This document shows, piece by piece, positions 1 to 64,000 of a stretch of DNA of 64,000 nt. The translations under genes were made by a program, and so were the position numbers. The stretch spans positions 229,911 through 293,910 of the forward strand of contig VXMB01000009.1 in NCBI GenBank assembly GCA_009841265.1. Reading direction: 5' to 3'. The notes beneath the pieces are model-generated. The model had not been told where the DNA came from. It did no database searches and saw only the letters and a program-made list of their open reading frames with translations. Numbering within the stretch: the stretch's first letter is position 1; each line of letters starts with the position of its first letter. This DNA comes from Gemmatimonadota bacterium (GTDB taxonomy: Bacteria; JAAXHH01).

Positions 1-302
1 GCCCTATGCCTGCCTCGATGTCCGCGGGGGTTATCTATCGCGTTTTCGACCGGGACGTAAACGGCCTGCGACCTCAATAGAGGATTATCATCCTAAATCA
101 TGAATAATCGGGAAATATCACGGTATTGTCATATTAAAGGTACAAAACAGTTCATTTTAAGAGCTTATATCATGTATCTTCCGGTATTACTCCAGTGACC
201 AGGCAGCACCCCGCAGGAAACGGGATTTCCGGACGACACACCAGATCGGAATATCCGTCCTCCCGGGCGAGTATAGCGGGACCTTCCCGCAGGAGAAACG
301 AC

Positions 303-836
303 ATGCGTGTTCTATTCATGCTAACCGTCATGTTCACACTGGCCTGTGGCGATGACGACATGCCGACGGCCCCGACGCCGACCCCGGAACCGGATCCTGC
401 CGCCAAATTGATCGGCACCTGGAGATACACGGGGAACGATTTCGATGCCAGACTGGCAGCCAACCTGCGGGAATACCTTGTCAGGGAAGGCCTGACTGCG
501 AGCCAGGCCGACATGGTGATAGCCGACATGCTTGGTGATACCAGCGAGACGTTCTCCGTTACCCTTAACTTCAGGGCCGACGGCACCGTAGTTGCCGATA
601 ACGGACCAATTGACCGGTATCAGGTGTCCGGCAATCGAATCAACATCACCACATCAGACGGCGAGACCTTCAGTGTGGGTTACACGGTTACGGACACCAC
701 GCTATCGCTCCAGTTTCCAGTAGCTGCACTGCTGGCTACTGTGGGTCTTGAAACGGAGGACGAGGAGGAAGCGGAACTGCTGAGGATCATGTTCAAGGAT
801 ATAGAGGTCATGACCATGTTTTTCTCCAAGGCGTAG
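303..836 (+). CDS. hypothetical lipoprotein
   Basis: ORF 195..836; the internal ATG at 303 yields MRVLFMLTVMFTLAC-GDDD, a lipoprotein signal with lipobox; no catalytic motif recognised. Confidence 0.45.
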   Translation: MRVLFMLTVMFTLACGDDDMPTAPTPTPEPDPAAKLIGTWRYTGNDFDARLAANLREYLVREGLTASQADMVIADMLGDTSETFSVTLNFRADGTVVADNGPIDRYQVSGNRINITTSDGETFSVGYTVTDTTLSLQFPVAALLATVGLETEDEEEAELLRIMFKDIEVMTMFFSKA

Positions 837-967
837 GTCGTTTAGTGGAGCAGTTCACCATCCCCGGATGATCCTTTACACGCGCCCGCCTCTGCCCTAT
901 ATTCCCATAATTCATAACGATCTGTATTGACCGGGACGCACCACTCGAGGAAACCAGGAGACCATCC

Positions 968-3334
968 ATGGCGAAACGCCTTCTATTCTACGTATGCGCG
1001 CTAAGCATTGCGTGCCTGTCCACCTCCGTGATGGCCCAGAAGGGCCCCGAATCGATCAACCGGAGCAAGTTCCGGCAGATCAAGCAGGAAGCCCCGACGC
1101 CGAACGTGTACCGGACGGCTTCCGGCGCGCCGGGCCACCAGTACTGGCAGAACGAGGCGGACTACGAGATGGAGATCGAACTCGACGACGAGACGCAGCG
1201 TCTCTATGGCACCGAGACGATCACCTACCACAACAACTCGCCCGACGAACTGGCCTACCTCTGGGTGCAGCTCGACCAGAACGTGCGGGCGCAGGATTCG
1301 GACACGCGCAAGATCGCGGGCAGCCGGGTCTCGGGGCAGATGAGCTTCGCCCAGTTGCGCAGGCTGCTGAACGATTTCGACGGCGGCTTCAAGATCGAGT
1401 GGGTGCGGGACCGGCGCGACAACCCGCTGCCCCATACGATCAACAATACGATGATGCGCGTGGACATCCCCGAGCCGCTCAGGCCCGGGAGGTCCTTCAC
1501 GTTCAAGATCAAATGGTGGTACAACATCAACGACCGGATGAAGATCGGTGGCCGTTCCGGTTACGAGTACTTCGAGGAAGACGACAACTACCTCTACGCC
1601 ATCGCGCAGTACTTCCCCCGCATGGCGGTCTACAACGAGGTCGAAGGCTGGCAGAACAAGCAGTTCCTCGGCCGGGGTGAGTTCACCCTGCCCTTCGGCG
1701 ACTACAAGGTCAGCATTACCGTGCCGGCCGACCATATCGTAGCGGCGACCGGCGTGCTCCAGAACCCGAAGGACGTGCTGACCGACGCACAGCAGGCGCG
1801 TTTCGATCGGTCCAGGACGGCGGACGAACCCGTCATGATCGTGACCGAAGCGGAGGCCATCGAAGCGGAAAAGGGCCGCGCGACCGAGAAGAAGACCTGG
1901 GTTTTCCATGGGGACAACGTGCGTGACTTCGCCTTCGCCAGTTCACGCAAGTTCATATGGGACGCCATGGGCGTCATGTCCGGACCGCAGCACGTCATGG
2001 CGATGTCCTTCTATCCCAAGGAGGGGAATCCCCTGTGGGAACGGTATTCTACGAAGGTGGTCGCCCACACGATGGACGTCTATTCGAAGTACACCTTTTA
2101 CTATCCCTATCCCACGTCGATTTCCGTGCACACGAACCGCATCGGCATGGAATACCCGATGATCTGCTTCAACGGCGGCCGGCCGGAACCGGACGGCACC
2201 TACAGCGAACGGACGAAGTACGGCATGATCAGCGTAATCATCCACGAGGTAGGCCACAACTACTTCCCCATGATCGTCAATTCGGACGAGCGGCAGTGGA
2301 CGTGGATGGACGAGGGGCTGAACACCTTTCTCCAGTACCTGGCCGAACAGGAATGGGATACCGAGTATCCGTCCCGCCGCGGACCCGCCCACCAGATCGT
2401 GAACTACATGAAGGGCGACGTGGAGCGCATATCCCCCATCATGACCAATTCGGAGTCCGTGTTCCAGCTTGGCCCCAACGCCTATGGCAAGCCCGCTACC
2501 GCGCTGAATATCCTCCGGGAGACCGTCATGGGCCGGGATCTCTTCGACCATGCCTTCCGCAGCTATTCCCAGCGATGGATGTTCAAGCACCCTTCCCCCG
2601 AGGATTTCTTCCGCAGCATGGAAGACGCGTCAGCAGTGGACCTGGACTGGTTCTGGCGTGGGTGGTTCTACAGCACGGACCACGTGGATCTCGGGTTGGG
2701 CGACGTAAAGTGGTTCCAGATCAACACGCGGAACCCGGAAGTGGAGAAGGAGATCGCCCGGGCGGACCGGACGGAGGAAAACCGCGGGATCAGCTACGCG
2801 CGAAACCAGACCGATATAACGGACCCGATGGTCGCGCAGGACTCGACGCTGGTCGATTTCTACAACAGGTACGATCCCTTCGAGGTTTCCATCCTCGACC
2901 GGGACGAGTATGAAAGCTACCTGGAGAGCCTGACCCCGGAGGACCTGGCCATCCTGGAAAGCGGCAAGCACTTCTACGAGTTGACTTTCGAGAACGTCGG
3001 CGGGCTGGTCATGCCGGTGATCCTGGAGTTCGAACTCGAGGACGGCACAAAGGAAGTACAGCGGATTCCGGCGGAGATCTGGCGGTACCGGGACGACCGT
3101 GTGACCAAGGTTTTTGTCATGGATCAGCCAGTGGAAAGGATCACCCTCGATCCCTTCCTGGAGACCGCGGATACCGACCTGAGCAACAACGTCTGGCCGC
3201 CGCAGTCGAAACCCACGCGTTTCCAGTTGTTCAAGCAGCGCTTCCGGACGCCGGAAAACCCGATGCAGCGCCAGCAGCGCGCGGATGATAGAGAGCAGGA
3301 AGAGGCAGAGGAAACGAAGACCGAAACGCAGTAG
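968..3334 (+). CDS. secreted zinc metallopeptidase, M1/gluzincin-like
   Basis: 788 aa; N-terminal signal peptide (LLFYVCALSIACLSTSVMA); HEVGH-x18-E zinc-binding motif (HEVGHNYFPMIVNSDERQWTWMDEG) preceded by a GxMEx-like IGMEYP segment. Confidence 0.6.
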   Translation: MAKRLLFYVCALSIACLSTSVMAQKGPESINRSKFRQIKQEAPTPNVYRTASGAPGHQYWQNEADYEMEIELDDETQRLYGTETITYHNNSPDELAYLWVQLDQNVRAQDSDTRKIAGSRVSGQMSFAQLRRLLNDFDGGFKIEWVRDRRDNPLPHTINNTMMRVDIPEPLRPGRSFTFKIKWWYNINDRMKIGGRSGYEYFEEDDNYLYAIAQYFPRMAVYNEVEGWQNKQFLGRGEFTLPFGDYKVSITVPADHIVAATGVLQNPKDVLTDAQQARFDRSRTADEPVMIVTEAEAIEAEKGRATEKKTWVFHGDNVRDFAFASSRKFIWDAMGVMSGPQHVMAMSFYPKEGNPLWERYSTKVVAHTMDVYSKYTFYYPYPTSISVHTNRIGMEYPMICFNGGRPEPDGTYSERTKYGMISVIIHEVGHNYFPMIVNSDERQWTWMDEGLNTFLQYLAEQEWDTEYPSRRGPAHQIVNYMKGDVERISPIMTNSESVFQLGPNAYGKPATALNILRETVMGRDLFDHAFRSYSQRWMFKHPSPEDFFRSMEDASAVDLDWFWRGWFYSTDHVDLGLGDVKWFQINTRNPEVEKEIARADRTEENRGISYARNQTDITDPMVAQDSTLVDFYNRYDPFEVSILDRDEYESYLESLTPEDLAILESGKHFYELTFENVGGLVMPVILEFELEDGTKEVQRIPAEIWRYRDDRVTKVFVMDQPVERITLDPFLETADTDLSNNVWPPQSKPTRFQLFKQRFRTPENPMQRQQRADDREQEEAEETKTETQ

Positions 3335-3347
3335 GCACCGCGTTTGG

Positions 3348-3956
3348 CTACAGCTTCAGCCAGCAGAGGCCTTCGTCGCTGCGGTAGTAGACGGACACGG
3401 CCCGGCCGTAGACCGCTTCCTTAGAGATGAAACCGAAGACCCGTCCGTCCTTGCTGTTTCCCCGGGCGTCTCCGATAGCCAGGAGATGCCCGGGGGGAAT
3501 GATCTCCGGACCGTAATCCTCCCCTCCGCTGTAACTGAGATTCAGGCGGACCCGGCGTTCGCCGTAGTGCTCCTCCCGCATATCCGTGTAGGAACTCATC
3601 GGCGCGCCGTTGATGGAAACCTGGCCGCCGCGGATCGACACGGTGTCGCCCCCCACGGCGACGATCCGCTTCACCAGGCGGATGTCTTCCACGGGCGAAT
3701 CGAAAATCACCACTTCGCCCCGTTCCACTTCGCGCCCCTCGGTAATCTTCCAGTCCGTGAAAGGAAACCGGAAGCCATAGGTGTACTTGGCCACGAAGAT
3801 CCGGTCTCCCGGCAGGAGCGTGTATTCCATGGAACCGGAAGGAACGGTATAGTGATCGGCCAGGGTCGACCGGGCCGCCAGCAGGACCAGCGCGATGAGC
3901 CCGAAGGAAACGATTTCCCTGCCGATAGTCCTGATTCTGGGGTGCATGCGTACCAT
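3348..3956 (-). CDS. lepB: signal peptidase I
   Basis: 202 aa; N-terminal TM anchor, catalytic-Ser box SGSMEYTL, RLVKRIVAVGGD box and GDARGNSKDGR box typical of LepB. Confidence 0.8.
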   Translation of the reverse strand: MVRMHPRIRTIGREIVSFGLIALVLLAARSTLADHYTVPSGSMEYTLLPGDRIFVAKYTYGFRFPFTDWKITEGREVERGEVVIFDSPVEDIRLVKRIVAVGGDTVSIRGGQVSINGAPMSSYTDMREEHYGERRVRLNLSYSGGEDYGPEIIPPGHLLAIGDARGNSKDGRVFGFISKEAVYGRAVSVYYRSDEGLCWLKL

Positions 3957-4038
3957 TTCTTATGACACCGACCGCGGTCCGGTTACTTTGAACGCGGCGT
4001 CCGGTGAACGCGGCGTCCGGTGAACGCGGTGATCGAGG

Positions 4039-4728
4039 CTATTCCCGTTCGAAGAAGAAGCTGATCCCACCATCCTCCCCGAAAACGGCGTCGAAGAACA
4101 TCAGTTCGTCAGGAGTCGGGGGCTCTTCGGATTCGGCCTGGATCAACTGCAGCACATGAGCCTTGGTCAGGGTCAGCGTCAGGCGGTCGTTCTCGACCAC
4201 GTAATTACCAAGAAAGACGACGGTGTCGTCCTGTCGTAGGATCAGTACGCTGCCGTTCGCCGACCATACAGCCGATTCATCCAGGTGGTTGGTGGCGGTG
4301 GCGTCGGCATTCAGGGTTAATGTCCCAAGGGACGAGTTCGCCAGGTCTGCTTCGATTTCCTTGAGAAATTCGGCGACTATGGCATCGGCGGTCGCTTCGT
4401 CCAGCCCCCCTATGTTCAACAGGAAATCCCGCAGGTTCTGCGCAAGGGTTTGAGCGAGATCCGTACCCACGGCTCGCCACGAACCGACCAGGTCCAGGTC
4501 GATGACCCGTACCTCGCCGGGCGGTCCCTGCGGCCCTTCCGGTCCCTGCGGACCCGTACTGCCGTCCGTGCCAGGTAGCCCCTGTGGTCCGGCGACCCCC
4601 GCCGGTCCTGCCGGTCCCGCCGGTCCGGTCGGTCCCACCTTTCCCTCGCAAGCCAGTGCGAACAGCGACGGCACCAGGGCCATCAGACCAATGGACAACG
4701 TAGTCTTCATACGCTGGTAGTCGAACAT
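4039..4728 (-). CDS. collagen-like (Gly-X-Y) repeat lipoprotein
   Basis: 229 aa; signal/lipobox ([10 protein letters not shown]); about 19 GPxGPxG triplets ([25 protein letters not shown]...); globular C-terminal domain. Alternative start at 4710. Confidence 0.55.
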
Positions 4729-4778
4729 CCCGGAACTCCTCCATGATTAGTGTATTGGAACCTCATGTCCTGGCGTCT

Positions 4779-5516
4779 TTAGTCTCTCGAGGACAGGAAG
4801 AACTGCAGTATGTACCAGAACAAGAGCGCCACGGAGGCGAAGAGTTGAAGCGCCGCGCCGACGTGCCGGTCTTCGGGATAATGATGTAGTACGTTCGATG
4901 TGTCGTAGAGGATCGCGCCGCCCGCCAGTACGATCATGGCCACGGTGAAGATCGTCCCAAGGTGGAATCCGAAAAGCACGCTGGCCACGATCAGCACGAG
5001 GGCGCAGATGAACCCCCACCGCAGCAGTCCGCCGAGGAAGGAAAAGTCCTTCCGGGTATGAAAGGCCACGATCGTCAGTCCGAGAAACCCGAGGAGCGTA
5101 ACCGTGGCGGCGCTGTTGATCACGCCCGGCGCCATGGAATCGGCAACGTAGAGCAGCGGCGTGAAGATAATGGCCTCGCCCACGACGAACAGCCCCAACG
5201 CGCCGTACTGACCGCCCCTGGTCTGCGCACTGTGCGCGAAATGGGACGCGATCCAGCTCAGGATGATGAACCCGCCCAGTACGATGAGCCAGGACCCGCC
5301 GAGCAGCACGCGGGCGATCGACTCCGCCATGCCGGTCTGAAACAGGTAGATCTCGATCAGGGCGAATGCCAGGATCGCCCCGAGAAGATGAGTGTAGGTA
5401 CGGGTAATGAACGCCCCTCGCACGTCGACACCCAGTTGCGCGACGGGTATGCCTTGCTGTGCCCTGTAGGCCGCCGTCCTGTTCATTGGCTCACGCTCCT
5501 TATTTCGGGTTAACAA
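4779..5516 (-). CDS. Bax-inhibitor-1/YccA family inner-membrane protein
   Basis: seven predicted TM helices; DFSFLGGLL and C-terminal charged tail typical of the BI-1/TMBIM family; probable start at MNRTAAY (5486). Confidence 0.7.
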   Translation of the reverse strand: MLTRNKEREPMNRTAAYRAQQGIPVAQLGVDVRGAFITRTYTHLLGAILAFALIEIYLFQTGMAESIARVLLGGSWLIVLGGFIILSWIASHFAHSAQTRGGQYGALGLFVVGEAIIFTPLLYVADSMAPGVINSAATVTLLGFLGLTIVAFHTRKDFSFLGGLLRWGFICALVLIVASVLFGFHLGTIFTVAMIVLAGGAILYDTSNVLHHYPEDRHVGAALQLFASVALLFWYILQFFLSSRD

Positions 5517-5533
5517 ACCGGTCTCGGTTCAAG

Positions 5534-5923
5534 CTACTCTTCGCCCAGCAGGTCCTCGAGGTCCTGCAGCACGTTGCCGTCGGATCGCACCAGCGCCAGG
5601 ATGGCGTTATGCGGGACGATGATATAGGTTTTCTCCTGGTAATTGATCTCGATGGACTCCTTGCGCAGGTAGAAGGCGAAGTCGCCCGGCTGGGCCTGAA
5701 GCGGCAGATAGCGCACCGATTCGGCGGGTCTGGTGACCGGGTCGCCCTCGTTGTAGTCCGGATTGGGCATCAGGTGCCCCGGTCCCACGCGGACGACCTT
5801 TCCGGTGCCCACCTTTTCCTTCTCGGTCACCGTGGCCGGCAGGTACAGTCCCGAATTGGTGAGCTGTTCGCCGTCATGCTGCTCGACGAGTACCCGGTCA
5901 CCTACAATAATTAACTCGCTCAT
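5534..5923 (-). CDS. GroES-family (Cpn10-like) protein, stand-alone
   Basis: 129 aa; IVGDRVLVE...NSGLYLP...KVGTGKVVRVGPG matches the GroES beta-barrel and mobile-loop pattern, with an insertion; no groEL adjacent; ATGA overlap with the upstream NAT gene. Confidence 0.5.
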   Translation of the reverse strand: MSELIIVGDRVLVEQHDGEQLTNSGLYLPATVTEKEKVGTGKVVRVGPGHLMPNPDYNEGDPVTRPAESVRYLPLQAQPGDFAFYLRKESIEINYQEKTYIIVPHNAILALVRSDGNVLQDLEDLLGEE

Positions 5924-6720
5924 ATCTCTTCGATTCCGAAGCGCTCCCGCAACAACTGCTTAAACTCCGCCTCATCCGCCAGGTCCCGTTCCTCGCGCCG
6001 GACTTTTCCCGATTCAGTGCTGGCGGCGGGCGTCCGGGACGGGAAGCCTTCCGTCTCGATCAGGCACAGGTCGCTCAGCGTGATGCGCCCAGTCTCTGTT
6101 GCGAGCGAACACACGCGCTTTTGCGTAAAATGGGACTCCGGCGAGTGCTGGTGAAGTTCGCAACCGGGCGTAAAGTCCGTCAGTTGGCGCGGCCGCAGCC
6201 GGAAGCGATACTCGGGTTTCCAGTCACCGGCCGCCGTAAGGCTCGAATGCAGGCCCTCACAGCCGTCGTGTTGCACACGCCAGATGCCTTCCGCGCGCGC
6301 CTGCGGCCCCGCCTCGTCCAGCAACAGCGGCTCGCGGAAACCGTCGCCAAAGCCCACGTCCACCAGCCAGCGTTCCTTCAGTGAGACCAGCAACGTCATA
6401 TGGTCCCAGGGGAGGCTGTCCTCCCAGGGTTTCGCGCCCACGCGCGCCTCCAACAGGTCGACCGTGAAGCCGAGTGCGCGCAGCACCATGGCAAACAGGC
6501 CATTCTGCTCATAGCAGAACCCGCCGCGGTCCTGCGTCACGAGCTTCTCGAAGAGCCGCGCTTCCTCCAGCAAAATCGGGCGGCCCCAATGGATGTCGAG
6601 GTTCTCGAAGGGCACGGCCAGCATGTGCGCATAGTGCAGACGGCGCAGTGTCGCCGACGTTGGCGGCAATGGGCCGCTGACTCCGATGCGCGCGCAATAG
6701 GCTGCGATATCAACGTCCAT
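5920..6720 (-). CDS. arylamine N-acetyltransferase
   Basis: 266 aa; VPFENLD and RGGFCYEQNGLF motifs (catalytic Cys) characteristic of the NAT family. Confidence 0.75.
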   Translation of the reverse strand: MDVDIAAYCARIGVSGPLPPTSATLRRLHYAHMLAVPFENLDIHWGRPILLEEARLFEKLVTQDRGGFCYEQNGLFAMVLRALGFTVDLLEARVGAKPWEDSLPWDHMTLLVSLKERWLVDVGFGDGFREPLLLDEAGPQARAEGIWRVQHDGCEGLHSSLTAAGDWKPEYRFRLRPRQLTDFTPGCELHQHSPESHFTQKRVCSLATETGRITLSDLCLIETEGFPSRTPAASTESGKVRREERDLADEAEFKQLLRERFGIEEI

Positions 6721-6890
6721 CCAGCTTCCCTGTGCATTCCGAGGCGCAAAATGGATTATGACCTATCAGCGCACAGCGTGCTTCGCGCCCTCACGCCTCA
6801 AACACGTGTTAATATACGGCAATTTACCTTATGCCAGCAACCGAAATCCGGTCATAGGAATAGTGGCCGTTTTACTTGAAACGATTGGAC

Positions 6891-8102
6891 TTAAAGGACC
6901 GCCCCCGCTTTCTGCAGTCCCCGAATCCGTTCTTCCGTATATCCCAGCACGTCGGCGAGCACAAACCGGCGGTCGGCATTGAATGCCGGAGGCGCATCCA
7001 GCGAGGAAGGCGGCGACACGGCGTCGTTTTCGAAGGTGATCGTGCGCAGGCCGCGAATAGGTACGCCGTCGGTTCGCTTCCCTTGAAGCAGCAACGGTTC
7101 CACGGAATCTTGGGCAAGGACCTCGTCCAGGCTCCGGACCGCGCCGGCCGGTACCTTGCGCGCCCGTAACTCATCCAGCAAGTCGTCCCTTTCCAATTCG
7201 GCCATTCGTTGCGCCAGCAGCGCGTTCAGCGCGTCGCGGTGGACCACGCGTTGCTGGTTGGTGGCGAACCGCGCGTCCGCCGCGGCTTCGGGGATGCCCA
7301 GTACCTCGCATAGGGCCTGGAACTGGCTGTCGGTGCCGACGGCCAGCACGACGGGATCCCCGTTCCGGGTCCGGAACACCGTCCCGTACGGTGCGATGTT
7401 CGGGTGGTCGGAACCCGTGCGGCCCGGCACGGACCCGGCCACCAGGTAGTTCGCGGCCTGGTTGGCGAGGGACGCGACGCCGGACTGGAACAGCGAAACC
7501 GTGTTGTACGAGCCACGTCCCGACTGCATCCGTTCGATGAGGGCGATCAGCAGGGATTCTTTCAACTGATGGGCCAGCAGCAGGTCGATGAGGGCCACCG
7601 GCATTTTGACCGGGCCGCTCGCTTCGGTACCGTTCATGCCCATGAAACCGGTTTCCGCCTGCAGGACGGCATCGAACCCCGGCCGCTCGTCCTCTTCGCC
7701 AAAGGCGGTGATATCCGCATAGATGAGCCGGTCGTTTACGCCGCGCAGGGCCGGGTAATCAAGCCCGAACTTCCCGGCATCGCCCGGTTTGAAGCTCTGC
7801 AGAAAGACGTCGGCGCGCCGTACCAGGTCCACGATCACCTCGTATCCCGCCGGAATCGAGAAATCGACGCCGATAGACCGCTTGCCCCAGTTCACCGAAG
7901 AGAAATAAGCGGACACATCGGAGTGCTCGTCTTCGGCCGGCAGTTTCCACTGACGGGTCGTGTCGCCGCCGGTCCTGATGTTCTCCACCTTGATCACCGT
8001 GGCGCCGAGTTCGGCGAAGAACATGCCCACGGCGGGGCCGGCGAGTACGTTCGCGGCCTCGATGACGATCAGGTCTTTGAAGAGGGTATCGGTGGAAGAC
8101 AA
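6891..8102 (-). CDS. CoA-transferase family III (CaiB/BaiF-like)
   Basis: 403 aa; N-terminal LIVIEAANVLAGPAVGMFFAELGATVIKVE and downstream D...FLQSFKPG pattern of family III CoA transferases. Confidence 0.75.
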   Translation of the reverse strand: MSSTDTLFKDLIVIEAANVLAGPAVGMFFAELGATVIKVENIRTGGDTTRQWKLPAEDEHSDVSAYFSSVNWGKRSIGVDFSIPAGYEVIVDLVRRADVFLQSFKPGDAGKFGLDYPALRGVNDRLIYADITAFGEEDERPGFDAVLQAETGFMGMNGTEASGPVKMPVALIDLLLAHQLKESLLIALIERMQSGRGSYNTVSLFQSGVASLANQAANYLVAGSVPGRTGSDHPNIAPYGTVFRTRNGDPVVLAVGTDSQFQALCEVLGIPEAAADARFATNQQRVVHRDALNALLAQRMAELERDDLLDELRARKVPAGAVRSLDEVLAQDSVEPLLLQGKRTDGVPIRGLRTITFENDAVSPPSSLDAPPAFNADRRFVLADVLGYTEERIRGLQKAGAVL

Positions 8103-8133
8103 GGCAGGACTCGCCAGTCAGCAGGATCGCTGG

Positions 8134-8904
8134 TCAGCCGGTCAGGATTTTGAAGAGGCCCATGCACAGAGATTTGCTGCGACCGTCTTTGTCCATGTTG
8201 GAACGCCAGGTCGAGATGGAGAGCGCGGCGATGTCGCAGTTTTCCGCGAGGTGGCGGAACACGCGCTCCAGATCGGTGGACGGCGGCCCGCCCGGCGCCG
8301 GGTAGCCCATGGCGGGCGCCTCCGAAGGATCCAGGATGTCGGTATCGAAGTGGACGTAGACGGGCCTGCCGGACAGGTCGCACGTGAGGAGTTCGAGCAC
8401 GTCCGGGACATGGCGCAACCGGGACGCTTCGACCAGTTGCCGCTCACCGGGGTCCAGGTCGCGGCCGTCCGACATGATCACGTCCCCGTCGGGAATCGGA
8501 TCCATGCGCACATTCTCGACCATCGTCTGCTCGCCCAGTCCGACCATCATGGCCAGCGGCATGCCGCCCAGGAACCCGCTCGGTGTCGTATCCCAGGTGT
8601 TGAAGTCGCCGTGGGCGTCGAGCCACAGGAAGAGGGGTTCGATCTCGGCCCGCTGCAACCCGGCCATGACCGGTATGGTCGCGCAACAGTCGCCCGCGAC
8701 GCTGACCGGCCGCCTGCCGGCCTCCGCGGCTTCGGCGACGCGGTCGGCGAGGGGACGGTGTACGCACAGGGTGCGGGCCATTTCGCTGTCGCCCTGCAAC
8801 GTGGTTTCGTTTACGGTCCAGTCGTCCCGCGCCAGATCGAGGAGCGCCGGGTCATGGCGGTCCAGGAAGTACGGCGTGAGTATATACTGATTACGCATGG
8901 TCAC
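8134..8904 (-). CDS. arginase/agmatinase/formiminoglutamase-family ureohydrolase
   Basis: 256 aa; Mn-binding motifs LWLDAHGD, DGDVIMSDGRDLDP and SISTW-like segment in arginase-fold order. Confidence 0.7.
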   Translation of the reverse strand: MTMRNQYILTPYFLDRHDPALLDLARDDWTVNETTLQGDSEMARTLCVHRPLADRVAEAAEAGRRPVSVAGDCCATIPVMAGLQRAEIEPLFLWLDAHGDFNTWDTTPSGFLGGMPLAMMVGLGEQTMVENVRMDPIPDGDVIMSDGRDLDPGERQLVEASRLRHVPDVLELLTCDLSGRPVYVHFDTDILDPSEAPAMGYPAPGGPPSTDLERVFRHLAENCDIAALSISTWRSNMDKDGRSKSLCMGLFKILTG

Positions 8905-8934
8905 ACCTGTATCGATGGCGGTATCTTGTGGTCC

Positions 8935-9300
8935 TCAGGTGAAATCCAGCCAACGGTCCTGCTCTTCCGGCATCCAACAGGTCTCGGTTACGGATTCCAG
9001 GTCGAAGAACTGGTAGGGATCCACTTTCTTGTATTCCGCATAGGGCCCCGACCAGTCCCTGCGTCGTTCTTTGTACGCGAGGAATCCTTCGTGGGACACG
9101 TACTCGAACACCATCACGTAGCGGCCCGTGGCCAGGCCGGAGTTTCGTTCCACCTCACGGAAGTAGCGGGCGGACCGCCATTCGGGGAACAGGTCGTCTT
9201 TGTGGGCCTCCACGAAGGCGAACCAGGTCCGTATCATTTCGTCGTGATCGACTTTCCGGTCGGGCTTGGGTATCCAGGTTTCCACTTCGAAGAAAGACAT
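8935..9300 (-). CDS. hypothetical protein (possible small alpha+beta barrel)
   Basis: 121 aa, high coding-like composition, no motif recognised; adjacent to tRNA-Trp. Confidence 0.35.
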   Translation of the reverse strand: MSFFEVETWIPKPDRKVDHDEMIRTWFAFVEAHKDDLFPEWRSARYFREVERNSGLATGRYVMVFEYVSHEGFLAYKERRRDWSGPYAEYKKVDPYQFFDLESVTETCWMPEEQDRWLDFT

Positions 9301-9378
9301 GGCCCGTCCGTTCCGTCAAGGCGGCCGTGGCGGCGCTCGGCCTGTGAGCCGCGGCGGCGGTCGGCCTGTGACAGGGAA

Positions 9379-9450
<72 letters not shown>

Positions 9451-9589
9451 TTGAAATACCGCCTCGAACTGCACGGCACAAGATACATCGACGCGCCCGG
9501 ATTGGCAACCGAATTTCCGCCGCCGGGCCCGTCCTTCACCACCCGATATCCCTTGCCGAAAAAGGCGCGGCGGTCTAAGATGCCCTATC

Positions 9590-10525
9590 ATGAACGCCTT
9601 TCAGAAAACGGCCCTCGCTACCCTGGCGGCTACGATACTCCTGATCACCGTAGGCAGCCTGGTACGGATAACGGGCGCGGGCCTGGGTTGTCCCGACTGG
9701 CCCAGGTGCTGGGGTTCCTGGCTGCCGCCGGCGAGCGTGGAAGCACTGGACATGGCCTATGTCCGGGAGAAGGGCTACGATCCCGCGGACTTCAACCCGG
9801 TCAAGATGTGGACCGAATACGCCAACCGACTCGTGGGCGTCGTCATCGGGATACTCGTCTTCGTGACCTTCCTGCGTTCGTTTCGATATCGAATGACGCA
9901 ACCGGTGGTCTTCTATTGCGCGGGCCTGTGTTTCGTGCTGGTCTGCTTCCAGGGCTGGCTGGGCGGGCAGGTGGTCAGGTCCGGCCTTCAGCCCGGGATC
10001 ATTACGCTCCACATGGCCCTGGCGGTCATCCTGCTGTGCCTGTTGCTCTACGTGACTTTCCAGTCCATGGAACAGCGCCTGCGCGTCGAACTCACCGGGC
10101 GGGGACGGTCCGTCCTATTGCGGCTGGGGTTTGCGCTCCTGGCCGTTACGGCGATCCAGGTCCTCATCGGCACGCAGGTACGGGAGGGCATCGATCCCTT
10201 CATCAAGGACGACGGCGGCCTGCCCCGGGGCGAATGGCTGGCCCAGGTCGGCCTCGTCGACCACGTGCACCGGTTTTCTTCCTGGCTGGTCCTGATTGCC
10301 GGCGTGCTCCTCTACCGGGCGGTGCGGCGACACGGCATGGCCGGGCAGCTTAACGCAGCCGCCCGGTTCATCCTGGCCGCCATCCTGCTGCAGATCGCGC
10401 TGGGGGTCGTCCTGGCTTACGGCGGCCTGCCGCCGGGGGCGCAGGTCCTTCACCTCACGCTGGCCACACTGCTGGTCTGCGGAGAATGCATGTTTCTGCT
10501 CATGGTTAGAGCCTCACGCCGATAA
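9590..10525 (+). CDS. ctaA: heme A synthase (COX15/CtaA)
   Basis: 311 aa polytopic membrane protein with GLGCPDWPRCWG signature and conserved His in TM helices. Confidence 0.8.
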   Translation: MNAFQKTALATLAATILLITVGSLVRITGAGLGCPDWPRCWGSWLPPASVEALDMAYVREKGYDPADFNPVKMWTEYANRLVGVVIGILVFVTFLRSFRYRMTQPVVFYCAGLCFVLVCFQGWLGGQVVRSGLQPGIITLHMALAVILLCLLLYVTFQSMEQRLRVELTGRGRSVLLRLGFALLAVTAIQVLIGTQVREGIDPFIKDDGGLPRGEWLAQVGLVDHVHRFSSWLVLIAGVLLYRAVRRHGMAGQLNAAARFILAAILLQIALGVVLAYGGLPPGAQVLHLTLATLLVCGECMFLLMVRASRR

Positions 10526-10600
10526 TCAAGGTTTTCTTCTTTTCACATTTCCGCCGTCCGGTTATTTTTGCTCAAGTTTCTCTTTTGAGTTCCGCTTCAG

Positions 10601-10690
10601 CCCTGGCAGGCGCCGGCCGACCCCGGCAGACGCCGGCCGACCCCGGCAGACGCCGGCCGACCCCGGCAGGCTCCGGCCGACCCGTCCTGA
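10601..10690. repeat. tandem 20-bp repeat, ~4.5 copies (ccccggcagacgccggccga), each with an inverted repeat CCGGC-N4-GCCGG
   Basis: read directly at 10601-10690; ends ~10 nt upstream of the RBS/ATG of the 10700 ORF. Confidence 0.85.
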
Positions 10691-10699
10691 GAAGGAACG

Positions 10700-11080
10700 A
10701 TGGACCCACTGACCGCGCAGTTGAAAACGATCAAAGTGCGTTTCGAAGACGGCGTGCTGACCAGGGAGGACATCGACAAAGCGATCGCCCTGTCGGAAAA
10801 CGCCGAAGCGAAGCACAGCCCGGGTGACGGCCGCCAGAGCCTGCTCTATCTGCAAGCGCCCACGACCAACCCCCATTCAGCGGTGGTCGGCATCAGTATC
10901 TACGAAGACGGGACGGATTCCGACGGGCTCGACGACAACGGCGAATTCCGGTACCGGTCGATCAAGGAGGCCCTGGACGACGGCTGGCGCATCATCAAGT
11001 TTCCCGAAGCGTCCCTCGCCATGCGGGAACAGGATACCTACGGGCTCGGATACGAGTTCGTGCTGGAGCGATGGAGATAG
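10700..11080 (+). CDS. hypothetical protein
   Basis: 126 aa; good RBS (gaaggaacg) before the ATG; no motif recognised. Confidence 0.35.
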   Translation: MDPLTAQLKTIKVRFEDGVLTREDIDKAIALSENAEAKHSPGDGRQSLLYLQAPTTNPHSAVVGISIYEDGTDSDGLDDNGEFRYRSIKEALDDGWRIIKFPEASLAMREQDTYGLGYEFVLERWR

Positions 11081-11083
11081 GAG

Positions 11084-11968
11084 ATGGAGACCGCGATGAC
11101 CGGAGCGCCTTACGGAGAAAAGATGGACTGCGCGCCGACGCTGACGGACCGCGAGGTGGTCGATTTCTGCCGGAACGGTTACCTGATGCTCCCCGGTGTC
11201 GTGCCGGACGACGTCAACAGGCAGGTCATCGACTACCTGGACCGCGTCGACAGTACCTACGAGCCCACGCCCATCATGAAGGAGTCCTTCTTCTTGGACG
11301 GCGTGCTCATGAACCCGCAGGCGGCGGGCGCCGTCCGGTCGCTCCTGGGAAGCGGCTTCACTCTGCCGCTCATCATCAGCAACCACCGGGGTCCCCTGCC
11401 CTTCGACCAGCCCCAGAACTGGCACCGGGACGGCGGCACGATCTATACGGACCAGCTGGAATACCTGCAGGTCTTCTACTATCCGGAGGAATGCACCGAG
11501 GACATGGGGCCGACCGTGGTGCTGCCCGGGTCGCACTTCATGCGGAACAAGGCGCCCATGATGGCCCATCTCGGCTCCATACGGGGGACCGTATCGTCGG
11601 CCGGTCCGGCCGGCACGATCTTTCTCACCGTCTACGGGATCTGGCACCGCAGGTCGCGGGCCACATCGGGCCCGAGAGGCAAGAGCAGGTTCCGCAACCT
11701 GCTCAAGTACAACTACTGGCGGACCGTACCGCCGCGGCGAGACTGGATCACGGAAGAGGACATCGACTTCAACACCATCAAATTCGATCCGCCGTCGGGC
11801 GTGTTCGAGCAGTTCCAGGGCGCCATCGCGGCCGCACGGATGTTCACCTGGCTCTGCGGCGCGGAGGACGAGTACCGGAAAAGAGGCGGACAGTGCTGGC
11901 CCATCGCCACCACCGTCCGGGAAGGCGTGAACCAGGAGGGGGCGCCCAGGTCGCTGGCGAACCCGTAA
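11084..11968 (+). CDS. phytanoyl-CoA dioxygenase (PhyH) family Fe(II)/2OG oxygenase
   Basis: 294 aa; H-x-D...H triad context (WHRDGG...LPGSHF) and PhyH-like N-terminus. Confidence 0.7.
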   Translation: METAMTGAPYGEKMDCAPTLTDREVVDFCRNGYLMLPGVVPDDVNRQVIDYLDRVDSTYEPTPIMKESFFLDGVLMNPQAAGAVRSLLGSGFTLPLIISNHRGPLPFDQPQNWHRDGGTIYTDQLEYLQVFYYPEECTEDMGPTVVLPGSHFMRNKAPMMAHLGSIRGTVSSAGPAGTIFLTVYGIWHRRSRATSGPRGKSRFRNLLKYNYWRTVPPRRDWITEEDIDFNTIKFDPPSGVFEQFQGAIAAARMFTWLCGAEDEYRKRGGQCWPIATTVREGVNQEGAPRSLANP

Positions 11969-12111
11969 GGTCCGGCGGGTGGCTGCGGTCCGGCACGGGA
12001 ACACGGACCGGGCGTCGGGCCGAGTAGGGACCGTCGCAACCAAGACCATCAACCCATCGCACAAAAAGTGCGGTCGCCGGAGGGTGAATTCCGCACGGAA
12101 AGAAGCAGGCC

Positions 12112-13338
12112 ATGAAAATTACCGACATCGCAATTACCCATATCAATCCGAAACTCGCGGAACGGAACGTCGACAAGACGGTCCAGTTCAGGACCATCGA
12201 TACCCAGACGGTCTTCAAGGTCACCGCAGACAACGGGGTGGTCGGGTTCGGGGAGAGCCGGGGTCACGTCACGATGGACATCGGGGACGTGGAGCGGTTG
12301 ACCGGCAGCAGTCCCTTCGACCACATCAACGCGGGCTATCCCGTGGGTCTCATGGGCGCGCTTTACGATCTCATGGGCAGGCATCTCGAGATCCCGGCCT
12401 ACAAGCTCATGGGACAGAAGGTGCGGGACCGGGTGCCCGTCGCGGCGTGGACCCGCGTAGCGTCCCCCGAAGAACTGGCCGACGAGGTGGTGCGCGCCGT
12501 GGACGAAGGGTACATGATCTTCAAGATGCACACGGGCGAGTACTACGATGTATACGAGCAGAACAGCGCCGTGGAAGAGGTCGCTCCGGCCGGATTCAAG
12601 ATGCACTACGACTTCAATCACAACCGGTCACTCGCCGACGTGTCGCGCATCGTCGAGCACCTCGAGAAGTCGCCCGTCGTCGGCGTGATCGAGGATCCCA
12701 TGGCCTGGCGCGACGTGGAGGGCTGGCGGCGCCTGCGCGAGCAGACGTCGATCCCCCTGCTGATGCACGTGCCGCAGTTGGGCGGCGGTCCTGAGATCGC
12801 CCTTGGATGCGCCGACGCTTACATGATCGGCGAGCACGGCATCGGAATGAGCCTGAAGCGGGGGTTCGCCTGTGCCGAGGCGAACGTCTCCACCGTGATC
12901 CAGATGACCGGGGGCACGCTCAATAAGGCGATGGCGCTCCACCTCGGCGCGGTGATTCCCAACGTGATGCATACGGTCAACCTGGACGACCAGTACGGAG
13001 AGGACGTGACCGGCGGCCGGATCGAGGTGGCGGACGGCTGTTCGCCCGTGCCGGAGGGACCCGGCCTCGGCGTCGAAGTCGACGAAGACGAACTGGTGCG
13101 CATCGCCGGGAACCCGGTCACCGAGCTTCCCCGGCACATCGCGAAGACCCGCCTGCCCAGCGGCAACATCTACTATACCATCGGGTATCCCTCGGTCCAT
13201 CGGCTGACCGGTTTCACCGAAGGCAACATCCGGGGAATCCGGCTGGACATCTGGGAAGAAGACGGCAGTTCATCCTGGCAGGAGACCTACGACTGGATCG
13301 AACGCCGTGGACCCTTCATGCGCAAGGAGTCGGAATGA
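12112..13338 (+). CDS. mandelate racemase/muconate lactonizing enzyme (enolase superfamily)
   Basis: 408 aa; N-terminal capping domain MKITDI..., barrel with KxK and metal-binding D/E/D pattern; 4-nt overlap with the downstream epimerase. Confidence 0.75.
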   Translation: MKITDIAITHINPKLAERNVDKTVQFRTIDTQTVFKVTADNGVVGFGESRGHVTMDIGDVERLTGSSPFDHINAGYPVGLMGALYDLMGRHLEIPAYKLMGQKVRDRVPVAAWTRVASPEELADEVVRAVDEGYMIFKMHTGEYYDVYEQNSAVEEVAPAGFKMHYDFNHNRSLADVSRIVEHLEKSPVVGVIEDPMAWRDVEGWRRLREQTSIPLLMHVPQLGGGPEIALGCADAYMIGEHGIGMSLKRGFACAEANVSTVIQMTGGTLNKAMALHLGAVIPNVMHTVNLDDQYGEDVTGGRIEVADGCSPVPEGPGLGVEVDEDELVRIAGNPVTELPRHIAKTRLPSGNIYYTIGYPSVHRLTGFTEGNIRGIRLDIWEEDGSSSWQETYDWIERRGPFMRKESE

Positions 13339-14039
13339 ACGAAACACCCCGCATACTCGTCACAGGTTCCGCCGGCGTCATCGGAACAACCATCGTAAAC
13401 GGACTTAAAGACAAATACCCCCTCCGCGGTTTCGATCGGGTGCCGACTCCGGGCCTGGAAGACGAAGTCGTGGCGGACATCACCGACATGGACGCGGTGC
13501 TTCAGGCCACCGAAGGGATGGACGCGGTGATCCACCTGGCCGGCAATCCCTCCGGCGGCGCGTCGTGGGAGGAAATCCTCCACGCCAACTTCATCGGGAC
13601 CTATACGCTGTTCGAAGCGGCCAATCACAATGGCGTGCGCCGGGTGGCCTTCGCCAGCAGGGCCGGATTGCTGGCGCCATATCCGCAGGACGTGTACCGC
13701 AGGATCGACATGCCGCCCCGTCCGGAGAGCTACTATTCCATCAGCAAGGTCTTCGGGGAAAGCCTGGGATACATGTACGCGGTGCGGTTCGACATGGAGG
13801 TCGTATGCGTGCGCATCGGGAACTTTCAGAAACAGCGGGACCTGCCCGGCCATCCCCACCACCTCAGTCACGGAGACGCGGTGCGGGTGTTCGAACGGGC
13901 GGTCATCCACCCCTGCGTCCGGTTCGAGGTCGTTTTCGGTGTGTCCGACAGCACGTGGGACCTGTACGACCTGGATCACGGCCGCCAGGCGATCGACTAT
14001 TTCCCCCAGGACAAATCAGTCATCGATCCGGAAGCCTGA
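13335..14039 (+). CDS. NAD-dependent epimerase/dehydratase (extended SDR)
   Basis: 234 aa; Rossmann ILVTGSAGVIGT; YxxxK context. Confidence 0.7.
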   Translation: MNETPRILVTGSAGVIGTTIVNGLKDKYPLRGFDRVPTPGLEDEVVADITDMDAVLQATEGMDAVIHLAGNPSGGASWEEILHANFIGTYTLFEAANHNGVRRVAFASRAGLLAPYPQDVYRRIDMPPRPESYYSISKVFGESLGYMYAVRFDMEVVCVRIGNFQKQRDLPGHPHHLSHGDAVRVFERAVIHPCVRFEVVFGVSDSTWDLYDLDHGRQAIDYFPQDKSVIDPEA

Positions 14040-14087
14040 TCTTTCTGGCGCGTCTGGCCGCGGCCGAACGCGCCTGGCCGTGTCCGG

Positions 14088-14903
14088 TTAAAGCGACGTC
14101 CAGCCGCCGTCGACCATGAGCGCGACCCCGGTGACGTACCCGGACGCGTCGGAGGCCAGGAAGACCACCGCGCCCTTGAGGTCCTCGTTGTCCAGCATGC
14201 GTCCAAGCGGCACGCGATGTTCATACCGTTGCACGAACGGTCCGGGCTGTTCATTGAAATATCCGCCAGGGCAGATGCAGTTGGCCCGTACGCCCTGCTT
14301 CCCGTAGTAGTTCGCGATGTACCGGGTGAAATTGATCATGCCCCCCTTGACGAAGGTGTAGTCCGGCGGTTGCTTCATGCCGGTTTCTTCGTAAAGGCCG
14401 GGGTCGTTGGCCACGACGCCGTAGATACTCGATATATTGATGATGCTGCCGCTACCTTGGCCGGCCATGACGGGGACGAAGGCCTTGCAAAGGGCGAAGA
14501 GCCCCACCATGTTCCCCTGGGCGCTGGCGGCCCAGTAGTCCGGAGTCTGCTCGTCGAAACCGCCGCCGCGGCCGACCACGGCGCTGTTGACCAGGACGTC
14601 CACGCGGCCGTAACGGTCCATTACTCGTCGTTTCAGGTCGTCGATCGATTCGGTACTCGTGATGTCCAGCGCCTCGGGGTGGGTGTCGAATCCCCGTTCG
14701 TTCAGTCCTGCGACGAACTGCCGGTTGTTTTCCAGGTCCCGCGAAGCGACGACCACCGTGGCGCCGGCCTCGGCCAGGGCCTCGGAGATGCTGCTTCCGA
14801 ACTGCGGTCCGGCGCCGCCCGTGACGACGGCGATGCGTCCGGCCAGGGAAAAGCTGTCGAGTACGCCCATGAGTAGGCTCCTGTCGTTCAACTTTGTAGA
14901 CAA
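14088..14903 (-). CDS. SDR-family oxidoreductase
   Basis: 271 aa; AVVTGGAGxxxG Rossmann motif, NSAV, and catalytic S...Y...K. Confidence 0.75.
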   Translation of the reverse strand: MSTKLNDRSLLMGVLDSFSLAGRIAVVTGGAGPQFGSSISEALAEAGATVVVASRDLENNRQFVAGLNERGFDTHPEALDITSTESIDDLKRRVMDRYGRVDVLVNSAVVGRGGGFDEQTPDYWAASAQGNMVGLFALCKAFVPVMAGQGSGSIINISSIYGVVANDPGLYEETGMKQPPDYTFVKGGMINFTRYIANYYGKQGVRANCICPGGYFNEQPGPFVQRYEHRVPLGRMLDNEDLKGAVVFLASDASGYVTGVALMVDGGWTSL

Positions 14904-15047
14904 TTACTAGACGGTGTATCGACAAAGTATATATCGTGCCATCATGCGGGACAAAGCCTTTGTACCCGCCGGATTCGACAGGTAAGCCGTAACGCCTTGC
15001 AGGTCCACGAGTAGAGATCTGAAGCCATTTCGCCTGAGGAGCAGACC

Positions 15048-15890
15048 ATGATCTGGGGGAGCGGAGACTATTGTTACGAGAAGGTGCCGGAGTGGGGATC
15101 CGAGCGCACGCTGGGCATCGCCACGGCCGTGGCCGTGGATTCGCGGGACCGGGTCTACGTCGTCGACAGGGAGCCGAGTCCCGCCGTGGTGGTCTACGAC
15201 CGGGACGGCCGCCTGCTGGACGAATGGGGTCACGACATACTGGCCCTGCCCCACGAGATATGGATCGACTGGGAGGACAGGATCTTCATTCCGGACTGCA
15301 GAGATCATACCGTCCGGGTGTTCGCGACCGACGGCACCCTGCTACAGACGCTGGGAGAGCCGAACCGGGCCGGAGAGCCGGGCAAACCCTTCAACATGCC
15401 GACGCGCGCCGTCAAAGGCGCTTCCGGGGACCTGTACGTCTCCGACGGGTACGGGCAGTGTTTCGTGCACCGGATGACGCCCTCTGGAGACCTGGTCCGG
15501 ACCTGGGGCGGAAGAGGTGCCGAACCCGGCCGGTTCACCCTCCCGCACAACATCTTCCCCGTGTCCGACGGCCGCCTGCTCGTCGCCGACCGGGAGACCA
15601 ATAACCGGATCCAGGTTTTCGATTCCGAGGGCAGCTTCCTCTCGGAATGGCCCGGCCGTCCCGCGCCCTGCGGCCTGTTTGTCGATGACGAGGATACGGT
15701 CTTCCTGGGCGAGGGCGGCGGGGTCACCATCATGAACATGGACGGAAGGCTCATCGCCCAGTGGGTCGTCCGGGGCGGACCGGTCGACCGGGCCCATGGC
15801 GCCCACAGCGTCTGGGTCGACCGCCACGGGGATATCTACGTGGGCGAGGTGGGCGTGGAGAACCTCGTGCATAAATACGTCCGCGTTTGA
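15048..15890 (+). CDS. NHL-repeat beta-propeller protein
   Basis: 280 aa; repeated ...VAVDxxDRVYVxD... / ...YVSDGYG... blades. Confidence 0.6.
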   Translation: MIWGSGDYCYEKVPEWGSERTLGIATAVAVDSRDRVYVVDREPSPAVVVYDRDGRLLDEWGHDILALPHEIWIDWEDRIFIPDCRDHTVRVFATDGTLLQTLGEPNRAGEPGKPFNMPTRAVKGASGDLYVSDGYGQCFVHRMTPSGDLVRTWGGRGAEPGRFTLPHNIFPVSDGRLLVADRETNNRIQVFDSEGSFLSEWPGRPAPCGLFVDDEDTVFLGEGGGVTIMNMDGRLIAQWVVRGGPVDRAHGAHSVWVDRHGDIYVGEVGVENLVHKYVRV

Positions 15891-15928
15891 CGGACCGAAT
15901 TTCCCTGAATACATCCCCGCATGCATCT

Positions 15929-16147
15929 ATGAATCCTCTCCCTTCCGACCGACATTTTCCCCGATGGATCTGGGCCGTCTACGCGGCCCTCTTCGCCCTG
16001 TCGATACCGTGGTACCTCCCGGAGATTGAACCGGTCCCGGTCTGGATCGGCGTTCCGTACTGGGTCGTGATCTGCCTGGCGGCCTGCCTGGCCATCGCGT
16101 GCTTCACCGCGTTCGTGATACACCGATACTGGAGGGAGGACGGATAA
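15929..16147 (+). CDS. small two-TM membrane protein coupled to the SSS transporter (DUF3311-like)
   Basis: ORF 15887..16147; in-frame ATG at 15929; ends 4 nt before the symporter start; this is the typical small partner position of solute:Na+ symporters. Confidence 0.45.
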   Translation: MNPLPSDRHFPRWIWAVYAALFALSIPWYLPEIEPVPVWIGVPYWVVICLAACLAIACFTAFVIHRYWREDG

Positions 16148-16150
16148 CCC

Positions 16151-17641
16151 ATGGCGGATCAGCCTTACGGCCCCGGCGCCTTCGCCTTCCTGGCCGCCTA
16201 CCTCGTCTTCATGATCGTCCTGGGATACGTGGCCCGGTCCCGCCGCCGGGACGATTCCATGTCCTCCTTCTACCTGGCGGGCAAGAACCTGGGCGCCCTG
16301 GTTCTCTTCTTCACGCTCTACGCGACCCAGTACAGCGGAAACACGCTCATCGGCTATCCAGGCGAGGCCTACCGGCTGGGATACGCCTGGATCATGAGCG
16401 TCGGTTTCATGATGGCCATCGTGGTGGCCTACCTGCTCTTCGCGCCGCCGCTCTACCGCGCGTCGCAGCGGGGCAACTTCGTGACGCCGGGCGACTGGAT
16501 CACCCATCGATTCGGTGCGGACGGAAGATCCGGACTGACCCTCTTCGCCGGCGTGCTGTTCGTGGTCGCCATCGCCAACTACCTGCTCGCGCAGCTCCTG
16601 GCGGTTGGGCACATCGTTTCCGGCCTGTCTGGCGGCGCCATTCCGTTCTGGGCGGGCGTGGTGATCCTCGCGGTCATCATCCTGTTTTATGAGACCCTCG
16701 GCGGCATGCAGGCCGTGGCGTGGACCGACTGCATCCAGGGCCTGCTTCTCTTCGTCGGCCTGCTGGGCATGCTGGCCGCCGTGGTCGCGGGGAGCGACCG
16801 CCTCGGTGAAGCGACGGCGTGGATCATCGCCCATCAGCCTGCGAAAGCCGCGCTTCCCGAGGGAGAAACGATCCGTACCTGGATCAGCACCATCCTGCTG
16901 GTCGGCTTCGCCGCCGCCGTCTATCCCCAGGCCATACAACGCATCTTCGCCGCCCGGAGCACCCGCAGCCTGAAGCGGTCGTTCACCTTCATGGCCTTCA
17001 TGCCCCTGGCCACCATCTCGGCGGTCGTGCTCGTCGGGATCCTCGCCATCCCGCAGCTATCGGGCCTGGAGGGTGTCGAAACCGACCAGGTCATGCCCCG
17101 CCTGCTTCGGGTCTGGGCCGCCGAATCGCTCTGGCTCTACGTCATGACCGTGCTCGTCCTCACCGGCATCGTCGCGGCGATCATGTCGACGGCCGACTCC
17201 GTCCTGCTCAGCCTCTCTTCCCTGCTCGTCAAGGACGTGCTGGGCCGGTTCCGGATGGGTTCGCTCCCGGAAGCGCGCCATACCGCGTGGGGGAAGCGCC
17301 TGTCCTGGATCATCATGGCCATCCTGGTCCTCATCGCCCTGACGCCGGATCTCACCCTGTGGGGACTCATCGAGCTGAAGATGGAGGTGCTGATCCAGAC
17401 TGCCCCGCTGTTTGTACTTGGGGTGCTGTGGCCGCGATTCAGCGCGTCAGGCGCGGCCGCGGGCATGGCCGCGGGCACGGTACTCGCGGCCGGGCTGACC
17501 CTCGCGGGCATGGGCAAGGTCTGGGGCTGGCACGCCGGCGTGCTGGGCCTTGCGCTGAACGTGATTGTGGGGGTGGCGGTGAGTTGGGCAGGGCGTTCCC
17601 ATCGGTTCAGATCACCGAATATACTTGACTTTTGTAACTAA
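16151..17641 (+). CDS. sodium:solute symporter (SSS) family transporter
   Basis: 496 aa; 13-14 TM helices; SSS-family N-terminal region (YLAGKNLGALVLFFTLYATQYSGNTLIG). Confidence 0.8.
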   Translation: MADQPYGPGAFAFLAAYLVFMIVLGYVARSRRRDDSMSSFYLAGKNLGALVLFFTLYATQYSGNTLIGYPGEAYRLGYAWIMSVGFMMAIVVAYLLFAPPLYRASQRGNFVTPGDWITHRFGADGRSGLTLFAGVLFVVAIANYLLAQLLAVGHIVSGLSGGAIPFWAGVVILAVIILFYETLGGMQAVAWTDCIQGLLLFVGLLGMLAAVVAGSDRLGEATAWIIAHQPAKAALPEGETIRTWISTILLVGFAAAVYPQAIQRIFAARSTRSLKRSFTFMAFMPLATISAVVLVGILAIPQLSGLEGVETDQVMPRLLRVWAAESLWLYVMTVLVLTGIVAAIMSTADSVLLSLSSLLVKDVLGRFRMGSLPEARHTAWGKRLSWIIMAILVLIALTPDLTLWGLIELKMEVLIQTAPLFVLGVLWPRFSASGAAAGMAAGTVLAAGLTLAGMGKVWGWHAGVLGLALNVIVGVAVSWAGRSHRFRSPNILDFCN

Positions 17642-17705
17642 ATGACATATATTAGTCGCTACGTCGGAACATAGTCGGATGTCAATTTTCGAAAGGAGTA
17701 AAATC

Positions 17706-17957
17706 ATGAGAAGTGGCGATGAAATGTTAAAGCAGATCGTAGAGAAGTCCTCCCTGGATTCGGATTTCAGGCAAAAGCTGATCGCGGACCCGAAGTCGAC
17801 CATCTGTGAGGAACTGGACATTACGATGCCGGAATCCATGTCGATCCAGGTCCACGAAAGCGATATGCAGACGGTACATATCGCACTGCCCCCGGATGCG
17901 AATATCACCGAGGAGCAGCTTGAAGCCGTCTCGGCCGGACTCTGCTGCTGCTGGTAA
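17706..17957 (+). CDS. NHLP (nitrile-hydratase-leader-peptide) family RiPP precursor; predicted core LCCCW
   Basis: ORF 17679..17957; strong RBS aggag 7 nt before the second ATG (17706); leader KQIVEKSSLDSDFRQKLIADPKSTICEELDITMPESMSIQVHESDMQTVHIALPP...EEQLEAVSAG matches the NHLP consensus, including the EAV-[AS]-[GA]-G double-Gly-type cleavage site; followed by LCCCW-stop. Confidence 0.7.
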   Translation: MRSGDEMLKQIVEKSSLDSDFRQKLIADPKSTICEELDITMPESMSIQVHESDMQTVHIALPPDANITEEQLEAVSAGLCCCW

Positions 17958-18013
17958 ATCGAATCAACACACCGGTTGTCATGCGGATGCCTGGCAGTCG
18001 CATGATGTGGTAG

Positions 18014-18063
18014 ATAAAAAAAGTCCTCCCCGATCATCCTGGTCGAGGAGGACTTTTGCTTTG
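18014..18063. terminator. bidirectional rho-independent terminator between convergent genes
   Basis: AAAAAAAGTCCTCC-(18-nt loop)-GGAGGACTTTTGCTTT; perfect 8-bp GC-rich stem flanked by an A-run and a T-run. Confidence 0.6.
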
Positions 18064-18100
18064 ATGGCCTGACGTTTCGCTCGGTTCGAGCGAATGGCGT

Positions 18101-19219
18101 TCAGTTCGCGTGCGCACCGGAAAGCACCATGTATAGATAGGCCTTGGCCTGTGCCAGCCGGTTTCCGGATATGACCAGCTTGATGTGATGTATGCCTCGC
18201 AACATGAGAAAAGGCCCGGTCTTGCCAAACAATGTCGTGGGTTTGGAAGCCCAGTCCGCAAGGGCCGCGAGCTTCTCCGGAACGACATAATCCTCATAGC
18301 CCAACGCATCCAGAACGGGATCCCAGTCGGTCATGCCGTCGATCCAGTAACGGGAATCCTGCGTGTACCTCTGCTTGACGATGGGCGTCAGCCCGAGTGT
18401 GGGCCCCAGCCCGTCTGCCCGCACGTCTACGTTTAAGCCAGCGCTCACGATGTCCGCCCTTTCCCTCAGGCGCGCGAGCACGGATTCGACCGCGGAAACC
18501 TGCCCCGGCCATCCGGTGTTTTCAAGATAAGGGCCGATTCCGTCCTCCGCGCTGAAACCCATGATCGCCAGGCGGACCGTGCGCTTCCGGGACGGAAACA
18601 CGCCGAAGGAGTCCAGGCGCGTGTCTTCCGGTTGCGCCAGGTAGACCCGTTCGGCGTTTTCTCGCTCAGCGGCTATCCTTTCCCAACCGACGCTGGAAAC
18701 GAGGGCGTCGACCACGATGCCGACGTCATGCTGGAGTCCGGCGCCGCCGAACAGCGTGCGTTCGTTGGGCCGCAGAAACAGGCCCGGCAACGATTTTTCT
18801 TCACCCGGCGCCGAGCCTACGTCATACTCCAGCATCAGCTTCCGCCCCACGATCTCTCTCAGCGACGAATGCTCGGCTTCCATTTCCCCGAACAGCCGCC
18901 TTACCGCTCCAGCCGTTTCATCCGTCTCGTCTGTCCGCGCTTGCGCTTCAAAAAAGTCCCCCGATCGGTTTCCGCTTGCCAGCGAGACGCCGAAGTCCGC
19001 CACGGGCCGGCTATCGTGCAGCGGAAGTTCAAAACCGAAGGGCTGGGCGCCCATCGTTATGGGCAGTTGCGTCGATTGTTTCAGTACAAGCCCCCATTCC
19101 CGCGCTCCGATCAGACCGGGTGAAATCCCATTTCGCAACTGCGCCAGCAACTCGGCCATCGTTTCGCCCTCTATGGCGAGACGATCCTGGGTGTGCAGGA
19201 CGGCATCGTCGATATTCAC
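18101..19219 (-). CDS. hypothetical protein, last gene of the RiPP operon (candidate tailoring enzyme)
   Basis: 372 aa; 9-nt gap after the YcaO gene; no motif recognised. Confidence 0.4.
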   Translation of the reverse strand: MNIDDAVLHTQDRLAIEGETMAELLAQLRNGISPGLIGAREWGLVLKQSTQLPITMGAQPFGFELPLHDSRPVADFGVSLASGNRSGDFFEAQARTDETDETAGAVRRLFGEMEAEHSSLREIVGRKLMLEYDVGSAPGEEKSLPGLFLRPNERTLFGGAGLQHDVGIVVDALVSSVGWERIAAERENAERVYLAQPEDTRLDSFGVFPSRKRTVRLAIMGFSAEDGIGPYLENTGWPGQVSAVESVLARLRERADIVSAGLNVDVRADGLGPTLGLTPIVKQRYTQDSRYWIDGMTDWDPVLDALGYEDYVVPEKLAALADWASKPTTLFGKTGPFLMLRGIHHIKLVISGNRLAQAKAYLYMVLSGAHAN

Positions 19220-19228
19220 CTTGCCTCC

Positions 19229-21667
19229 TTACACGATGACCGGTGCGGGGTTCAATTCGGCCTCGGTCAGGGGTTGATTGCGAAAGCCCATGTCGACCGG
19301 CACGTCGTACAGGCGCCCCGGGGCGAATCTCGCCCAGAAATGGCGCATGCCCGGTACGATGACCCGCGCCACCGGCATGCCGATGTCCGGCCGGGTCTGG
19401 TCCAGCACGAGGAACTCCATGCCCCTGGCTTCGATCAGCGCGCGGCAGCAGTCCACGTCTTCCCGTGTATCCGCGGTCTCGATCGCCGGATACTGCGCGG
19501 CCTGCCTGAGCGGCGCGTCCGTCGACGGCGCCAGCCAGGCACAATCGGCGATTCGAGCCGTCTTCCACCAGTTTAGCGCCATGGGATCGTCGATCATGGG
19601 CTGGTTAGGTCGACCGGATCGGCCAGACTGTGCGGGCTGACCGGTTAGTCCGGACCGACCCGATTGACCGCCGCCTACGCTTCCACCGGGCCGGGGAAGC
19701 CACGTCAGGCACTGGTTCAACTCGCATAAGGCGCGCAGGGCCGCCAGTCGCGGGTCGGCATGGGCGCCCGCGCCGTATATGATGTCCTCGGTTTCCGCGT
19801 CCGGCCGCCGGGAAAGCGCAACGAAGGACGGAATGCCCGTATCGGACGTCACGTCGAGCATCCAGACCTCCCGCTCGCATCGTCCGTAATAGTCCGTGGC
19901 CGACGCGAGGAATGGGTCGTCAAAGCTGGAGAGATCCACCCCGGGGACGCTCAGCCGGTTATACCACCAGATGGCGAAGGCATCGCGCTCGACCAGTTCA
20001 TAGAAACCCTGCAGGATGGCCTCCTCCAGGGTGTTCCCCGCGGCGCAGCCGTTGGAATCGGCAATCACTTCGGCGGGTCCGCGCTGTTCCGGCGCCATGC
20101 TGTAGAGCATCGACGTCGGCAGGTATCGATGCCGTCCTTGCGTGAACGACCACACGGGCGTCCAGTCGATTTCGGCGGCGGGATTGAAACGAGGCGGGAC
20201 GATGTTGTAGGGGTGGCCTGCCGTGTTGATGCTTTCCGCGTTGTCGAGCTGGTCGTTACTGAACAACTGCACGTCGTTGGGGTGGATCGCCCGGTCTTCG
20301 GCGGCGAAATCGACGAATTGACCGCGGGTACGGATTTCGTCTCCGCTAAAAGCGCCTGAATGACGTTCGATCGCCTCGCAGAGGGCACTGGTCTCGGACT
20401 GTTCCCGCGTACTGCCCTTGCCGGCGCTTTTGCTGCGCAGGCTGCGCCTGAGCGAACTCAGGCTCCGGCTTCTCATACCGGGATTGCTCCCGGCCCAGTA
20501 GACGTGAAGCCAGGCGTCATGCTCACTGGTCGTGCGCGCCAGCCAGGTTACGATGCCGCTTACCGGGCTCACAAGGTGGCGGTATTGCGCCAGGGTGGCT
20601 TCCGGCGTCACGGCCCGCGCACCGCCGCTGTTGCGGTGGAGTTTGGGGCTGGCCTTGAGACGCAGCGGCACCGGCGGCCGGTCGGGCCGGTGCAGCGCTT
20701 CTTCGCCGCAGGCCGGACATTGCGGCCGGCGCAGGACCGTATGCGTCGAGCTCGCGACCGCGCCGACATGCAACGAAATTGCCTGTCCGTCGATCGGCGC
20801 CGATTCCTCCAGCACCAGCCACTTGACGATTTCAGCCGAAACCAGCCCGTATACCGCCTCAAGCGCGACAGGTTCGGCGGCGAACGGCTTGAAGGCGGCA
20901 TCCTCGCCGGCAACGTGCCGAAGGAACTGGTGGGCCTCCTTGTGGCCCCGTAGCCGGTGGGCCAGGCAGTCCCAGCAGGGGCCCTTCCGGTCCGCGTGAA
21001 AGACGGGTCCGAACAGCGCCTCCATGCCGTGCGGACGCACCAGCATCCACGGCGCTCCCGCCTCGAGCCGGCACCGATTCACCGCTGCAAACCGCGCGTC
21101 GAGGTAATCGTCGCATACGATAACCTTGAGCTGGACGTCGTCGTCGGCCACCACGTCGGCCACCACGCCGGCGCCGCTCGTTTCCAGCTGCCGGGACAGC
21201 CTTCCGTCGTCGCCGTCGACAGCGACGCGCGAATCCGCCAGCCGTTGTTCGACCCATCGGGGCGATGCGCCGAGGGACGTCCAGTATGCCGCCCGGGACC
21301 GGTCCATGCCATGATCGGCGGAGATGACATAGCCCCGGTCGGAGAGCGAAACGATCGCCGCGCGCACATCGGCCGCGGCATAGCGGCCCTCGAGGTCGGC
21401 GACGATGCCGGCCAGGGGACAGCGGCCGTCGAGAAGAGGAAGCAGATCGCAAAGCAGGGCGCCGTGCAGCAGTGTATCGAAGGACTCGGAAACCAGCAGC
21501 GTCTGCTGTGCGCCGATGACGTGGGATCGCAAGTGCGGGGTAAGCGCGGGAAGATCGACGAGGCCCAGGTCATCGGGGGTCGTTCTCGTGAGTTTCCCCT
21601 GGCGGGCATTCTTGCTGGTCGTCCCTGGCGTCCCGGGTTCCCGCGTCTTCTCGGCAGGCGCTTTCAT
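19229..21667 (-). CDS. fused E1-like docking domain / YcaO cyclodehydratase (TOMM heterocyclase, PatD/TruD-like architecture)
   Basis: 812 aa; N-terminal half with CxxC pairs (CWDC, QCPACG); C-terminal YcaO domain with LVSPVSGIV, SNGCAAGNTLEEAILQGFYELVERDA and a Pro-rich C-terminus; 4-nt overlap with the upstream gene. Confidence 0.8.
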   Translation of the reverse strand: MKAPAEKTREPGTPGTTSKNARQGKLTRTTPDDLGLVDLPALTPHLRSHVIGAQQTLLVSESFDTLLHGALLCDLLPLLDGRCPLAGIVADLEGRYAAADVRAAIVSLSDRGYVISADHGMDRSRAAYWTSLGASPRWVEQRLADSRVAVDGDDGRLSRQLETSGAGVVADVVADDDVQLKVIVCDDYLDARFAAVNRCRLEAGAPWMLVRPHGMEALFGPVFHADRKGPCWDCLAHRLRGHKEAHQFLRHVAGEDAAFKPFAAEPVALEAVYGLVSAEIVKWLVLEESAPIDGQAISLHVGAVASSTHTVLRRPQCPACGEEALHRPDRPPVPLRLKASPKLHRNSGGARAVTPEATLAQYRHLVSPVSGIVTWLARTTSEHDAWLHVYWAGSNPGMRSRSLSSLRRSLRSKSAGKGSTREQSETSALCEAIERHSGAFSGDEIRTRGQFVDFAAEDRAIHPNDVQLFSNDQLDNAESINTAGHPYNIVPPRFNPAAEIDWTPVWSFTQGRHRYLPTSMLYSMAPEQRGPAEVIADSNGCAAGNTLEEAILQGFYELVERDAFAIWWYNRLSVPGVDLSSFDDPFLASATDYYGRCEREVWMLDVTSDTGIPSFVALSRRPDAETEDIIYGAGAHADPRLAALRALCELNQCLTWLPRPGGSVGGGQSGRSGLTGQPAQSGRSGRPNQPMIDDPMALNWWKTARIADCAWLAPSTDAPLRQAAQYPAIETADTREDVDCCRALIEARGMEFLVLDQTRPDIGMPVARVIVPGMRHFWARFAPGRLYDVPVDMGFRNQPLTEAELNPAPVIV

Positions 21668-24105
21668 GCGTGTGCGGCGAGCGTATCGATCCGGGCGGCG
21701 GCGCGGGTGGCGGTTTCGTCGACCGCCGACGCCAGCGCATCGAAGTCCTGCTGCCCGCAGGCGTTCGCCACCAGGGATTTGACCTTCGCTCCCGCCGTTG
21801 CCGCGTCGAATCCGTCCTCTCCGACCAGCCGCATGACCCCCTGCAAGTCACGCCACAGGTTAGCGGCTTGCGCCAGCGGCTCGTCGCCGGCGGCATCGAA
21901 CACCGCCACGGCGGACGGCGCAGGATCGTCGAGGAAGTCACCGGCACGGTTCAACTGCAGGAAGCGCGCGGCCTGCTCGACATCGTTCAATCCGCCGGGC
22001 ATCTGGGCGTATGCGGACACACTCGTCTCTGCGCGGCCTGCCGGCTGTCCGCCCGATCCGGCGTACACCGCCGCGTCCGTACTGCATTCGGCCAGGACCC
22101 GGCGCCGCGCATCATCAAAGCGGCTTCCGATGCCGGAACCCTCGGTCTCGAAGACACAACGGGTCCGGGTGAGCACGGGAACCCCGCCGGAAGCCGGGTC
22201 ACGGGCTTGCTCGGCCAGATCGGAGAGCGATACCGCTGGCATGGCCTCCACGCCGGCGGAGACCGGGGAGAACAACAGGTTGTCCTGCGCCAGGTCGGCC
22301 AGGGCCTTGCGGAAACTCCGGCACAGGCGTTCATTCGCGCCGGACTGCGCGCCGTCATGGACGAACAGCATGTCGACCGCTACGCCGGGATAGGCTTCCC
22401 GGCTGGCCAGATCACCCAGGAAGATGGCGGCGACCTCGCCCACGCTGTCCGTGCCGTACCGCTCGCCGAAATCCGCCACCACGGAGGCAAGCACCGTCGA
22501 AACCGACGCTTCGGAGAGATTGGACAGCGCCGTCCGCGCCTCCGCCGGGAGCAGGTTTCCGCGCACCACGTGCATGCCGATCTGAAACGCCTTGTCGTTC
22601 GACCAGTTCCGCACGATCTCGGCGGTTTCCCTCGCGTCGACCACGGGCAACTCGACGATCAGGTCCTTCATTTCCTGAACGCCCATTTCGTAGGTCCAGT
22701 AGACCCGTGCAAGCCCGCGCCTTGCGATCGACTCGAACTCCTCGTCCTGCTCGAATCCCTTGGGCAGGTCGAGATCGAGGAATTCCTGTTCCTGCAGGTT
22801 ATCCAGGAGCTCCGGGTTCCGTTCGATCCATTTCGCGAGCCGCGGCGCGGCGCCAAATATCTCGACGATCATGTCAAAGGCGTCGGGACGCTTCGCGGCA
22901 AGGGGACTGTCGTAGACGCTCCAGTCTTCGATCTCCGGGTAGAAGTGCTTGCGCCACTGGTCCACCAGCGGGTCCATCTTTTCAAACCACTTTTTGGGCT
23001 TCAGGACGATGTTCATCATATCGGAGTAGGTGCCTGGCAGTTCCGGCGATTCGTCGAGACTGACCTGCAGCAGGGGATACTGGCGGGATGCCACCGCGTG
23101 ATGGTCGGCATGTCGCTGCGCATTGAAAAGCATCCAGTTGCTGAACTTCCAGTCGGCACTCCAGGAATGGCGGGGCATGATCTTCTCCCACCGGCCGTTT
23201 TCCAGGCGGACCCGGCGCAGGCCGTAGTGCTGGAAGTAGTTGCTGATCTTCATCGAAAAGACGCAGGACAGGCCGAGGAAGGCGAAGACCGGGACCGCCC
23301 AGATCCCGCCCATCCAGAAAACCAGTGCGTACCAGAACGCGACGCCGAAGCCGTAGCGCCAGAAGGGATTGCTGTAATGCCACATGGTCCGGCGGCGCCG
23401 TGCCAGGCGTTCTCGTGCCACTTCCCATGAATTGACGAGGTTGCTGACGATTTCCTTGGGCATGTACCGCCAGAAACTCTCCCCCTTCGGCGCGGACCCC
23501 ACGTCGTAGGGCGTGCCGACCAGGGCGTGGTGGATATAGACGTGCTCCGTGGCATACTGCGGATAGGAAGCGGAAGACAGCAGGAACTCGCCGATCCGGC
23601 GTTCCCAGGTCGTGCGCCGGTGAATCAGTTCGTGGCCTACCACGAACACGGCCTGTGCTTCCATCGTCAGTATGATGGCCAGCACAACGTCCTGCCACCA
23701 GACGAAGGGATCCGCCACCAGGATCTGCCACAGGCCGAAGACCAGGGTGGGCGGCCACAGAAACGCCCATGACCAGACCGGCAGATTGTGCCAGATCAGG
23801 CGGTGTTTCGGCGTCTTCCACGGATCCATTATGCGTCCGTCCCGTCCGAACACCCGGTCGAAGGACCAGGAAAGACTCATGAAGACCATGGGCGGCAGGA
23901 GCCACCATCCGCCCCACAACGCGGCGAGCAGAATCAACGGGAAAACGCCCAGCGGCAGGTAATGCGGGAGGGCGGTCAGGATGGACGGCTCGATCTCCTG
24001 CGTTGCATCGGCCTGGCCCGGTCCGGTGCCATTGGTTTCAGCGCGGTCGATTTCAACTGGATTTTGTGACATGGCTACACCTCCTTGGTCAGCATAACCT
24101 GGCAC
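21664..24105 (-). CDS. fusion: AlkB-like integral-membrane di-iron hydroxylase/desaturase (N) + GlnE-like nucleotidyltransferase domain (C)
   Basis: 813 aa; His boxes HELIHRR, EHVYIHH, NYFQHYGL and LFNAQRHADHHA align with the AlkB HELGHK/EHNRGHH/NYIEHYGL/LQRHSDHHA motifs; C-terminal FLGDLASREAYPGVAVDMLFVHDG matches the GlnE/GlnD NTase motif G-x-L-x-x-RE...D-x-D-L-x-F. Confidence 0.65.
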   Translation of the reverse strand: MPGYADQGGVAMSQNPVEIDRAETNGTGPGQADATQEIEPSILTALPHYLPLGVFPLILLAALWGGWWLLPPMVFMSLSWSFDRVFGRDGRIMDPWKTPKHRLIWHNLPVWSWAFLWPPTLVFGLWQILVADPFVWWQDVVLAIILTMEAQAVFVVGHELIHRRTTWERRIGEFLLSSASYPQYATEHVYIHHALVGTPYDVGSAPKGESFWRYMPKEIVSNLVNSWEVARERLARRRRTMWHYSNPFWRYGFGVAFWYALVFWMGGIWAVPVFAFLGLSCVFSMKISNYFQHYGLRRVRLENGRWEKIMPRHSWSADWKFSNWMLFNAQRHADHHAVASRQYPLLQVSLDESPELPGTYSDMMNIVLKPKKWFEKMDPLVDQWRKHFYPEIEDWSVYDSPLAAKRPDAFDMIVEIFGAAPRLAKWIERNPELLDNLQEQEFLDLDLPKGFEQDEEFESIARRGLARVYWTYEMGVQEMKDLIVELPVVDARETAEIVRNWSNDKAFQIGMHVVRGNLLPAEARTALSNLSEASVSTVLASVVADFGERYGTDSVGEVAAIFLGDLASREAYPGVAVDMLFVHDGAQSGANERLCRSFRKALADLAQDNLLFSPVSAGVEAMPAVSLSDLAEQARDPASGGVPVLTRTRCVFETEGSGIGSRFDDARRRVLAECSTDAAVYAGSGGQPAGRAETSVSAYAQMPGGLNDVEQAARFLQLNRAGDFLDDPAPSAVAVFDAAGDEPLAQAANLWRDLQGVMRLVGEDGFDAATAGAKVKSLVANACGQQDFDALASAVDETATRAAARIDTLAAHA

Positions 24106-24136
24106 CTGCGCGGGCGTTTTCTCGTCACCGCAAGAC

Positions 24137-25438
24137 TCAGGTTCGCAGGAAGGCGGCTAAACGCTCGAGCGCTTCGATACAGAACGCGGTGGTCACGGCT
24201 TCGGAGCCATGGCCTATTTGTCCTACCGCGCCGAACTTCAGTGTCTGATCGCCGAAGGCGAGCAGTTCCGGCCAACTGCCGTCCCCGCGTTGCGCGGTCA
24301 GGATGCGCCTCAACGGCCGCGTCGCGTCGGTCCTTTCCAGGCATCCCGCGTCGCAGAGCGTCGACACGGCCTGGGCGGTCTGCAGGACGTTGCCGTAACC
24401 GCCCTCTTCGTCCGCCAGGCCCAGGACACGATCCGCGAGGACCGGGCGCAGCCGATCCAGGGCGGGCGACACGCGTCGCACGGCCCGGGCGACCGCGTAA
24501 CAGATCGCGATCTCGTCGGGGTACCACTTGGACGCGTCCTTGAGATCGCCTTCGGTGATCAGCGCCTCCAGCCATCGCTGGGCATCCCTGGTTTCCGGGC
24601 AGTCGCCGAGCCAGGCGATGACGTTTGCGTTGACTACGGGGTCGGCTTCGATGCGAAATCGCGACACGACATCGGGTTCGTCGCCCTCCAGCATCCAGGT
24701 CATGAAGCGGCCTTCCCCATCGCGGTTCGCCAGTATCCGAGGTATGTTCCTCCCCAGCAGGATCCAGGGGTGCGTTCCGATCACCAGGGAACAGAGCGAG
24801 GTGCTGTCGAGATCCTGGGGAAGATGACGGTAATAGCGCCAGAATCCGGGATATTCGATGGTGTCGACCAGATAAGTGCTGGTCGCGGTGCAGATGGATC
24901 TGGCCTTCGCTTCCCGGCAATTTTCCAGGGCAAGGACGCAGAACGCCGAAATGAAGGGAGGCCTTTCGAAGTGCCGCGGCACCTTCGGATCGGCCACGTT
25001 GAACCGGATGCAGTGCCAGGCGCCATGCTCGTCTATCGTCGACTCAAGGAAGTCAAGGCCACGGCGGATGCTTTCTCTGGCCGCTTCCGCCAGCACCTCG
25101 GCGCCGGCGTCGCTACCGGGGACGCGCCCCGCCTCGTCACCCGGCGGCCGTAGGGGCGGGGCGGGATCGTGCATGGTCTTGCGCAGAAACGCGAAGGACG
25201 ACGCGCCGGTGCGCGCCTCCTCCCGTTCCTCCCTGGTAAATCGGTTGCGAGGGGGCAGGACGATATGGGTCGCGGCGGCGGTCTCTTCGTGCACGTGAAT
25301 CTCGTGGTCTTCAGCCATCGTCACGCCGAACTCCTGCTCGATGGTCTCTTTGGGCCTGGCAAGGAGACGTTTCCTCAATTCGTCGTCGTCGCCCGCTTTC
25401 AAGATAAGTAAATCGACCGCATTAGAGGACTTTTTCAT
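24137..25438 (-). CDS. NHLP-leader-like N-terminal domain fused to an alpha/alpha-toroid (prenyltransferase/terpene-cyclase-like repeat) domain
   Basis: 433 aa; the N-terminus DLLILKAGDDDELRKRLLARPKETIEQEFGVTMAEDHEIHVHEETAAATHIVLPP is NHLP-like but has no GG/core; the C-terminus carries repeated ...EEGGYGN...Q / ...RGDGSWPE...G-hairpin-like motifs. Confidence 0.55.
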   Translation of the reverse strand: MKKSSNAVDLLILKAGDDDELRKRLLARPKETIEQEFGVTMAEDHEIHVHEETAAATHIVLPPRNRFTREEREEARTGASSFAFLRKTMHDPAPPLRPPGDEAGRVPGSDAGAEVLAEAARESIRRGLDFLESTIDEHGAWHCIRFNVADPKVPRHFERPPFISAFCVLALENCREAKARSICTATSTYLVDTIEYPGFWRYYRHLPQDLDSTSLCSLVIGTHPWILLGRNIPRILANRDGEGRFMTWMLEGDEPDVVSRFRIEADPVVNANVIAWLGDCPETRDAQRWLEALITEGDLKDASKWYPDEIAICYAVARAVRRVSPALDRLRPVLADRVLGLADEEGGYGNVLQTAQAVSTLCDAGCLERTDATRPLRRILTAQRGDGSWPELLAFGDQTLKFGAVGQIGHGSEAVTTAFCIEALERLAAFLRT

Positions 25439-25488
25439 GAACGTCTGCTCCGTTTACACGGGTCTTGTCCGAACGTGCGGCGTGCGGA

Positions 25489-28440
25489 TCAGGCGATTTG
25501 CCGCCTGATCAGTTCCTTGAATACCCCGTCGGTCTCCTTCAGTTCGTTGAAAGAGCCGCTTTGGACGACCTTGCCGGCTTTCAGCACGTAGATGCGATCG
25601 GCCTGCTCGAGCGTGGACAGGCGATGGGCGATGACGAGGCGAGTGGAAGTCAGCGCGGCCAGGTTCCGCATCACGCTGGACTGGTTCTCGTTGTCCAGCC
25701 AGTTCGTCGCCTCGTCGAACAACATGATACGCGGGCTGCCGATCACCGAGCGGGCGATCGTGATGCGCTGGCTCTCGCCGCCCGACAGAACGGAACCGCT
25801 GGTGCCCACCATGGTCATCATGCCCATGGGCATGGCCTTGATCTGGTCTTCGACCTCGGCGGTCCGGACCGCCGCCCATACTTCATCGGTCGACACGCCT
25901 TCATAGTGGCTGACGAGGTTGTCCCAGAGATCCTGGGGATGGAGTCCGACCGATTGGGGTACCGCGCCGATCTTCCGGCGCACCTGTTTCAGATTCAGGT
26001 GCCTCAGGTCGCGCCCGTCGTAGTATACCGCCCCGGCGGTCGGCCAGTCGATGCCGAGCGCAAGCCGGAACAGGGTGCTCTTCCCGGCGCCGGATTCCCC
26101 GGCAATGGCGACGAATTCGCCGGGATGAGCGCGAATCGTTACGTCGTCGAGGATCAGTGGTCCGTCGGCGTCGTAGCGGAAAGAAACATGATCGAACAGG
26201 ATGTCCCCGCCCAGGTATTCGACCGGTTCGCCTTCCGTACCCGTCTCAGGCGCCGCCGAAAGCAGCGGACGCATCTGCTCGAAGGCCGGCAGCATGGAGG
26301 CCAGGGCGCCGATGGACTCGCCGAGCCGGGCGATGGTGGACTGAAACACGATGAAGACCGTGTAAACGACGAGAAAATCGCCGACCGGCATGTTGCGATC
26401 TCCCGCCTCCATTACCGTGAACAGGAGCACGCCGGCGGCAAGGAATGGCAGTGCGGCACCAAATGCCCGAGAATGCCCCTCCAGTGCGCCCAGTTCGATC
26501 TCCGCGCGCTTCTGTGCGCGATAATCCCGTGCCCAGATGGCGTAAGCCGAACCTTCCGCGTTATCCATGCGCAGCTTGGAAATGCCCCCCACGATCTGGA
26601 AGAGCCGGCCGGCCACGCGCCGGGCCGCCCTGATCATCCATCCGTATGGAGAGATCTGGCGCAATCCCAGCACCAGGGTGACCAGCAGCGAAACCAGGCT
26701 GAAGAGGAGGGTGACGATCCCGAGGGTGGTGTCGTAGAAGAAGATGACGCCGAAAACCGGAAGCAGGAATACCAGCGACAGGAAACAGTTGGCGACGACC
26801 CCCCGCAATCCGTCGCGGAGTTGCTGAAAGGTCATTCCCGACATGGCCAGGTCGCCCGCCGGATTGCGGTGCAGCATGCCGGGTGGAAGACGCATGAGAC
26901 GGTCCCAGAAGGCGGCTTCGACTCGGGAGGCCGAGCGCCCCTCCAGCCGCATCATCGCCATGTTCTGGAGCAGGTGCAGCATTGCGCCGAGCAGGCCGAA
27001 GGCCGCAATCGCCACGGCGACCGCGTATAGCATTCCAGCGCTTCCACCCGTCGTGATGTGGTTCGCTACGTACCCGAGGGCGAGCGCCGGCAGCAGCCGG
27101 ATCATGCCGTATGGAAGCCCGGCGATCACCATCCGTGCCCAGTCCGAGGCCGAGCCGCGCAGGGCGATGCCCAGCAGGTCCGCCGGTTTCACACCCCTTG
27201 CCGGCAGGGGCTGATAGAACATCCAGGCCTCTTCCGCCAGCGCGTCCGAACCGGCCAGGCGGGCCGCCGAGACCCGTGTGCGTCGATTGCCGGCCGGGTC
27301 AATTTGACGGTATCGTCCGAACATGCCCGGCAGCAGCGCCACGGGCCGACCGTCGTCGGCGCGGTAGGCCAGCAGCGCGTTGCTGTCACCGTGCCACCAG
27401 CGGTCCTCGGCGTTGAAACGCACGCGCCGGGCGCGCACGCCGGAAGCGTCAAGTATGTCCACGAGGCCGACGGGGGTTTCGGATTGGCCCGATCGCGCCG
27501 GGATCTTGAAATCGATGCCTTCATGACGGCCGATCAGCTGCAGGGCATCCGCAAGTGCCGTATCCTCGGCACCGTCATCCCGGTCGGTCGGAAGGTCGTA
27601 GATATTGTAGAGTCGCTGACGCGCGGTGTTCTCGGCCGTTCGGCGGCTCGCTGTCCGCGCCCGTTCGAGATTGACGGCATCTACAACGACCAGCCGGCGG
27701 TTCAGGCGCTCCAGGGTGAATGCGACCGCGTGGAACGAGGCGAGTGCCGCCAGCAGCCTGCCCTGCCGGGCCAGTGTTTCCGTTGACTGACCGGTCAGCG
27801 TCGCCTCGTCGACCAGGGTGAGCCAACTCGTCCGGGCCAGCGGGATGACCGTCTCGTGGGGGCTGCCCGTCTCCGCAAGTTCCGCCGTGTCGACGATCCC
27901 CATGAACAGGCCCGCGCCGGACGGCGGTTCAGAGATCCATACCACGCCGCGACGGACGGACAACGTACAGGGCGCCAGCGTCTGCGTCAGGCCGGGTTCG
28001 GCCAGCGCGGTCGGACGGGGAGGGGGGATGGCGAAACGCGCCAGCGTCTCCGTAATGGCGGTCAGCCACGTGTCGGTCTGTTCCGCCAGTTCCGCTGGAT
28101 CCACCCGGGACAGCAGGGAAGCCGGCAGACGCTTGAGCAGGGTGCCCGGCATTCCCCTGGCGATGATACTGAGCGTGGTGTCTGTTTCACCGCCCAACCG
28201 GTGCGGCGCGACCCCCGGCAGCAGCCAGCCCGATTCCCGGCGCAATAAGTGCTGCGGCGCCGCCTGCTCCGTCCCGTTTTTGAGTTCGACCAGGAACAGG
28301 TTGACGACGCCCTGGTCGATGAACCAGACGCTGTCCCGGTCGTCGAGGTAGACGGGCAGGTTACCTGCGCAGGGCACGGATTCGCCGAAGCGATCGGCGA
28401 GTTCGGCCAATGGCGAGTATTTCGGTTCGTTGGGCTGCAT
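25489..28440 (-). CDS. NHLM-type bacteriocin ABC transporter, second ATP-binding/permease subunit with a cNMP-binding-like N-domain (no peptidase)
   Basis: 983 aa; N-terminal ~150 aa non-peptidase domain, 6-TM permease, Walker A GESGAGKST, signature LSGGESQRITIARS, Walker B IMLFDEAT. Confidence 0.75.
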   Translation of the reverse strand: MQPNEPKYSPLAELADRFGESVPCAGNLPVYLDDRDSVWFIDQGVVNLFLVELKNGTEQAAPQHLLRRESGWLLPGVAPHRLGGETDTTLSIIARGMPGTLLKRLPASLLSRVDPAELAEQTDTWLTAITETLARFAIPPPRPTALAEPGLTQTLAPCTLSVRRGVVWISEPPSGAGLFMGIVDTAELAETGSPHETVIPLARTSWLTLVDEATLTGQSTETLARQGRLLAALASFHAVAFTLERLNRRLVVVDAVNLERARTASRRTAENTARQRLYNIYDLPTDRDDGAEDTALADALQLIGRHEGIDFKIPARSGQSETPVGLVDILDASGVRARRVRFNAEDRWWHGDSNALLAYRADDGRPVALLPGMFGRYRQIDPAGNRRTRVSAARLAGSDALAEEAWMFYQPLPARGVKPADLLGIALRGSASDWARMVIAGLPYGMIRLLPALALGYVANHITTGGSAGMLYAVAVAIAAFGLLGAMLHLLQNMAMMRLEGRSASRVEAAFWDRLMRLPPGMLHRNPAGDLAMSGMTFQQLRDGLRGVVANCFLSLVFLLPVFGVIFFYDTTLGIVTLLFSLVSLLVTLVLGLRQISPYGWMIRAARRVAGRLFQIVGGISKLRMDNAEGSAYAIWARDYRAQKRAEIELGALEGHSRAFGAALPFLAAGVLLFTVMEAGDRNMPVGDFLVVYTVFIVFQSTIARLGESIGALASMLPAFEQMRPLLSAAPETGTEGEPVEYLGGDILFDHVSFRYDADGPLILDDVTIRAHPGEFVAIAGESGAGKSTLFRLALGIDWPTAGAVYYDGRDLRHLNLKQVRRKIGAVPQSVGLHPQDLWDNLVSHYEGVSTDEVWAAVRTAEVEDQIKAMPMGMMTMVGTSGSVLSGGESQRITIARSVIGSPRIMLFDEATNWLDNENQSSVMRNLAALTSTRLVIAHRLSTLEQADRIYVLKAGKVVQSGSFNELKETDGVFKELIRRQIA

Positions 28441-30650
28441 CAGTTCGACCTGACCAGTTTGTAGTACGTGCTGTCCCGGTCGGCGATCAACTCGTCGTGC
28501 GTGCCCCGTTGTACCGTAATGCCCTGGTCCAGCACGATGATCTCATCGCAGTCCCGCACGGTACTCAGGCGGTGCGCCACGATCAGGCAGGTGACCCCGC
28601 GCCGCCGCAGCGCATCATCGACGTATTCCTCCGTGGCCGCATCGAGGGCGCTGGTGGCCTCGTCCAGGATGAGCACCGTGGGGTTGCCCACCAGCGCGCG
28701 GGCGATTTCCAGCCGTTGGCGCTGGCCGCCGCTGAAGTTCGCCCCTCCTTCTTCGACGAGCGTCGCATAGCCGTGGGGCCTGAGCAGGACTTCGTCGTGA
28801 ATCTGGGCGTCCCGCGTCGCGGCAAAGAGGACTTCGTCCGGGATGGCCGGGTTCCACAGCGTGATATTGTCGCGCAGGGACGCGGAAAAGAGCACGATCT
28901 CCTGGTCCACCATGGAGATGGATTGCCGCAGCACCTCCTCGGGGATCTGATCGCGCAAATGGTCGTCAAACATGATCTCGCCCGACCAGGGCTGGTAGAC
29001 CCCCGATACAAGCCGCGCGAGGGTCGATTTGCCGGATCCGCTTGGACCGACCACGGCGATCCGCTGGCCCGGTTTGATCTCGAGGCTGAAGTCCTTGATC
29101 AGGGGCGGCCGGCTCCGGTTGTAACCGAAGGTGACGTTACGCAGTTCCAGCTGGCCGGCGAGCTGGAGCCGGCCGTTGAACGTGTGTATCGCATCCGATT
29201 CCGGGTTTCTGCGACGAAAGACCGGATCCTCATCGGTTTTGGATATGTCCTCGAGCCGTTGCAGATCGGTTTCGAGGGCCTGGCGGTTTTCGGCGAACTC
29301 CAGGAAGCGCTCGACGGGGGCCAGGAACATCTCCGCCAGGATGAAGAATCCCACCAGCATGCCCAGCGACATTTCTCCCTGCATGACCATCATGCCGCCG
29401 ATGCCCAGGATCGCCGCACTGCGCAGCGCGTCGACCAGTCCCGGCAGCGAGGCGTTGACGGAGCCCAGTTCCGAATACAGCTGTCGTGCGCGCAACTCCC
29501 GGGCCTGTTGCCCGCTCCATCGCGAGAAAAACCGGTCGTCCGCCCCCGTCATCCGCAGATTGTCGGCATGGCTCAGCATCTGCATGCCGAGACCGATCAG
29601 CAACCCCTGCTCCCGCCTCATCGTCTGACTGCGGACGGCTCTGAGGTTGTTGAGAAAACGGGCAAGCACCGCGTGCAGCAGCGCCAGCACGATCACGATC
29701 AGCGTGAGTACGGTGTCGAAGGCGAACATCGCAATGAGGAACACCGCGCTCATGGCCATGTCGATCACGAGCACCAGGAACTGGTCCGCCAGGTTTTTGG
29801 CGATTCGGTCGGTGGACGACACCCGGTCAGTGATGTCGCCGGCCAGCCTGTTTTCAAAGAACTCCACCGGCAGGCGAAGCAGCCGTGACATCCCGTTGCT
29901 GTAGCCGGCTACCGATACACGGACCGCGAGCCGCTTGAGGAACCGGTGCTTGAGGAGAGACAGGACATACACCAGCACGCCTCCGCCCAGCAAGGCGGTT
30001 ACCAATCCGCCCCAGGTCCCGTGCTTAGCCATGACGTCGTCGACGAAAACGCCGAGCGATGCCGGAACGACCAGGGTCAACATCGTCAGCATGAGTCCGC
30101 AGGCCACCACGCCGGTCAGCAGTCGCCATGACCCGGCGATCAGGCCGTTCAGTTGCCTGAACAGGTCGGGTTGCTCGCCGCCGGGCGTAAAGTCCTCGCC
30201 GCGCTTGAAGCGAAGCGCAATGCCGCTGTAGCTCTTCTCGAACTCTTCGGCGGTGACCCTGCGCCGTCCCGTGGAAGGGTCGTTGAGATAGTAGTAGCGG
30301 CTGTCGATTCCTTCGAGGACGAGGAAATGGCTGAACTGCCAGAACAACACCAGCGGAAATTCCAGCATTTTCAGTTGCTCGGCGCGCACGCTGAGGCCGT
30401 TACACTCGAGACCGTAGTGCCGGGAGGCACGCAGGATGCTCGCGGCACTGCTTCCGTCCCGGCTCACCTCGCATTTTTCCCGCAGTTCGGTGAGCGGCAC
30501 CCATCTCCCGAAGTATCCCAGTACGATGCCGAGACAGGCCGCGCCGCACTCCGATGCGTGCATCTGCAGCAGAACGGGCGTGGATATCCGCTGCGCCGAG
30601 TCGTCCGCGGCGTTCTTGTTGCCGGCTTGTTTGGTCGTGCTCACCGTCAT
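28440..30650 (-). CDS. NHLM-type bacteriocin ABC transporter with N-terminal C39 peptidase domain (leader-cleaving exporter)
   Basis: 736 aa; C39 catalytic Cys context QMHASECGAACLGIVLGYFG, TM domain, Walker A GPSGSGKST, LSGGQRQR, ILDEATSALD. Confidence 0.8.
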   Translation of the reverse strand: MTVSTTKQAGNKNAADDSAQRISTPVLLQMHASECGAACLGIVLGYFGRWVPLTELREKCEVSRDGSSAASILRASRHYGLECNGLSVRAEQLKMLEFPLVLFWQFSHFLVLEGIDSRYYYLNDPSTGRRRVTAEEFEKSYSGIALRFKRGEDFTPGGEQPDLFRQLNGLIAGSWRLLTGVVACGLMLTMLTLVVPASLGVFVDDVMAKHGTWGGLVTALLGGGVLVYVLSLLKHRFLKRLAVRVSVAGYSNGMSRLLRLPVEFFENRLAGDITDRVSSTDRIAKNLADQFLVLVIDMAMSAVFLIAMFAFDTVLTLIVIVLALLHAVLARFLNNLRAVRSQTMRREQGLLIGLGMQMLSHADNLRMTGADDRFFSRWSGQQARELRARQLYSELGSVNASLPGLVDALRSAAILGIGGMMVMQGEMSLGMLVGFFILAEMFLAPVERFLEFAENRQALETDLQRLEDISKTDEDPVFRRRNPESDAIHTFNGRLQLAGQLELRNVTFGYNRSRPPLIKDFSLEIKPGQRIAVVGPSGSGKSTLARLVSGVYQPWSGEIMFDDHLRDQIPEEVLRQSISMVDQEIVLFSASLRDNITLWNPAIPDEVLFAATRDAQIHDEVLLRPHGYATLVEEGGANFSGGQRQRLEIARALVGNPTVLILDEATSALDAATEEYVDDALRRRGVTCLIVAHRLSTVRDCDEIIVLDQGITVQRGTHDELIADRDSTYYKLVRSN

Positions 30651-30657
30651 CCTGCGG

Positions 30658-31215
30658 TCACCTCATGAGGAACAGCCCGATCGGAGACTGCCTGCCCAGC
30701 TCGATGACGATCCGGCACTTCATGCCCGCCAGGGATTCCAGATCCCGGTCTTCCGAGAGTGCGGTCTCGAGCGTTATATCGATGCGGTGAACGGATACCG
30801 GCGCCGCGGTCTCAAAGGCGGCCGGCCCGCCCGAGACGGGTTCGGCGGCGATGGCTCTAACCGTTCCGCCGGGTGCGTATGTATCTCCATCCGCCGGCTC
30901 CGGCTCGATCAATACCGGCATCCCGGCCGCGATATCCGGTGCGATTTCACTATTGATCCAGGCGAGGGCCTCTACGGAGATGCCGCCGTCGGGAAGGGTT
31001 TCCCCCTGCTCCACGATGACGCCGTCCACCACGATACTGCGCGCCACGCTGCCGAAGAAAAACCACGCCAGGAGGGCACACAGAAAAACAGCGATCGCGG
31101 CAACCAGCAGCCGTTCCCGCGGCGTGGATATCGTCAGAAGCCGGTCGAGTTGCTCGCGGTCTTCCTTCGCCTCCGCAACGGTTTCATGAAATGAGTTCAG
31201 CAGATTGTTAAACAC
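30658..31215 (-). CDS. HlyD-family secretion adaptor (short NHLM-type)
   Basis: 185 aa; single N-terminal TM helix then periplasmic beta/lipoyl-like segment; position immediately upstream of the two ABC genes. Confidence 0.55.
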   Translation of the reverse strand: MFNNLLNSFHETVAEAKEDREQLDRLLTISTPRERLLVAAIAVFLCALLAWFFFGSVARSIVVDGVIVEQGETLPDGGISVEALAWINSEIAPDIAAGMPVLIEPEPADGDTYAPGGTVRAIAAEPVSGGPAAFETAAPVSVHRIDITLETALSEDRDLESLAGMKCRIVIELGRQSPIGLFLMR

Positions 31216-31428
31216 GGGCGTTTAATGGTCTCCTCATGGTAATTAAGCGGGGTAGTACGCTCACGAGTCGGGCCGGTTTGCATGCTCACGATAGTTAAAT
31301 CCGACCAGTACGATGCATATATTATGATATGTTATATGTTTCAAATCAAGAAATGTCACGCTGTGGACTTCACGGGACGCCGTCGCGGACATCCGGAACA
31401 TGAGCCTTTGATCGGTATCGAGGTTGCC

Positions 31429-32724
31429 CTAAACCGGCGCCTGTCGGCCGGTCCAGCCCAGTCCCTGGGACATCTGTGCGTAACTGGTGAGCGGCACCGC
31501 GCACATCCGGTGCCAGTCGGCTTTGTCGATGACCGGCCGGTTCAGCAGTTCGAGCATCCCATCGAATCTGCCGAGTGCATCGCAATCCACCGCCTCGGGA
31601 TCCATGGCCTTTCGGTGCCGGGGCCAGGCTCGTTCTCGCGCGTGGCGCCAGAACGCGCCGTCGTAAATCGAACCGCAGGCATAGTGCCAGCCGACGAAAA
31701 GGCCGTAGCAGAGCATGTTGTTGATGAGAAACCGGTTGACCGAGGGCGCGTCGCGCCCGAGATGCGCCGCCGGCCGATTGAGGCGCGTCTGGAGCACCAT
31801 CCCGACCTGCAGTTGAGCGGACACGATCGCCGTCGCCTCGAGGGGCTCCATGAAAGCCGCCGCGTTGCCGATGCGGGCCACGGCGCCGTCATAGATCCGG
31901 CGATGGACGAAGTTCGGAAACGGGATGACGGCCCGTTGCTCGAATTCAGCCACGCCGTCGGTCTCCAGGAATGCGTCAAAGTCCGATTCGACTTCCGCAA
32001 GGTCGGATACGTCGCGGTTGAAGATGTACCCGTAAGACGTGTGCACCGTCAACGGAATGACGAATATCCAACCGTGAGGACGGGCAACCGCCCGCGTGTA
32101 GGTATGTTGCCGTACCGGTCCGTTCCGCCCGTCTTCGATGATCGTCGGGCAGCGCCGGATGACGGCGGTATTGGTAGGGATGAAAGAAATGTCGATGTGC
32201 TGATCGGGGTGCAGTTCCTTCGGAAACCCACGGGCATCGAAGACCAGGTCGTAGCGTTCCGACTCCCGGCCCTCGAATTCCACCTGCGCGCCGTCCTCCA
32301 CCCTGGTGATGTCGAGCACTTTCGCGTCGATGTGGCGCGCGCGCGTGCCTTCACGCAGCAGGTCCGCCATCAGGTCGGCGGACAGGTGGTAGGCGTAAGA
32401 CACTTGCTGTGGGGTGAAGTAGTGGGTGAAATCCCGGTCGCGCCGGCCCCATCCCTCGAAGGCGACACCGTACTTGCGTGTGCCCTTCAAACGTTGCTGG
32501 ACGGTCTCATGGGGCAGCCCCGTCAGTTTCTGCAGTTCCTGCACCAGGCTCGGCCAGCTGCCTTCTCCCACCCCGATGACCGGAATGCGCGAGTCATAGA
32601 TGTGGTGCAGCTCGTGGTCGCCGTCGGGGTGAAGACGCGTTACGCTGGCGGCCGCCAGGGATCCTGCGGTCCCCTGCCCGATAACGGCGATCTTCCGTAA
32701 CGATTCCGCGCCCGGCTGGATCAT
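31429..32724 (-). CDS. flavin-dependent halogenase family (tryptophan-halogenase-like) protein
   Basis: 431 aa; FAD motif IAVIGQGTAGSLAA, IGVGEGSWP (cf. GVGEAT), GWIFVIPL (WxWxIP with the second W replaced by F), AAAFMEPLEATAI (cf. FIEPLESTGI). Confidence 0.65.
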   Translation of the reverse strand: MIQPGAESLRKIAVIGQGTAGSLAAASVTRLHPDGDHELHHIYDSRIPVIGVGEGSWPSLVQELQKLTGLPHETVQQRLKGTRKYGVAFEGWGRRDRDFTHYFTPQQVSYAYHLSADLMADLLREGTRARHIDAKVLDITRVEDGAQVEFEGRESERYDLVFDARGFPKELHPDQHIDISFIPTNTAVIRRCPTIIEDGRNGPVRQHTYTRAVARPHGWIFVIPLTVHTSYGYIFNRDVSDLAEVESDFDAFLETDGVAEFEQRAVIPFPNFVHRRIYDGAVARIGNAAAFMEPLEATAIVSAQLQVGMVLQTRLNRPAAHLGRDAPSVNRFLINNMLCYGLFVGWHYACGSIYDGAFWRHARERAWPRHRKAMDPEAVDCDALGRFDGMLELLNRPVIDKADWHRMCAVPLTSYAQMSQGLGWTGRQAPV

Positions 32725-32837
32725 CCCGAGTCCTTTCGCAGGTACGGTTTTTCATTTCAAGTGAAGACGCAAGCGAGGGTCAAAATTATAGTCAAACTGG
32801 ATTCTTCAGATGTCGGAGGTGCCCGGTATTGGGGCCT

Positions 32838-35800
32838 TCACTCTAACTTTAACTTGTCGGAAACCTCTGACAGGATTTTGTTCAACTTCTCAACGGTCTC
32901 CGGGTCCGGTGGCGTCTCGCCGCCTAACTCGATGCGAAAGTTGAATCTAATCCCAGACCCTACGGCGGCATTAAGTATGTCCGGCAACACTTCCGACAGG
33001 TCCTGGATGCCACTGGCTTCCAGTTCGGCTTCGGCGGTCAACTGTCCCGCCGGCTTAGGCCGGTATTGACCATCCTGGTCTTCGCGCACATCCGTTCTGT
33101 CCGGTACCTGGAGTGTCACGTGCTGGGCGCCGCTGATATCGCATGGCCACGGGGCGCCTTCGTCGCTGACTTCGATCCATCTCGCCCGCATACCTTCGTC
33201 TATCGCCGTGCGAATGGTGAACCAGGGCAAATTCATACCCGTCTTATGAGACAGCGTGGTGGCGATGGCCAGCGCATTGGTCTTGCCATCCTTCCACGCG
33301 CCGGGTATCGATTCGGCCATCATTTCATTGACAGGTATCCGTTCGGGGGGTGGTCTGAGCGTCGCCGACGAACCGAGCACACCTGCAGGTACGGACTCGC
33401 ACAGGATCGAAGCTGGTCCGGCGGTCAGCCACAGAGTTCCCTGTTCGATGGCCTGTGTTACGGCAATCTCCACGTCGGAGGGTTCGCACTTCGGGATGTC
33501 CAGGGTATCTTCATATCCATCGCGGGGCACGCTCACGGTGTGGCCGCCTGCAAAATAACCATATACGTCCTGGACGCTGATCTCCGAATCTTTCCACAGT
33601 CCTGGGAGGCTCCCTTTTTTGAGGAGTTCCGGGGCGATTTCCGTCAAGGCTGCGTGTTCGGGCAGCAACACCTCGAGACCCGGGTCCCGGAGGACCGGTT
33701 CGTCGACGGTGGTACGCCAGAACGTCTTGCAGGTCTTGTCGGGGCGCGTTACCCGCGCGACCCAGATGCCGTCCAGTACGCCCTGCAAGACCGTTTCCAG
33801 AATCTCCCTGGACCGCAGCATCTTGGGTAGCTTGGGAAATTGTGCGAAGGCACCTACCAGGTCTTTAATTCGCCGGACGTGTTCGCCTTCGCGCCACAGG
33901 TCGTAGGGACCTCCCGGCAGCAAGGCCTCTGAACTGATGGCGGTCTCCTGGATGCGTGCGCGCGGGTCGGCCTTTATAATCGTGAATAGGGGCTCGTCGG
34001 TTACGACGATCTTGAAGGCTTGGACCACGTTTTCTTCGCCGACGGTCACGACGATGGAGTAGGCCTGCCGGATGGCTTCGGGGATCCGCCGCTTCGCCGC
34101 GGCGGTCTCGGTGGAGAGCATCTGCTCTCGGACCGGATCTATGGACTGATCCTTCAGTTGGCTGCGGACCTCTTCCCAGCCCAGGTATTCCCGGACCCGT
34201 GCCCTGGTCGCGTCCAGGCCGTCCCGCGACGGCACGGCGAGGACGGTGGCATTGCGATACACCCGTGGCCGGTTCGCGGCGGTCGTCTCGTCGAGGAATC
34301 GTCTCGCCTCCGCGCTGGGCTTGCCGGACTCCGAGGCGGCCTCTGGATCAAGCACGGCATAGTGGAAATCGCCGTCGTCGGCAACATCGGCGGGCTTTTC
34401 CGGCAGGTTGTGCACTTTTGCGCCGGCCGCGGAAGCGCCGGCAGTAAGCGCCTTCAGCTTGGCGATGTGCTCGACGATCTGGGATTCCACCTGCGCCGGA
34501 GGTACGCGGTTGTTGCAGGCGTCGTGGTGCATCTGGCGCAGGTTGGGCCGATTGCCCAGCCGCCAAGCTCTGGGCAACTCGCGGGTGCCGTCCCGGTTCG
34601 CTGCTGCGGTGGCCACTTCCGATTCGTCTAGGAACCAGGACAACTCCGTCCACCGATACAGCGCCTTCGCCAGTTCGATCCGGTCGGGACTGGCACCACC
34701 GATCAACACGAACAGTTCCCGCGTCAACGCCTTCTGGCCGATCGGCTGGGAACTCAGGAAGACCACGATGACCGCCTGCTCCATCTCCCGGTGGCGCAGC
34801 CCAGTCGTCTCGGCCTGGATTTCCCGCGCCTTGGCGAGTTCTCCTTCGAGGATCGGCCGCCATTCCTGGTGTCTGCCGGTCTCGGTGTCGACGCTGGCGT
34901 AGTTGGCGAGTTCCCCCGCCGCTTCCGCCAGTCCGTTCTGCTCCGGCTCTTTCAGCAGCACGTTGGGGCCGATGAGCGGGCTCGCGTCCCATCCTTCCGC
35001 GTCGCGCAGGGCGATGGCGAAGGTCCGGAGGATGCCGCGGGTCCGCTGGAACCCGTCGAGCTGCGTCCACCGGGTATAGAAGACCTCGGTAAGGTCCGGG
35101 TGGAAGGGGTAGCTGCCCAGATACCGATCTTCCTCTGCAGCCCGCTCCTTGTGGGTCCGCTCATCGATGGCGGCGATATTGCCCACCACCGAAGTGACGT
35201 GGGGGCGGAAGACGCCGGGGTCCCGGATCGATTCGGGCTTGAAGAAGCGGCGGCGCAGCACCTCGGCCACGTCCTCCTTGCTCACCGGACTTGCGTCTTC
35301 CTCCATCTGGCGGCCGAAGACCTCCGAAACGTCGCGCAGGAGTTCGTTGCCGAAGTCGTCGTGCTTCCTCGGATCGGAAGCGAGTAGCGAAGCTACCATG
35401 GCGCAACGGTCCACCTTGACCACCGCCTGGGTAAGATACTGGAAGAAGCTGACCAGGCTCCCGCGTGCCGTCGGATCGGCTTCGACCCGCGTGCGGATGT
35501 ACATGAGCACTTCATCGAGGAGCACGAGCGTCGAAAGTCCCTCCGCCTGGGGCCTGGCCAGGAGCTCCACCATGAGCGGTTCGGCCGGCGGTGTCTCGCG
35601 TTCCGTATCCCGGCCTTCCGCGTGAATGAGTCTGAGCCCCTCGGCACCCACCAGTTGAAAGGCGAGCACGCTCCAAGGGTGCCGAAGCATCCTGATGGAC
35701 CCGTCGGGCGCGGGCGTCTCGACGCCTTTTTCCAGGTCGATCTTGTCGAAACACAGGGCGGCCACGCGCGCTTTCGGAATTCCGGCTCCGATATGCGCTT

Positions 35801-36158
35801 TGAACTCGTGTACAGCCGGCAGATCGGGCAGCCCGTCCGGTTCGTTTACCAGGTGCCGAAGCGCAATGAGCGTATGCGTCTTCCCGCCGCCGTAGTTAAC
35901 GGCGAGTTTCCTATAGGCTTTATCGCTCTGGCCGCTCAGACGGTGAATCACATCCCTGACCAGTTCCCGGAGGTTGTAAGTGGGATGGGTGAGCGCGAAG
36001 AACTCCGCCGGATCCTCGTAAACCCGGCGCCGCCCCTTCTGCATTACCACGTCGAACAGGTCGGCCGCGAACACGGCCAAAGACAATTCGCCCGTCTTCA
36101 GGTCGTCCCGCAACTGCACGACCTCGTGCCAGGGTTTCCAGGAAGGTTTGGTCGTCAT
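32838..36158 (-). CDS. DUF499-type large P-loop ATPase (BrxC/PglY-related) of a BREX-like/Hma-like defense module
   Basis: 1106 aa; Walker A NYGGGKTHT, Walker B VLLDEVLMY; size and position next to a DUF1156 methylase. Confidence 0.6.
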   Translation of the reverse strand: MTTKPSWKPWHEVVQLRDDLKTGELSLAVFAADLFDVVMQKGRRRVYEDPAEFFALTHPTYNLRELVRDVIHRLSGQSDKAYRKLAVNYGGGKTHTLIALRHLVNEPDGLPDLPAVHEFKAHIGAGIPKARVAALCFDKIDLEKGVETPAPDGSIRMLRHPWSVLAFQLVGAEGLRLIHAEGRDTERETPPAEPLMVELLARPQAEGLSTLVLLDEVLMYIRTRVEADPTARGSLVSFFQYLTQAVVKVDRCAMVASLLASDPRKHDDFGNELLRDVSEVFGRQMEEDASPVSKEDVAEVLRRRFFKPESIRDPGVFRPHVTSVVGNIAAIDERTHKERAAEEDRYLGSYPFHPDLTEVFYTRWTQLDGFQRTRGILRTFAIALRDAEGWDASPLIGPNVLLKEPEQNGLAEAAGELANYASVDTETGRHQEWRPILEGELAKAREIQAETTGLRHREMEQAVIVVFLSSQPIGQKALTRELFVLIGGASPDRIELAKALYRWTELSWFLDESEVATAAANRDGTRELPRAWRLGNRPNLRQMHHDACNNRVPPAQVESQIVEHIAKLKALTAGASAAGAKVHNLPEKPADVADDGDFHYAVLDPEAASESGKPSAEARRFLDETTAANRPRVYRNATVLAVPSRDGLDATRARVREYLGWEEVRSQLKDQSIDPVREQMLSTETAAAKRRIPEAIRQAYSIVVTVGEENVVQAFKIVVTDEPLFTIIKADPRARIQETAISSEALLPGGPYDLWREGEHVRRIKDLVGAFAQFPKLPKMLRSREILETVLQGVLDGIWVARVTRPDKTCKTFWRTTVDEPVLRDPGLEVLLPEHAALTEIAPELLKKGSLPGLWKDSEISVQDVYGYFAGGHTVSVPRDGYEDTLDIPKCEPSDVEIAVTQAIEQGTLWLTAGPASILCESVPAGVLGSSATLRPPPERIPVNEMMAESIPGAWKDGKTNALAIATTLSHKTGMNLPWFTIRTAIDEGMRARWIEVSDEGAPWPCDISGAQHVTLQVPDRTDVREDQDGQYRPKPAGQLTAEAELEASGIQDLSEVLPDILNAAVGSGIRFNFRIELGGETPPDPETVEKLNKILSEVSDKLKLE

Positions 36159-36170
36159 ATCATACCTCGT

Positions 36171-36743
36171 TCATGTATTTCGTATCGCGGCTTCGAGGCG
36201 CTGGGCAAGGTTATCGAAATCCTCGGGACACTTCTGCCGAATTGCGTTAATACGGCGGGATGCCTCTTCTGCCAAAGGCTCTCTACCACCGCCGGGCTTG
36301 TCCGATAAGTTGCGCTGGTCGACAAGTGGCTCGAAGTACTGCTCCTTGACCCGTACTTCGGCTCGTAGAGTGTTCCAATTCCAATTTGCGGGTAATTGCA
36401 AGCCCGCGAGAACCCAAGTCTCAAGCTCTTCCCAGGCGTTTTCGGCCAGGAATACCCGGACATCTCCAAACTTCGCTTCAAACTCGTCGAGTCTCTGGCG
36501 CCGTCCTTCCTCGCCATCGCGGTCGACGCACAGGATGAAGATATCCATCATGCCTCTATAACGAGCTACGATTTCCGAGATTCGCTCCATTTTCAATGCT
36601 TCACCAATGCCGCCAAGCCGCGGGTCCTGGCAAACCAGAATACGTGCTCCTGGCCTACCAAGGGATCGAAGAAGTTGACTGAAGATCGGATTCAGAATGT
36701 ATTGGTCCTTACGGTCGTCTTCCGGTATGATGAGAACTCTCAA
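36171..36743 (-). CDS. small Toprim-like partner protein (DUF4276/RloB-like) of the AAA ATPase
   Basis: ORF 36171..36800 overlaps the upstream gene; a TTG at 36743 overlapping the AAA stop (TTGA) gives LRVLIIPEDDRKDQYILNPIF..., resembling DUF4276 N-termini. Confidence 0.35.
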   Translation of the reverse strand: MRVLIIPEDDRKDQYILNPIFSQLLRSLGRPGARILVCQDPRLGGIGEALKMERISEIVARYRGMMDIFILCVDRDGEEGRRQRLDEFEAKFGDVRVFLAENAWEELETWVLAGLQLPANWNWNTLRAEVRVKEQYFEPLVDQRNLSDKPGGGREPLAEEASRRINAIRQKCPEDFDNLAQRLEAAIRNT

Positions 36744-38023
36744 GAACCATCCTCCGCTGCATTGTAGTCTTCGATGAAGAACAGGGCGTCCTCCATCCAA
36801 CCGGATTCATGAAGCCGTCCCAGCCCCTGATCCTGCCGCAACTCCCGCACATTGGGCAATTCGGCAACCGGGCGAATGATTGCCTCGGAAGTGTCTTGAA
36901 GTCGGCAGACTACCGATGTCTTCTCGAAGGTGTTATCGTTCATTACGGTCAACAATGTTGGCGCATGAGTCGTGGTGAGTACCTGAGTACTGTGCTTCGC
37001 GGTTTGCCTTTCAATCAAATCCATCAATAGATTCAGCCGAGCAGGATGAATGCCGTTGTCGATTTCCTCGAAGAAGTAGAGGCCGGCCGGATTTGTACCG
37101 AGCAATGCGGCCAGCATGGCGAGAAAACGTAACGTACCATCTGAAGCGCCATATGCAGACACTCGCCTGTTGTTCGCCTCTCGAAAGACGAGCTGAACCC
37201 GACCGGATACCTCTTCGATCGGGAACTCGAAATCCCGCACGTCCATTGGAGTCAACTTGCGGGTCCATTCGGCCAAAGTCTCTTTGCGTTTCGGGTCGTC
37301 GCAGATTTCTCGCAACACAGTCGGTAGGTTCTCACCGCCATTGCCCAGTATGGTCTGACCTGGGAAAGCAGCTTGGCGCATTCGATCAGGTACAAGGTCC
37401 AGAAAACGCATGTTTGCAAAAACTTTAATGGTTTTTTCGGCGAGTTCCTTGTGGCTCTTTACGATACGTGGATGTTCTATAAGCTGTGTCAGTGCAGGCT
37501 GATCCGGCCTCACCGAGATTTTGTGACCGAGTCGTTTCTGCGCCCCGGTTTTTTCCATTCGCAGGAGCAAGTGCGTATCATCCCCCTGCCTTCTAACAGG
37601 GTCATCCCGGTCCGGATGACTGGTGTAGATCGTCCGCCAGTATTTCTTCAACACGCGTTTTTTTAGTTCTTCTTTTGTAACCCGGAACATACCAGGTGTT
37701 TTTTTATTGTCACGACTGACTTCGATCAAGTAATCGAAGTCAGTCGATTCGACCTGCAGCGAAAACGCGGATTCGCCAAACTGGATGATTTCATCGGTGC
37801 CACCACGAATCGGTTCCCATTCACGTTGACCGCCGGAGCCATATTTACCACCGATGATTTCCGCCAGCGTATAGGCCCGGCCAATACCGTGCAGGAAACG
37901 GGAGGCGTCTCGGATATTGCTCTTGCCGCTAGCGTTCGCGCCTACTATTACGGTGAACGGGCCAACCCGTAGTGTCTCGTCGGCGAAGTTCTTGAAATTG
38001 ACGAGTCTGAGCGAGGTGATCAT
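36740..38023 (-). CDS. SMC/RecF-like ABC-type AAA ATPase (OLD/PARIS-AriA-like defense ATPase)
   Basis: 427 aa; MITSLRLVNFKNF...VIVGANASGKSNI N-terminus, Walker B/D-loop near the C-terminus (LYFFEEIDNGIHP). Confidence 0.65.
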   Translation of the reverse strand: MITSLRLVNFKNFADETLRVGPFTVIVGANASGKSNIRDASRFLHGIGRAYTLAEIIGGKYGSGGQREWEPIRGGTDEIIQFGESAFSLQVESTDFDYLIEVSRDNKKTPGMFRVTKEELKKRVLKKYWRTIYTSHPDRDDPVRRQGDDTHLLLRMEKTGAQKRLGHKISVRPDQPALTQLIEHPRIVKSHKELAEKTIKVFANMRFLDLVPDRMRQAAFPGQTILGNGGENLPTVLREICDDPKRKETLAEWTRKLTPMDVRDFEFPIEEVSGRVQLVFREANNRRVSAYGASDGTLRFLAMLAALLGTNPAGLYFFEEIDNGIHPARLNLLMDLIERQTAKHSTQVLTTTHAPTLLTVMNDNTFEKTSVVCRLQDTSEAIIRPVAELPNVRELRQDQGLGRLHESGWMEDALFFIEDYNAAEDGS

Positions 38024-41000
38024 GGCGTATCTCCGAACTGGAATCTCTTCTGTCGTATAGGGGAAACATCGCCTTGCGCGGCCACGTGATTGCTCAGCGC
38101 TTCGAGAACGGACCTCTCGTCGGAACCGGCCTCGGACAGTTCAATAAGGGCTTGAAGGATCTGATTGAACAAGATGTTTCGTTGAAGGCCCTGCGTACTG
38201 AGATAGTCGTTGACCTTTACCTGGTCGCCTGCCCGCCACGTGTGCATGAGTCTGTGAATTTGGTCAATGAGTGGCGCGGGGCTGCCTCCCTGGCTTTCGC
38301 GGCCGAGATTCCGTCCCTGCCGCCGGTGCCAGGGCTTCAGCTTCACCTTGGCGCCGCCTCCGGTGTCAACAACCCCGGTTACGGTCTCATCCGCATCACT
38401 AGTCGGTTCGTCGCTTTCGGCCCCTTCATTTTCCGCCTCCTCGTCAGCCCCGTGCCTGCCGGTTCGGGTAAGGAGATCATGCTGATTCATCAGGGCCGTG
38501 TCGGATAGGTTGCAGGAGAGCGCGTAGAGGATGCACGCGCCAACAGGCGCCTCGTCCATGCCGAAATCATGGCGGTGCAGCAGGTAGTAGGTGGTCACAT
38601 CGTCGAGTCCGCTGATGGTATCTTCGCCATCGTGGGTCAGTACGCGACCGACGACGAAATCGACGACCATGCGCCGCACTTCGCGGAGGAATTCCGAGAC
38701 TGACATCAACTGGTCGGGGTCGTTCGCCTTCTTGATCGCCGGATGCTTGCTGAAGGCCTCCAGGGCCGGACCGGTCGCGGCCCAGACGAAATCCGGCCCT
38801 CGAATGCCGGCGTCCCAGAAATCGTGGAGTTGTCGGGAAATGTTACTCTTCATTTCGCCGAGAACAACATTATCCCAACCAGGACGGGCGGCGGAGCGTT
38901 TCTTACAGACTATCCAGATGGATGAAGCAAGGGCGGCGGAACTTACAGACCGCAACCGCACCTGTCTTTCAGTCTGGATGGGCCAAGAACCAGCAACGAC
39001 AAATCCAGCCCGAATAAGAGCTGCGACAAGGGTCTCCCATGCAGCCGGGCTCTTGCTTGCGAATACTATGACCATCCGCCCTTGTGGCCGGAGAGCATCA
39101 CAACATTTCTCGAAAGCATGAGCCATACCGTCTTCGTAATTTTGCTTGGAGAGGTTTCTGTTTCCACCAAAACGACTTGCATCATCAATCAACTCTCCGT
39201 TGCCAGCTTCGGCATCCCACTTCGGTCCGAGTTCTGATCTGAATGCGCCTTCTAGTCCACTCGAAACGCTGTGCATCAACCGGCGCAGCCAGACATAGAA
39301 AAAATCCATCAGATCAGAATACGGTATTGCATCGTAATAGGGAGGATCCGTGACAATGAGATCGTACTGCCCAATTTGCTCTTCGATTGCGGATTGCAGT
39401 TCGACGCATGGAACCGGCGCGTTTTTCACAGCACCTTGAAGGTGATCAAAAACTCTGGCCACCCACTCATTAGCACTCTCTAATCCACCGGTTGCTTTCG
39501 TGAACGGGCAGACCTCAGCGATATCCCATACGATTGGCAATGCAAACCGACTGAATTGTTGTCCCATATGTTCGTTGCTATTTACCCAGATACATCCACC
39601 ACTACCATAGGCCGTTTGTCGGTTCATGATACATGTAAGAAAGCCTATAATTGCTTCGGCGACGCCAGGGTCATGTATCGCTTCGAGTTCTGACTTCGCT
39701 TCAGTGATGGATTGGATAAGGGCGCATTGTGTCGCCAGTTGCCGATTCGTAAACAACTTCCGCCATGTGTTGAAACCATAGAGAGGTACACGGAATCCAA
39801 GCGCTTCCTTACTTGGAAGGGGATCGTTCGGCAATCCGAACGGGATTTCCGAGTATAACTCCTGAAGTCGTTCTTCGGATACTTCCGCCACTGCTCGTTC
39901 ATGTTCCGTGGGCAGCCGGTATTCTTTGCCATTCGGTCCGTCGACCACAACGGCCGTCATTACGGCATCCAATCGGCCGGCACGGCCCTCGAACCGGACA
40001 TCTTCCATGGTCGTGATCATACCGCAGGACGGGCACGTTGCCCCGGTGCGCGACATGGTACCTGCGCCGATGCGCTTGTCGTGTTCCCGTCGCTGGGCCA
40101 CGTTGCCTCCAACCTGCGGCACATCATTTTGCACGCTGAAAACGACACCATCCAAGTCGGTCCTGACTTTCATCGTCAACAACACCCGTTTACGGACCTT
40201 CTTGCACAACCAACGTGTTTTAAGCAGAGGCAACGTGGTTCTGCAGTACTTGCAGGTCACGGTCCGGGCCCAGAGGTAGGCGACCGTCGGTTTGGCTACC
40301 CACCTTGGATTACCCGGGTATTTCAGATACATCGAATCGAAATCGGCATTCAATGGGCCAACGTCCGTCATGCCGTCAGCGTTCGGTTCAAGCAGCAAGA
40401 GCCTCTCAGGGGGGCCGTTTGAGTTACCAAGCGGTTCTTGCAACTTCTCGTCCACGATAGGTGGGGGCCCATCAGTCGCTTCTCCGTCAAGCCGCGTCCA
40501 TTCGGCATAGGTCGGGTAGAACGAAGCCAGTCGCTTACGCGCTCTTGCCAGAACCCATCGGCCCCAGGCACGGGTGTGCCAGGCAAAATCTGCTTCGATC
40601 AGATGATCGTCTCTCGGCAGGGCGTCGATCTGGAGGCCAGTCTGATCACCCTGTTCAAACCGCTTTAGAAACCTCTTGAGGTGGACTCCCTTGAGCTCCT
40701 TTGACTTCAGGTACGCCTCCATGAACTCGCGGTCCTTCAGCGCGAATGCGGGCAACTGTCCGGTTTGACCGGACAGTCTTTGGGGGTATTCGAGGGTACA
40801 CTTAAGGATGAACCAGGCCACCGGATTGATGTCCATGGCCGTAACGTCACAACCCAGGCGCATGGCTTCAAGCGGTATGGCACCTCCGCCCGCGAAGGGA
40901 TCGAGCACTTTGGGCATCCGTCCGCCGTACGCCTTGCGGATCTCCGAGCGGAACCATTCGAGATTCGAGCCGTTCTCGCGTCCCCAATGGAGTATGCCTC

Positions 41001-41292
41001 CTTCGGTCTCCTCCTTCGTCTTTTCGACCACGCGGCCGTTCAGACTTTTCCGGTCGACGGACTCCACGACCCGGCCGGCCATGCGCTCAAGTATCGTCTT
41101 CCGTTCAACCGGATCGTCGGTGTCGGAGAGCAGCGTCGCGATAAGCGCGGCACGGCACGCCGCCAGCGGTCTCCTCGCCGGCCAGATGTGCAGCGTGGAG
41201 ATGTGACCATGCCGCACATTCTTCTCGTGTACCGAGTCGAGAGAAACCTGCTTCAGGGGAAAAGCAGCTTCTATGAGGCGTTTGTCGTGCAT
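38020..41292 (-). CDS. DUF1156-type DNA N6-adenine/N4-cytosine methyltransferase
   Basis: 1090 aa; N-terminal FPLKQVSLDSVHEKNVRHGHISTLHIWPARRPLAACRA (DUF1156 hallmark), SAM motif VLDPFAGGGAIPLEA, catalytic LIVTDPPYYDAIPY. Confidence 0.7.
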   Translation of the reverse strand: MHDKRLIEAAFPLKQVSLDSVHEKNVRHGHISTLHIWPARRPLAACRAALIATLLSDTDDPVERKTILERMAGRVVESVDRKSLNGRVVEKTKEETEGGILHWGRENGSNLEWFRSEIRKAYGGRMPKVLDPFAGGGAIPLEAMRLGCDVTAMDINPVAWFILKCTLEYPQRLSGQTGQLPAFALKDREFMEAYLKSKELKGVHLKRFLKRFEQGDQTGLQIDALPRDDHLIEADFAWHTRAWGRWVLARARKRLASFYPTYAEWTRLDGEATDGPPPIVDEKLQEPLGNSNGPPERLLLLEPNADGMTDVGPLNADFDSMYLKYPGNPRWVAKPTVAYLWARTVTCKYCRTTLPLLKTRWLCKKVRKRVLLTMKVRTDLDGVVFSVQNDVPQVGGNVAQRREHDKRIGAGTMSRTGATCPSCGMITTMEDVRFEGRAGRLDAVMTAVVVDGPNGKEYRLPTEHERAVAEVSEERLQELYSEIPFGLPNDPLPSKEALGFRVPLYGFNTWRKLFTNRQLATQCALIQSITEAKSELEAIHDPGVAEAIIGFLTCIMNRQTAYGSGGCIWVNSNEHMGQQFSRFALPIVWDIAEVCPFTKATGGLESANEWVARVFDHLQGAVKNAPVPCVELQSAIEEQIGQYDLIVTDPPYYDAIPYSDLMDFFYVWLRRLMHSVSSGLEGAFRSELGPKWDAEAGNGELIDDASRFGGNRNLSKQNYEDGMAHAFEKCCDALRPQGRMVIVFASKSPAAWETLVAALIRAGFVVAGSWPIQTERQVRLRSVSSAALASSIWIVCKKRSAARPGWDNVVLGEMKSNISRQLHDFWDAGIRGPDFVWAATGPALEAFSKHPAIKKANDPDQLMSVSEFLREVRRMVVDFVVGRVLTHDGEDTISGLDDVTTYYLLHRHDFGMDEAPVGACILYALSCNLSDTALMNQHDLLTRTGRHGADEEAENEGAESDEPTSDADETVTGVVDTGGGAKVKLKPWHRRQGRNLGRESQGGSPAPLIDQIHRLMHTWRAGDQVKVNDYLSTQGLQRNILFNQILQALIELSEAGSDERSVLEALSNHVAAQGDVSPIRQKRFQFGDTP

Positions 41293-41350
41293 CCCTGTTC
41301 TCCGTCTTCCTCTTGCTTAAAAACTACGTTAGTCAAAGAAGGATACTTAG

Positions 41351-43816
41351 TTAGCTCAATCGGGGTTTCTTCAATGGATTTGGCTGATAACTGAGACCTA
41401 GCGCGACGAACAGTTTTTCCCGTAGCCGGTAGTTGATTTCATGTGTGTTCGCATAGTGTTGTAGCCAGAGAGAAAGCAGTCTCTTGGGGACTGTGTTTCG
41501 ATTTCCTTCAAATTTACTAAATGTATCTGTAATCTGTTTAACGCTCTGTGTGCTAAGGCTTTCCGAAGTTTCCAATATGAACAATATACGGAGTAGGTCA
41601 TACGCTGGAGTGCCATTCTCTCGACACATGGCATCTACTACTTTTTGTAACTCTGGTTTACGAATGGAGATGAGGATCTTCCTTAACAAAGATCCTATGC
41701 TTACGAACACGAGAGTACGGATTTGCCTCCTTAAAAAGTTTTGTATCTTCTGCTTGTCGTCCTCTGGAATGTTAACGCTTTTTAGCTCTTCGATGAAATA
41801 TCCTTCGAAGCTCAGAATGGTATCGCGGTCAGTGACTATGTTGATTAAACGCAACCCGGCATCAGCAACGAAGGAAACGACTTCTTTGAGTTTTTCCCGA
41901 GGAAGGCTGCCATACTTGTTTCTCAGTATCTGACCCAAAATCTCCATGTTCTTCAATGCACGATAGAAATCATTTAGAGCATCCTCCTCAGAACCATCAT
42001 TGGGAGGTAGTTCTTCTAATTCGGCTTCGTTTTCGTCTCGCTGTTCTCTTTCTATTCTACGCTCTTCCTCAACCGGTCGATTAGACAGGATCCTCTCCGG
42101 GAGTTCTTCAAGTATACCTTCCAACAATCTGGTTTCATCTGTACTTAATGTAGCGGGTGAAATACTGTCGAATGCGTATGCGCTGTGTATCATGGTGTTG
42201 ATTAATTCATCGTTCTGCGTGTGATGAATCGTGAAAATCAGTATGTACGCATTATCATGTACATAACTCTTCCTGGCTAGCTCTTCAATCAGCCCTTTCT
42301 TTACTTCGTAGTTCCTCGCGAAGTAATGTCCGAGAAGAAAGTAGTAAATGAAAGGATGGTTGAACTCATAGCCGCCGCTGCGCATTCGGATTATTGAAGA
42401 ATCCTTCCTCATCAAACGATTAACGACACTGTCTTTGACGATAAAATCCTGCTGATAGCGTTTAAGGAATTGCTCATATTGATCCTGAGAGCATTTACTT
42501 TGATCAAATACCTCAAAGGCGAAGTGGCTGAGAAAATTCAGCGCAGAATCGATATCTTCTTTGCTTACTCCAATGTTGATGAGTTGGGCTGTAATCAGAG
42601 CTTGATAACAATGTCCGTAAGCGGTGATCTGTAAACTTTGGGGCATAAACGCTTCGAATGTTTGGAGAATAGATAAGATATAGAACGGATAACGTGGGAC
42701 AATTCTGTTATGGAGAATAATGGAATTCAGTTGATCTTCTATCTGGTCTATCTTCCCGTGGGTGATAGACAACTCTTGGTCTTTTGTGTTGCTTAGGCCG
42801 ATCCATTTCTTGATCAGGATCTCTTGATTAACATGCCCCAATGATCTTAAACTCAACAACTCGAAACCGGCAAGTCTGCCCTCGTCCTTGAAATAGACAA
42901 GAAAGTCATCCTCCGAGGTCACAATGAGAATGCGCTCGAAATAGTCCTTTGCGAAGTCAACAAAATTCAAATGCGAATTATGGCTAAAGTCATCAATGAT
43001 TAGCAGTTTTGCTGGTTTACCTTTCCAATGAGAGAAACTTCCATTGAACTGTTCTTTAAACACTTCCTTTATGAGTCGTTCGTGATTTATCGGGCTCCTG
43101 ATGTCATTACCCGATATGAGTATGGCCGGGATACCTTTGTCGATTTCACTAAGAAGCAGTTTGCGACAAAATACGGTTTTTCCACTCCGGTCATCTCCCT
43201 TCAGAACGAGACGCTTGTTCTTCTTCCATAAATCTTCAAACCCATTAACACCACGATCGCTGAATTCGGCTTTGACATTTGGGAAAACAAATAGATCATC
43301 CAGCCTTATATTCTCTTTATGTTGTGATATGAATTCAACTTGGGTTAAGTCATCCCTGAATTCTGTTTTTAGCCGGAAAGGTATGTGGGTTACGATCTTT
43401 CTGATATTCTCGTATATATCATGAAGTGCATCATCCTCATTTTCCCATTTGGTAATGGGCTTCCCGTCTGTCGGTATCGCAAGTAGGCCTGATATACCTT
43501 CGAGATCTTTCCAAGCGCAAGGTCGTGCGATTACTGGTACTACTACAAGGGCATCGTTCTTCGCTTTTAGGTCGAGCGCAATACGCAACTCCCTCATACA
43601 TTCGGGGGATGCGAGGAAATCAGGACTTAACACCAACAATATCAAGTCGGCCGTTTCCAGATTACTATCAACTTCGTCATGGATCGCTTGTCCCGGCAGT
43701 ATTTTCCGATCATACCATTCGTCGATAAGTCCCTCGGCTTTTAAAAGGGCAAGGTGCTTTTCAATCCCTTCGCGTAGATGATCGTCCTTATGTGAATAAC
43801 TATAAACAAGATTCAT
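41351..43816 (-). CDS. TIR-domain STAND/NACHT-like NTPase (Avs/bNACHT-like antiviral sensor)
   Basis: 821 aa; N-terminal TIR (VYSYSHKDD...DLILLVLSPDFLASPECMREL), Walker A GDDRSGKT, Walker B KLLIIDDF, helical C-terminus; markedly lower G+C than its flanks. Confidence 0.7.
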   Translation of the reverse strand: MNLVYSYSHKDDHLREGIEKHLALLKAEGLIDEWYDRKILPGQAIHDEVDSNLETADLILLVLSPDFLASPECMRELRIALDLKAKNDALVVVPVIARPCAWKDLEGISGLLAIPTDGKPITKWENEDDALHDIYENIRKIVTHIPFRLKTEFRDDLTQVEFISQHKENIRLDDLFVFPNVKAEFSDRGVNGFEDLWKKNKRLVLKGDDRSGKTVFCRKLLLSEIDKGIPAILISGNDIRSPINHERLIKEVFKEQFNGSFSHWKGKPAKLLIIDDFSHNSHLNFVDFAKDYFERILIVTSEDDFLVYFKDEGRLAGFELLSLRSLGHVNQEILIKKWIGLSNTKDQELSITHGKIDQIEDQLNSIILHNRIVPRYPFYILSILQTFEAFMPQSLQITAYGHCYQALITAQLINIGVSKEDIDSALNFLSHFAFEVFDQSKCSQDQYEQFLKRYQQDFIVKDSVVNRLMRKDSSIIRMRSGGYEFNHPFIYYFLLGHYFARNYEVKKGLIEELARKSYVHDNAYILIFTIHHTQNDELINTMIHSAYAFDSISPATLSTDETRLLEGILEELPERILSNRPVEEERRIEREQRDENEAELEELPPNDGSEEDALNDFYRALKNMEILGQILRNKYGSLPREKLKEVVSFVADAGLRLINIVTDRDTILSFEGYFIEELKSVNIPEDDKQKIQNFLRRQIRTLVFVSIGSLLRKILISIRKPELQKVVDAMCRENGTPAYDLLRILFILETSESLSTQSVKQITDTFSKFEGNRNTVPKRLLSLWLQHYANTHEINYRLREKLFVALGLSYQPNPLKKPRLS

Positions 43817-43957
43817 GACTTCTTACTCCTCATCAGTTTTAAGTGTTAAAAGGAGAATCTTCAGAATCCTATGTTAGGTTTTCAAACTACCGCCTATCTC
43901 ACCCCACATGTCCTTTATCGCTTGAACATTCAGCCAATGATCGTGTTTCCGGCCGCG

Positions 43958-44491
43958 CTACCAATTGAGTCGATTACTATAAGTATACTGCGACGGTTCG
44001 AATCGACCGTAATGCACAAACACGATTATCCTGACGCACCCGAAAACGATTTCGTGCAGAAACTCCACTCTAACCAAAGGCAGATTACGACTTAGAGGTT
44101 CTTCGATGAGGAAGTAACGCCAGTCGAAAGAACCATTGAAATCATCTTCTCGTTCGTTTGAATCGCCGTCCAGATTCGCTAAGAAGGCTTCCAGTGCATT
44201 GTATGGAAACCTTCCTCCAATCGACGCCTTGTAATCGTTATAGTTCTTGCGAAGCATTTCTTGGTCTTCCGGCTCAAGCAAATCTAAAAGGATAGTCAGA
44301 GTATATTTGCGTGGTACTGTCTTCCCGCGTACATACAGAAGCGCCTTAATTGACGATTCAACTAGGAAATAGCCAGCAACCACGTAACCCCATGCCTGCG
44401 CTACCTCGTGGCTAGGAATCAAATCAGGTTTCAAGGGACACTTCTCGTACTTTTCCTTCTCCTTTTTCAGGGCTGAATCCAGCCATTTCAT
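43958..44491 (-). CDS. hypothetical small protein (low-GC, co-located with the TIR-STAND gene)
   Basis: 177 aa; no motif recognised; same low-GC composition as the TIR gene. Confidence 0.35.
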   Translation of the reverse strand: MKWLDSALKKEKEKYEKCPLKPDLIPSHEVAQAWGYVVAGYFLVESSIKALLYVRGKTVPRKYTLTILLDLLEPEDQEMLRKNYNDYKASIGGRFPYNALEAFLANLDGDSNEREDDFNGSFDWRYFLIEEPLSRNLPLVRVEFLHEIVFGCVRIIVFVHYGRFEPSQYTYSNRLNW

Positions 44492-44531
44492 TATCCTTGG
44501 TGGGTTATTGAAACCAACTTTTGTTTCGCCA

Positions 44532-47500
44532 TCATGATAGCGTTCCGGCCTCTTCGGCGGCCTCCATGAGTACCGATGGAGTAATGGTGTAAGCTATCGA
44601 CTCCCGGTCGCGCATGATTAACCTGGCAAAGGGGTCGCGGATCCTGACTAGGCGTGGCCGGGGTGTGGCGCAGTCGAAGACGACATAAAGCCAATACCGG
44701 TCCCTGAGGTTACAGGCCTTCCACCATTCGTTTTCGCTCATTTCGATGGCGCCTGTACCTGCCCGGCCCTTGACTTCGATGGCCCGTTCTTCCCCGTCAA
44801 AGCTGGTACCTGCAGCACTAAGACCCGCTGGACGCCGCGACCTCAGGTCGAATCCCGGCCAGTCGGGCAGCCCTACCCGGCGTGCGAGTTCGGGCGTCGA
44901 AACGTCTTCCACCACGGCGCCGAAGCGTTCTTCATAGGCGGTGGCAACGTATACGGCGATGCGCTCGACGTCGGCGTCAAATTGCTCGACCACCTCCGTA
45001 TCCCGGGCCGGTACGACGAGGGCGTGTGCCAGGAGTTCCACCTCGCCCGCGCGGACGTTTTCCGCTTCTGCCTGCAATGTCGTCAGCCGTCGGTTGCGCA
45101 TCGCGGCTAAACTGCGCTGGTGAGCCTTTATCTCGGACAGGTCCGCCTGCGCACGCGGGTCGCCTTCGCGGGCCTTCCTGGAGACTCGGGCGCGGGTCTC
45201 CGCCAGTTCGGCGTTCCGGAGGTCGAATCCGTGGTTGATGAACTCGAGCCGACCGGGCAGATCGTCCAGTATCCGCTGACGGTGCGCTTGCTCGAGGTTT
45301 TCTGCGACTTCCTTTTGTGCGTAGGCGTTGGCCTCGGGCGCCATCCGATTGGCCAGTGCGGCGAGAGGGATCCGACTCGGCGGGAAACCCGGAGCGCCCC
45401 GCAACAGGAGAAGGTGCTCTACCGGCGATTCTTCGACCGTTCCATCTTTGGTCTGGCGCAGACCTACGAGGCGGGTTTCGACGTTCTTCGGATGCTCGCG
45501 GCCTTCTAACGTCTCCTCGTCGACCAGGACACCCGGGGTCGCATGCGGACGGTCCGAACGGTTATTGACTGTGACGAGTGCGAGATGGTAGAGATAGGGA
45601 TCCTCGACCTTCGGATCGACGAAGACAGCGCCCCGGAGTGCATCGTTGCCGAACCTGTTCAGGATGGAAGCCGCGAGCCGGTCATAGACCGGTTCACCGG
45701 GATGAAGCCAGATCGCTTCGGTTGCGTCATCGGGTTTGTATACGGTCAGCTTCTCTCGGGTTTCAGGCGGGTGGAGTTCCATCGCCGGCAGCAGCGGATC
45801 GAGTGCCCGGGGACGGTCCGGCAGGAAGGAAAAGAAACCGCCGGGGTCGCCTTCTATACGGAGACCTAGCAAAGGGGTCGCCTTCTCCACGAATCGACGG
45901 ACGTATCCCGGAAGGAGCCGACGGTAGTTTTCTTGTTCCGTCTCCTCGTTAAGCCGATCGAGGCTTTGGCGGACGTCGCCTCCTGCCCCGAAGAGTGCGC
46001 GTTCTCTTTCGCCTAGTGCCCGGACCTGTCCTTCGGTAAGTTTGCCTTCCAACTGTTGGACGGGGGCGTCCGGATCGCTCCCTGTAACGGCCTGTTCGAG
46101 ATAGTCCCTGAACGATACGCCCTCGAAGAGGCGTCCGATTACGTCGAATACTTTGTCTGAATCCAGTTCCCTGCGCATGGCTTCGAGCTTATCCAACAAC
46201 GTACTCATCACGCGCCCTTCCCGGGTTCTTCCAGCGACCATATTAACGATGACGACGGGATCGTGTTGCTGGCCATAGCGATGGATGCGGCCCATCCTCT
46301 GCTCGAGCCGAGCCGGGTTCCAGGGTATATCATAGTTGACCATCAGCCAGCAGAATTGGAGGTTGATGCCCTCGCCTGCGGCGTCGGTCGCCACCAGGTA
46401 ACCGGCCCCGCCCACGTCGGCGGTCTTCCTGAAGAAGGCGACCTGCTGTTCCCGCTCCCGGTACGGCATGCCGCCGTGGATTTGCGCCACCTGTCCGGTG
46501 AAGCCTAGTCCCTCCAACCGCCTGACCAGGAACGTGGCCGTATCGCGGTGCTCCGTGAAGATGATGAACTTCTCATCGACGTATTTCGAATCCCCGAGGA
46601 CCTGTCGAAGCGTTTCAAATTTGGATTCCCTGCCGGAATCGAAGAGTGCGCGCGCTTTGCGAAGGAGGCCGTCTACCTTCAGACGCTCTGCCTCCAGTTC
46701 GGCCAGGTTGGCCGCCACCGTTCCGCCCATCGCTCCGTCCTCGAAGTATTCGTGCTTCTCACTGCCGTCCCTCGTCGAAGTTTCTTCGTCGGCCGTATGC
46801 GTCTCGAAGACGTCGTCCAGTTCCCTGTCCAATTTGCGCTGGTTCCGTTGCAGTTGGTCTTCGGTCAGCCGCCCGGCCCGGATGTCCTGGATCAATCCTT
46901 CGAGCTTTTTTAATCGCCTCTCGAAAGAACGGAGGAGCGCATAGGTCGAACTGGCGAGACGGCGCTGGAAGACGCTCATCGCAAGGCGCACGGCTGATCG
47001 ATTCAGATATTGAGCGCGGTTGTAGTAGTCTCGAATGTAATCGCTCGTTTCGTCGTAGAGTTCCTGCTCGCCGCCAGGTACTTTGTCGAGTTCGTAACTC
47101 AGGGTATCGCATTGCCGCTGAGGATACAGGGGCGTTCCGTCGAAGCGGACCATCTCCTCTTTTGTGCGTCGGATGAAATGTCGCTGCCGGGCTTCGTTCG
47201 GGAATCTCTCGAAGGCATCCTGTGTCGACAGGGAATCCGGATCCAGCAAACGCCAGAGGCAATAGTAGGGAAAGTCCTTACCCATGTGCGGTGTCGCCGT
47301 CAGCAACAACAGGTGTCGGGTAGACCAGTACAGTTTCCAGGAGTCGTCGTGTGCCCCGGCCCCGGCCACCGTCTCTGCCAGTTTATAACGGTCTGTCTTC
47401 CTTATGCGCAGGTCCGGTTCCCGGTTGGCGGAGAGCTTGTGGGCTTCGTCGAAGACGACCAGGTCATACGGTTCGGTTGTAGTTTCCCGAAGCCGTCCGA

Positions 47501-48203
47501 ACGTCCGCTCGCCTGCCAGCGTGTCAATGCTGACGATGATCAGATCGCTCTCCGGACCAGTAAAGGGATTGCCGTCGCGCGCGTCGGCGCCCGTCAGGAT
47601 GTGGAACCGCAGCCGGAACAACTTGCTCATCTCTCTCTCCCAGTTCCCGACCAGTCCCGCGGGTGGTACGATTAGGATGCGGCGTATGAGCCGACGGGAC
47701 AGCATCTCGCGGATGTACAGCCCCGTCATAATTGTCTTGCCCGCACCTGCGTCGTCGGCCAGCAGGAATCGAAGCGGCTGCTGCTTGAGCATGTGCTCGT
47801 AGACAGCGATTCGTTGATGGGGAAGCGGATCTATGAGTGAAGTTTCCGTCGCGAAAGCCGTGTTGAAAAGGTGACCGTAAGCCAGGCGATGGGCTTCGGC
47901 GACAGCGGAAACCGCATTCGGGTCGGCGGAGAAATCCAGAGCGTGGTAGGCAGACGCGGACTCTTCCTCCGATACCTTCGGGACGCCAAGCAACTCCCGC
48001 CTCGACTGGTTGTCGAGTTCGACGATGCGCTGCCAGGCGAGGTTGTTGGGACGGGACTGTCCGTTCTCCCACCGGTTGACGGTGGCGAAGGAGACGCCGA
48101 CGAGGTCGGCGAATTGCTCTTGCGTAAGCCCCCTGACGTTCCTGGAGTCTTTGATCCTTCGTGAGTAGTCGTCTGGCACTACCGCTGATTCAACTGATGA
48201 CAT
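44532..48203 (-). CDS. HTH(XRE)-SNF2/DEAH-family helicase with C-terminal DUF3883-like domain
   Basis: 1223 aa; N-terminal HTH (LTQEQFADLVGVSFATVNRWENG), motif I LADDAGAGKT, motif II VVFDEAHKL, helicase-C motifs (TATPHMG, QRMGRIHRYGQ), C-terminal EWWKACNLRDRYWLYVV. Confidence 0.75.
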   Translation of the reverse strand: MSSVESAVVPDDYSRRIKDSRNVRGLTQEQFADLVGVSFATVNRWENGQSRPNNLAWQRIVELDNQSRRELLGVPKVSEEESASAYHALDFSADPNAVSAVAEAHRLAYGHLFNTAFATETSLIDPLPHQRIAVYEHMLKQQPLRFLLADDAGAGKTIMTGLYIREMLSRRLIRRILIVPPAGLVGNWEREMSKLFRLRFHILTGADARDGNPFTGPESDLIIVSIDTLAGERTFGRLRETTTEPYDLVVFDEAHKLSANREPDLRIRKTDRYKLAETVAGAGAHDDSWKLYWSTRHLLLLTATPHMGKDFPYYCLWRLLDPDSLSTQDAFERFPNEARQRHFIRRTKEEMVRFDGTPLYPQRQCDTLSYELDKVPGGEQELYDETSDYIRDYYNRAQYLNRSAVRLAMSVFQRRLASSTYALLRSFERRLKKLEGLIQDIRAGRLTEDQLQRNQRKLDRELDDVFETHTADEETSTRDGSEKHEYFEDGAMGGTVAANLAELEAERLKVDGLLRKARALFDSGRESKFETLRQVLGDSKYVDEKFIIFTEHRDTATFLVRRLEGLGFTGQVAQIHGGMPYREREQQVAFFRKTADVGGAGYLVATDAAGEGINLQFCWLMVNYDIPWNPARLEQRMGRIHRYGQQHDPVVIVNMVAGRTREGRVMSTLLDKLEAMRRELDSDKVFDVIGRLFEGVSFRDYLEQAVTGSDPDAPVQQLEGKLTEGQVRALGERERALFGAGGDVRQSLDRLNEETEQENYRRLLPGYVRRFVEKATPLLGLRIEGDPGGFFSFLPDRPRALDPLLPAMELHPPETREKLTVYKPDDATEAIWLHPGEPVYDRLAASILNRFGNDALRGAVFVDPKVEDPYLYHLALVTVNNRSDRPHATPGVLVDEETLEGREHPKNVETRLVGLRQTKDGTVEESPVEHLLLLRGAPGFPPSRIPLAALANRMAPEANAYAQKEVAENLEQAHRQRILDDLPGRLEFINHGFDLRNAELAETRARVSRKAREGDPRAQADLSEIKAHQRSLAAMRNRRLTTLQAEAENVRAGEVELLAHALVVPARDTEVVEQFDADVERIAVYVATAYEERFGAVVEDVSTPELARRVGLPDWPGFDLRSRRPAGLSAAGTSFDGEERAIEVKGRAGTGAIEMSENEWWKACNLRDRYWLYVVFDCATPRPRLVRIRDPFARLIMRDRESIAYTITPSVLMEAAEEAGTLS

Positions 48204-48449
48204 GCTGATTCCGTCCGTTTGATGACATGCTGATTCCGTCTATTCGGTGCGCATCCACCTAATTCGGATTTAGTTAAGATACACTATAGTCGTGGAATGT
48301 CAAGATATATCGCGTGGAATCGTATGGGGGGTATAACAAATGTTATATTGGAGGAGTTAAGCGCGGGTATGATTAGGCATTAATGGCGGTATTAAATCTT
48401 GGTTTTGAACAGGCTTTAGATGATGTTTGGGCGGATATTGTGAGGAGGT

Positions 48450-49688
48450 TTAGATAGAATCCAGCCCCTTCACCGCCGCCTCGATCCTTTCCAGCGCCTC
48501 GGCGAGGATCGACCGGGGGCAGGCGATGTTGATCCGTTCGAAGCCCTCGCCCTCGGGGCCGAAGATGTACCCTTCATCGAGAAAGACGCGCGCGTCTTCC
48601 ATCATGAGGTGCTGAAGGGCGTCCTTGTCCAGGCCCAGGCTCGTGAAATCCACCCACACGAGATAGGTGCCCTCGGTTTCGATGACAGGTATGCCGGGTA
48701 GCCGTTCCCTGAAGAAGGATTCGAGGAACCGGTAGTTCCCTTCCAGGTAGGCCAGCAGTTGCTCCAGCCATTCCCCGCCGTCGTTGTAGGCGGCCTCGAC
48801 GGCCGCGATGCCGAAGGGATTCAGCGTGAAGATGCCGGCGCTGCGGACGGTCTGCTGAAAAGCCTCCCGGAGTTCCGGGTCGGGGATCATCATGTTCGAC
48901 GCCTGCAGCGCGGCGAGGTTGAAGGTCTTGCTGGGCGAGGTGCAGATGATCGATCGCGCCTCGTATTCCGCGCCCAGCGTGGCGTAGGGCGTAAAGTCCC
49001 GGTTCCCCAGGATCAGGTCGCCGTGGATCTCGTCGGACACGACCAGCACGTCGTTGTCCATGCAGATCCTGCCGAAGCGTCGCAACTCCTCCCGGGTCCA
49101 GATACGGCCTACCGGATTATGGGGATGGCAGAGGATGGCCATCCTGACCTCCGGGTCGGCACATTTGGCTTCGAGATCGTCGAAGTCCATGTAGTAGCGG
49201 CCGTCCCGGTAGGTCAGCGGGTTCAACGCCGGTCGCGTCTGCAGATTCTCGATGGCGTTGTAGAAGGGATAGTACACCGGTGGCTGCACCAGCACCTTGT
49301 CGCCGGGTTTCGTGTAGGCCGAGACCAGCATGTGGAGGGCGGGTACGATGCCCGGGGTGAAGCAGATGGTGTCGGGATCGACGGACCAGTCATGGCGCCG
49401 CTTCATCCACCGTACCACGGAATCGTAGTAGGACGGCGGCGGGAAGGCGTATCCGTAGACGCCCATGCTTGCGATTTCGGTCACCGCATCCACCACCGGC
49501 TGCGGGCACGGAAAGTCCATGTCCGCCACCCACAGCGGAAGTACGGGTTTCTCGTGCCGGCTGGCGTCGGTTTCGTCCCACGGGACAATGGCGCCGTCCC
49601 GCTTGACATAGTCCCACTTGTACGAATTGGTTCCGTTGCGATTGATGCGCTGGTCGAAATCATAGTTCATCGGGAAGGGTATCTCCAT
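48450..49688 (-). CDS. PatB/MalY-type PLP-dependent C-S lyase (aminotransferase class I/II)
   Basis: 412 aa; LPLWVADMDF, PPVYYPF and SPSKTFNLAAL (PLP Lys) motifs. Confidence 0.75.
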   Translation of the reverse strand: MEIPFPMNYDFDQRINRNGTNSYKWDYVKRDGAIVPWDETDASRHEKPVLPLWVADMDFPCPQPVVDAVTEIASMGVYGYAFPPPSYYDSVVRWMKRRHDWSVDPDTICFTPGIVPALHMLVSAYTKPGDKVLVQPPVYYPFYNAIENLQTRPALNPLTYRDGRYYMDFDDLEAKCADPEVRMAILCHPHNPVGRIWTREELRRFGRICMDNDVLVVSDEIHGDLILGNRDFTPYATLGAEYEARSIICTSPSKTFNLAALQASNMMIPDPELREAFQQTVRSAGIFTLNPFGIAAVEAAYNDGGEWLEQLLAYLEGNYRFLESFFRERLPGIPVIETEGTYLVWVDFTSLGLDKDALQHLMMEDARVFLDEGYIFGPEGEGFERINIACPRSILAEALERIEAAVKGLDSI

Positions 49689-49911
49689 CGGTTCGGGGCG
49701 GTGCAGAGGCTGTACTAAGTCGTTTAGAAGGTGGCCGTTCGGCGTCGTATGTTAACCGGTCGTGGTGGCGCTGTCAATTTGCATTTAACGGTTGCCATGC
49801 ATGGCCTTAGACTGTACCATGTGGACTCGGCGGCCGCCTGTCCGATCCGCCGTCTTCACTGCCTTGAATGCCGAATGAATACACGCAATCGCCGGGTTAC
49901 TCCCTTTACGC

Positions 49912-52032
49912 ATGCGCATTGTCGAACGGTTCAAGAACCTGTCCGCCGGAGAAACCCTGGTCATCGCCGGCGTGGGCCAGCGCGCGGGTGTGCCGGCGAA
50001 AGAGGCCGACGCCGGTTGGCCCATGGGCGTGGCGCGTCGGCCCGACGGCGACCTGGTCGTGATCGACTACCAGTGGCACCGCATCTGGCGTATCGATCGA
50101 GACGGGATCCTCCACGCCTTTGCCGGGGACGGCGTCGCAGGCAACTCGGGCGACGTCGGCCCGGCCGCCGAAGCGCGGTTCCGCAATCCCCATGACCTGT
50201 ACCAGGACCGCCACGGCAACCTGTATCTCTCCGACCTGGGCAACCACACGATCCGTCGCATCGATTACGAGACCGGCGTCATCTCCCGCGTCGCCGGCAA
50301 CGGGGCGATTGGACGGGGAGGCGACGGCGGCCCGGCGCTGGACGCGGAACTGGACTGCACCTGCGGCGTGGCCGTAGACCGGGACGGCAACGTGTACCTG
50401 TCCAGCGAGTGGACGAACAACATCCGGCGTATCGACGCCCGGACCGGAATCGTAGAGACTGTCTTCGGCCATCACGCCCGGCATTACCCCTCAGAGCGGG
50501 GAGAAAGCCGGCCGTACGGGGGGCCCGGACTGAGCCTGGGGGGGTACCATGGCGACGGCGGTCCGGCCCGCGCCGCGGGGTTCTATCATCCGGAACATCT
50601 CGCCTTCGATTCCCGGGGCGACCTGTACGTGTGCGACAATTCCAATGACCGGGTGCGCAGGATCGACATGCGGTCGGGGATCATCTACACGGTCCTGGGC
50701 AACGGCCAGCGTGCGTCCAACGGCGACGGCGGTCCCGCCGTGGAGGCGAGCACGCTCATGCCGGACGCCATCTGCCTGGACGCCCACGACAATCTCTATG
50801 TAGGCGAGAAGTACGGTTTCCGGGTGCGCAAGGTGGAGCGCGAGACGGGTATCGTGCGGACGCTGGCCGGTACCGGTGAGCCGGGATTCGGCGAGGAAGG
50901 ACTGCACGGCTCCGTCACCCGCTGCAATTCCGTGGAAGCGGGTATCTACGCGGAACCGGACGGCACGGTGTTCTGGGGCGACTGCTCCGGCCGGCTGCGC
51001 CGCTGCGACGGCGCCACCGGTATCGTCACCACGGTCCTGGGCGGCACGAGCGTGCACGACGGCGAGATCGCCGAGGCGGGATTCCTGAACGGGCCCGGCG
51101 GCCTGGCTGCCGGCCCGGACGGCACGCTGTTCGTCGCGGACGTCTGGAACCAGCGCATCCGGGCCATCGATCCGGAAACCGGGGTGATCCGGACGATCGC
51201 GGGAACGGGCGCCCGGGCCTACGGAGGCGACGGCGGTCCGGCGGTCGATGCCCATCTCGGCAACCCCCACGACGTGTCCGTGGACCGCTTCGGCCGGGTG
51301 GTCATCGCCGATACCCGCCACGGACACGTGCGTCGCGTGGACCGGGACGGCGTGATCCGCAACGTCGCGGGCGCGGCCTTCAAGTGGGACAAGGGGGACG
51401 GCGGCCCGGCCCTGAGCGCATGCCTGATGCACGTCCTCGCAGTGGCCCATTGCCCCGGCGACGACATATACATCGGCGATGCCGGCTGCGGCCGCATCAG
51501 GAAAACCGACGCCGGAACCGGTATCATCACTACGGTGGCGGGCATCGGGCTTCAGGGATATTCAGGTGACGGCGGCCCGGCGACCCAGGCGCGGGTTGGT
51601 TCGCCTACGGCCATCTGCGTCGACGGATCCGGGCACCTGTACTTCGCCGATGACCGGTACCATGTGATCCGGCGGGTGGATGGGGATTCCGGGATCATTT
51701 CGACCGTGGCGGGCACAGGAGACGAGGGCTTCTCGCCGGACGGGTCGCGGGCGTCGCATTCCGCAATTTCCACGCCCCGGGGTCTGGCCCTGGACGCGTG
51801 GGGACGCATGTACTTCTCCGATACGGGCAACAACCTGGTGCGTCGCATAGCGGAGAACGGCAACCTCGAGACCGTTTTTGGCAGCGGTGAATACGGCGAC
51901 TGCGACGGGCCGGTAGCCGCGACAGATGCGCCCTTGAACGAGCCTCATGGCCTTTGCTTTTATGGCGAGGATGTGCTCGTCGTCAGCGATCATGGCAACA
52001 ACCGGTTGAAAGCCGTCCGGACAGGTGGTTGA
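49912..52032 (+). CDS. NHL-repeat beta-propeller protein (about 11 repeats)
   Basis: 706 aa; reiterated GxxGxxGDGGPA...A.L..P.G...D..GN.Y..D units. Confidence 0.65.
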   Translation: MRIVERFKNLSAGETLVIAGVGQRAGVPAKEADAGWPMGVARRPDGDLVVIDYQWHRIWRIDRDGILHAFAGDGVAGNSGDVGPAAEARFRNPHDLYQDRHGNLYLSDLGNHTIRRIDYETGVISRVAGNGAIGRGGDGGPALDAELDCTCGVAVDRDGNVYLSSEWTNNIRRIDARTGIVETVFGHHARHYPSERGESRPYGGPGLSLGGYHGDGGPARAAGFYHPEHLAFDSRGDLYVCDNSNDRVRRIDMRSGIIYTVLGNGQRASNGDGGPAVEASTLMPDAICLDAHDNLYVGEKYGFRVRKVERETGIVRTLAGTGEPGFGEEGLHGSVTRCNSVEAGIYAEPDGTVFWGDCSGRLRRCDGATGIVTTVLGGTSVHDGEIAEAGFLNGPGGLAAGPDGTLFVADVWNQRIRAIDPETGVIRTIAGTGARAYGGDGGPAVDAHLGNPHDVSVDRFGRVVIADTRHGHVRRVDRDGVIRNVAGAAFKWDKGDGGPALSACLMHVLAVAHCPGDDIYIGDAGCGRIRKTDAGTGIITTVAGIGLQGYSGDGGPATQARVGSPTAICVDGSGHLYFADDRYHVIRRVDGDSGIISTVAGTGDEGFSPDGSRASHSAISTPRGLALDAWGRMYFSDTGNNLVRRIAENGNLETVFGSGEYGDCDGPVAATDAPLNEPHGLCFYGEDVLVVSDHGNNRLKAVRTGG

Positions 52033-52095
52033 GTGGGATGCCGGTGGCGTGCCGGCCGTTGCGCATATTGAGCCCAGAATCAGACAGGAGAAGGA

Positions 52096-53217
52096 ATGAA
52101 GATTACCGAGATCAAAACTGCCGATGTAACCGTACCGTCCGGATACACGTACCACTACATTCGCGTATACACTGACGAGGGCGTGTACGGTACGGGGGAA
52201 ACCAGTCATGTCGACCCCGGCTGGCGGGACTCGACCCGCCACATGGCGAAGATGATCATCGGCATGGACCCCCGCGACGTGGACGCCTGCTTCGAACTCA
52301 TTCGCCGAAGGTACATTTTCATGGGCGGCGCGGGCGGCACCTCCATCTCGGCGCTGACCGGCATCGAGATCGCGCTCTGGGACCTCGCCGGCAAGGCCCA
52401 GGGCGTACCGGTATACCGACTCCTGGGCGGCAAGTACCGAGACCGGGTCAGGCTGTACGTGGACAGCGCGCACGCCGACTACAACGAGCGCGCCGCGGAG
52501 GTGAATGAACGGGGTTTCACGGCGATCAAGTTCGATCTCGACGATGCGCAGAACCCCCACAAGCTGGACCCCTGGAACTGGTCGGTCACGCCCGACGAAC
52601 TGAAGTCCCTCGTGGACCAGGCCTACGCGATCCGGGAGGGCATCGGCCCGTCTCTCGACCTGGCCATCGACCTCCACGGCCGGTACGACGCGACTGCCGG
52701 GATGAAGATGGCCCATGAATTCGAGCCGCTGAACCTCCTGTGGCTCGAGGAACCGGTGCCGCCGGAGAATATCGATGCGCTGGCCAAGATCACCCAGGCC
52801 ACGGGGACGCCCATCTGCGTCGGCGAGAATCTCTATCTCCGCCATGGATTCAGGGATCTGCTACAGCAGCAGGCCGCCGATATCATCATGCCGGATATCT
52901 CGAAGTGCGGAGGCCTGTCGGAATGCCGCAAGATCGCCAACATGGCCGAGCTGTACTACGTGCCCTTCGCCCCGCACAACAACTCAAGCGCACTGAGCAC
53001 GGTCGGCGACGCCCATGTCTGTGCGAGCGTACCGAACTTCCTCGTGCTCGAGTTTCACCGGTTCGACGACCCGACGTGGGACGACGTGCTGGCGACGGAG
53101 GAGTCGGTCATCCAGGATGGACACGTGGTATTGACGGAAGCGCCCGGACTGGGCGTGGAACTGAACGAGGAGTTTCTCGCGTCGCAGATGCCGGAAGGGG
53201 AAGCGTTGTGGCAGTGA
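52096..53217 (+). CDS. mandelate racemase/muconate lactonizing enzyme (enolase superfamily)
   Basis: 373 aa; MKITEIKT... capping domain, KFDLDD, EEP and D metal ligands. Confidence 0.75.
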   Translation: MKITEIKTADVTVPSGYTYHYIRVYTDEGVYGTGETSHVDPGWRDSTRHMAKMIIGMDPRDVDACFELIRRRYIFMGGAGGTSISALTGIEIALWDLAGKAQGVPVYRLLGGKYRDRVRLYVDSAHADYNERAAEVNERGFTAIKFDLDDAQNPHKLDPWNWSVTPDELKSLVDQAYAIREGIGPSLDLAIDLHGRYDATAGMKMAHEFEPLNLLWLEEPVPPENIDALAKITQATGTPICVGENLYLRHGFRDLLQQQAADIIMPDISKCGGLSECRKIANMAELYYVPFAPHNNSSALSTVGDAHVCASVPNFLVLEFHRFDDPTWDDVLATEESVIQDGHVVLTEAPGLGVELNEEFLASQMPEGEALWQ

Positions 53218-53285
53218 GAAGATCTGCCAGGGCAACCTGGAACAATGTTTGTATTGACTAGAGATACGCGCTTCGGGGAGGGAAC

Positions 53286-53675
53286 ATGCACTGGTACATA
53301 GATGTACTGAAGAAGTACACCGTATTCAGCGGAAGAGCGAGGAGGAAGGAATTCTGGATGTTTTTTCTTTTCTCCACGATCATTTCGATATTCCTCGCGG
53401 TGATTGACGAGTTTATGGGATGGCAGTTCGAGATGGATGGAGAAAGCCTTGGGTTCCTGAGTACCCTTTACTATCTAGCGGTAATCGTACCCTATCTCGC
53501 GGTGATATTTCGACGCCTGCACGATACCGAGCGCAGCGGTTGGTGGATTCTGATCGCGTTCATCCCGCTTGTCGGCGTCCTGATTCTGCTGGTGTTTCTG
53601 ATCCTGCAAGGAACGAGGGGCGAGAATCGATACGGACCGGACCCTAAGGATGCTGAAGTCGCTCCGACCTGGTAG
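53286..53675 (+). CDS. DUF805 (YhaH-like) inner membrane protein
   Basis: 129 aa; GRARRKEFW motif, three TM helices. Confidence 0.6.
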   Translation: MHWYIDVLKKYTVFSGRARRKEFWMFFLFSTIISIFLAVIDEFMGWQFEMDGESLGFLSTLYYLAVIVPYLAVIFRRLHDTERSGWWILIAFIPLVGVLILLVFLILQGTRGENRYGPDPKDAEVAPTW

Positions 53676-53681
53676 ACCGGA

Positions 53682-54005
53682 TCAAGCTCTCGACTGGACA
53701 ATGCTGTCCCGGACCTGACGCATGAGCTCGCTGTTGTTGAGCCGGGCCGCATCCATGATCAGGAACCAGTCGATGATCGTCCAGATGAATAACCCGCCGA
53801 GGGTCAGCAGCTTGGCTATGCCGAGGCCAACATCGCCAATGTAGAATCGGTCGACACCGAGCGAACCGCCGATGATACTGATCGCGAGGGCGGTTCTGGG
53901 GTCTTTACGCCGGGTTGCGAACTGTACGTCGAACTGCAATTGCTCTCCGTTCGCCAGATCTTGTTTTGCCAGGTTCGCTTCCCGCAGTTCCTGTTCATTG
54001 GACAT
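53682..54005 (-). CDS. TM2-domain membrane protein
   Basis: 107 aa from the ATG at 54005 (MSNEQ...); GGSLGVDRFYIGDVGLGIAKLLT is the TM2 signature; the longer 357-aa ORF upstream is antisense to the Gfo/Idh/MocA gene. Confidence 0.55.
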   Translation of the reverse strand: MSNEQELREANLAKQDLANGEQLQFDVQFATRRKDPRTALAISIIGGSLGVDRFYIGDVGLGIAKLLTLGGLFIWTIIDWFLIMDAARLNNSELMRQVRDSIVQSRA

Positions 54006-54227
54006 GCCATGATCTCCCGTGGTTTGTGGTACGTTGTCGAGGACGGCTCGAACTACGCCACATCCTTGAACAGATTGCATAAGGTCTTGAATACTTGACC
54101 ATCGTGTAGTTATAGTACCTGACATACGTTGGACAAGCGAATTCGCATTAAAGTTTCCTTCTGTTTCGGCGACAATGGTTCGAAAGCTCAATCGTAGATC
54201 CAGAGGCATCCCACGAAAGGACAGACC

Positions 54228-55226
54228 ATGATCAGGGTGGGTTCCATCGGACTTGGCGGCATGGGGTCGCACCAGGCCAGGGCTTTTAACGGGGTTGAAG
54301 GTTGCGAGCTGGTCGCGGGCGCCGATCCGTCTCCTGAAATGCGGGCACGGTTTGCCGAGACCTTCCCGGGCACGAAGCTGTTTGATTCCACGGAGGCCAT
54401 CGTCAACAGCGGTGAGGTGGACGCCGTCGTGATCGCCGTGCCGACCGGCCTGCACTGCGCAGCGGCATTGACCGCCCTCGATGCGGGCATCCCGGTGCTG
54501 GTGGAAAAGCCCATGGCGCGCACGGTGGAGGAATGCCGGCGGCTCAACGAGACGGCGGATCGCAACAACACCTTCATCATGGTCGCCCACTGCCGCCGTT
54601 TCGATCCCCACTGGAAGTCCTGGGGTGCGTACGTGGCCTCGGGAAAGCTGGGATCGCCCATCCTGTGGCGCAACGCCATGGCCGGGTTCGGGCCGGGACG
54701 CTGGTACATGGACCACGACATGGGAGGCGGACCCCTGATGGACGGCGCCGTCCACAACTACGACTTCGCCAATTTCCTCTTCGGCGATCCCGAAAGCGTC
54801 CTGTCCAGTTCGATCAACTTCGAGCCCGATTCATCCGCCCTGGACACCTGTTCCGCCATCGTACGCTACAGGAACGGCAACCAGTTGCTCATGTCATGGA
54901 GCTGGGCGGCCCGGGGAAACGGGCTGCACGATATCATCGGGCCAAAGGGATTCATCCAGTTCGGCACCGGGGATCTGCCCGATCCGGAAGACACCGAATC
55001 CCACCAGTACTGCTGTTTCACGGACCGGGAAGGCGAACAGACCCTGATCAAGTCGAAATCGGAACCCGACATGTACGCCTTGCAGGCGGAGCATTTCCTG
55101 TCCTGCGTGCGCGGAGACGTCACCTGCCTGTCGCCGGGCACGGAGGCGATCAAGGCCATCGCCGTGGCGGATGCGATCCTGCAGGCCGGACCCGGAGGAG
55201 AAGCGCGGGAGGTGGCCTGGACGTGA
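54228..55226 (+). CDS. Gfo/Idh/MocA-family NAD(P)-dependent oxidoreductase
   Basis: 332 aa; RVGSIGLGGMG Rossmann motif, EKP motif VLVEKPMA. Confidence 0.75.
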   Translation: MIRVGSIGLGGMGSHQARAFNGVEGCELVAGADPSPEMRARFAETFPGTKLFDSTEAIVNSGEVDAVVIAVPTGLHCAAALTALDAGIPVLVEKPMARTVEECRRLNETADRNNTFIMVAHCRRFDPHWKSWGAYVASGKLGSPILWRNAMAGFGPGRWYMDHDMGGGPLMDGAVHNYDFANFLFGDPESVLSSSINFEPDSSALDTCSAIVRYRNGNQLLMSWSWAARGNGLHDIIGPKGFIQFGTGDLPDPEDTESHQYCCFTDREGEQTLIKSKSEPDMYALQAEHFLSCVRGDVTCLSPGTEAIKAIAVADAILQAGPGGEAREVAWT

Positions 55227-55322
55227 CCAAGCGTACACTCCATCCCGCTCGACGTTGCGTGTACACAGTTGTTTTTCTTAATCGGTTCGACATGGATTCA
55301 CCCATCCCACAAGGATAACAAA

Positions 55323-55775
55323 ATGAACAGACTGATGTGCTTCCTAACGAAGAATCTCGGCATGACCGACCTCGGCCTGCTCATCATCCGCATCGTGATC
55401 GGCTTCAGCATGGCGGCCTTTCACGGTTGGGGCAAGATTTCCAATCCCGGGCGGTGGGCTGCCATCGGCGGTAACATGGAACTGGTCGGCATCAGCTTCC
55501 TCCCGGCGTTCTGGGGGTTCATGGCCGGGTTCGCGGAATTCTTCTGCTCGATCCTCGTGATGCTCGGCGTGTTCTTCCGGCCCGCGACGACGTTGCTCGC
55601 GCTAACCATGCTGATGGCCATGCTGCGTCACCTGTCGCTGCCTGCGGACGATCCGGCTTCGGGACTCAACGGCGCATCGCACGCCATGGAACTCTGCGCC
55701 GTATACATCGCCCTCTGGTTTGCCGGTCCGGGCAAGTACAGCCTGATGCCGGGCACCACGAAAGACCAGTCCTAG
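55323..55775 (+). CDS. DoxX-family membrane protein
   Basis: ORF 55269..55775, ATG at 55323 (MNRLMCF...); four TM helices, LLIIRIVIGF..HGWGK DoxX pattern. Confidence 0.6.
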   Translation: MNRLMCFLTKNLGMTDLGLLIIRIVIGFSMAAFHGWGKISNPGRWAAIGGNMELVGISFLPAFWGFMAGFAEFFCSILVMLGVFFRPATTLLALTMLMAMLRHLSLPADDPASGLNGASHAMELCAVYIALWFAGPGKYSLMPGTTKDQS

Positions 55776-55783
55776 CGGCCCCG

Positions 55784-56284
55784 ATGGCACCGAATCGGAC
55801 GCGGAGATCCATGAGACAGACCGTCGAGATAGGAGTGATTTCAGATACCCACGGCCTGTTGCGACCAGAGGCCCTGGACGCGCTGGAGGGGGTGGAAAGG
55901 ATCATTCACGGTGGGGACGTGGGCGGCGAAGATATCCTGGACGACCTGTCGGCGATCGCACCGGTAACGGTAGTGCGGGGGAACACGGACTACCAGTCCT
56001 GGGCGGCGCGCCTGCCGGTGACCGAATTGCTGGAGGTTGGGGGCCGGTCGATTTACGTGGTCCACGATATCGAAGACCTGAACGTGGATCCGGCCGCGGC
56101 AGGTATCGACGTGGTCGTTTACGGCCATTCCCACCGGCCGGTATGGGACCAGCGCGGCGATGGGGTATGGCAGCTCAATCCCGGCTCCGCAGGACCCCGC
56201 CGTTTCAGTCTTCCCGTCTCGGTTGCCCGTCTGCAGGTATCTACAAAGTATATACGTGGTGAGATCAAGTATCTGGAAGTGTAG
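55784..56284 (+). CDS. YfcE/MJ0936-family metallophosphoesterase
   Basis: 166 aa; IGVISDTHG, GGDVG, VRGNTD, GHSH motifs. Confidence 0.7.
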   Translation: MAPNRTRRSMRQTVEIGVISDTHGLLRPEALDALEGVERIIHGGDVGGEDILDDLSAIAPVTVVRGNTDYQSWAARLPVTELLEVGGRSIYVVHDIEDLNVDPAAAGIDVVVYGHSHRPVWDQRGDGVWQLNPGSAGPRRFSLPVSVARLQVSTKYIRGEIKYLEV

Positions 56285-56349
56285 TTCGTGGACCGTCGTT
56301 TCGGCGGCGGGCGGTAGTGGACGGCGAGCAGCGGGCGGCGAATGCGAAA

Positions 56350-57477
56350 TCAATACTTCGCCACGGTCATGGCCTCGAAGCGCTCGATGTCCCACTCAGC
56401 GCCCCAGCCCGGACCATCGGGCGGTACGATGTGGCCGTCCGCTACGAGCGGCTTGTTGACCATGCCCCAGGTGCTGGCCGTGTCTACGAATCCGTGGGCT
56501 CCGGTCTCGTAGAACCCCGTGTTGTCGATACAACATCCGAGATGGGCGTGGACGAGTCCGAAGAGGCCGCCCTCGGCGTTCAACTCGATGTTGGTGTCGT
56601 ACATTTCGGCGAAATGGGCCATCTTGAGGACCTGCGTGGTCCCATGCCGTGCGTTGGCGCGCAGCAGGTCGGTCGCCCCTGAAATCAGCCGCTGCGTCGA
56701 AATACCCAGGTCGTGCATCAGCGTTTCGTTCCCCATCACCGGAATGGTCAGCTCCCTGCACAGTTCCCGGTACTGATGCTCCTTGTGTTCGTGCATCGGC
56801 TCTTCCAGCCAGACGAAGTCCAGTTCCTCCATGACCCGTCCCACTTCGATGGCTTCCTGCAGCGTGTAGGAACAGACCGGGTCGTTCAGCAGCAGGTAGT
56901 CGGGACCGACGATCCTCCGCACTTCCCTGAAGATCGGGATGTCCGCCTTGCCGCCCTTGTAGGTGTGGAACTTGTAGGCGTTTACGCCGTATTCCCTGCC
57001 GTCTTCGATCATCTGCAGGTAGGTCCCGATATCGGAATCTCCTCCGGTCAGATACACCGGGAACCGGTCCCGGACCCGTCCGATCAGGGCGTAGACCGGC
57101 AGAACCGCCTTCTTGCCCGCGATGTCCCACAGGCAATTGTCGAAGTCCCCGAACCAGCCGGGCTTCTGGTAGAGCCAGCGCGTGCCCTTGTGAAGCAGCT
57201 GGAACAGTTCTTCGCGGTTCAGCGGGTTCTTGCCCATCACCTGTGTCCGCAGGATCTCCACCTGCTCCCGGTCCATCGTGGTCGTGCACGTGCCCTCGAT
57301 GCCCTCATCGGTCTCGACCCGGATGAAGTGCTGCCGCAGCTTTCCGGTTTTGGGATGGGATCTGCTGCCGTGGGTATACTGCGTGCGCCTCAGGCCGGGG
57401 ACCTGCTTCAATACGTGATAGTACTGCGGCTGGTCGGGATCTTCGAGTACGAACAGCCTGATGCCGGTGATTTTCAT
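56350..57477 (-). CDS. mandelate racemase/muconate lactonizing enzyme (enolase superfamily)
   Basis: 375 aa; third MR/MLE paralog; KFH..K, LEEP, D ligands. Confidence 0.7.
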   Translation of the reverse strand: MKITGIRLFVLEDPDQPQYYHVLKQVPGLRRTQYTHGSRSHPKTGKLRQHFIRVETDEGIEGTCTTTMDREQVEILRTQVMGKNPLNREELFQLLHKGTRWLYQKPGWFGDFDNCLWDIAGKKAVLPVYALIGRVRDRFPVYLTGGDSDIGTYLQMIEDGREYGVNAYKFHTYKGGKADIPIFREVRRIVGPDYLLLNDPVCSYTLQEAIEVGRVMEELDFVWLEEPMHEHKEHQYRELCRELTIPVMGNETLMHDLGISTQRLISGATDLLRANARHGTTQVLKMAHFAEMYDTNIELNAEGGLFGLVHAHLGCCIDNTGFYETGAHGFVDTASTWGMVNKPLVADGHIVPPDGPGWGAEWDIERFEAMTVAKY

Positions 57478-58679
57478 GCGGATTTACGGGGTGCGGGAGG
57501 GGTCGCGGACGCGTTCGCGGGTGCGGGAGGAGTCGCCGGCGCGGGTGCGGTCCCGGGTGATGATGCGGCCGCCGGAAGCTCGGCGATATACTGGTAATCG
57601 GGTTCCACCGCCTGGCGGTCCATGATCTGGATGATCTGCTTCCAGGTTTCCCATAACCCGCTGGTGCAGTAGGGCATTTCGTGCTTGATGAGCCGGTGCA
57701 GCCTGCCCAGTTTATAGCAGGGAACCGCGGCGTACATGTGGTGCTCGGTATGGTAGTTCATGTGCCAGTACAGGAACTGCAGGACGGGGTTGATATAGAA
57801 GGTCCTGCAGCACAGGCGGAAGTCGGGGATTTCGTCCTGCAGGCCCACGTGCTGGGTCGCGTTGCACAGGAACTGCAGCCAGGAGCCGATCATCTTAGGG
57901 AAGGTGATGACCAGGAGCACGACCCACAGCCCGTAGGCCAGCGAGACGCCCGCGATCAGCATGTGGCCGGTGAACATGAAGCGTTCCCAGTTGGTGTAGG
58001 CCCTGCGCCGCTCCGGGTCGCTTTCCGGAAAGAGCTCCTGCGACCACTTATCGTCCGGAATCTTGCCCGCGACGGCCGCCAGCCTGCCTTTCACCAGGTC
58101 GTAGGGATAACGATAGTTGACGATCGACGACTTCCACAGGTTCCGCATGTCGAACTTCGCGGGAAGGACCACCTCCTGGTCGTCCGGATGGTGCAGCGTA
58201 TACTTATGATGTTCGGTGTGGCTCGCCCAGAAGTGGTGGTGGTTGTGCCATCCCAGGAAGGAATACACGCGGAGGAAAAAGCGGTTCAGCCAGCGGGTCC
58301 TGAAGACGGAATCATGGACCAGTTCGTGAAATCCGTTGACCAGGAAATGCCAGAAATGGCCGTTGATGAATACCAGGAGTATCGTAATATACCACGGCCA
58401 GTAGAGGGAGGAGTAGATGGCGGCGCCGGCGCCGGCGGCCAGGACGGCGAGATAGCCCAGGGTCTGTACGAATCCCAGGAAATCGCTGCGCCGGTTGAGG
58501 CTGGCCAGTTGTTCCCGCGTGACGCGGCACCGGTACCACTTCACGCGCTTCTTCGGGGGCGGCGCGTTGTACTGCGGTCCCTCGGTCAGCACTTCCTCGT
58601 CGGAAAGCACGGATTGATCCGGACCGACGATTTCCGGGGAGTCGCCCGATTCGTTAGGATCTCTGGCAGATTCGCTCAC
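57474..58679 (-). CDS. membrane fatty-acid desaturase family protein
   Basis: 401 aa; His boxes HELVHD, HNHHHFWASHTEHHKY, HTEHHMY; Pro/Ala-rich C-terminal tail; 4-nt overlap with the upstream enolase. Confidence 0.7.
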   Translation of the reverse strand: MSESARDPNESGDSPEIVGPDQSVLSDEEVLTEGPQYNAPPPKKRVKWYRCRVTREQLASLNRRSDFLGFVQTLGYLAVLAAGAGAAIYSSLYWPWYITILLVFINGHFWHFLVNGFHELVHDSVFRTRWLNRFFLRVYSFLGWHNHHHFWASHTEHHKYTLHHPDDQEVVLPAKFDMRNLWKSSIVNYRYPYDLVKGRLAAVAGKIPDDKWSQELFPESDPERRRAYTNWERFMFTGHMLIAGVSLAYGLWVVLLVITFPKMIGSWLQFLCNATQHVGLQDEIPDFRLCCRTFYINPVLQFLYWHMNYHTEHHMYAAVPCYKLGRLHRLIKHEMPYCTSGLWETWKQIIQIMDRQAVEPDYQYIAELPAAASSPGTAPAPATPPAPANASATPPAPRKSA

Positions 58680-58745
58680 GATGTCATCCTGCCTGCAACA
58701 TGTTGAAGGGAACGCAGTTAAAGTAAGGTCGATCTACCATGATCG

Positions 58746-59747
58746 TCAAGCAGAATCTCCCTTGAGAAAACGGTCGAACCAGTCCACCATCCACTCGAAG
58801 TACTCGAACCGGAAGACGTGGTTGCCATCGGGCTGGTAAACGCGGAAGTGGTCGCCGGCGCCGGCGTCGCGGTATACCGGCGCCACCGTGCGAATGAGCG
58901 CGTCGACCCCGGACTTCGGCATGTCCTCGTCCGACGTGGGGGCCACCATCATGAAGGGACGCGGCGCGATGCAGTGCGCGACGATCTCGGGATGGTCGAA
59001 GTAGCGGAGCATGTGGGGCACGTAGAAGTAGGCGCTGTGGCGGTACAGGTCGCCTCCCTGAATGACGCTTTCCATCTGTCCCACGCCGCCGCAGATGGGC
59101 ACACCGGCCGCCAGCCACGGGGCGCAGGCCATGGCGTACCACGTGGCGTTGCCTCCCAGGGACATGCCCGTCAGTCCCACCTTGTTGTGTCCGATCCGGT
59201 CCTGGACCTGGAGCACGCGGACGCCCCTGAGCGCTTCCTCCACGAGGAGTCCCATCTGCGAGATGCCGTAAGCGAGCAGGTGCTTGAGCTCGATGTACCA
59301 GGACTCCTCGATCGTACCCCGGCCGTGGCAACCCTTGGGCGAAATGGCCAGCGTGACGTAGCCCCGCCGTGCAAGCTCCCGGGCCCATCCGTAGAGGGGC
59401 GGCTCGTTCGGACCGTCCTTGAAGTACCGCTCGAGGGCCATGCGCTCGGCCGATCCGCCCGTGCCCGGTACGCAGACCACGCCCGGCAGGTGTTCGGCCG
59501 GGTCGTCCAGGGGCTCGATCAGGATGGCCGGGACCGTCTCTGCGTGGGAATTGGCGTAGGTCAGGTCCGTGAGCCGTATGCCGTCTTCCACCCTGGAATC
59601 GCCCACAGAATAGTCGACCTGCACCGGGATGTCCGCCATGCCGAAGAGTTCGAGCAACTTCTCGCGGATCTTCCCGGGCGGAATCGATTCGGGATAACGG
59701 GGACGCAGCCCCCTGCGGTCATAGGTGGGCTCGAAAGGTTCTTCCAT
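58746..59747 (-). CDS. alpha/beta-hydrolase (dienelactone hydrolase / acetylxylan-esterase-like)
   Basis: 333 aa; nucleophile elbow GMSLGG, downstream D and H. Confidence 0.55.
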   Translation of the reverse strand: MEEPFEPTYDRRGLRPRYPESIPPGKIREKLLELFGMADIPVQVDYSVGDSRVEDGIRLTDLTYANSHAETVPAILIEPLDDPAEHLPGVVCVPGTGGSAERMALERYFKDGPNEPPLYGWARELARRGYVTLAISPKGCHGRGTIEESWYIELKHLLAYGISQMGLLVEEALRGVRVLQVQDRIGHNKVGLTGMSLGGNATWYAMACAPWLAAGVPICGGVGQMESVIQGGDLYRHSAYFYVPHMLRYFDHPEIVAHCIAPRPFMMVAPTSDEDMPKSGVDALIRTVAPVYRDAGAGDHFRVYQPDGNHVFRFEYFEWMVDWFDRFLKGDSA

Positions 59748-59783
59748 GCCGTACCTCAGCGTGGTTTCAGCGGGGCATCATCC

Positions 59784-61247
59784 CTACACGGCGTAGGGCG
59801 GGAACTCGTGCGTGTGGCGCTGGGCGACTTCATTGCTTAAGTCCCCGTCGCGCATGAAGTCTTTCTCCCGGCCCTGGTCCACGATCAGGCCACGCAGCTG
59901 GTCTCGAAGGGTCCGGGCCCTGGGACGATCATCGCTGTACAGGTTCCGGCACTCGAGCGGGTCTTCCTGGAGATCGTAGTACTCGAACTGCCCGGTCCGG
60001 TAATGCCAGATGAGCTTGTCCCCGTGGCCGACCAGGTAGTGGCCGAATTCGAGGTGTTCGGCGTGCAGTCGCTCCCGGTCCAGCCGGTCCGCTTCGCCCC
60101 GCACGAGCGGCATGAGCGAACGGCCGTCCATGCGGCCGGGAGGGGGCAGGCCGCACACGTCGAGCAGCGTCGGCATCAGGTCGGCCAGGCCCACGGTCGT
60201 ATCGGGGTGCCGGACGCCCGCGGGGAGGTCCATCTGCGCGGGGAAATTCAGGACGAAGGGCACGCGGATCGAACCCTCGTACCCGTATGACTTGGCCCAG
60301 TAATGGTGATCGCCCAGCATGTCGCCGTGGTCGCCGACGAAGGCGAAGACGAGGTTGCGCAGCTGGAGCATGCGCCACATGTGATAGGTGAACCGCGTGA
60401 TCTGGGTGTCCACGTGATCGATGCATCCGTAGTAGCCCGCCCGGGCCCGACGGACGTTCTTGAGGGACAGGGGGAGGTATTCCGCTTCCGGGAAGGGGCC
60501 GTGGGCCTTGACGAAGGACATGCGTCCACCTACGTATCGCGACGGATCGCCGATGACCGGATCGGGCAGGTCGGGGTCGTTTGCGTACCGCTCGTAGAAG
60601 AACGCGGGCGGGTCCCAGGGCGGATGGGGCTTGCTGAAGGACACGAAGAGAAAGAAGGGCGTGTCCCGGCCGTGGTCCCGGACGTGCTCGTCCATAACGC
60701 GAATGGCCTGCGTCGCCGTCCAGGTGGTCACGTGGAGTTCCTCGGGAAAGACGCAGGGACGGGCTGTGTACCCGTTGTTGGTCACGCCCGCGTTGAACAG
60801 GCCGAAGTCGCCCCAGCCCTGGTCGGCGAGCCAGTCCAGGTAGTCGTCGCGGTATCCGGAAGACAGGAACCGGCCTTCCTCGTGGGCGATGATACGGTCG
60901 AAGCCGTAGGGCTCGTCCTGGGGAAAGACATGTCTTTTCCCGATACAGTAGGTCTTGTATCCACTGCGCTGGAAAACCCGGCAGAGCGTGTCCGGCTCGT
61001 CCCACGGCGCCATGTCGTCGAAACCGACCATGCCGTGGGTGACCGGCCACTGGCCGCTGAAGAGCGTCCGGCGGGCGCCCACGCAGGAGGGGACCTCCGA
61101 GACCGCGCGGGGGAAGTAGTGTCCGGTATGGGCGAGGGCGTCGATGCCGGGCGTGTGGACCACGGGGTGGCCCGCGATACCCAGGGTGTCGCCGCGAAGC
61201 TGGTCGGCGCAGATGAGGACGACGTTGGGGCGGCTGCTTCGTTTCAT
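59784..61247 (-). CDS. sulfatase-family (alkaline-phosphatase superfamily) hydrolase with non-canonical CVGAR active-site motif
   Basis: ORF to 61439, but the ATG at 61247 (MKRSSRPNVVLICADQLRGD) avoids overlap with the PhyH gene; aligns with arylsulfatase N-termini; the CxPxR position reads SCVGARRTLFSG. Confidence 0.55.
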   Translation of the reverse strand: MKRSSRPNVVLICADQLRGDTLGIAGHPVVHTPGIDALAHTGHYFPRAVSEVPSCVGARRTLFSGQWPVTHGMVGFDDMAPWDEPDTLCRVFQRSGYKTYCIGKRHVFPQDEPYGFDRIIAHEEGRFLSSGYRDDYLDWLADQGWGDFGLFNAGVTNNGYTARPCVFPEELHVTTWTATQAIRVMDEHVRDHGRDTPFFLFVSFSKPHPPWDPPAFFYERYANDPDLPDPVIGDPSRYVGGRMSFVKAHGPFPEAEYLPLSLKNVRRARAGYYGCIDHVDTQITRFTYHMWRMLQLRNLVFAFVGDHGDMLGDHHYWAKSYGYEGSIRVPFVLNFPAQMDLPAGVRHPDTTVGLADLMPTLLDVCGLPPPGRMDGRSLMPLVRGEADRLDRERLHAEHLEFGHYLVGHGDKLIWHYRTGQFEYYDLQEDPLECRNLYSDDRPRARTLRDQLRGLIVDQGREKDFMRDGDLSNEVAQRHTHEFPPYAV

Positions 61248-61255
61248 GGATTCCT

Positions 61256-62086
61256 TTAGGACGGAAGTACCTGCTGCCCGATGACGATGTGGTGGAACAG
61301 GGGCCTGGTGCGTTCGGGCAGCGCTTCGTATTGCTCCGGGGTTAGCGGCACGACGTCGTCCGGCCGGAATCCCCGGTTGGCCGCATCGCGTTCGAAGTCC
61401 GACAGGCCGGGTATAATCGGATTGAGGTTGAACCACCACGCCGCGTAACGGGCGATGATCGCCATGCGGGTCTCGTCGCTGTGGTTATGTCCGTTGATAT
61501 GCCAGGTTCGGCTGTCGAAGAGCAGTACGCTCCCCGGCTTCCCTTCGGCCCGGATTTCCGACGGATGCGTCGTTCCTGGCACCAGGCTGCTGTCGCCCGT
61601 CGGGTTATTGCTCGCCTTGTGGCTTCCGGGCACCAGTACCGTGCCGCCGTTCTCCCGGGTAAAGGGCGTGAGCATCCAGAGGCTGGTCAGCAGCAGTGGC
61701 GCGTCCGGATAGGGCGCCGGGATGCGATAGTCGTAGCTCTGCCCGAAGGGCCAGTCCGAGTGCAGGCCCCCGCCCGGTTCGTCCGTCCGGGGAAATCCGG
61801 GGTGGAGAATGACGCCCGTGGTCATGGATATACGGACGTGCATGCCGAAAAACGCTTCGGCGACCCCCATGATTCGATCGTCGGACAGATACGGGGCGAT
61901 CGCCGGATCGTAGGCGATGATCCCGCGAACGGCATGCCGACCGTTTTCCAGATCCTCGGGCCGGCCATCCGCCGTGGCGACCAGGCTGTCGCGGACCTTC
62001 ACCACTTCATCGGGGGGTATCACACCGTCTACGACGCACCAGCCCTCGATCTTGATACGCTTGACCAGGTCTTCGAAGGTTGACAT
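61256..62086 (-). CDS. phytanoyl-CoA dioxygenase (PhyH) family oxygenase
   Basis: 276 aa; second PhyH paralog; HSDWPFG and H in C-terminal strand. Confidence 0.65.
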   Translation of the reverse strand: MSTFEDLVKRIKIEGWCVVDGVIPPDEVVKVRDSLVATADGRPEDLENGRHAVRGIIAYDPAIAPYLSDDRIMGVAEAFFGMHVRISMTTGVILHPGFPRTDEPGGGLHSDWPFGQSYDYRIPAPYPDAPLLLTSLWMLTPFTRENGGTVLVPGSHKASNNPTGDSSLVPGTTHPSEIRAEGKPGSVLLFDSRTWHINGHNHSDETRMAIIARYAAWWFNLNPIIPGLSDFERDAANRGFRPDDVVPLTPEQYEALPERTRPLFHHIVIGQQVLPS

Positions 62087-62227
62087 GCCCGTTCCTTAAG
62101 CTTAGAGTTTATTCAGTGTATCGATTGAGGTGGTTTCTGAAGCTGAACTGCGATTAAAGATCGATATTCAAAACCGGCCATTTTGTAAAGGCGATTCTCG
62201 CCAAAGGTAACACCGTAAGGAGTTGAT

Positions 62228-63193
62228 ATGGTTTCGTACCGCCCCCTCGGCCGAACCGGTTTGAAAGTTTCTACGCTGAGTATGGGATCCGGCGGTTTCA
62301 ACCGGCTGGGGCAGACCAGCGATCCTCCGCTGACCGAACCGGAGATGCACCGGCTGGTGCACGGGGTCCTGGACCTGGGCATCAATCTCTTCGATACGTC
62401 TCCCGGCTACCTTGAAGCCGAGGCGATCCTCGGGCGGGCCTTTCGAAGCATTCCGCGAGATCGGTACTACGTCGCCACACGGGTTGTACTCTCGCAGTTC
62501 GACGAGGAAAGCGGGCCGAACCTGAAGACACCGGCGCACATCACGGAATCCATCGAGACCAGCCTTCGCCGCCTGGGGGTTGACGAGATCGACGTGGCAC
62601 TGATCGCCGCGACGGAAAAAGCCGACTTCGATTACATGATCAACGAGTTGTTCCCCGTGCTCGAACGACTGTGCCGACAGGGCAAGATACGTTTCCTCGG
62701 ATCCAGCGAAACCGCGTTGACAGACGGCGCCCATGCCTGGTTGCAGGCTGCGGTGCCCACCGGAACGCTGGACGTCATCATGATCGCCTACAGCATGCTC
62801 AACCAGTCGGCCCGCCATACGGTCTTTCCCTACTGCATAGAGCACGATGTCGGCGTCATGAACATCTTCTCGGTGCGTAACATCTTCAAGAACCCGGCGC
62901 GGCTTGCCGAGACGATCGAAGACCTGCAGCGGCAGGAACTGCTGGACGAGTCCATCGACCCCCATTCCCCGTACGACTTCCTGCTCGAAGATGCCGATAT
63001 CGCATCGCTGGTCGAAGCGGCCTACCGTTTCGTCGTCTACACCGAGGGCGTCACCACCGCCGTCTGCAGTGCGGTGACCCTGGACAAGATCGAGCAGAAC
63101 ATCCGCAGCATCGCCAGGGGACCGCTTCCCGAAATGCAAGTGAAGCGCGTACAGCGGCTCTTCGGCCACATCAGCGAACCCGTCGGGAACTAG
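62228..63193 (+). CDS. aldo/keto reductase
   Basis: 321 aa; YRPLGRTGLKVSTLSMGSG, DTSPGY and AKR C-terminal patterns. Confidence 0.75.
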   Translation: MVSYRPLGRTGLKVSTLSMGSGGFNRLGQTSDPPLTEPEMHRLVHGVLDLGINLFDTSPGYLEAEAILGRAFRSIPRDRYYVATRVVLSQFDEESGPNLKTPAHITESIETSLRRLGVDEIDVALIAATEKADFDYMINELFPVLERLCRQGKIRFLGSSETALTDGAHAWLQAAVPTGTLDVIMIAYSMLNQSARHTVFPYCIEHDVGVMNIFSVRNIFKNPARLAETIEDLQRQELLDESIDPHSPYDFLLEDADIASLVEAAYRFVVYTEGVTTAVCSAVTLDKIEQNIRSIARGPLPEMQVKRVQRLFGHISEPVGN

Positions 63194-63244
63194 TGGCCGC
63201 CGTGATTTCATGGCTGGACTGGCCGGCGCGACCGGCCTGGCTGG

Positions 63245-63559
63245 TCACGACGAAGATTCGTCTCTCAACTTCCGTTCGACGCTCTCGATCTTCTCTTCAA
63301 TGGTCTGCGCACGGTCGGTTCGCGTACCCAGCCGGATGGTCGTGGAAATCCGCGGAGCGCCCATTTCGTGCACCGTCTCGTGGCATTGCTTCACGGCCTC
63401 GAAGACTTCTTCCCACTCTCCTTCGATATTGGTCCCGTAAGCGTGCATGAACGTCTTCAACCCCGCCTTTCTCAGGACTCTTTCACAGGCCGTAACGTAC
63501 GCTGAAACCGATACCCCGACTCCGATAGGCACCACGCACAGATCGACGATGACTTTCAT
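63245..63559 (-). CDS. MTH1187/YkoF-family (DUF77) small protein
   Basis: ATG at 63559 (MKVIVDLCVVPIG...), ferredoxin-like ~100 aa. Confidence 0.55.
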   Translation of the reverse strand: MKVIVDLCVVPIGVGVSVSAYVTACERVLRKAGLKTFMHAYGTNIEGEWEEVFEAVKQCHETVHEMGAPRISTTIRLGTRTDRAQTIEEKIESVERKLRDESSS

Positions 63560-63592
63560 AGCGTCCTCTCTCTGGTTCACTTCACCCGCGGT

Positions 63593-64000
63593 TCAGTTTA
63601 CCCGCGGTTCAAGGATCTCCCTGAGTCGTGCGGCCACCAGGGCATCCTCGCCGGGCTCCATCATATAGGGCATGATGGACAGGCCGTCGCCCCCGCCCAT
63701 TTCGACGCGGGGTTCGCCTTCGGACAACAGGCGCACGACTTCGTCCGGCTCGATGCCGATTTCCGAGGTCTCCCAGTTCATGTGCAAGACCGGCGCGACG
63801 TTGGACCGGCCCGGTAGCCGGATCGACGTCCGCATGGACGGGAGCGCCCCGACCGCATCGTTCACGGTCTGGAGGTATCCTTCCCATTCCTTCCATTCCG
63901 CTTCGTGATCTCTCTGAACCCACTGCTCCACGGCGGCCAGCAGTCCCATGATCTCCTCTTTCCCCGCCTTCATGGGACGCGCGATGGAATGATGCGGGGC
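63593..64000 (-). CDS. hypothetical protein, probably 5'-truncated by the window edge
   Basis: ORF continues in frame to the end of the window; no motif recognised. Confidence 0.3.
   Translation of the reverse strand, partial: APHHSIARPMKAGKEEIMGLLAAVEQWVQRDHEAEWKEWEGYLQTVNDAVGALPSMRTSIRLPGRSNVAPVLHMNWETSEIGIEPDEVVRLLSEGEPRVEMGGGDGLSIMPYMMEPGEDALVAARLREILEPRVN

What the first reader, a model, noticed from the sequence alone, without database searches (positions are those of the whole stretch)
17679..17957. Precursor start codon and tiny Cys3-Trp core; convergent placement behind a bidirectional terminator
The ORF finder starts at 17679, but a near-perfect RBS (gaaaggagt) sits 7 nt upstream of the ATG at 17706. 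The protein (83 aa) aligns along its length with NHLP leaders (…FRQKLIADPKST…ELDITMPE…QVHESD…LPP…EEQLEAVSAG). Only five residues (LCCCW) follow the double-Gly-type site. Such a short core is rare for NHLP/proteusin-type precursors. The gene is transcribed convergently to the rest of the cluster and shares the hairpin terminator at 18014-18063. Only one precursor is present, whereas NHLP systems are often paralogously expanded.
Basis: seen in the sequence. Interest (0 to 1): 0.8.

Follow-up and report, generated by a model that had tools for sequence, protein, structure and literature searches.

The report
SrpE sponge-symbiont RiPP precursor gene

Summary
An 83-aa ORF (17706-17957, +) begins at the ATG that follows a GGAG ribosome-binding site. 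It passes the NHLP leader model (61.8 bits, cut-off 50.9) and ends in SAG|LCCCW. It converges on the modification operon across a bidirectional hairpin terminator.

It is not new. The protein is 76% identical (95% similar, no gaps) to the published SrpE of the "srp" (sponge-derived RiPP proteusin) cluster, and the LCCCW core is identical. The halogenase at 31429-32724 is 83% identical to the characterised Trp-6 brominase SrpI. Published work shows that the YcaO enzyme SrpC turns the three Cys into thiazolines and that SrpI brominates the C-terminal Trp, guided by the leader. Relatives occur in at least 369 species-level genomes from many phyla. They are nearly always 83 aa long and end in L[C/S/T]CCW.

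The papers I could read do not mention three other conserved genes, which look like terpenoid tailoring enzymes:
- a protein with an ABBA prenyltransferase fold;
- a second NHLP-like domain fused to a class II terpene-cyclase domain;
- an AlkB-like oxygenase fusion.

The mature product, still called cryptic, may therefore be lipidated. This is inference only.

The parts
17625..17653 (+). Sigma-70-like promoter of srpE (TTGACT, 17 nt spacer, TATATT)
   Evidence: 10 of 12 matches. The sequence is conserved in the closest relatives. Function is inferred.
17679..17681 (+). Upstream in-frame ATG: the mechanical ORF start, used in some NCBI records (92 aa); rejected as the true start
   Evidence: It has no RBS and is absent from most related loci. 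92-aa annotations exist in some NCBI records.
17691..17699 (+). Ribosome-binding site GAAAGGAGT (GGAG at 17695-17698), 7 nt before the ATG
   Evidence: a GGAG-type site is conserved at this position across phyla.
17706..17957 (+). srpE: 83-aa NHLP/proteusin precursor (252 nt including the stop codon)
   Evidence: TIGR03793 scores 61.8 bits. It is 76% identical and 95% similar to published SrpE. 116 of 120 relatives are 83 aa.
17706..17939 (+). Leader, residues 1-78, ending in SAG. It contains LPPDA and NITEEQL, the published L(X)4L enzyme-contact motif with Ile in place of the first Leu
   Evidence: Alignment A1. The motif's role comes from PMC10858898.
17940..17954 (+). Core LCCCW
   Evidence: It is identical to the published SrpE core. 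Position 80 varies among C, S and T in relatives.
17977..18007 (+). First 3'-UTR hairpin (CATGCG...CGCATG)
   Evidence: A hairpin at the same offset, with covarying stems, occurs in many lineages.
18012..18063 (.). Bidirectional intrinsic terminator: stem 18019-18057, flanked by a 7-A run (18016-18022) and TTTTGCTTT (18054-18062)
   Evidence: GC-rich hairpins followed by T runs are seen after srpE in most related loci.
18101..19219 (-). 372-aa protein with the ABBA (PT-barrel) aromatic prenyltransferase fold; candidate Trp prenyltransferase
19229..21667 (-). SrpC-type fused cyclodehydratase: winged-helix domain (presumed leader-recognition element), E1-like domain and YcaO domain
   Evidence: TIGR03604 278 bits, TIGR03882 138 bits, PF02624 311 bits, PF21084.
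21664..24105 (-). AlkB-like membrane di-iron oxygenase (residues about 119-392) fused to a GlnE-like domain. The true start is probably 33 nt downstream of the ORF start
   Evidence: PDB 8f6t alkane 1-monooxygenase, E = 1e-45. His boxes are visible. The GlnE match is weak. An 802-aa gene is called in an identical locus.
24137..25438 (-). NHLP-leader-like domain (residues 1-78) fused to a class II terpene-cyclase-like domain with an invariant D208-L-D-S-T212 motif
   Evidence: 35% identity to SrpE. TIGR03793 scores 42.6 bits, below the cut-off. The profile hits drimenol synthase 9mhs_B (E = 6e-7), AstC (3e-4) and squalene-hopene cyclase (SHC, 0.02), and the DxDTT-type motif aligns.
25489..28440 (-). 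NHLP-system ABC exporter subunit 2
   Evidence: TIGR03797 scores 649 bits. This is the best hit but lies below the 709 cut-off.
28440..30650 (-). NHLP-system ABC exporter with an N-terminal C39 peptidase domain, which removes the leader
   Evidence: TIGR03796 scores 867 bits (cut-off 853) and PF03412 116 bits. Candidate Gln/Cys/His/Asp catalytic motifs can be read in the sequence.
30658..31215 (-). Short (185 aa) HlyD-like secretion protein
   Evidence: The N-terminus matches TIGR03794 at 29.9 bits, below the cut-off. It is conserved at full length in other loci.
31429..32724 (-). SrpI: flavin-dependent peptidyl-Trp 6-brominase
   Evidence: 83% identical over 426 aa to the characterised SrpI, with Lys84 conserved. 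PF04820 scores 151 bits.

Best explanation
The ORF 17706-17957 is srpE, the precursor peptide gene of an srp (sponge-derived RiPP proteusin) biosynthetic cluster in a sponge-symbiont genome that NCBI labels Gemmatimonadota.

Proposed mechanism. The gene has its own strong promoter, a strong ribosome-binding site and a stem-loop-rich 3' end. From these it is transcribed as a short, abundant monocistronic mRNA, convergent to the enzyme operon.

The 78-residue nitrile-hydratase-like leader folds into a small domain. Together with its C-terminal I/L(X)4L segment it docks the peptide onto the modifying enzymes.
- The fused E1-like/YcaO enzyme (19229-21667) cyclodehydrates Cys80-82 to three consecutive thiazolines.
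- SrpI (31429-32724) brominates C6 of the C-terminal Trp83.
- The C39-peptidase ABC exporter (28440-30650, with 25489-28440) cuts after Ser-Ala-Gly78 and exports the modified pentapeptide.

Status of each step.
- Shown here: gene anatomy, family membership, homology to the characterised proteins, and conservation.
- Shown in the literature for close homologues: thiazoline formation, 6-bromination, and leader dependence through L(X)4L.
- Inferred: cleavage by the native C39 domain, the transcription unit, and further tailoring.

Further tailoring is likely. The ABBA-fold protein (18101-19219) may prenylate the indole. The NHLP-fused class II cyclase (24137-25438) may cyclise the prenyl chain. 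The AlkB-like fusion (21664-24105) may oxidise it.
For: Identity and family.
- The NHLP model passes.
- 76% identity and 95% similarity to published SrpE, with no gaps and an identical LCCCW core.
- 83% identity to SrpI, including the catalytic Lys84.
- YcaO, E1-like and winged-helix domains are present in one protein.
- The NHLM C39 ABC transporter scores above its cut-off, and candidate C39 catalytic motifs can be read in the sequence.

Conservation.
- 560 protein clusters match, and 369 species-level genomes encode a relative.
- Core tails are L[C/S/T]CCW. The one variable core position varies only among residues that can be cyclodehydrated.
- The exact protein occurs on metagenome contigs with the same gene order.

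Literature.
- SrpC makes three thiazolines in the LCCCW core, and SrpI brominates the C-terminal Trp in a leader-dependent way (PMC10286304; PMC10858898).
- The 252-bp precursor gene is disproportionately transcribed in sponges (bioRxiv 10.1101/2023.06.09.544420).

Tailoring inference.
- Searches support the ABBA fold.
- One search supports the cyclase domain, with its DxD(S/T)T motif aligned.
- One search supports the AlkB homology.
- The three genes co-occur with srpE in 66-74 of 78 genomes.
- The related mpp cluster pairs an SrpI-like brominase with a Trp prenyltransferase and a terpene synthase (PMC11791876; PMC12715784).
Against: - No chemistry or expression data exist for this locus itself.
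- The mature natural product has never been reported in the papers I could read, so the end point of the pathway is unknown.
- ABC2 (649 bits against 709) and the HlyD-like protein (30 against 156) score below their family cut-offs.
- The ABBA fold alone does not prove activity. PatF has this fold and, from my own knowledge and not checked here, is reported to be inactive.
- The cyclase assignment rests on an E = 6e-7 profile match, and its AF2 model failed (pLDDT 44).
- No isoprenyl-diphosphate synthase was seen in the cluster.
Confidence: 0.93

Rival explanations
1. The real product is the 92-aa protein that starts at ATG 17679, as some NCBI records annotate it, so the leader is nine residues longer.
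For: ATG 17679 is in frame and open. 92-aa versions exist in GenBank for close relatives, for example MXX02367.1.
Against: There is no Shine-Dalgarno sequence before 17679. The predicted transcript would start only about 20 nt upstream of it. That ATG is absent outside the closest relatives, while the GGAG plus the 83-aa start is found in essentially every related locus. 116 of 120 relatives are 83 aa. The published SrpE begins MRSGDD.
Confidence: 0.03
2. The peptide is a scaffold rather than the product. As with pearlin or ammosamide-type pathways, the modified C-terminal Trp, or a Cys-Trp fragment, is excised as a small brominated alkaloid and the remainder is recycled.
For: The core is extremely short and ends in Trp. 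Sponges are rich in small bromo-indole alkaloids (one search gives context). No mature srp peptide has been reported.
Against: The cluster has no PEARL/LanB-like enzyme and no dedicated C-terminal excision protease. It does encode a C39 leader peptidase and exporter, which is typical for release of the whole core. Leader cleavage of the analogue by LahT150 yields the intact modified LCCCW.
Confidence: 0.04
3. The 433-aa NHLP-fused protein is itself a second substrate or export cargo of the system. Its leader-like domain would be cleaved at RTG|A by the C39 exporter, so it would not be a tailoring enzyme.
For: Its first 78 residues align end to end with the SrpE leader, including LPP and a Gly at the equivalent boundary position. 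It is conserved next to the exporter genes.
Against: Its C-terminal 330 residues are a conserved enzyme-like domain with an invariant catalytic-type D-L-D-S-T motif that aligns to the drimenol synthase motif. The I/L(X)4L motif of SrpE is not kept: the equivalent segment reads RFTREERE. From general knowledge, cargos of C39 exporters are usually small.
Confidence: 0.1

Closest known systems
SrpE / srp cluster (sponge-derived RiPP proteusins; Nguyen et al., J Am Chem Soc 2021, 143:10221; follow-ups PMC10286304, PMC10858898)
   Same: The length (83 aa), the LCCCW core and the SAG boundary are the same. Identity is 76% and similarity 95%. An SrpI orthologue (83% identical) and a YcaO cyclodehydratase lie in the cluster. 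The gene occurs in sponge-associated MAGs of many phyla.
   Different: There are only allelic differences: NITEEQL instead of NLTEEQL, and LPPDA instead of LPPDP. The Ile variant is the majority form in databases. The position of the halogenase gene relative to srpE varies between lineages.
MprE / mpr cluster of Methylovulum psychrotolerans (NHLP precursors with YcaO MprC and azoline oxidase MprD; PMC12455567)
   Same: It has an NHLP leader with an L(X)4L motif, a fused leader-recognition/YcaO cyclodehydratase and azoline formation. Its leaders are accepted by SrpI.
   Different: mpr has ten precursors with longer cores and an FMN oxidase that makes azoles. The cluster here has one precursor and a five-residue core. 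No SagB/MprD-type dehydrogenase turned up in the Pfam and NCBIfam scans.
mpp cluster of Moorena producens (PMC11791876, PMC12715784)
   Same: It combines an SrpI-like leader-dependent Trp brominase with a peptide Trp prenyltransferase (MppC), a terpene synthase (MppD) and an oxygenase. I infer the same enzyme combination here.
   Different: mpp has a Nif11-type leader and a lanthipeptide core made by LanM. The enzymes here are an ABBA-fold protein with no detectable sequence similarity to known families, and a cyclase carrying its own NHLP-like domain.
RiPPs with polycyclic isoprenoid moieties (Hubrich et al., Chem 2024; known to me only through the review PMC13290415)
   Same: Trp of a ribosomal peptide, including proteusins, is prenylated and the chain is then cyclised by a class II-type cyclase domain.
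   Different: Those maturases are prenyltransferase-cyclase fusions (NctPC, ChrPC). Here the two activities would sit on separate proteins, with the cyclase fused to a leader-like domain. Nothing has been shown experimentally for srp.
Cyanobactin pathway (PatE/LynD, PagF/PatF)
   Different: Cyanobactin leaders are short and unstructured. Cyanobactins are macrocyclised by PatG-type proteases. They have no NHLP leader and no C39 exporter.

Membership tests
NHLP leader peptide family RiPP precursor (TIGR03793; proteusin precursors) | Score at or above the curated cut-off of the leader model | tested here: met
   61.8 bits against a cut-off of 50.9; residues 6-78 cover model positions 4-77 of 77.
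NHLP leader peptide family RiPP precursor (TIGR03793; proteusin precursors) | Homology to the C-terminal part of the nitrile hydratase alpha subunit, without its metal-binding Cys motif | tested here: met
   Matches to PF02979 and TIGR01323 cover profile positions 115-168 only. No CxLCSC-type motif is present in the leader.
NHLP leader peptide family RiPP precursor (TIGR03793; proteusin precursors) | Double-Gly-type cleavage motif at the end of the leader, followed by a variable core | tested here: met
   S76-A77-G78 is invariant in 25 of 25 aligned relatives and is followed by L[C/S/T]CCW. The authors of PMC10286304 mark SAG as the leader/core boundary.
NHLP leader peptide family RiPP precursor (TIGR03793; proteusin precursors) | Co-located NHLP-type export system (C39 ABC transporter, second ABC subunit, HlyD) | tested here: inconclusive
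   ABC1 scores 867 bits, above its 853 cut-off. ABC2 scores 649, below 709. Only a 185-aa HlyD-like N-terminal homologue is present, at 30 bits against 156.
srp cluster precursor SrpE | LCCCW core directly at the C-terminus | tested here: met
   The core is identical to the published one.
srp cluster precursor SrpE | Full-length similarity to the published SrpE leader | tested here: met
   63 of 83 residues identical, 79 of 83 similar, no gaps, E = 3e-51.
srp cluster precursor SrpE | L(X)4L enzyme-contact motif (NLTEEQL) and the proline-rich LPPDP motif | tested here: met
   The window has NITEEQL and LPPDA. Ile at the first position is the database majority and the consensus reported. Whether Ile supports SrpI as well as Leu does was not tested.
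srp cluster precursor SrpE | Clustered with the brominase SrpI | tested here: met
   The protein at 31429-32724 is 83% identical to characterised SrpI and keeps Lys84.
srp cluster precursor SrpE | Clustered with the YcaO cyclodehydratase SrpC | tested here: met
   A fused winged-helix/E1-like/YcaO protein lies at 19229-21667.
srp cluster precursor SrpE | Three thiazolines and 6-bromo-Trp actually installed on this peptide | not testable with these tools
   This needs expression and mass spectrometry. It has been shown for homologues and chimeras in PMC10286304.
[quoted passage not shown] | YcaO cyclodehydratase with an E1-like partner acting on Cys/Ser/Thr of the core | tested here: met
   TIGR03604 at 278 bits and TIGR03882 at 138 bits in one protein. 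Core position 80 varies only among C, S and T.
[quoted passage not shown] | FMN-dependent azoline dehydrogenase (SagB type) that makes azoles | tested here: not met
   No nitroreductase or SagB-type hit appeared in any cluster ORF scanned. This is consistent with the thiazolines reported in the literature.
ABBA aromatic prenyltransferases (for the 372-aa neighbour) | PT-barrel of repeated alpha-beta-beta-alpha units | tested here: met
   [not shown]
ABBA aromatic prenyltransferases (for the 372-aa neighbour) | Sequence membership of a known prenyltransferase family, and demonstrated prenyl transfer | tested here: not met
   No hit in Pfam, NCBIfam or PDB sequences, even with a profile. Activity cannot be tested here.
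Class II terpene cyclases of the drimenyl/AstC type (for the 433-aa neighbour) | Alpha/alpha-barrel domain with a catalytic DxD(T/D)T motif | tested here: inconclusive
   The profile hits 9mhs_B at E = 6e-7 and 22ty_A at 3e-4. The invariant QDLDST aligns to DDLDTT. PF13243 matches below its cut-off. The fold could not be confirmed because the AF2 model had pLDDT 44.

The most novel reading that the evidence does not exclude
The mature srp product, the most widely distributed RiPP of sponge microbiomes, may not be the simple bromo-tri-thiazoline pentapeptide assumed so far. It may instead be a peptide-terpenoid hybrid.

In this reading the C-terminal (bromo)Trp is prenylated by a previously unrecognised ABBA-fold enzyme (18101-19219). 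The isoprenoid chain is then cyclised by a class II terpene cyclase that carries its own copy of the NHLP leader fold (24137-25438). That extra domain may let it dock alongside, or in place of, the substrate leader. Finally the chain is oxidised by an AlkB-like di-iron enzyme (21664-24105).

A leader-like domain fused to a tailoring enzyme would be a new way of engaging a substrate in RiPP biosynthesis.
Probability: 0.25. Interest if true: 0.65.

Novelty: already known. Interest (0 to 1): 0.3.

Why it matters
The finding itself re-identifies a published system. Its main value is correct annotation: the 83-aa start rather than the 92-aa form found in some GenBank records, the five-residue core, and the cluster borders.

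The surroundings carry more weight. srp clusters are present in hundreds of symbiont species and are among the most highly transcribed biosynthetic genes in sponges, yet their product and its role are unknown. Three conserved but unstudied genes do encode a prenyltransferase-fold protein, a terpene-cyclase-like domain and an AlkB-like oxygenase. If these enzymes act as predicted, the searches for the natural product have been looking for the wrong mass. The pathway would also offer a leader-guided route to brominated, lipidated peptides.

Tried and rejected
- Original srp paper. PMC8780398 is not held, so I could not check how its authors annotated the accessory genes. Hubrich et al. 2024 (PMC11484575) is not held either. 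I know its content only through a review and from memory.
- 433-aa protein. AF2 prediction from a 27-sequence alignment failed (pLDDT 43.6), so I ran no fold search on it. I used a profile search against PDB sequences instead.
- 372-aa protein. Sequence searches found nothing in Pfam, NCBIfam or PDB, with either a single sequence or a profile. Only the structure comparison was informative.
- 3' UTRs. RNAalifold on a MAFFT alignment of 37 UTRs predicted no consensus structure, because the alignment puts the stems out of register. A per-sequence hairpin scan does show a hairpin at a conserved offset, with different but complementary arms. I did not build a covariance model.
- Terminator flag. 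My crude automatic flag for A/T tracts flanking the hairpin under-calls. I therefore describe terminator conservation qualitatively.
- Nitrile hydratase remnant. I considered whether the leader is a remnant of a working nitrile hydratase with a Cys-rich metal site, CCC resembling CxLCSC. I rejected this because the homology covers only the region after the metal site.
- Extra precursors. None were found in the 64 kb window.

Full report
**1. What is in the sequence**

The mechanical ORF 17679-17957 (92 aa) contains a second in-frame ATG at 17706. GAAAGGAGT occupies 17691-17699, with GGAG 7 nt before ATG 17706.

A near-consensus sigma-70-type promoter (TTGACT, 17 nt, TATATT; 17625-17653; 10 of 12 matches) lies just upstream. 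It would place the transcript start about 20 nt before ATG 17679, which has no ribosome-binding site of its own.

From 17706 the product is 83 aa: MRSGDEMLKQIVEKSSLDSDFRQKLIADPKSTICEELDITMPESMSIQVHESDMQTVHIALPPDANITEEQLEAVSAG-LCCCW.

Downstream there is a first hairpin at about 17977-18007. After it comes a long stem (18019-18057) flanked by seven A on one side and TTTTGCTTT on the other. This stem folds as a terminator on both strands (z = -3.7 and -4.3; none of 200 shuffles folded as well).

The next gene (18101-19219) and seven further genes run on the minus strand towards this hairpin.

**2. Is it more than chance?**

- The NCBIfam NHLP leader model scores 61.8 bits (cut-off 50.9) across the whole leader.
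- A search of 5.8 billion proteins returned 560 clusters. The best 120 are 78-98% identical and 116 of them are exactly 83 aa.
- Their C-termini are LCCCW (108), LSCCW (10) and LTCCW (2). The one variable core position varies only among residues that a cyclodehydratase can use.
- A scan of one genome per bacterial species found 369 genomes encoding a relative. NCBI labels them Gemmatimonadota, Latescibacterota, Alpha- and Gammaproteobacteria, Nitrospinota, Nitrospirota, Acidobacteriota and Binatia, and all are MAGs.
- In these loci a GGAG-type site always precedes the 83-aa start, whereas the upstream ATG exists only in the closest relatives.
- Some GenBank records nevertheless annotate the 92-aa form.

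**3. What it is**

The literature search identified the system at once. The 'srp' (sponge-derived RiPP proteusin) clusters were discovered by Nguyen et al. (J Am Chem Soc 2021, cited).

- The published SrpE leader, given in the supplement of PMC10286304, followed by LCCCW, is 76% identical and 95% similar to the window protein, without gaps.
- The published SrpI brominase sequence is 83% identical to the product of 31429-32724, including the catalytic Lys84.
- The papers state that the YcaO enzyme SrpC cyclodehydrates the three contiguous Cys of the LCCCW core to thiazolines.
[quoted passage not shown] SrpI acts only when the leader is attached, and it contacts the NLTEEQL, or L(X)4L, segment.
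- A metatranscriptome study of four sponges found that 'a single 252 bp gene' of these clusters, the precursor, is disproportionately transcribed. It reported the ITEEQL variant seen here.
- The exact window protein occurs on sponge and other marine metagenome contigs with the same neighbours. One 310-kb contig (locus L002) matches all the cluster proteins tested over the stretch it holds, the full-length ones at 100% identity.
- The 433-aa neighbour is 100% identical to a GenBank protein from a 'Gemmatimonadetes bacterium' MAG.

**4. The cluster**

| Coordinates (strand) | Product | Evidence |
|---|---|---|
| 18101-19219 (-) | 372 aa, no known family | |
| 19229-21667 (-) | 812 aa: winged helix + E1-like + YcaO (TIGR03604 278 bits, TIGR03882 138 bits) | |
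| 21664-24105 (-) | 813 aa: FA_desaturase/AlkB-like + GlnE-like | |
| 24137-25438 (-) | 433 aa | see section 6 |
| 25489-28440 (-) | NHLP-system ABC subunit 2 | |
| 28440-30650 (-) | NHLP-system ABC subunit 1 with C39 peptidase (867 bits; candidate Gln/Cys/His/Asp motifs) | |
| 30658-31215 (-) | short HlyD-like protein | |
| 31429-32724 (-) | SrpI | |

No SagB-type azoline dehydrogenase was found, which fits the thiazolines reported in the literature.

**5. Is the layout conserved?**

- In 70 of 78 species-level genomes with enough flanking sequence, the 372-aa gene lies immediately downstream of srpE on the opposite strand. The median gap is 144 nt.
- Within 10 kb of srpE, 74 genomes hold the YcaO gene and 74 the 372-aa gene. 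The 433-aa gene is there in 67, the 813-aa gene in 66 and ABC2 in 63.
- SrpI is within 10 kb in 31 genomes, and its position varies.
- GC-rich hairpins followed by T runs sit in the short intergenic gap in most lineages.

The convergent, self-contained precursor unit is thus a hallmark of the family. It offers a simple explanation for the precursor's much higher transcript level: its own promoter and terminator, and a structured 3' end. This explanation is inferred, not shown.

**6. 'Only one precursor'**

A profile built from SrpE relatives and run against all six frames of the window finds srpE (182 bits) and one other match (48 bits). That match is the first 78 residues of the 433-aa protein.

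This N-terminal domain is 35% identical to the SrpE leader from end to end. It also matches nitrile hydratase alpha subunits and the solved NHLP structure 8tb1.

So there is one stand-alone precursor, but the leader fold is used a second time, fused to an enzyme-like domain.

**7. Accessory genes (beyond the finding)**

- **The C-terminal domain of the 433-aa protein.** Searched as a 22-sequence profile against PDB sequences, it hits the class II cyclase domain of bacterial drimenol synthase (E = 6e-7) and fungal AstC (3e-4). Squalene-hopene cyclase follows at about 0.02. Its invariant Q-D-L-D-S-T aligns with the D-D-L-D-T-T of drimenol synthase.
- **The 813-aa protein.** Residues 119-392 are a clear homologue of alkane 1-monooxygenase AlkB (E = 1e-45). 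The HELIH, EHVYIHH, NYFQHYG and QRHADHH motifs are all present.

Two precedents exist. The Moorena mpp cluster combines an SrpI-like brominase with the Trp prenyltransferase MppC and a terpene synthase. Prenyltransferase-cyclase fusions that decorate Trp of ribosomal peptides were reported in 2024.

I therefore consider it plausible, but unproven, that the srp product is prenylated on Trp, with the chain then cyclised and oxidised. The papers I could read mention only SrpC and SrpI. I could not read the 2021 paper, so I cannot say whether this has already been proposed.

**8. Verdict**

The feature is an already known gene of an already known, well-studied family, so its interest as a finding is low. 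What interest remains lies in the unstudied tailoring genes next to it.

Noticed in passing
[not shown]
   Followed up: partly
window 24137-25438 (-): This 433-aa protein has two parts. Its N-terminal 78 residues are a second NHLP-leader-like domain, 35% identical to SrpE. The rest resembles the class II terpene-cyclase domain of drimenol synthase and AstC, with an invariant QDLDST motif aligned to their DxDTT motif. The AF2 model failed, so the fold is unconfirmed.
   Followed up: partly
window 21664-24105 (-): An AlkB-type membrane di-iron monooxygenase domain (E = 1e-45 to PDB 8f6t, all His boxes present) is fused to a GlnE-like nucleotidyltransferase-like half. In that half the usual second Asp of the metal-binding motif seems to be missing (the sequence reads ...VAVDMLF...). 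The fusion is conserved in 66 of 78 srp loci, and its role is unknown.
   Followed up: partly
window 17958-18063, and the equivalent stretch in L009-L088: The srpE 3' UTR carries a hairpin at a conserved offset, about +20 to +55 nt after the stop codon. Its arms differ between lineages but stay complementary (CATGCGGAT/ATCCGCATG, GGATTCGGA/TCCGAATCC, GAATGCAG/CTGCATTC). Many proteobacterial loci add a GCCGGC(N5)GCCGGC hairpin before it. The terminator follows. It may be an mRNA-stabilising element. RNAalifold on a MAFFT alignment gave no consensus structure.
   Followed up: partly
window 32838-48203 (-): A defence island lies directly beside the srp cluster, partly with low GC (42-53% between 41 and 45 kb). 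It holds a complete Hma system: HmaC 32838-36158, HmaB methylase 38020-41292 and HmaA helicase 44532-48203. Inserted in it are a PDC-M07A-type AAA ATPase (36740-38023) with a small partner ORF (36171-36800), and a TIR-STAND protein (41351-43816; the TIR domain matches ThsB).
   Followed up: partly
window 30658-31215 (-): The HlyD-type component of the NHLP export system is only 185 aa long and matches just the first 57 positions of the 421-position family model. It is conserved at this short length in other phyla, so it is not a pseudogene.
   Followed up: partly
window 17679-17957 (+) versus GenBank records: Some NCBI MAG annotations, for example MXX02367.1 and MXW03656.1, give the precursor as 92 aa, starting at the upstream ATG. 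Comparative evidence favours the 83-aa form.
   Followed up: yes
window 15048-15890 (+) and 49912-52032 (+): Two proteins with NHL-repeat or ScyF/ScyE-like beta-propeller domains were found, plus an arylsulfatase (59784-61439) and several enolase-superfamily sugar-acid dehydratases. These look like ordinary genome context for a sponge symbiont and were not examined further.
   Followed up: no

What the first reader, a model, noticed from the sequence alone, without database searches (positions are those of the whole stretch)
17706..32724. Complete NHLP-leader TOMM/RiPP cluster with an unusual tailoring set and a 5-residue core
Eight co-directional genes (minus strand, with small gaps or 1-4 nt overlaps) plus one convergent precursor gene. 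The precursor has an NHLP leader ending EAVSAG followed by LCCCW. The cluster also encodes a fused E1-like/YcaO heterocyclase; an AlkB-like hydroxylase fused to a GlnE-like NTase; a leader-like domain fused to an alpha/alpha toroid; a Trp-halogenase-family flavoprotein; and a 372-aa unknown. Export is by HlyD, a C39-peptidase ABC and a second ABC with a cNMP-like N-domain. The core architecture (NHLP precursor + docking/cyclodehydratase fusion + paired ABC transporters + HlyD) matches the NHLP/Nif11 bacteriocin system described from comparative genomics. The halogenase, the hydroxylase-NTase fusion and the leader-toroid fusion are not part of that description. The single precursor has three consecutive Cys and a C-terminal Trp, so it offers exactly the substrates for a YcaO (Cys to thiazoline) and a Trp halogenase. 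The predicted product is a very small, heavily modified peptide (tri-azoline/azole plus halo- and/or hydroxy-Trp). No SagB-like FMN dehydrogenase and no flavin reductase are recognisable, so the oxidation state of the heterocycles and the source of reduced flavin are open.
Basis: partly seen in the sequence, partly recalled or inferred. Interest (0 to 1): 0.9.

Follow-up and report, generated by a model that had tools for sequence, protein, structure and literature searches.

The report
Known sponge-symbiont srp peptide gene cluster
This is an intact copy of the already published 'srp' gene cluster of marine-sponge bacteria, which turns the tiny peptide LCCCW into a brominated, thiazoline-containing product; what is new here is only a prediction that three of its uncharacterised genes add and reshape a terpene lipid.

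Summary
Nine intact genes lie at 17706-32724: an 83-aa NHLP precursor ending SAG|LCCCW, plus eight genes on the minus strand.

It is not new. It is an orthologue of the srp (sponge-derived RiPP proteusin) cluster of Nguyen et al. 2021.
- The precursor is 76% identical to published SrpE, with the same core.
- The halogenase is 83% identical to characterised SrpI.
- The reference locus, recovered from that study's metagenome, has the same toroid / AlkB-GlnE / YcaO / 370-aa / precursor block.

The gene set recurs in 51 MAG loci across many phyla. LCCCW is present in 36 of 37 precursors.

- The 'toroid' is a single-domain class II terpene cyclase with an invariant DLDST motif.
- The hydroxylase is a true AlkB homologue.
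- The GlnE-like motif is degenerate.

Together these suggest, without proof, a terpenylated final product.

The cNMP-like domain and a canonical HlyD are not supported.

The parts
17706..17957 (+). srpE orthologue. 83-aa NHLP (proteusin) precursor: a 78-aa leader ending ...NITEEQLEAVSAG, then the core LCCCW.
   Evidence: TIGR03793 61.4 bits, above the 50.9 cutoff. 76% identity and 95% positives to published SrpE, with an identical core. The MRSGD start and 83-aa length are conserved in 36 loci. 252 bp, as reported for srp precursors.
18101..19219 (-). 372-aa protein with an ABBA (PT-barrel) aromatic-prenyltransferase fold. It corresponds to srpD by position. Predicted peptide prenyltransferase.
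19229..21667 (-). srpC orthologue. Fused wHTH/RRE + E1-like docking domain + YcaO cyclodehydratase.
   Evidence: PF02624 E 1e-92; TIGR03882 E 3e-40; TIGR03604 278 bits against 219; PF21084 wHTH at residues 43-114. 69% identical to the YcaO of the reference srp locus.
21664..24105 (-). Membrane AlkB-type di-iron oxygenase (about residues 119-392) fused to a GlnE-like nucleotidyltransferase-fold domain (about residues 400-610) and a C-terminal extension. It corresponds to srpB by position.
   Evidence: PDB AlkB 8f6t E 1e-45 and 8sbb E 1e-34. His boxes HELIHR, EHVYIHH, NYFQHYGL and RHADHH are conserved in 33 homologues. GlnE matches are weak (PF03710 21 bits; NF010706 E 8e-22 over residues 493-585). 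The NTase motif is degenerate: LGDLASRE...A-V/I-D/E-M-L, with one carboxylate missing.
24137..25438 (-). NHLP-like N-domain (about residues 1-80) fused to a single-domain class II terpene-cyclase-like alpha/alpha toroid (about residues 110-433). It corresponds to srpA by position.
25489..28440 (-). NHLM-type ABC2 permease/ATPase with a 290-aa N-terminal domain of unknown type.
   Evidence: TIGR03797 649 bits, just below the 709 cutoff, covering residues 294-982. The N-domain has no Pfam hit at E<=1. The N-domain is conserved among homologues.
28440..30650 (-). C39-peptidase ABC exporter (NHLM ABC1). Predicted to cleave after SAG and export the product.
   Evidence: TIGR03796 867 bits against 853; Peptidase_C39 E 1e-33. 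The catalytic-Cys context QMHASECGAACL is present in the sequence.
30658..31215 (-). Short (185 aa) membrane-anchored protein related only at its N-terminus to the NHLM HlyD adaptor.
   Evidence: TIGR03794 29.9 bits against 156, residues 21-72 only. Full-length conserved in 29 of 35 loci. Analogous short proteins precede the C39 ABC in L053 and L055.
31429..32724 (-). srpI orthologue. Flavin-dependent peptidyl-Trp 6-brominase.
   Evidence: 83% identity to the published SrpI sequence. Trp_halogenase E 5e-44. GxGxxG is present. The Lys in GTRKYG is invariant and aligns with the Lys of a homologous Trp halogenase structure (9luq); its catalytic role is assigned from general knowledge of the family. 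The nearest PDB relatives include MibH, 5uao.

Best explanation
The region is an intact orthologue of the srp (sponge-derived RiPP proteusin) biosynthetic gene cluster. It is carried by a Gemmatimonadetes-type sponge-symbiont MAG.

Steps shown for the orthologous proteins in the literature:
- The 83-aa NHLP precursor is bound through its leader.
- The fused RRE/E1-like/YcaO enzyme (SrpC) cyclodehydrates the three Cys of LCCCW to thiazolines, using ATP.
- The flavin-dependent halogenase (SrpI) brominates C6 of the C-terminal Trp. This step depends on the leader, through the L(X)4L motif, which is I(X)4L here.

Step inferred from family membership:
- The C39-peptidase ABC cleaves after SAG. It exports the pentapeptide product together with the second ABC and the short adaptor-like protein.

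Steps inferred here from fold and gene neighbourhood (about 0.45 probability as a set):
- The 372-aa PT-barrel protein prenylates the peptide, most simply on the Trp indole.
- The NHLP-fused class II cyclase protonates and cyclises the attached oligoprenyl chain.
- The membrane AlkB domain hydroxylates that lipid.

The product would then be a brominated thiazoline-peptide/terpenoid hybrid.

The GlnE-like domain lacks a complete catalytic motif and is probably not a working nucleotidyltransferase. The NHLP domain on the cyclase has lost both the L(X)4L motif and the cleavage-site pattern. It probably serves as a docking module rather than as a substrate.
For: Identity with srp:
- Precursor 76% identical to SrpE, with the same LCCCW core.
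- Halogenase 83% identical to SrpI.
- The contig from the Nguyen 2021 metagenome that carries exact SrpE and 99%-identical SrpI has the order toroid / FA_desaturase+GlnE / YcaO / 370-aa / precursor ... halogenase. Identity to the window proteins is 67-84%.

Published function:
- LCCCW Cys converted to thiazolines by SrpC, and C-terminal Trp bromination by SrpI.
- SrpI is an obligate brominase.
- Bromination is at indole position 6.

Conservation:
- 51 loci in MAGs of many phyla.
- LCCCW in 36 of 37 precursors.
- PT 35, cyclase 35, YcaO 33 and AlkB fusion 33 of 35 complete loci.
- srp precursors are highly transcribed in sponges, with the same ITEEQL consensus as here.

PT fold.

Cyclase fold and acid motif.

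AlkB.

PT-family members elsewhere:
- All 5 distant members examined sit beside NHLP precursors.
- In L055 the PT is directly followed by a leaderless homologue of the cyclase with a PDADST motif.

Precedent: the mpp cluster pairs an SrpI-like brominase with a leader-dependent ABBA PT that geranylates Trp, a terpene synthase and an oxygenase.
Against: - Nothing was tested on this locus.
- Some related clusters have cores with no Trp or Tyr, for example VTPAGSEPIT. The acceptor residue is therefore uncertain.
- No prenyl-diphosphate synthase, rubredoxin or flavin reductase was found among the window ORFs scanned with Pfam.
- No srp natural product is reported in the follow-up papers I could read. 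SrpC gave only partial modification in E. coli.
- I could not read the 2021 paper. I therefore cannot say what it proposed for srpA, srpB and srpD.
Confidence: 0.9

Rival explanations
1. The cluster makes only the brominated tri-thiazoline pentapeptide. On this view the PT-barrel protein, the toroid and the AlkB fusion do not build a terpenoid on the peptide. They would act instead as non-catalytic leader or peptide chaperones, as immunity or self-protection proteins, or on a separate lipid substrate.
For: - The PT family has no detectable sequence similarity to active PTs.
- Related clusters have cores without aromatic acceptors.
- No prenyl-diphosphate synthase lies in the window.
- The follow-up papers I could read characterise only SrpC, SrpE and SrpI.
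Against: - 55-95% conservation of the PT in 35 of 35 complete loci across phyla.
- Invariant Arg, Lys and Tyr residues on barrel strands.
- Invariant DLDST acid motif in the cyclase.
- Intact AlkB His boxes.
- The PT-cyclase pair recurs in an unrelated NHLP cluster.
- There is a direct precedent for leader-dependent Trp prenylation next to an SrpI-like brominase.
Confidence: 0.35
2. The AlkB/FA-desaturase-family domain acts as the missing azoline oxidase. It would dehydrogenate thiazolines to thiazoles in place of a SagB-type FMN dehydrogenase.
For: - No SagB-like dehydrogenase is present in the cluster or window.
- The domain belongs to the FA_desaturase superfamily. From general knowledge, that superfamily includes dehydrogenating enzymes.
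Against: - The closest relatives by far are alkane 1-monooxygenases, that is hydroxylases (E 1e-45).
- The literature describes thiazolines as the SrpC product and as the physiological SrpI substrate.
- A membrane-embedded active site suits a lipid better than a leader-bound peptide.
Confidence: 0.1
3. The NHLP-toroid protein is itself a cargo or second 'precursor'. Its leader-like domain would target it to the C39 ABC transporter for cleavage after RTG and secretion.
For: - The N-domain aligns with the whole leader, up to a Gly at the position of the cleavage site.
- G78 is invariant.
Against: - The L(X)4L motif and the hydrophobic -4/-7 positions of the double-Gly signal are replaced (FTREEREEARTG against ITEEQLEAVSAG).
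- A folded 350-aa toroid is an unlikely PCAT cargo (inference from general knowledge of these exporters).
- The homologous cyclase in L055 has no such domain.
- The Nitrospira loci L009-L011 show the fusion but no ABC genes within the 10-kb flanks.
Confidence: 0.07

Closest known systems
srp BGC (sponge-derived RiPP proteusin) from the Smenospongia aurea metagenome, with SrpC, SrpE and SrpI (Nguyen et al., JACS 2021; follow-ups PMC10286304, PMC10858898)
   Same: - Same NHLP precursor family and identical LCCCW core (76% identity).
- Same halogenase (83%), YcaO (69%), AlkB-GlnE fusion (69%) and 370-aa PT-fold protein (67%).
- Same toroid/AlkB/YcaO/PT/convergent-precursor block.
   Different: - Here the halogenase sits upstream, next to the transporter genes. 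In the reference it lies downstream of the precursor, after three other genes (Amidohydro_2, DUF1329, DUF1302).
- The leader motif is ITEEQL rather than LTEEQL. That variant has already been reported as the consensus in other sponges.
mpp BGC of Moorena producens (MppE, MppI, MppC, MppD, MppM; PMC11791876, PMC12715784)
   Same: - Long structured leader.
- SrpI-like leader-dependent Trp brominase.
- An ABBA prenyltransferase acting on Trp, plus a terpene synthase and an oxygenase.
This is the same tailoring logic that I infer for srp.
   Different: - The leader is Nif11, not NHLP.
- Macrocyclisation is by LanM, not YcaO.
- MppC is described as an ABBA-type soluble PT. The srp protein matches none of the PT families in Pfam.
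- The terpene enzyme is not fused to a leader-like domain.
NHLP/Nif11 bacteriocin system (Haft, Basu and Mitchell 2010; TIGR03793-03797)
   Same: NHLP leader, docking/cyclodehydratase fusion and paired ABC transporters with a C39 peptidase.
   Different: - The HlyD component is a 185-aa protein that fails the family model.
- ABC2 is just below its cutoff.
- There are extra halogenase, PT, cyclase and AlkB genes.
mpr BGC of Methylovulum psychrotolerans (MprC, MprD, MprE)
   Same: NHLP precursors processed by an RRE-containing YcaO.
   Different: - mpr has an FMN azoline oxidase (MprD) and ten precursors.
- srp has no oxidase and one precursor.
- MprC does not accept the SrpE leader.
Single-domain class II terpene cyclases (MstE, PDB 6sbb; 8paj; 6ij1)
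   Same: Single alpha/alpha-toroid domain of about 320-350 aa, with a DxD(S/D)T acid motif and a QW-like repeat.
   Different: - Only 16-19% identity.
- The srp protein is fused to an NHLP leader-like domain and sits in a RiPP cluster.
- The substrate would be a peptide-bound prenyl chain.
AlkB alkane 1-monooxygenase (PDB 8f6t AlkB-AlkG fusion; 8sbb)
   Same: All four His-box motifs, and homology at E 1e-45.
   Different: - The C-terminal partner is a degenerate GlnE-like NTase-fold domain, not a rubredoxin.
- No electron-transfer partner is encoded nearby.

Membership tests
srp BGC (Nguyen et al. 2021) | NHLP (proteusin) precursor with the core LCCCW | tested here: met
   TIGR03793 above cutoff. 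76% identity to SrpE with an identical core.
srp BGC (Nguyen et al. 2021) | SrpI-type flavin-dependent halogenase | tested here: met
   83% identity over the full length to the published SrpI sequence.
srp BGC (Nguyen et al. 2021) | SrpC-type fused YcaO cyclodehydratase, and synteny with the reference locus | tested here: met
   L059 carries exact SrpE and 99%-identical SrpI. It has the order toroid / AlkB-GlnE / YcaO / 370-aa / precursor, at 67-73% identity to the window proteins.
srp BGC (Nguyen et al. 2021) | Origin in a marine-sponge microbiome | tested here: inconclusive
   - Exact match to MAG contig VXVJ01000187.1 of GCA_009836475.1.
- The identical toroid protein is named 'Gemmatimonadetes bacterium'.
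- The related MAGs are metagenome bins with names such as SB06xx, IRC, APA, COS and RHO.
- The host sponge is not stated in any data I could read.
srp BGC (Nguyen et al. 2021) | Thiazoline formation and Trp-6 bromination of the core | not testable with these tools
   Known only from the literature on the orthologues.
NHLP/Nif11 bacteriocin export system (TIGR03794/96/97) | ABC1 with a C39 peptidase | tested here: met
   TIGR03796 867 bits against a cutoff of 853.
NHLP/Nif11 bacteriocin export system (TIGR03794/96/97) | ABC2 equivalog | tested here: inconclusive
   TIGR03797 649 bits against a cutoff of 709, with an extra 290-aa N-domain.
NHLP/Nif11 bacteriocin export system (TIGR03794/96/97) | HlyD-type secretion protein (about 420 aa) | tested here: not met
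   185 aa. 29.9 bits against 156. Only residues 21-72 match.
TOMM / linear azol(in)e peptides | Cyclodehydratase (E1-like + YcaO) | tested here: met
   TIGR03882 and TIGR03604 are both above cutoff.
TOMM / linear azol(in)e peptides | SagB-type FMN dehydrogenase | tested here: not met
   No such domain in any ORF of the cluster or window scanned with Pfam.
ABBA (PT-barrel) aromatic prenyltransferases | PT-barrel fold | tested here: met
ABBA (PT-barrel) aromatic prenyltransferases | Sequence membership in a known PT family (for example Trp_DMAT or PTase_Orf2) | tested here: not met
   No Pfam hit for 29 members at E<=10. No PDB hit with a profile at E<=10.
ABBA (PT-barrel) aromatic prenyltransferases | Prenyl-diphosphate-dependent alkylation activity | not testable with these tools
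   Needs an enzyme assay.
Class II terpene cyclases | alpha/alpha-toroid fold of the SHC/MstE type | tested here: met
Class II terpene cyclases | DxDD-type general-acid motif | tested here: met
   Present as the variant D209-L-D211-S-T. It is invariant in 28 homologues. It aligns to PADADST of cyclase 8paj.
AlkB alkane monooxygenases | Four His-box motifs of the di-iron site | tested here: met
   HELIHR, EHVYIHH, NYFQHYGL and RHADHH are conserved. Homology E 1e-45.
AlkB alkane monooxygenases | Rubredoxin/reductase electron partner | tested here: not met
   None was found fused or among the window ORFs scanned with Pfam. It may be encoded elsewhere.
GlnE-type nucleotidyltransferases | hG[GS]x9-13Dh[DE]h catalytic motif | tested here: not met
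   The motif reads LGDLASREAYPGVAVDMLF. Only one carboxylate is present, and it is replaced by K or H in 3 of 33 homologues. The Pfam score is below cutoff.
Flavin-dependent Trp halogenases | GxGxxG FAD motif and the Lys that is catalytic in this family | tested here: met
   GQGTAG is present. The K in GTRKYG is invariant and aligns with the Lys of the 9luq halogenase.

The most novel reading that the evidence does not exclude
The still-cryptic srp product, encoded in very many sponge-symbiont genomes, may not be just a brominated tri-thiazoline pentapeptide. It may be a peptide-terpenoid hybrid, built by three components:
- a previously unrecognised sequence family of PT-barrel prenyltransferases dedicated to NHLP precursors (808 cluster representatives at E<=1e-3);
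- a class II terpene cyclase that carries its own leader-like NHLP domain as a docking module;
- a membrane AlkB oxygenase.
Probability: 0.35. Interest if true: 0.75.

Novelty: already known. Interest (0 to 1): 0.38.

Why it matters
As a cluster it adds nothing new. It is one more copy of a published and widely distributed sponge-microbiome BGC, and its key steps are already reconstituted.

Its residual value is that the final srp natural product and the roles of srpA, srpB and srpD are still undescribed in the literature I could access. This is despite the very high transcription reported in sponges.

The fold-level assignments made here are a prenyltransferase, a class II terpene cyclase and an AlkB hydroxylase. 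They turn 'what does this cluster make?' into a concrete, cheap experiment.

They also point to a broader set of proteusin pathways that contain the same PT-barrel family.

Tried and rejected
1. The primary srp paper (PMC8780398) and the mpr paper (PMC9746716) are not held. The srpA/B/D lettering is therefore inferred from gene order in the reference contig. I do not know what those authors proposed for these genes.

2. Pfam, NCBIfam and PDB sequence or profile searches for the 372-aa protein all returned nothing. Only predicted structure gave a signal.

3. There was no Pfam hit at E<=1.

4. I looked for a flavin reductase, SagB-type dehydrogenase, rubredoxin and polyprenyl synthase among the non-overlapping window ORFs of at least 120 aa. 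None was found.

5. Literature searches for srp or proteusin together with prenyl, terpene cyclase or alkane hydroxylase found no paper assigning these functions.

6. I considered that the short HlyD was a truncated pseudogene. I rejected this because it is conserved full-length.

7. I considered the 92-aa ORF start at 17679. I rejected it in favour of M10 (17706), from conservation and from the published 83-aa SrpE.

Full report
**Observation.** ORF listing and translation confirm nine genes at 17706-32724.

One is a plus-strand precursor: MRSGDEMLKQ...NITEEQLEAVSAG|LCCCW. It is 83 aa from the conserved Met at 17706.

Eight are co-directional minus-strand genes, separated by short gaps or by overlaps of 1 to 4 nt.

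HMM scans give:
- NHLP leader TIGR03793: 61.4 bits (cutoff 50.9).
- YcaO: 1e-92.
- TOMM docking TIGR03882: 3e-40.
- SagD-type TIGR03604: 278 bits (cutoff 219).
- C39 ABC TIGR03796: 867 bits (cutoff 853).
- Second ABC TIGR03797: 649 bits (cutoff 709).
- Trp_halogenase: 5e-44.
- FA_desaturase: 3e-25.
- Weak GlnE, NHase_alpha and SQHop_cyclase_C hits.
- Nothing for the 372-aa protein.

The 'HlyD' is a 185-aa protein that matches only 52 residues of the NHLM HlyD model. The next gene upstream (32838-36158) is a DUF499 anti-phage protein. The next downstream is a sodium:solute symporter.

**What it is.** The literature held here identifies the system at once.
- The Agarwal laboratory's SrpE proteusin has the core LCCCW.
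- Its C-terminal Trp is brominated by the flavin-dependent, leader-dependent halogenase SrpI. SrpI is an obligate brominase, and it brominates indole position 6 on RiPP substrates.
- A metatranscriptome preprint reports highly expressed 252-bp srp precursor genes with the consensus ITEEQL, exactly as here.

Using the SrpE and SrpI sequences printed in a supplement:
- the window precursor is 76% identical (95% positives), with an identical core;
- the halogenase is 83% identical over its full length.

**The reference locus.** Searching with published SrpI found a 99%-identical protein on a 169-kb contig from sample NGUY21-1_SAMN17524318.

That contig encodes exactly the published SrpE. Its gene order is: toroid, FA_desaturase+GlnE, YcaO, a 370-aa protein with no Pfam hit, precursor (opposite strand), Amidohydro_2, DUF1329, DUF1302, halogenase.

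Nine genes in this order fit the published letters (C = YcaO, E = precursor, I = halogenase). By position, the toroid fusion is srpA, the AlkB fusion is srpB and the 370-aa protein is srpD. This lettering is my inference, because the 2021 paper itself is not held.

The window proteins are 67-84% identical to those of this locus.

**Distribution.** A genome scan with the toroid protein returned 51 loci in MAGs labelled Gemmatimonadota, Latescibacterota, Nitrospira, Nitrospinota, Binatia, Bryobacterales, and Gamma- and Alphaproteobacteria.

Among the 35 loci with full 10-kb flanks:

| Gene | Loci with the gene (of 35) |
|---|---|
| PT-fold protein | 35 |
| Toroid | 35 |
| YcaO | 33 |
| AlkB fusion | 33 |
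| Halogenase | 31 |
| Precursor | 30 |
| C39 ABC | 29 |
| Short adaptor | 29 |
| ABC2 | 28 |
| All nine genes | 20 |

The core is LCCCW in 36 of 37 precursors. The exception is LSCCW.

The window matches a GenBank MAG contig exactly. The identical toroid protein is annotated as coming from a Gemmatimonadetes bacterium.

**The 372-aa protein.**
- It has more than 900 close homologues, none with a Pfam domain.
- An AF2 model built on 29 sequences has pLDDT 83 and pTM 0.85, with a repeated alpha-alpha-beta-beta pattern.
- Foldseek agrees: the top 50 are all aromatic PTs, probability 1.00.
- Sequence-level membership of known PT families fails.

An exhaustive profile search finds 808 cluster representatives. 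All five distant members whose contigs I read lie immediately beside NHLP precursor genes, with varying partners: P450, 2OG oxygenase, YcaO, cytokinin-dehydrogenase-like FAD oxidase, and PCAT transporters.

This is therefore a proteusin-associated PT-barrel family.

Cores in those clusters include VAIPIW and Trp- or Tyr-containing peptides. They also include VTPAGSEPIT, so the acceptor residue is not settled.

**The toroid.**
- The N-terminal 80 residues are an NHLP/NHase-alpha domain. They match, among others, the NMR structure of the MprE leader, 8tb1.
- Against the precursor, this domain keeps the helical part and the VHE..T.H..LPP segment. It replaces ITEEQLEAVSAG with FTREEREEARTG. Both the L(X)4L motif used by SrpI and the hydrophobic double-Gly signature are lost.
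- A profile aligns PQDLDST to PADADST of 8paj, and a QW-like repeat to SHC 555-593.
- D209, L210, D211, S212 and T213 are invariant.
- In the distant cluster L055, the PT homologue is directly followed by a leaderless homologue of this cyclase with PDADST.

**The AlkB fusion.**
- Residues 119-392 match AlkB structures at 1e-45 and 1e-34.
- All four His boxes are conserved.
- The GlnE-like segment has LGDLASRE...A-V/I-D/E-M-L in place of G[GS]...DxD. Even the remaining carboxylate is lost in 3 of 33 homologues. A working nucleotidyltransferase is unlikely.
- No rubredoxin, flavin reductase, SagB-type dehydrogenase or polyprenyl synthase is encoded among the window ORFs scanned with Pfam.

**Mechanism.**

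Shown for orthologues:
- leader-guided formation of three thiazolines by the YcaO;
- 6-bromination of the terminal Trp.

Inferred from family membership:
- cleavage after SAG and export by the C39 ABC, with ABC2 and the short adaptor.

Inferred here, at about 0.45 as a set:
- prenylation by the PT-barrel protein;
- acid-initiated cyclisation of the attached chain by the NHLP-cyclase;
- hydroxylation of that lipid by the membrane AlkB domain.

The mpp cluster of Moorena gives a direct precedent. It combines an SrpI-like brominase, a leader-dependent ABBA PT that geranylates Trp C5, a terpene synthase and an oxygenase.

Rivals, each listed with its test:
- the three proteins are non-catalytic, or act on another substrate;
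- AlkB acts as an azoline oxidase;
- the NHLP-toroid is a secreted cargo.

**Verdict.**
- The finding is real, and its core interpretation is right.
- The only new content is the fold-based functional hypothesis for three uncharacterised srp genes, together with the wider proteusin-associated PT-barrel family.
- I could not check that hypothesis against the 2021 paper.

Noticed in passing
window 32838-48203 (minus strand): A defence-island-like block lies directly upstream of the cluster. It contains a DUF499 anti-phage protein (1106 aa), a 209-aa ORF, an AAA_21/AAA_15 ATPase, a DUF1156 methyltransferase-like protein (1090 aa), a TIR-STAND protein and an SNF2/ResIII helicase with HTH and NOV_C domains (1223 aa).
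   Followed up: partly
window 41351-43816: The TIR + STAND NTPase gene lies in a sharp low-GC segment: GC 0.42 at 42-44 kb, against about 0.63 for the cluster. This suggests recent foreign origin.
   Followed up: no
window 57474-58679 (minus strand): There is a second, stand-alone FA_desaturase-family gene (401 aa) about 25 kb from the cluster. I did not check whether it is an AlkB-type paralogue.
   Followed up: no
window 31282-32700 (+): A 472-aa ORF runs antisense to the halogenase gene. It is almost certainly an artefact of high GC content, because the minus-strand product is 83% identical to SrpI.
   Followed up: partly
L012 and L013 (both on contig CBDBZU010000004.1): One MAG chromosome carries two srp loci. 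The second has the only variant core seen (LSCCW). It also lacks the halogenase and a complete transporter set within 10 kb.
   Followed up: no
L009-L011 (Nitrospira MAGs): In these loci no ABC transporter or adaptor genes were detected within the 10-kb flanks. The halogenase sits directly upstream of the NHLP-cyclase.
   Followed up: no
L045 (Arenicellales MAG); L044: L045 keeps the precursor (LCCCW), PT, cyclase, transporters and halogenase, but no YcaO or AlkB fusion within 10 kb. L044 lacks the AlkB fusion. The cyclodehydratase may be encoded elsewhere, or the pathway may differ.
   Followed up: no
L019, L026, L029, L030, L033, L035, L038, L050: These loci share a rearranged cluster type. 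The PT gene is at the far upstream end. The AlkB fusion is on the opposite strand, downstream of the precursor, at only about 50% identity. The leader motif is ITEEQM or MTEEQM.
   Followed up: no
L053, L055-L058 (metagenome contigs): Other NHLP-precursor clusters carry distant members of the same PT-barrel family with different partners. These include a cytokinin-dehydrogenase-like FAD oxidase, a P450, a 2OG-Fe(II) oxygenase, a YcaO and a full-length squalene-hopene cyclase. L058 has two PT paralogues. These look like uncharacterised proteusin pathways.
   Followed up: partly
window 16151-17641 (+): The sodium:solute symporter gene next to the precursor is syntenic with the cluster, at 89-96% identity, in the closest relatives (L002-L007, L031, L048, L051). 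It is absent in more distant loci. It is probably flanking genome rather than part of the cluster.
   Followed up: partly

What the first reader, a model, noticed from the sequence alone, without database searches (positions are those of the whole stretch)
18101..19219. 372-aa protein of unknown family as terminal gene of the RiPP operon
No Rossmann, SAM, nitroreductase or protease motifs are recognisable, yet the gene is tightly linked (9-nt gap) downstream of the heterocyclase. Candidate roles are an azoline dehydrogenase of a non-SagB type, an ABBA/PatF-like prenyltransferase acting on Trp, or an immunity/accessory factor. The cluster otherwise lacks a recognisable dehydrogenase.
Basis: inference. 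Interest (0 to 1): 0.5.

Follow-up and report, generated by a model that had tools for sequence, protein, structure and literature searches.

The report
Hidden prenyltransferase-fold enzyme in sponge RiPP cluster
The unannotated 372-residue gene encodes a protein predicted to have the barrel fold of aromatic prenyltransferases, in the already published sponge-symbiont 'srp' peptide cluster, which suggests that these abundant peptides carry a lipid (isoprenoid) group that has not been reported.

Summary

The cluster is the published 'srp' proteusin cluster, with precursor core LCCCW. The papers I could read discuss only the precursor, the YcaO and the Trp brominase. The gene tracks the precursor (58/61 loci) at least as tightly as the YcaO does (54/61). 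It persists where the YcaO is absent, and it is the only candidate tailoring enzyme in minimal remote clusters. A dehydrogenase role is therefore rejected.

Its conserved partner is an NHLP-domain fusion to a class II terpene-cyclase-like toroid, with a DLDST motif aligned to what I recall as the DxDTT catalytic motif.

Best reading: a leader-dependent peptide prenyltransferase of a new sequence family. The acceptor is unresolved. The C-terminal Trp is favoured, but Trp-less sister clusters exist.

The parts
18101..19219 (-). Target gene: 372-aa protein with a predicted ABBA (PT-barrel) prenyltransferase fold, from a new sequence family
19220..19228 (-). 9-nt intergenic gap, GGAGGCAAG: Shine-Dalgarno site for the GTG start, immediately after the YcaO stop codon
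   Evidence: Sequence read directly.
19229..21667 (-). SrpC-like cyclodehydratase: wHTH + E1-like leader-binding domain + YcaO
   Evidence: PF02624 1e-92, TIGR03604 and TIGR03882 above cutoff. LynD 7.8e-168, TruD and MusD in PDB.
21664..24105 (-). 813-aa fusion of a membrane fatty-acid-desaturase/hydroxylase-like domain with a GlnE-like nucleotidyltransferase region; co-varies with the YcaO
   Evidence: PF00487 3e-25; GlnE-type matches below cutoffs. Present in 52/61 loci and absent in the seven loci that lack YcaO.
24137..25438 (-). 433-aa partner: N-terminal NHLP-leader-like domain fused to a class II terpene-cyclase-like alpha/alpha toroid (invariant D209-L-D211-S-T...C216)
25489..28440 (-). 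NHLP bacteriocin export ABC transporter, permease/ATPase subunit
   Evidence: TIGR03797 8.9e-195 (649 bits, below the 709.4 cutoff).
28440..30650 (-). NHLP-family export ABC transporter with a C39 peptidase domain (leader cleavage after the Ala-Gly/Gly-Gly site)
   Evidence: TIGR03796 867 bits, above cutoff; PF03412.
30658..31215 (-). Short (185 aa) HlyD-like secretion protein
   Evidence: Weak TIGR03794 match to profile positions 6-57 only. Conserved at 51-62% identity in 19/61 loci.
31429..32724 (-). SrpI-like flavin-dependent Trp halogenase
   Evidence: PF04820 4.6e-44. PDB Trp halogenases down to 5.5e-24. SrpI function from PMC10858898 and PMC12615548.
17679..17957 (+). SrpE-like precursor, 92 aa: NHLP leader, L(X)4L motif (ITEEQL), Ala-Gly site, core LCCCW
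   Evidence: TIGR03793 61.4 bits, above cutoff. Translation. Same C-terminal tail in 72 of 75 intact precursors from related loci.
18019..18057 (.). GC-rich hairpin flanked by an A-tract and a U-tract, between the convergent precursor and target genes; candidate bidirectional terminator
   Evidence: MFE fold, z = -3.86, 0 of 200 shuffles as stable. The simple terminator scan did not call it.
17625..17653 (+). Promoter-like site (TTGACT-17-TATATT) upstream of the precursor
   Evidence: 10/12 consensus match. Consistent with the reported very high transcription of srp precursors (bioRxiv 10.1101/2023.06.09.544420).

Best explanation
The gene encodes a soluble ABBA-fold (PT-barrel) prenyltransferase of a previously unnamed sequence family. 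It works as a tailoring enzyme of the srp proteusin pathway. Proposed mechanism, all inferred: the enzyme binds the leader-bearing precursor SrpE. It holds an allylic prenyl diphosphate inside the barrel through the conserved basic residues (R211, R213, R216, H345, K347, K359), possibly with Mg2+ on the conserved acidic residues (E64, D75, E131, D133, D265). It ionises the donor under cover of conserved aromatic residues (F63, Y132, F148, Y361, W299) and transfers the prenyl group to the five-residue core LCCCW. The most likely acceptor is the indole of the C-terminal Trp. A Cys thiol or the C-terminal carboxylate are alternatives. The neighbouring NHLP-fused class II terpene-cyclase-like protein would then protonate and cyclise the peptide-bound prenyl chain. 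YcaO (thiazolines) and the halogenase (Br-Trp) act on the same core, and the C39-ABC exporter removes the leader. What is shown: the gene's existence, its family, its predicted fold, its conserved strand residues, its synteny and the partner's homology. What is inferred: catalytic activity, donor, acceptor and reaction order.

For: Conservation. Across 87 members at 23-55% identity, the residues conserved at 90% or more include E64, D75, D133, R211, R216, H345, K347, K359 and Y361. Most of these lie in predicted strands; D133 and R211 lie in the segments next to them. They include H-x-K and K-x-Y pairs.

Context. In 61 full-flank loci the precursor is present in 58, the toroid partner in 59 and the YcaO in 54. 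The precursor lies convergent and within 700 nt in 74 of 78 hits. In L087/L088 the minimal cluster is the PT-fold protein, a HlyD-like protein, two NHLP exporters and an NHLP precursor, with nothing else. In L089 and L126 the precursor lies directly upstream. In 4 of 5 independent remote clusters the cores carry Trp, mostly at or near the C-terminus: FTSVGGPIW, FTTGNNPLW, YSFNEPW, EMAPDRSRWVY, DICGVGGCGTCWF, SPWDY....

Independent isoprenoid signal. The co-conserved partner matches class II terpene cyclases at E 1e-7 to 1e-6, and its invariant DLDST aligns to DLDTT of drimenol synthase.

The YcaO is a cyanobactin-type heterocyclase (LynD 8e-168), and cyanobactin pathways pair such enzymes with ABBA PTs.

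Precedents. MppC is a leader-dependent ABBA PT that geranylates Trp (PMC12715784). PalQ prenylates the C-terminal Trp of an NHLP precursor (PMC10853753).
Against: There is no sequence similarity to any characterised prenyltransferase, even profile against PDB or Pfam, so the assignment rests on a predicted structure. I had no model coordinates, so I could not verify that the conserved basic and aromatic residues point into the barrel. PatF shows that an ABBA protein in a RiPP cluster can be catalytically dead. Sister clusters at 39-49% identity have cores with no Trp (LCCCGI, LCCCGF, LCCCT, LCCCG, LSCCL), so Trp cannot be the acceptor for the whole family. E64 is conserved in those clusters too, which argues against a dedicated indole-NH-binding role for it. 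The papers on srp that I could read report thiazolines and bromination only, from heterologous co-expression of SrpE with SrpC and SrpI, and do not mention prenylation. No prenyl-diphosphate synthase was identified in the cluster. All loci were sampled by anchoring on this gene, so I did not measure what fraction of srp clusters lack it.
Confidence: 0.6

Rival explanations
1. Catalytically inactive ABBA-fold protein (PatF-like). It would serve as a scaffold, chaperone or leader-binding accessory for the other srp enzymes or for export, without transferring a prenyl group.
Against: Charged residues on or next to predicted barrel strands are more than 90% conserved across a family diverged to 23% identity, which is typical of a ligand or catalytic site. 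In minimal clusters (L087/88, L089, L126) it is the only non-transport protein next to the precursor. It co-occurs with a terpene-cyclase-like partner that needs an isoprenoid substrate.
Confidence: 0.15
2. An active ABBA-fold enzyme that modifies the peptide at an acceptor other than Trp: S-prenylation of a core Cys, O-prenyl ester formation at the C-terminal carboxylate (as I recall for muscoride MusF enzymes), or O-prenylation of Ser/Thr. Trp would then be relevant only to the halogenase and the cyclase.
For: The L[C/S]CC element is the only part shared by the target clade and its Trp-less sister clades (LCCCGI, LCCCT, LCCCG, LSCCL). Clusters without YcaO keep free Cys residues (L001 and others). 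Every core ends at the precursor's C-terminus, so a free carboxylate is universally available. The Trp-less clusters carry a SAM methyltransferase next to the PT-fold gene, which recalls the linear cyanobactin PT/methyltransferase logic. The toroid partner and the halogenase, not the PT-fold gene, are what track Trp-containing cores.
Against: Remote clusters have no Cys in the core (L087, L089, L090). SrpC converts all three Cys to thiazolines in co-expression (PMC10858898). Trp is strongly enriched in the cores of remote members. The closest structural neighbours are indole prenyltransferases.
Confidence: 0.2
3. Azoline dehydrogenase of a non-SagB type, or another redox enzyme acting on the YcaO product.
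For: The gene is translationally coupled to the YcaO gene, and the cluster has no SagB-type dehydrogenase.
Against: There is no flavin, NAD or metal-cofactor fold; the fold is a PT-barrel. The gene persists in seven full-flank loci without YcaO and in remote clusters without YcaO. The desaturase-GlnE fusion, not this gene, is what co-varies with YcaO.
Confidence: 0.02
4. Immunity or self-protection protein that binds the mature lipophilic peptide inside the barrel.
For: Terminal position in the operon. A barrel with a hydrophobic and aromatic lining could sequester a small hydrophobic product.
Against: There is no signal peptide or membrane segment in the model. I know of no precedent for ABBA-fold immunity proteins. 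The conserved residues are charged rather than hydrophobic. Tandem paralogues in some clusters (L084, L102, L127, L128) fit enzymes better than immunity factors.
Confidence: 0.03

Closest known systems
DMATS-type / bacterial indole ABBA prenyltransferases (MpnD 4yla, DMATS1 8day, CymD 6os3, CdpNPT 4e0t, FgaPT2 3i4x)
   Different: Only 8-11% identity in the structural alignment. No Pfam Trp_DMAT or PTase_Orf2 hit, even with profiles. Far fewer conserved tyrosines. Those enzymes act on free Trp, indolactam or diketopiperazines, not on a leader-bearing ribosomal peptide.
Cyanobactin F-family prenyltransferases (PatF 4bg2, PagF 5tty, KgpF 8ye0, PirF 6pgm, DciF 9lwv)
   Different: More distant structurally than the DMATS enzymes, shorter (about 290-300 aa), and with no sequence similarity. 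Cyanobactin PTs act after leader removal and are leader-independent (PMC12715784). Here the leader is removed only at export by the C39-ABC transporter, so the enzyme must meet the leader-bearing peptide.
MppC, lanthipeptide prenyltransferase of Moorena producens (PMC12715784)
   Same: An ABBA-type soluble PT in a RiPP cluster with a long structured (Nif11-type) leader. It is obligately leader-dependent and geranylates a Trp indole (C5). Its cluster also encodes a SrpI-like Trp brominase and a terpene synthase (PMC11791876).
   Different: A different RiPP class (lanthipeptide, macrocyclised first). The srp partner is a class II cyclase-like protein fused to an NHLP domain.
PalQ / ComQ C-terminal-Trp prenyltransferases (PMC10853753)
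   Same: Functional analogue. PalX is an NHLP-leader precursor whose conserved C-terminal Trp (core DNVRRFFW) is prenylated. The NHLP domain enhances the reaction, and there is strict selectivity for a C-terminal Trp.
   Different: A completely different fold (all-alpha isoprenoid-synthase fold with Mg2+/DDxxD-type chemistry). The cluster is a three-gene quorum-sensing-like unit in Firmicutes.
Published srp (sponge-derived RiPP proteusin) gene clusters (Nguyen et al., JACS 2021; PMC10858898; bioRxiv 10.1101/2023.06.09.544420)
   Same: The same cluster type: NHLP precursor with LCCCW core, YcaO SrpC, brominase SrpI, cross-phylum distribution in sponge symbionts.
   Different: The papers I could read assign functions only to SrpE, SrpC and SrpI. 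Neither this gene nor a prenylation step is mentioned.

Membership tests
ABBA (PT-barrel) aromatic prenyltransferase superfamily | Ten-stranded antiparallel beta-barrel built from five alpha-alpha-beta-beta repeats and surrounded by helices | tested here: met
ABBA (PT-barrel) aromatic prenyltransferase superfamily | Detectable sequence homology to a named ABBA family (Pfam PTase_Orf2, Trp_DMAT, cyanobactin PT) | tested here: not met
   0 Pfam and 0 NCBIfam hits for the protein. No PT family hit among 87 diverse members at E up to 1. The 87-member profile against all PDB sequences gives only one chance-level hit, E 0.77.
ABBA (PT-barrel) aromatic prenyltransferase superfamily | Basic residues (Lys/Arg) and aromatic residues lining the barrel interior, to bind the diphosphate and shield the allylic cation | tested here: inconclusive
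   Conserved at 85% or more across the family: R211, R213, R216, H345, K347, K359, Y361, F63, Y132, F148 and acidic E64, D75, E131, D133, D265, on predicted strands or the segments next to them.
ABBA (PT-barrel) aromatic prenyltransferase superfamily | Transfer of a prenyl group from a prenyl diphosphate to an acceptor | not testable with these tools
   Needs an enzyme assay or co-expression with mass spectrometry.
Cyanobactin F-type RiPP prenyltransferases | About 300-aa ABBA protein in a cluster with PatA/PatG proteases, acting leader-independently on the excised core | tested here: not met
srp proteusin biosynthetic gene cluster | NHLP precursor with LCCCW core, YcaO cyclodehydratase and flavin-dependent Trp halogenase, in sponge-associated bacteria | tested here: met
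   Precursor ...EAVSAG-LCCCW with TIGR03793 above cutoff. YcaO and halogenase. The partner protein is 100% identical to a Gemmatimonadetes MAG protein. Related loci come from MAGs whose names suggest sponges or corals. Definition from PMC10858898 and bioRxiv 10.1101/2023.06.09.544420.
SagB-type (FMN, nitroreductase-fold) azoline dehydrogenase | Nitroreductase fold with an FMN site; function dependent on a YcaO partner | tested here: not met
   No nitroreductase Pfam or NCBIfam hit. The fold is a PT-barrel. The gene is retained without YcaO in 7 of 61 loci and in remote minimal clusters.
Class II terpene cyclases (for the 433-aa partner, which bears on the target's role) | alpha/alpha toroid with QW-type repeats and a DxDD / DxDTT catalytic-acid motif | tested here: met

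The most novel reading that the evidence does not exclude
srp proteusins are ribosomal peptide-terpenoid hybrids. This ABBA-fold enzyme attaches a C10-C15 prenyl chain (for example farnesyl) to the leader-bound LCCCW core. The adjacent NHLP-domain-fused class II terpene cyclase then cyclises the peptide-bound chain, giving a drimane-like or related polycycle. If so, this would be a pathway type I could not find described: a RiPP whose lipid is installed by a new prenyltransferase family and then cyclised by a terpene cyclase recruited through a leader-like domain. It would also mean that one of the most widespread and highly transcribed peptide families of sponge microbiomes has so far been characterised only as a biosynthetic intermediate.
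Probability: 0.3. Interest if true: 0.85.

Novelty: new variant of a known kind. Interest (0 to 1): 0.62.

Why it matters
srp clusters occur in many bacterial phyla in sponges, and their precursors are among the most highly transcribed genes in sponge microbiomes (bioRxiv 10.1101/2023.06.09.544420). None of the papers I could read reports a mature srp product; they describe heterologously produced thiazoline and bromo-Trp intermediates.

Two of the cluster's most conserved unannotated genes can now be read as a prenyltransferase-fold protein and a class II terpene-cyclase-like protein. That gives a concrete, testable prediction for the missing chemistry, namely lipidation followed by possible cyclisation. 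It also gives mass targets for sponge metabolomics.

It would define a large prenyltransferase-fold family (832 clusters at 50% identity, no Pfam model) that sequence-based genome mining cannot see. If the enzyme is active and leader-guided, it would add a tool for site-selective peptide lipidation alongside MppC and PalQ.

Tried and rejected
- Sequence-based assignment failed at every level. Pfam and NCBIfam on the protein gave nothing. phmmer against PDB sequences gave nothing. An 87-member profile against PDB and Pfam scans of all 87 members gave only chance-level hits.
- The dehydrogenase idea was rejected on fold and on co-occurrence.
- My interim idea that the toroid partner tracks Cys in the core (as a LanC-like or protein-prenyltransferase-beta-like thiol alkylator) was refuted by L090. 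Its cores have no Cys but keep the partner. The partner was then shown to be terpene-cyclase-like.
- My interim idea that Trp is the universal acceptor was refuted by the Trp-less cores of the 39-49% identity clade.
A1 and A5 worked.
- The founding srp paper (PMC8780398, doi 10.1021/jacs.1c03474) and the mpr paper (PMC9746716) are not held, so I could not see how the authors annotated this gene.
- Literature searches for SrpD/B/F/G names, for prenylation in proteusins and for a class II cyclase in RiPPs found nothing on this gene.
- I could not obtain model coordinates, so I could not map the active-site geometry. I had no sequences of characterised ABBA PTs for profile-profile comparison.
Full report
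**1. Observation**

The window has an ORF at exactly 18101..19219, but on the minus strand (372 aa, GTG start). The plus-strand reading is broken by stops.

It follows the 812-aa ORF 19229..21667, a winged-helix + E1-like/TOMM-leader-binding + YcaO fusion. The sequence between them reads TAA-GGAGGCAAG-GTG, so the 9-nt gap is the Shine-Dalgarno site of the target.

It is the last gene of a minus-strand operon. Downstream lies a convergent 92-aa gene (17679..17957, +). The two are separated by a GC-rich hairpin with an A-tract on one side and a U-tract on the other (about 18019-18057; z = -3.9, no shuffle as stable).

The protein has no Pfam, NCBIfam or PDB-sequence match. It is not a chance ORF. 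A word-indexed search finds 907 homologues, nearly all 370-373 aa and aligned end to end. The 35-member alignment A1 has 78% mean column identity. An exhaustive profile search finds 832 clusters at 50% identity with E < 1e-3, of which 116 have E < 1e-30.

**2. What the cluster is**

The convergent small gene is an NHLP-leader precursor (TIGR03793, 61 bits, above cutoff). It ends in ...ITEEQLEAVSAG-LCCCW.

Upstream on the minus strand are, in order:
- a Trp-halogenase-family protein;
- a short HlyD-like protein;
- the two NHLP bacteriocin ABC exporters, one with a C39 peptidase domain;
- a 433-aa protein with an NHLP-like N-terminus;
- an 813-aa fatty-acid-desaturase/GlnE-like fusion;
- the YcaO fusion.

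A full-text search for 'LCCCW' identifies this as the published srp (sponge-derived RiPP proteusin) cluster. In that system SrpE is the precursor. SrpC (the YcaO) converts the three Cys to thiazolines. SrpI is an obligate, leader-dependent brominase of the C-terminal Trp (PMC10858898, PMC12615548). The clusters are spread over many phyla in sponges, and the precursor is very highly transcribed (bioRxiv 10.1101/2023.06.09.544420).

The 433-aa protein is 100% identical to a protein from a Gemmatimonadetes MAG. None of the papers I could read mentions the 372-aa gene or prenylation in srp.

**3. Fold of the target**

AlphaFold2 on a 35-sequence alignment gives a confident model (mean pLDDT 81.3, pTM 0.84). 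Its secondary structure is five repeats of helix-helix-strand-strand, after one extra N-terminal helix.

Foldseek against the PDB returns only ABBA aromatic prenyltransferases among the top 50 (E 1e-5 to 6e-4).

- NphB at 14.5 and CloQ at 12.7;
- PatF at 12.3, PagF at 12.0 and DciF at 10.7.

At the sequence level the family is isolated. An 87-member profile (23-55% identity to the target) finds nothing in PDB sequences, and no member hits a prenyltransferase Pfam family.

Across those 87 members the residues conserved at 90% or more are P53, E64, D75, L130, D133, P145, G206, P209, R211, R216, L232, G276, W299, K316, L320, H345, K347, K359, A360 and Y361 (residue 1, the start Met, also scores 91%). 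Class conservation is also high at F63, E131, Y132, F148, R213 and D265.

Most of these lie in predicted barrel strands, and D133, R211 and R213 lie in the segments next to them. They form H-x-K and K-x-Y pairs on the last two strands. From general knowledge of ABBA enzymes, this is the kind of pattern that binds the diphosphate. I could not check side-chain orientation, so this point stays inconclusive.

**4. Co-occurrence**

A scan of one genome per species found 295 genomes with a relative. The best 80 loci (65-95% identity) come from Gemmatimonadota, Latescibacterota, Nitrospinota, Nitrospirales, Alpha- and Gammaproteobacteria, Acidobacteria, Binatia, Opitutales, Rhodothermales and others. 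Many of the MAG names suggest sponges or corals.

In the 61 loci with at least 9.5 kb on both sides, the counts are:

| Gene | Loci with it (of 61) |
|---|---|
| Precursor | 58 |
| 433-aa partner | 59 |
| NHLP ABC2 exporter | 56 |
| YcaO | 54 |
| Desaturase-GlnE fusion | 52 |
| Halogenase | 23 (an undercount, because it often lies beyond the flank) |

The gene immediately upstream on the same strand is the YcaO in 56 loci and the 433-aa partner in 15. The precursor lies convergent and within 700 nt in 74 of 78 hits.

The precursor tail is LCCCW in 72 of the 75 intact tails, LSCCW in two and LTCCW in one.

The seven full-flank loci without YcaO also lack the desaturase-GlnE fusion, but they keep the target, the partner, the exporters and the precursor (for example Methylobacterium, L001). 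The target is therefore core to the system and independent of azoline formation. That rules out the dehydrogenase idea. If any gene in the cluster depends on azolines, the desaturase-GlnE fusion is the better candidate.

**5. Remote relatives**

Family members at about 25-40% identity are again found in NHLP-type RiPP clusters.

| Locus | Composition | Core(s) after the cleavage site |
|---|---|---|
| L087/L088 | PT-fold protein, HlyD-like protein, both exporters, precursor; nothing else | EMAPDRSRWVY |
| L089 | Precursor directly upstream of the gene | SPWDYLDNDGRDN |
| L126 | Precursor directly upstream of the gene | DICGVGGCGTCWF |
| L090 | YcaO, a leaderless homologue of the partner (39% identity, motif DVDDTS), three precursors | FTSVGGPIW, FTTGNNPLW, YSFNEPW |
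| L086 | PT-fold protein plus partner homologue | VSGTGPGGGNCDGKSYYMYDC |

Several clusters carry two tandem copies of the PT-fold gene (L084, L102, L127, L128).

Trp occurs in the cores of four of these five independent remote clusters, mostly within the last three residues. That is far more than chance would give for cores this short.

There is, however, a counter-example. A metagenome scan recovered a clade at 39-49% identity whose precursors end in LCCCGI, LCCCGF, LCCCT, LCCCG or LSCCL, with no Trp. A second precursor ending in MCCCGI sits in L105, a locus that also has an LCCCW precursor and a 67%-identical PT-fold gene. The Trp-less clusters keep the YcaO, the desaturase-GlnE fusion and the PT-fold gene. 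They lack the partner and the halogenase within the available flanks. Where examined (L095, L100), they carry a SAM methyltransferase and an MMPL-type transporter, and L095 also has an FAD oxidase.

So Trp cannot be the acceptor for the whole family. The partner and the halogenase track aromatic C-terminal cores more closely than the PT-fold gene does. E64 is conserved in all clades, so it is more likely a general catalytic or metal-binding residue than an indole-NH binder.

**6. The partner supports isoprenoid chemistry**

The N-terminal ~70 residues of the 433-aa protein are a genuine NHLP/nitrile-hydratase-alpha-like domain (E about 1e-6 to PDB nitrile hydratases, and a hit to an NHLP leader structure).

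Its AF2 model is poor (pLDDT 57), so I relied on sequence profiles. A toroid-only profile of ten sequences, including the two leaderless homologues, matches class II terpene cyclases in the PDB:
- squalene-hopene cyclase, E 1e-7 (QW-type repeats);
- drimenol synthase, E 6.1e-7 (one stretch over about 220 residues);
- AstC, E 8.4e-7;
- a monodomain SHC-like cyclase, E 1.1e-6.

In these alignments the partner's HLPQDLDSTSLC pairs with NFPDDLDTTSMV of drimenol synthase and with FPHDLNTTSL of AstC. To my knowledge this is the DxDTT variant of the class II catalytic-acid motif, and the AstC entry probably carries a D-to-N mutation.

A class II cyclase needs a prenyl chain with a terminal alkene. 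Its fusion to a leader-like domain suggests that it works on, or together with, the leader-bearing peptide. This is independent support for a prenyl-installing enzyme in the cluster, and the ABBA-fold protein is the only candidate.

**7. Mechanism proposed (inferred)**

The proposed steps are:
1. The ABBA-fold enzyme binds SrpE with its leader still attached. The leader is removed only at export by the C39-ABC transporter.
2. It binds an allylic prenyl diphosphate in the barrel, ionises it, and alkylates the core.
3. For the target's own clade the C-terminal Trp indole is the favoured acceptor. This rests on the nearest structural neighbours, the Trp enrichment in remote cores, and the precedents of MppC (leader-dependent ABBA PT, Trp C5 geranylation; PMC12715784) and PalQ (NHLP precursor, strict C-terminal Trp; PMC10853753).
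4. A Cys thiol or the C-terminal carboxylate remain open as acceptors.
5. The partner would then cyclise the chain.

The srp YcaO is a close relative of the cyanobactin heterocyclases LynD, TruD and MusD (E 1e-168 to 1e-147). The system therefore resembles cyanobactin 'D + F' logic, rebuilt on an NHLP leader and a PCAT exporter.

**8. Comparison with what is known, and novelty**

The cluster is already known. Peptide-modifying ABBA prenyltransferases are a known kind, including a leader-dependent one.

What I could not find described:
- that the srp cluster contains such a fold at all;
- that it represents a large, Pfam-less sequence family tied to NHLP precursors across many phyla;
- that it is paired with an NHLP-fused class II terpene-cyclase-like protein.

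I rate it a new variant of a known kind.

Caveats:
- The assignment rests on a predicted structure.
- Activity, donor and acceptor are untested.
- Sampling was anchored on the gene itself, so I did not measure how many srp clusters lack it.
- I could not read the 2021 founding paper.

**9. Verdict**

| Item | Assessment |
|---|---|
| Observation | Confirmed |
| Confidence: active peptide prenyltransferase | About 0.6 |
| Probability: C-terminal Trp is the acceptor in this clade | About 0.4-0.45 |
| Probability: full prenylate-then-cyclise hybrid pathway | About 0.3 |
| Interest | 0.62 |

Noticed in passing
window 24137-25438 (-): The 433-aa protein is an unusual fusion. Its N-terminus is homologous to the precursor's own NHLP leader (…IHVHEETAAATHIVLPP versus …IQVHESDMQTVHIALPP). 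It is followed by a class II terpene-cyclase-like toroid with an invariant DLDST…C motif. Homologues in remote clusters (L086, L090) lack the leader-like domain.
   Followed up: partly
window 21664-24105 (-): The 813-aa fusion of a membrane fatty-acid-desaturase/alkane-hydroxylase-like di-iron domain with a GlnE-like nucleotidyltransferase region is present or absent together with the YcaO. All seven full-flank loci without YcaO also lack it, and it is missing from only two further loci (L053, and L082 where the flank is cut). It is therefore a better candidate than the target for an azoline-dependent step such as oxidation.
   Followed up: partly
L092-L102, L110, L118, L124 (metagenome loci): A sister clade of srp-like clusters has Trp-less cores (LCCCGI, LCCCGF, LCCCT, LCCCG, LSCCL). 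These clusters show no halogenase or toroid protein within the available flanks. Where examined (L095, L100), a SAM methyltransferase and an MMPL-type transporter lie near the PT-fold gene, and L095 also has an FAD-binding oxidase.
   Followed up: partly
L084 8001-10333; L102; L127 5896-8113; L128 4255-6715: Some remote clusters carry two copies of the PT-fold gene, about 26-39% identical to the reference proteins. The copies are tandem in L084, L127 and L128, and about 2.3 kb apart in L102. This suggests either two prenylation events or a heteromeric enzyme.
   Followed up: no
window 32838-48203 (-): Directly beside the RiPP cluster lies a block that looks like a defence island: a DUF499 protein (1106 aa), an AAA_21/AbiEii-like ATPase (427 aa), a DUF1156 protein with a weak (below-cutoff) methyltransferase-domain match (1090 aa), a TIR-domain protein (821 aa) and an HTH-SNF2/helicase-NOV_C protein (1223 aa). 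The TIR gene sits in a marked low-GC stretch (42-48% against about 62% elsewhere), which suggests recent acquisition.
   Followed up: partly
window 17625-17653 (+) and 18019-18057: The precursor has its own promoter-like site (10/12 match). It is insulated from the convergent operon by a strong hairpin flanked by an A-tract and a U-tract, which the simple terminator scan missed. This fits the reported disproportionate transcription of srp precursor genes.
   Followed up: partly
L003-L082 (genome loci): The whole operon is 65-95% identical at protein level across about ten phyla or classes, with the same gene order. The flanking sodium/solute symporter (window 16151-17641) is conserved in only 11 of the 61 full-flank loci, all among those with the highest identity to the window. 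The cluster therefore appears to move horizontally as a unit between sponge symbionts, as the srp literature already suggests.
   Followed up: partly
window 30658-31215 (-): The HlyD-like secretion protein is only 185 aa and matches only positions 6-57 of the 421-position NHLM_micro_HlyD model. The same short form recurs in 19 of 61 related loci, whereas remote clusters have 264-304-aa versions.
   Followed up: no
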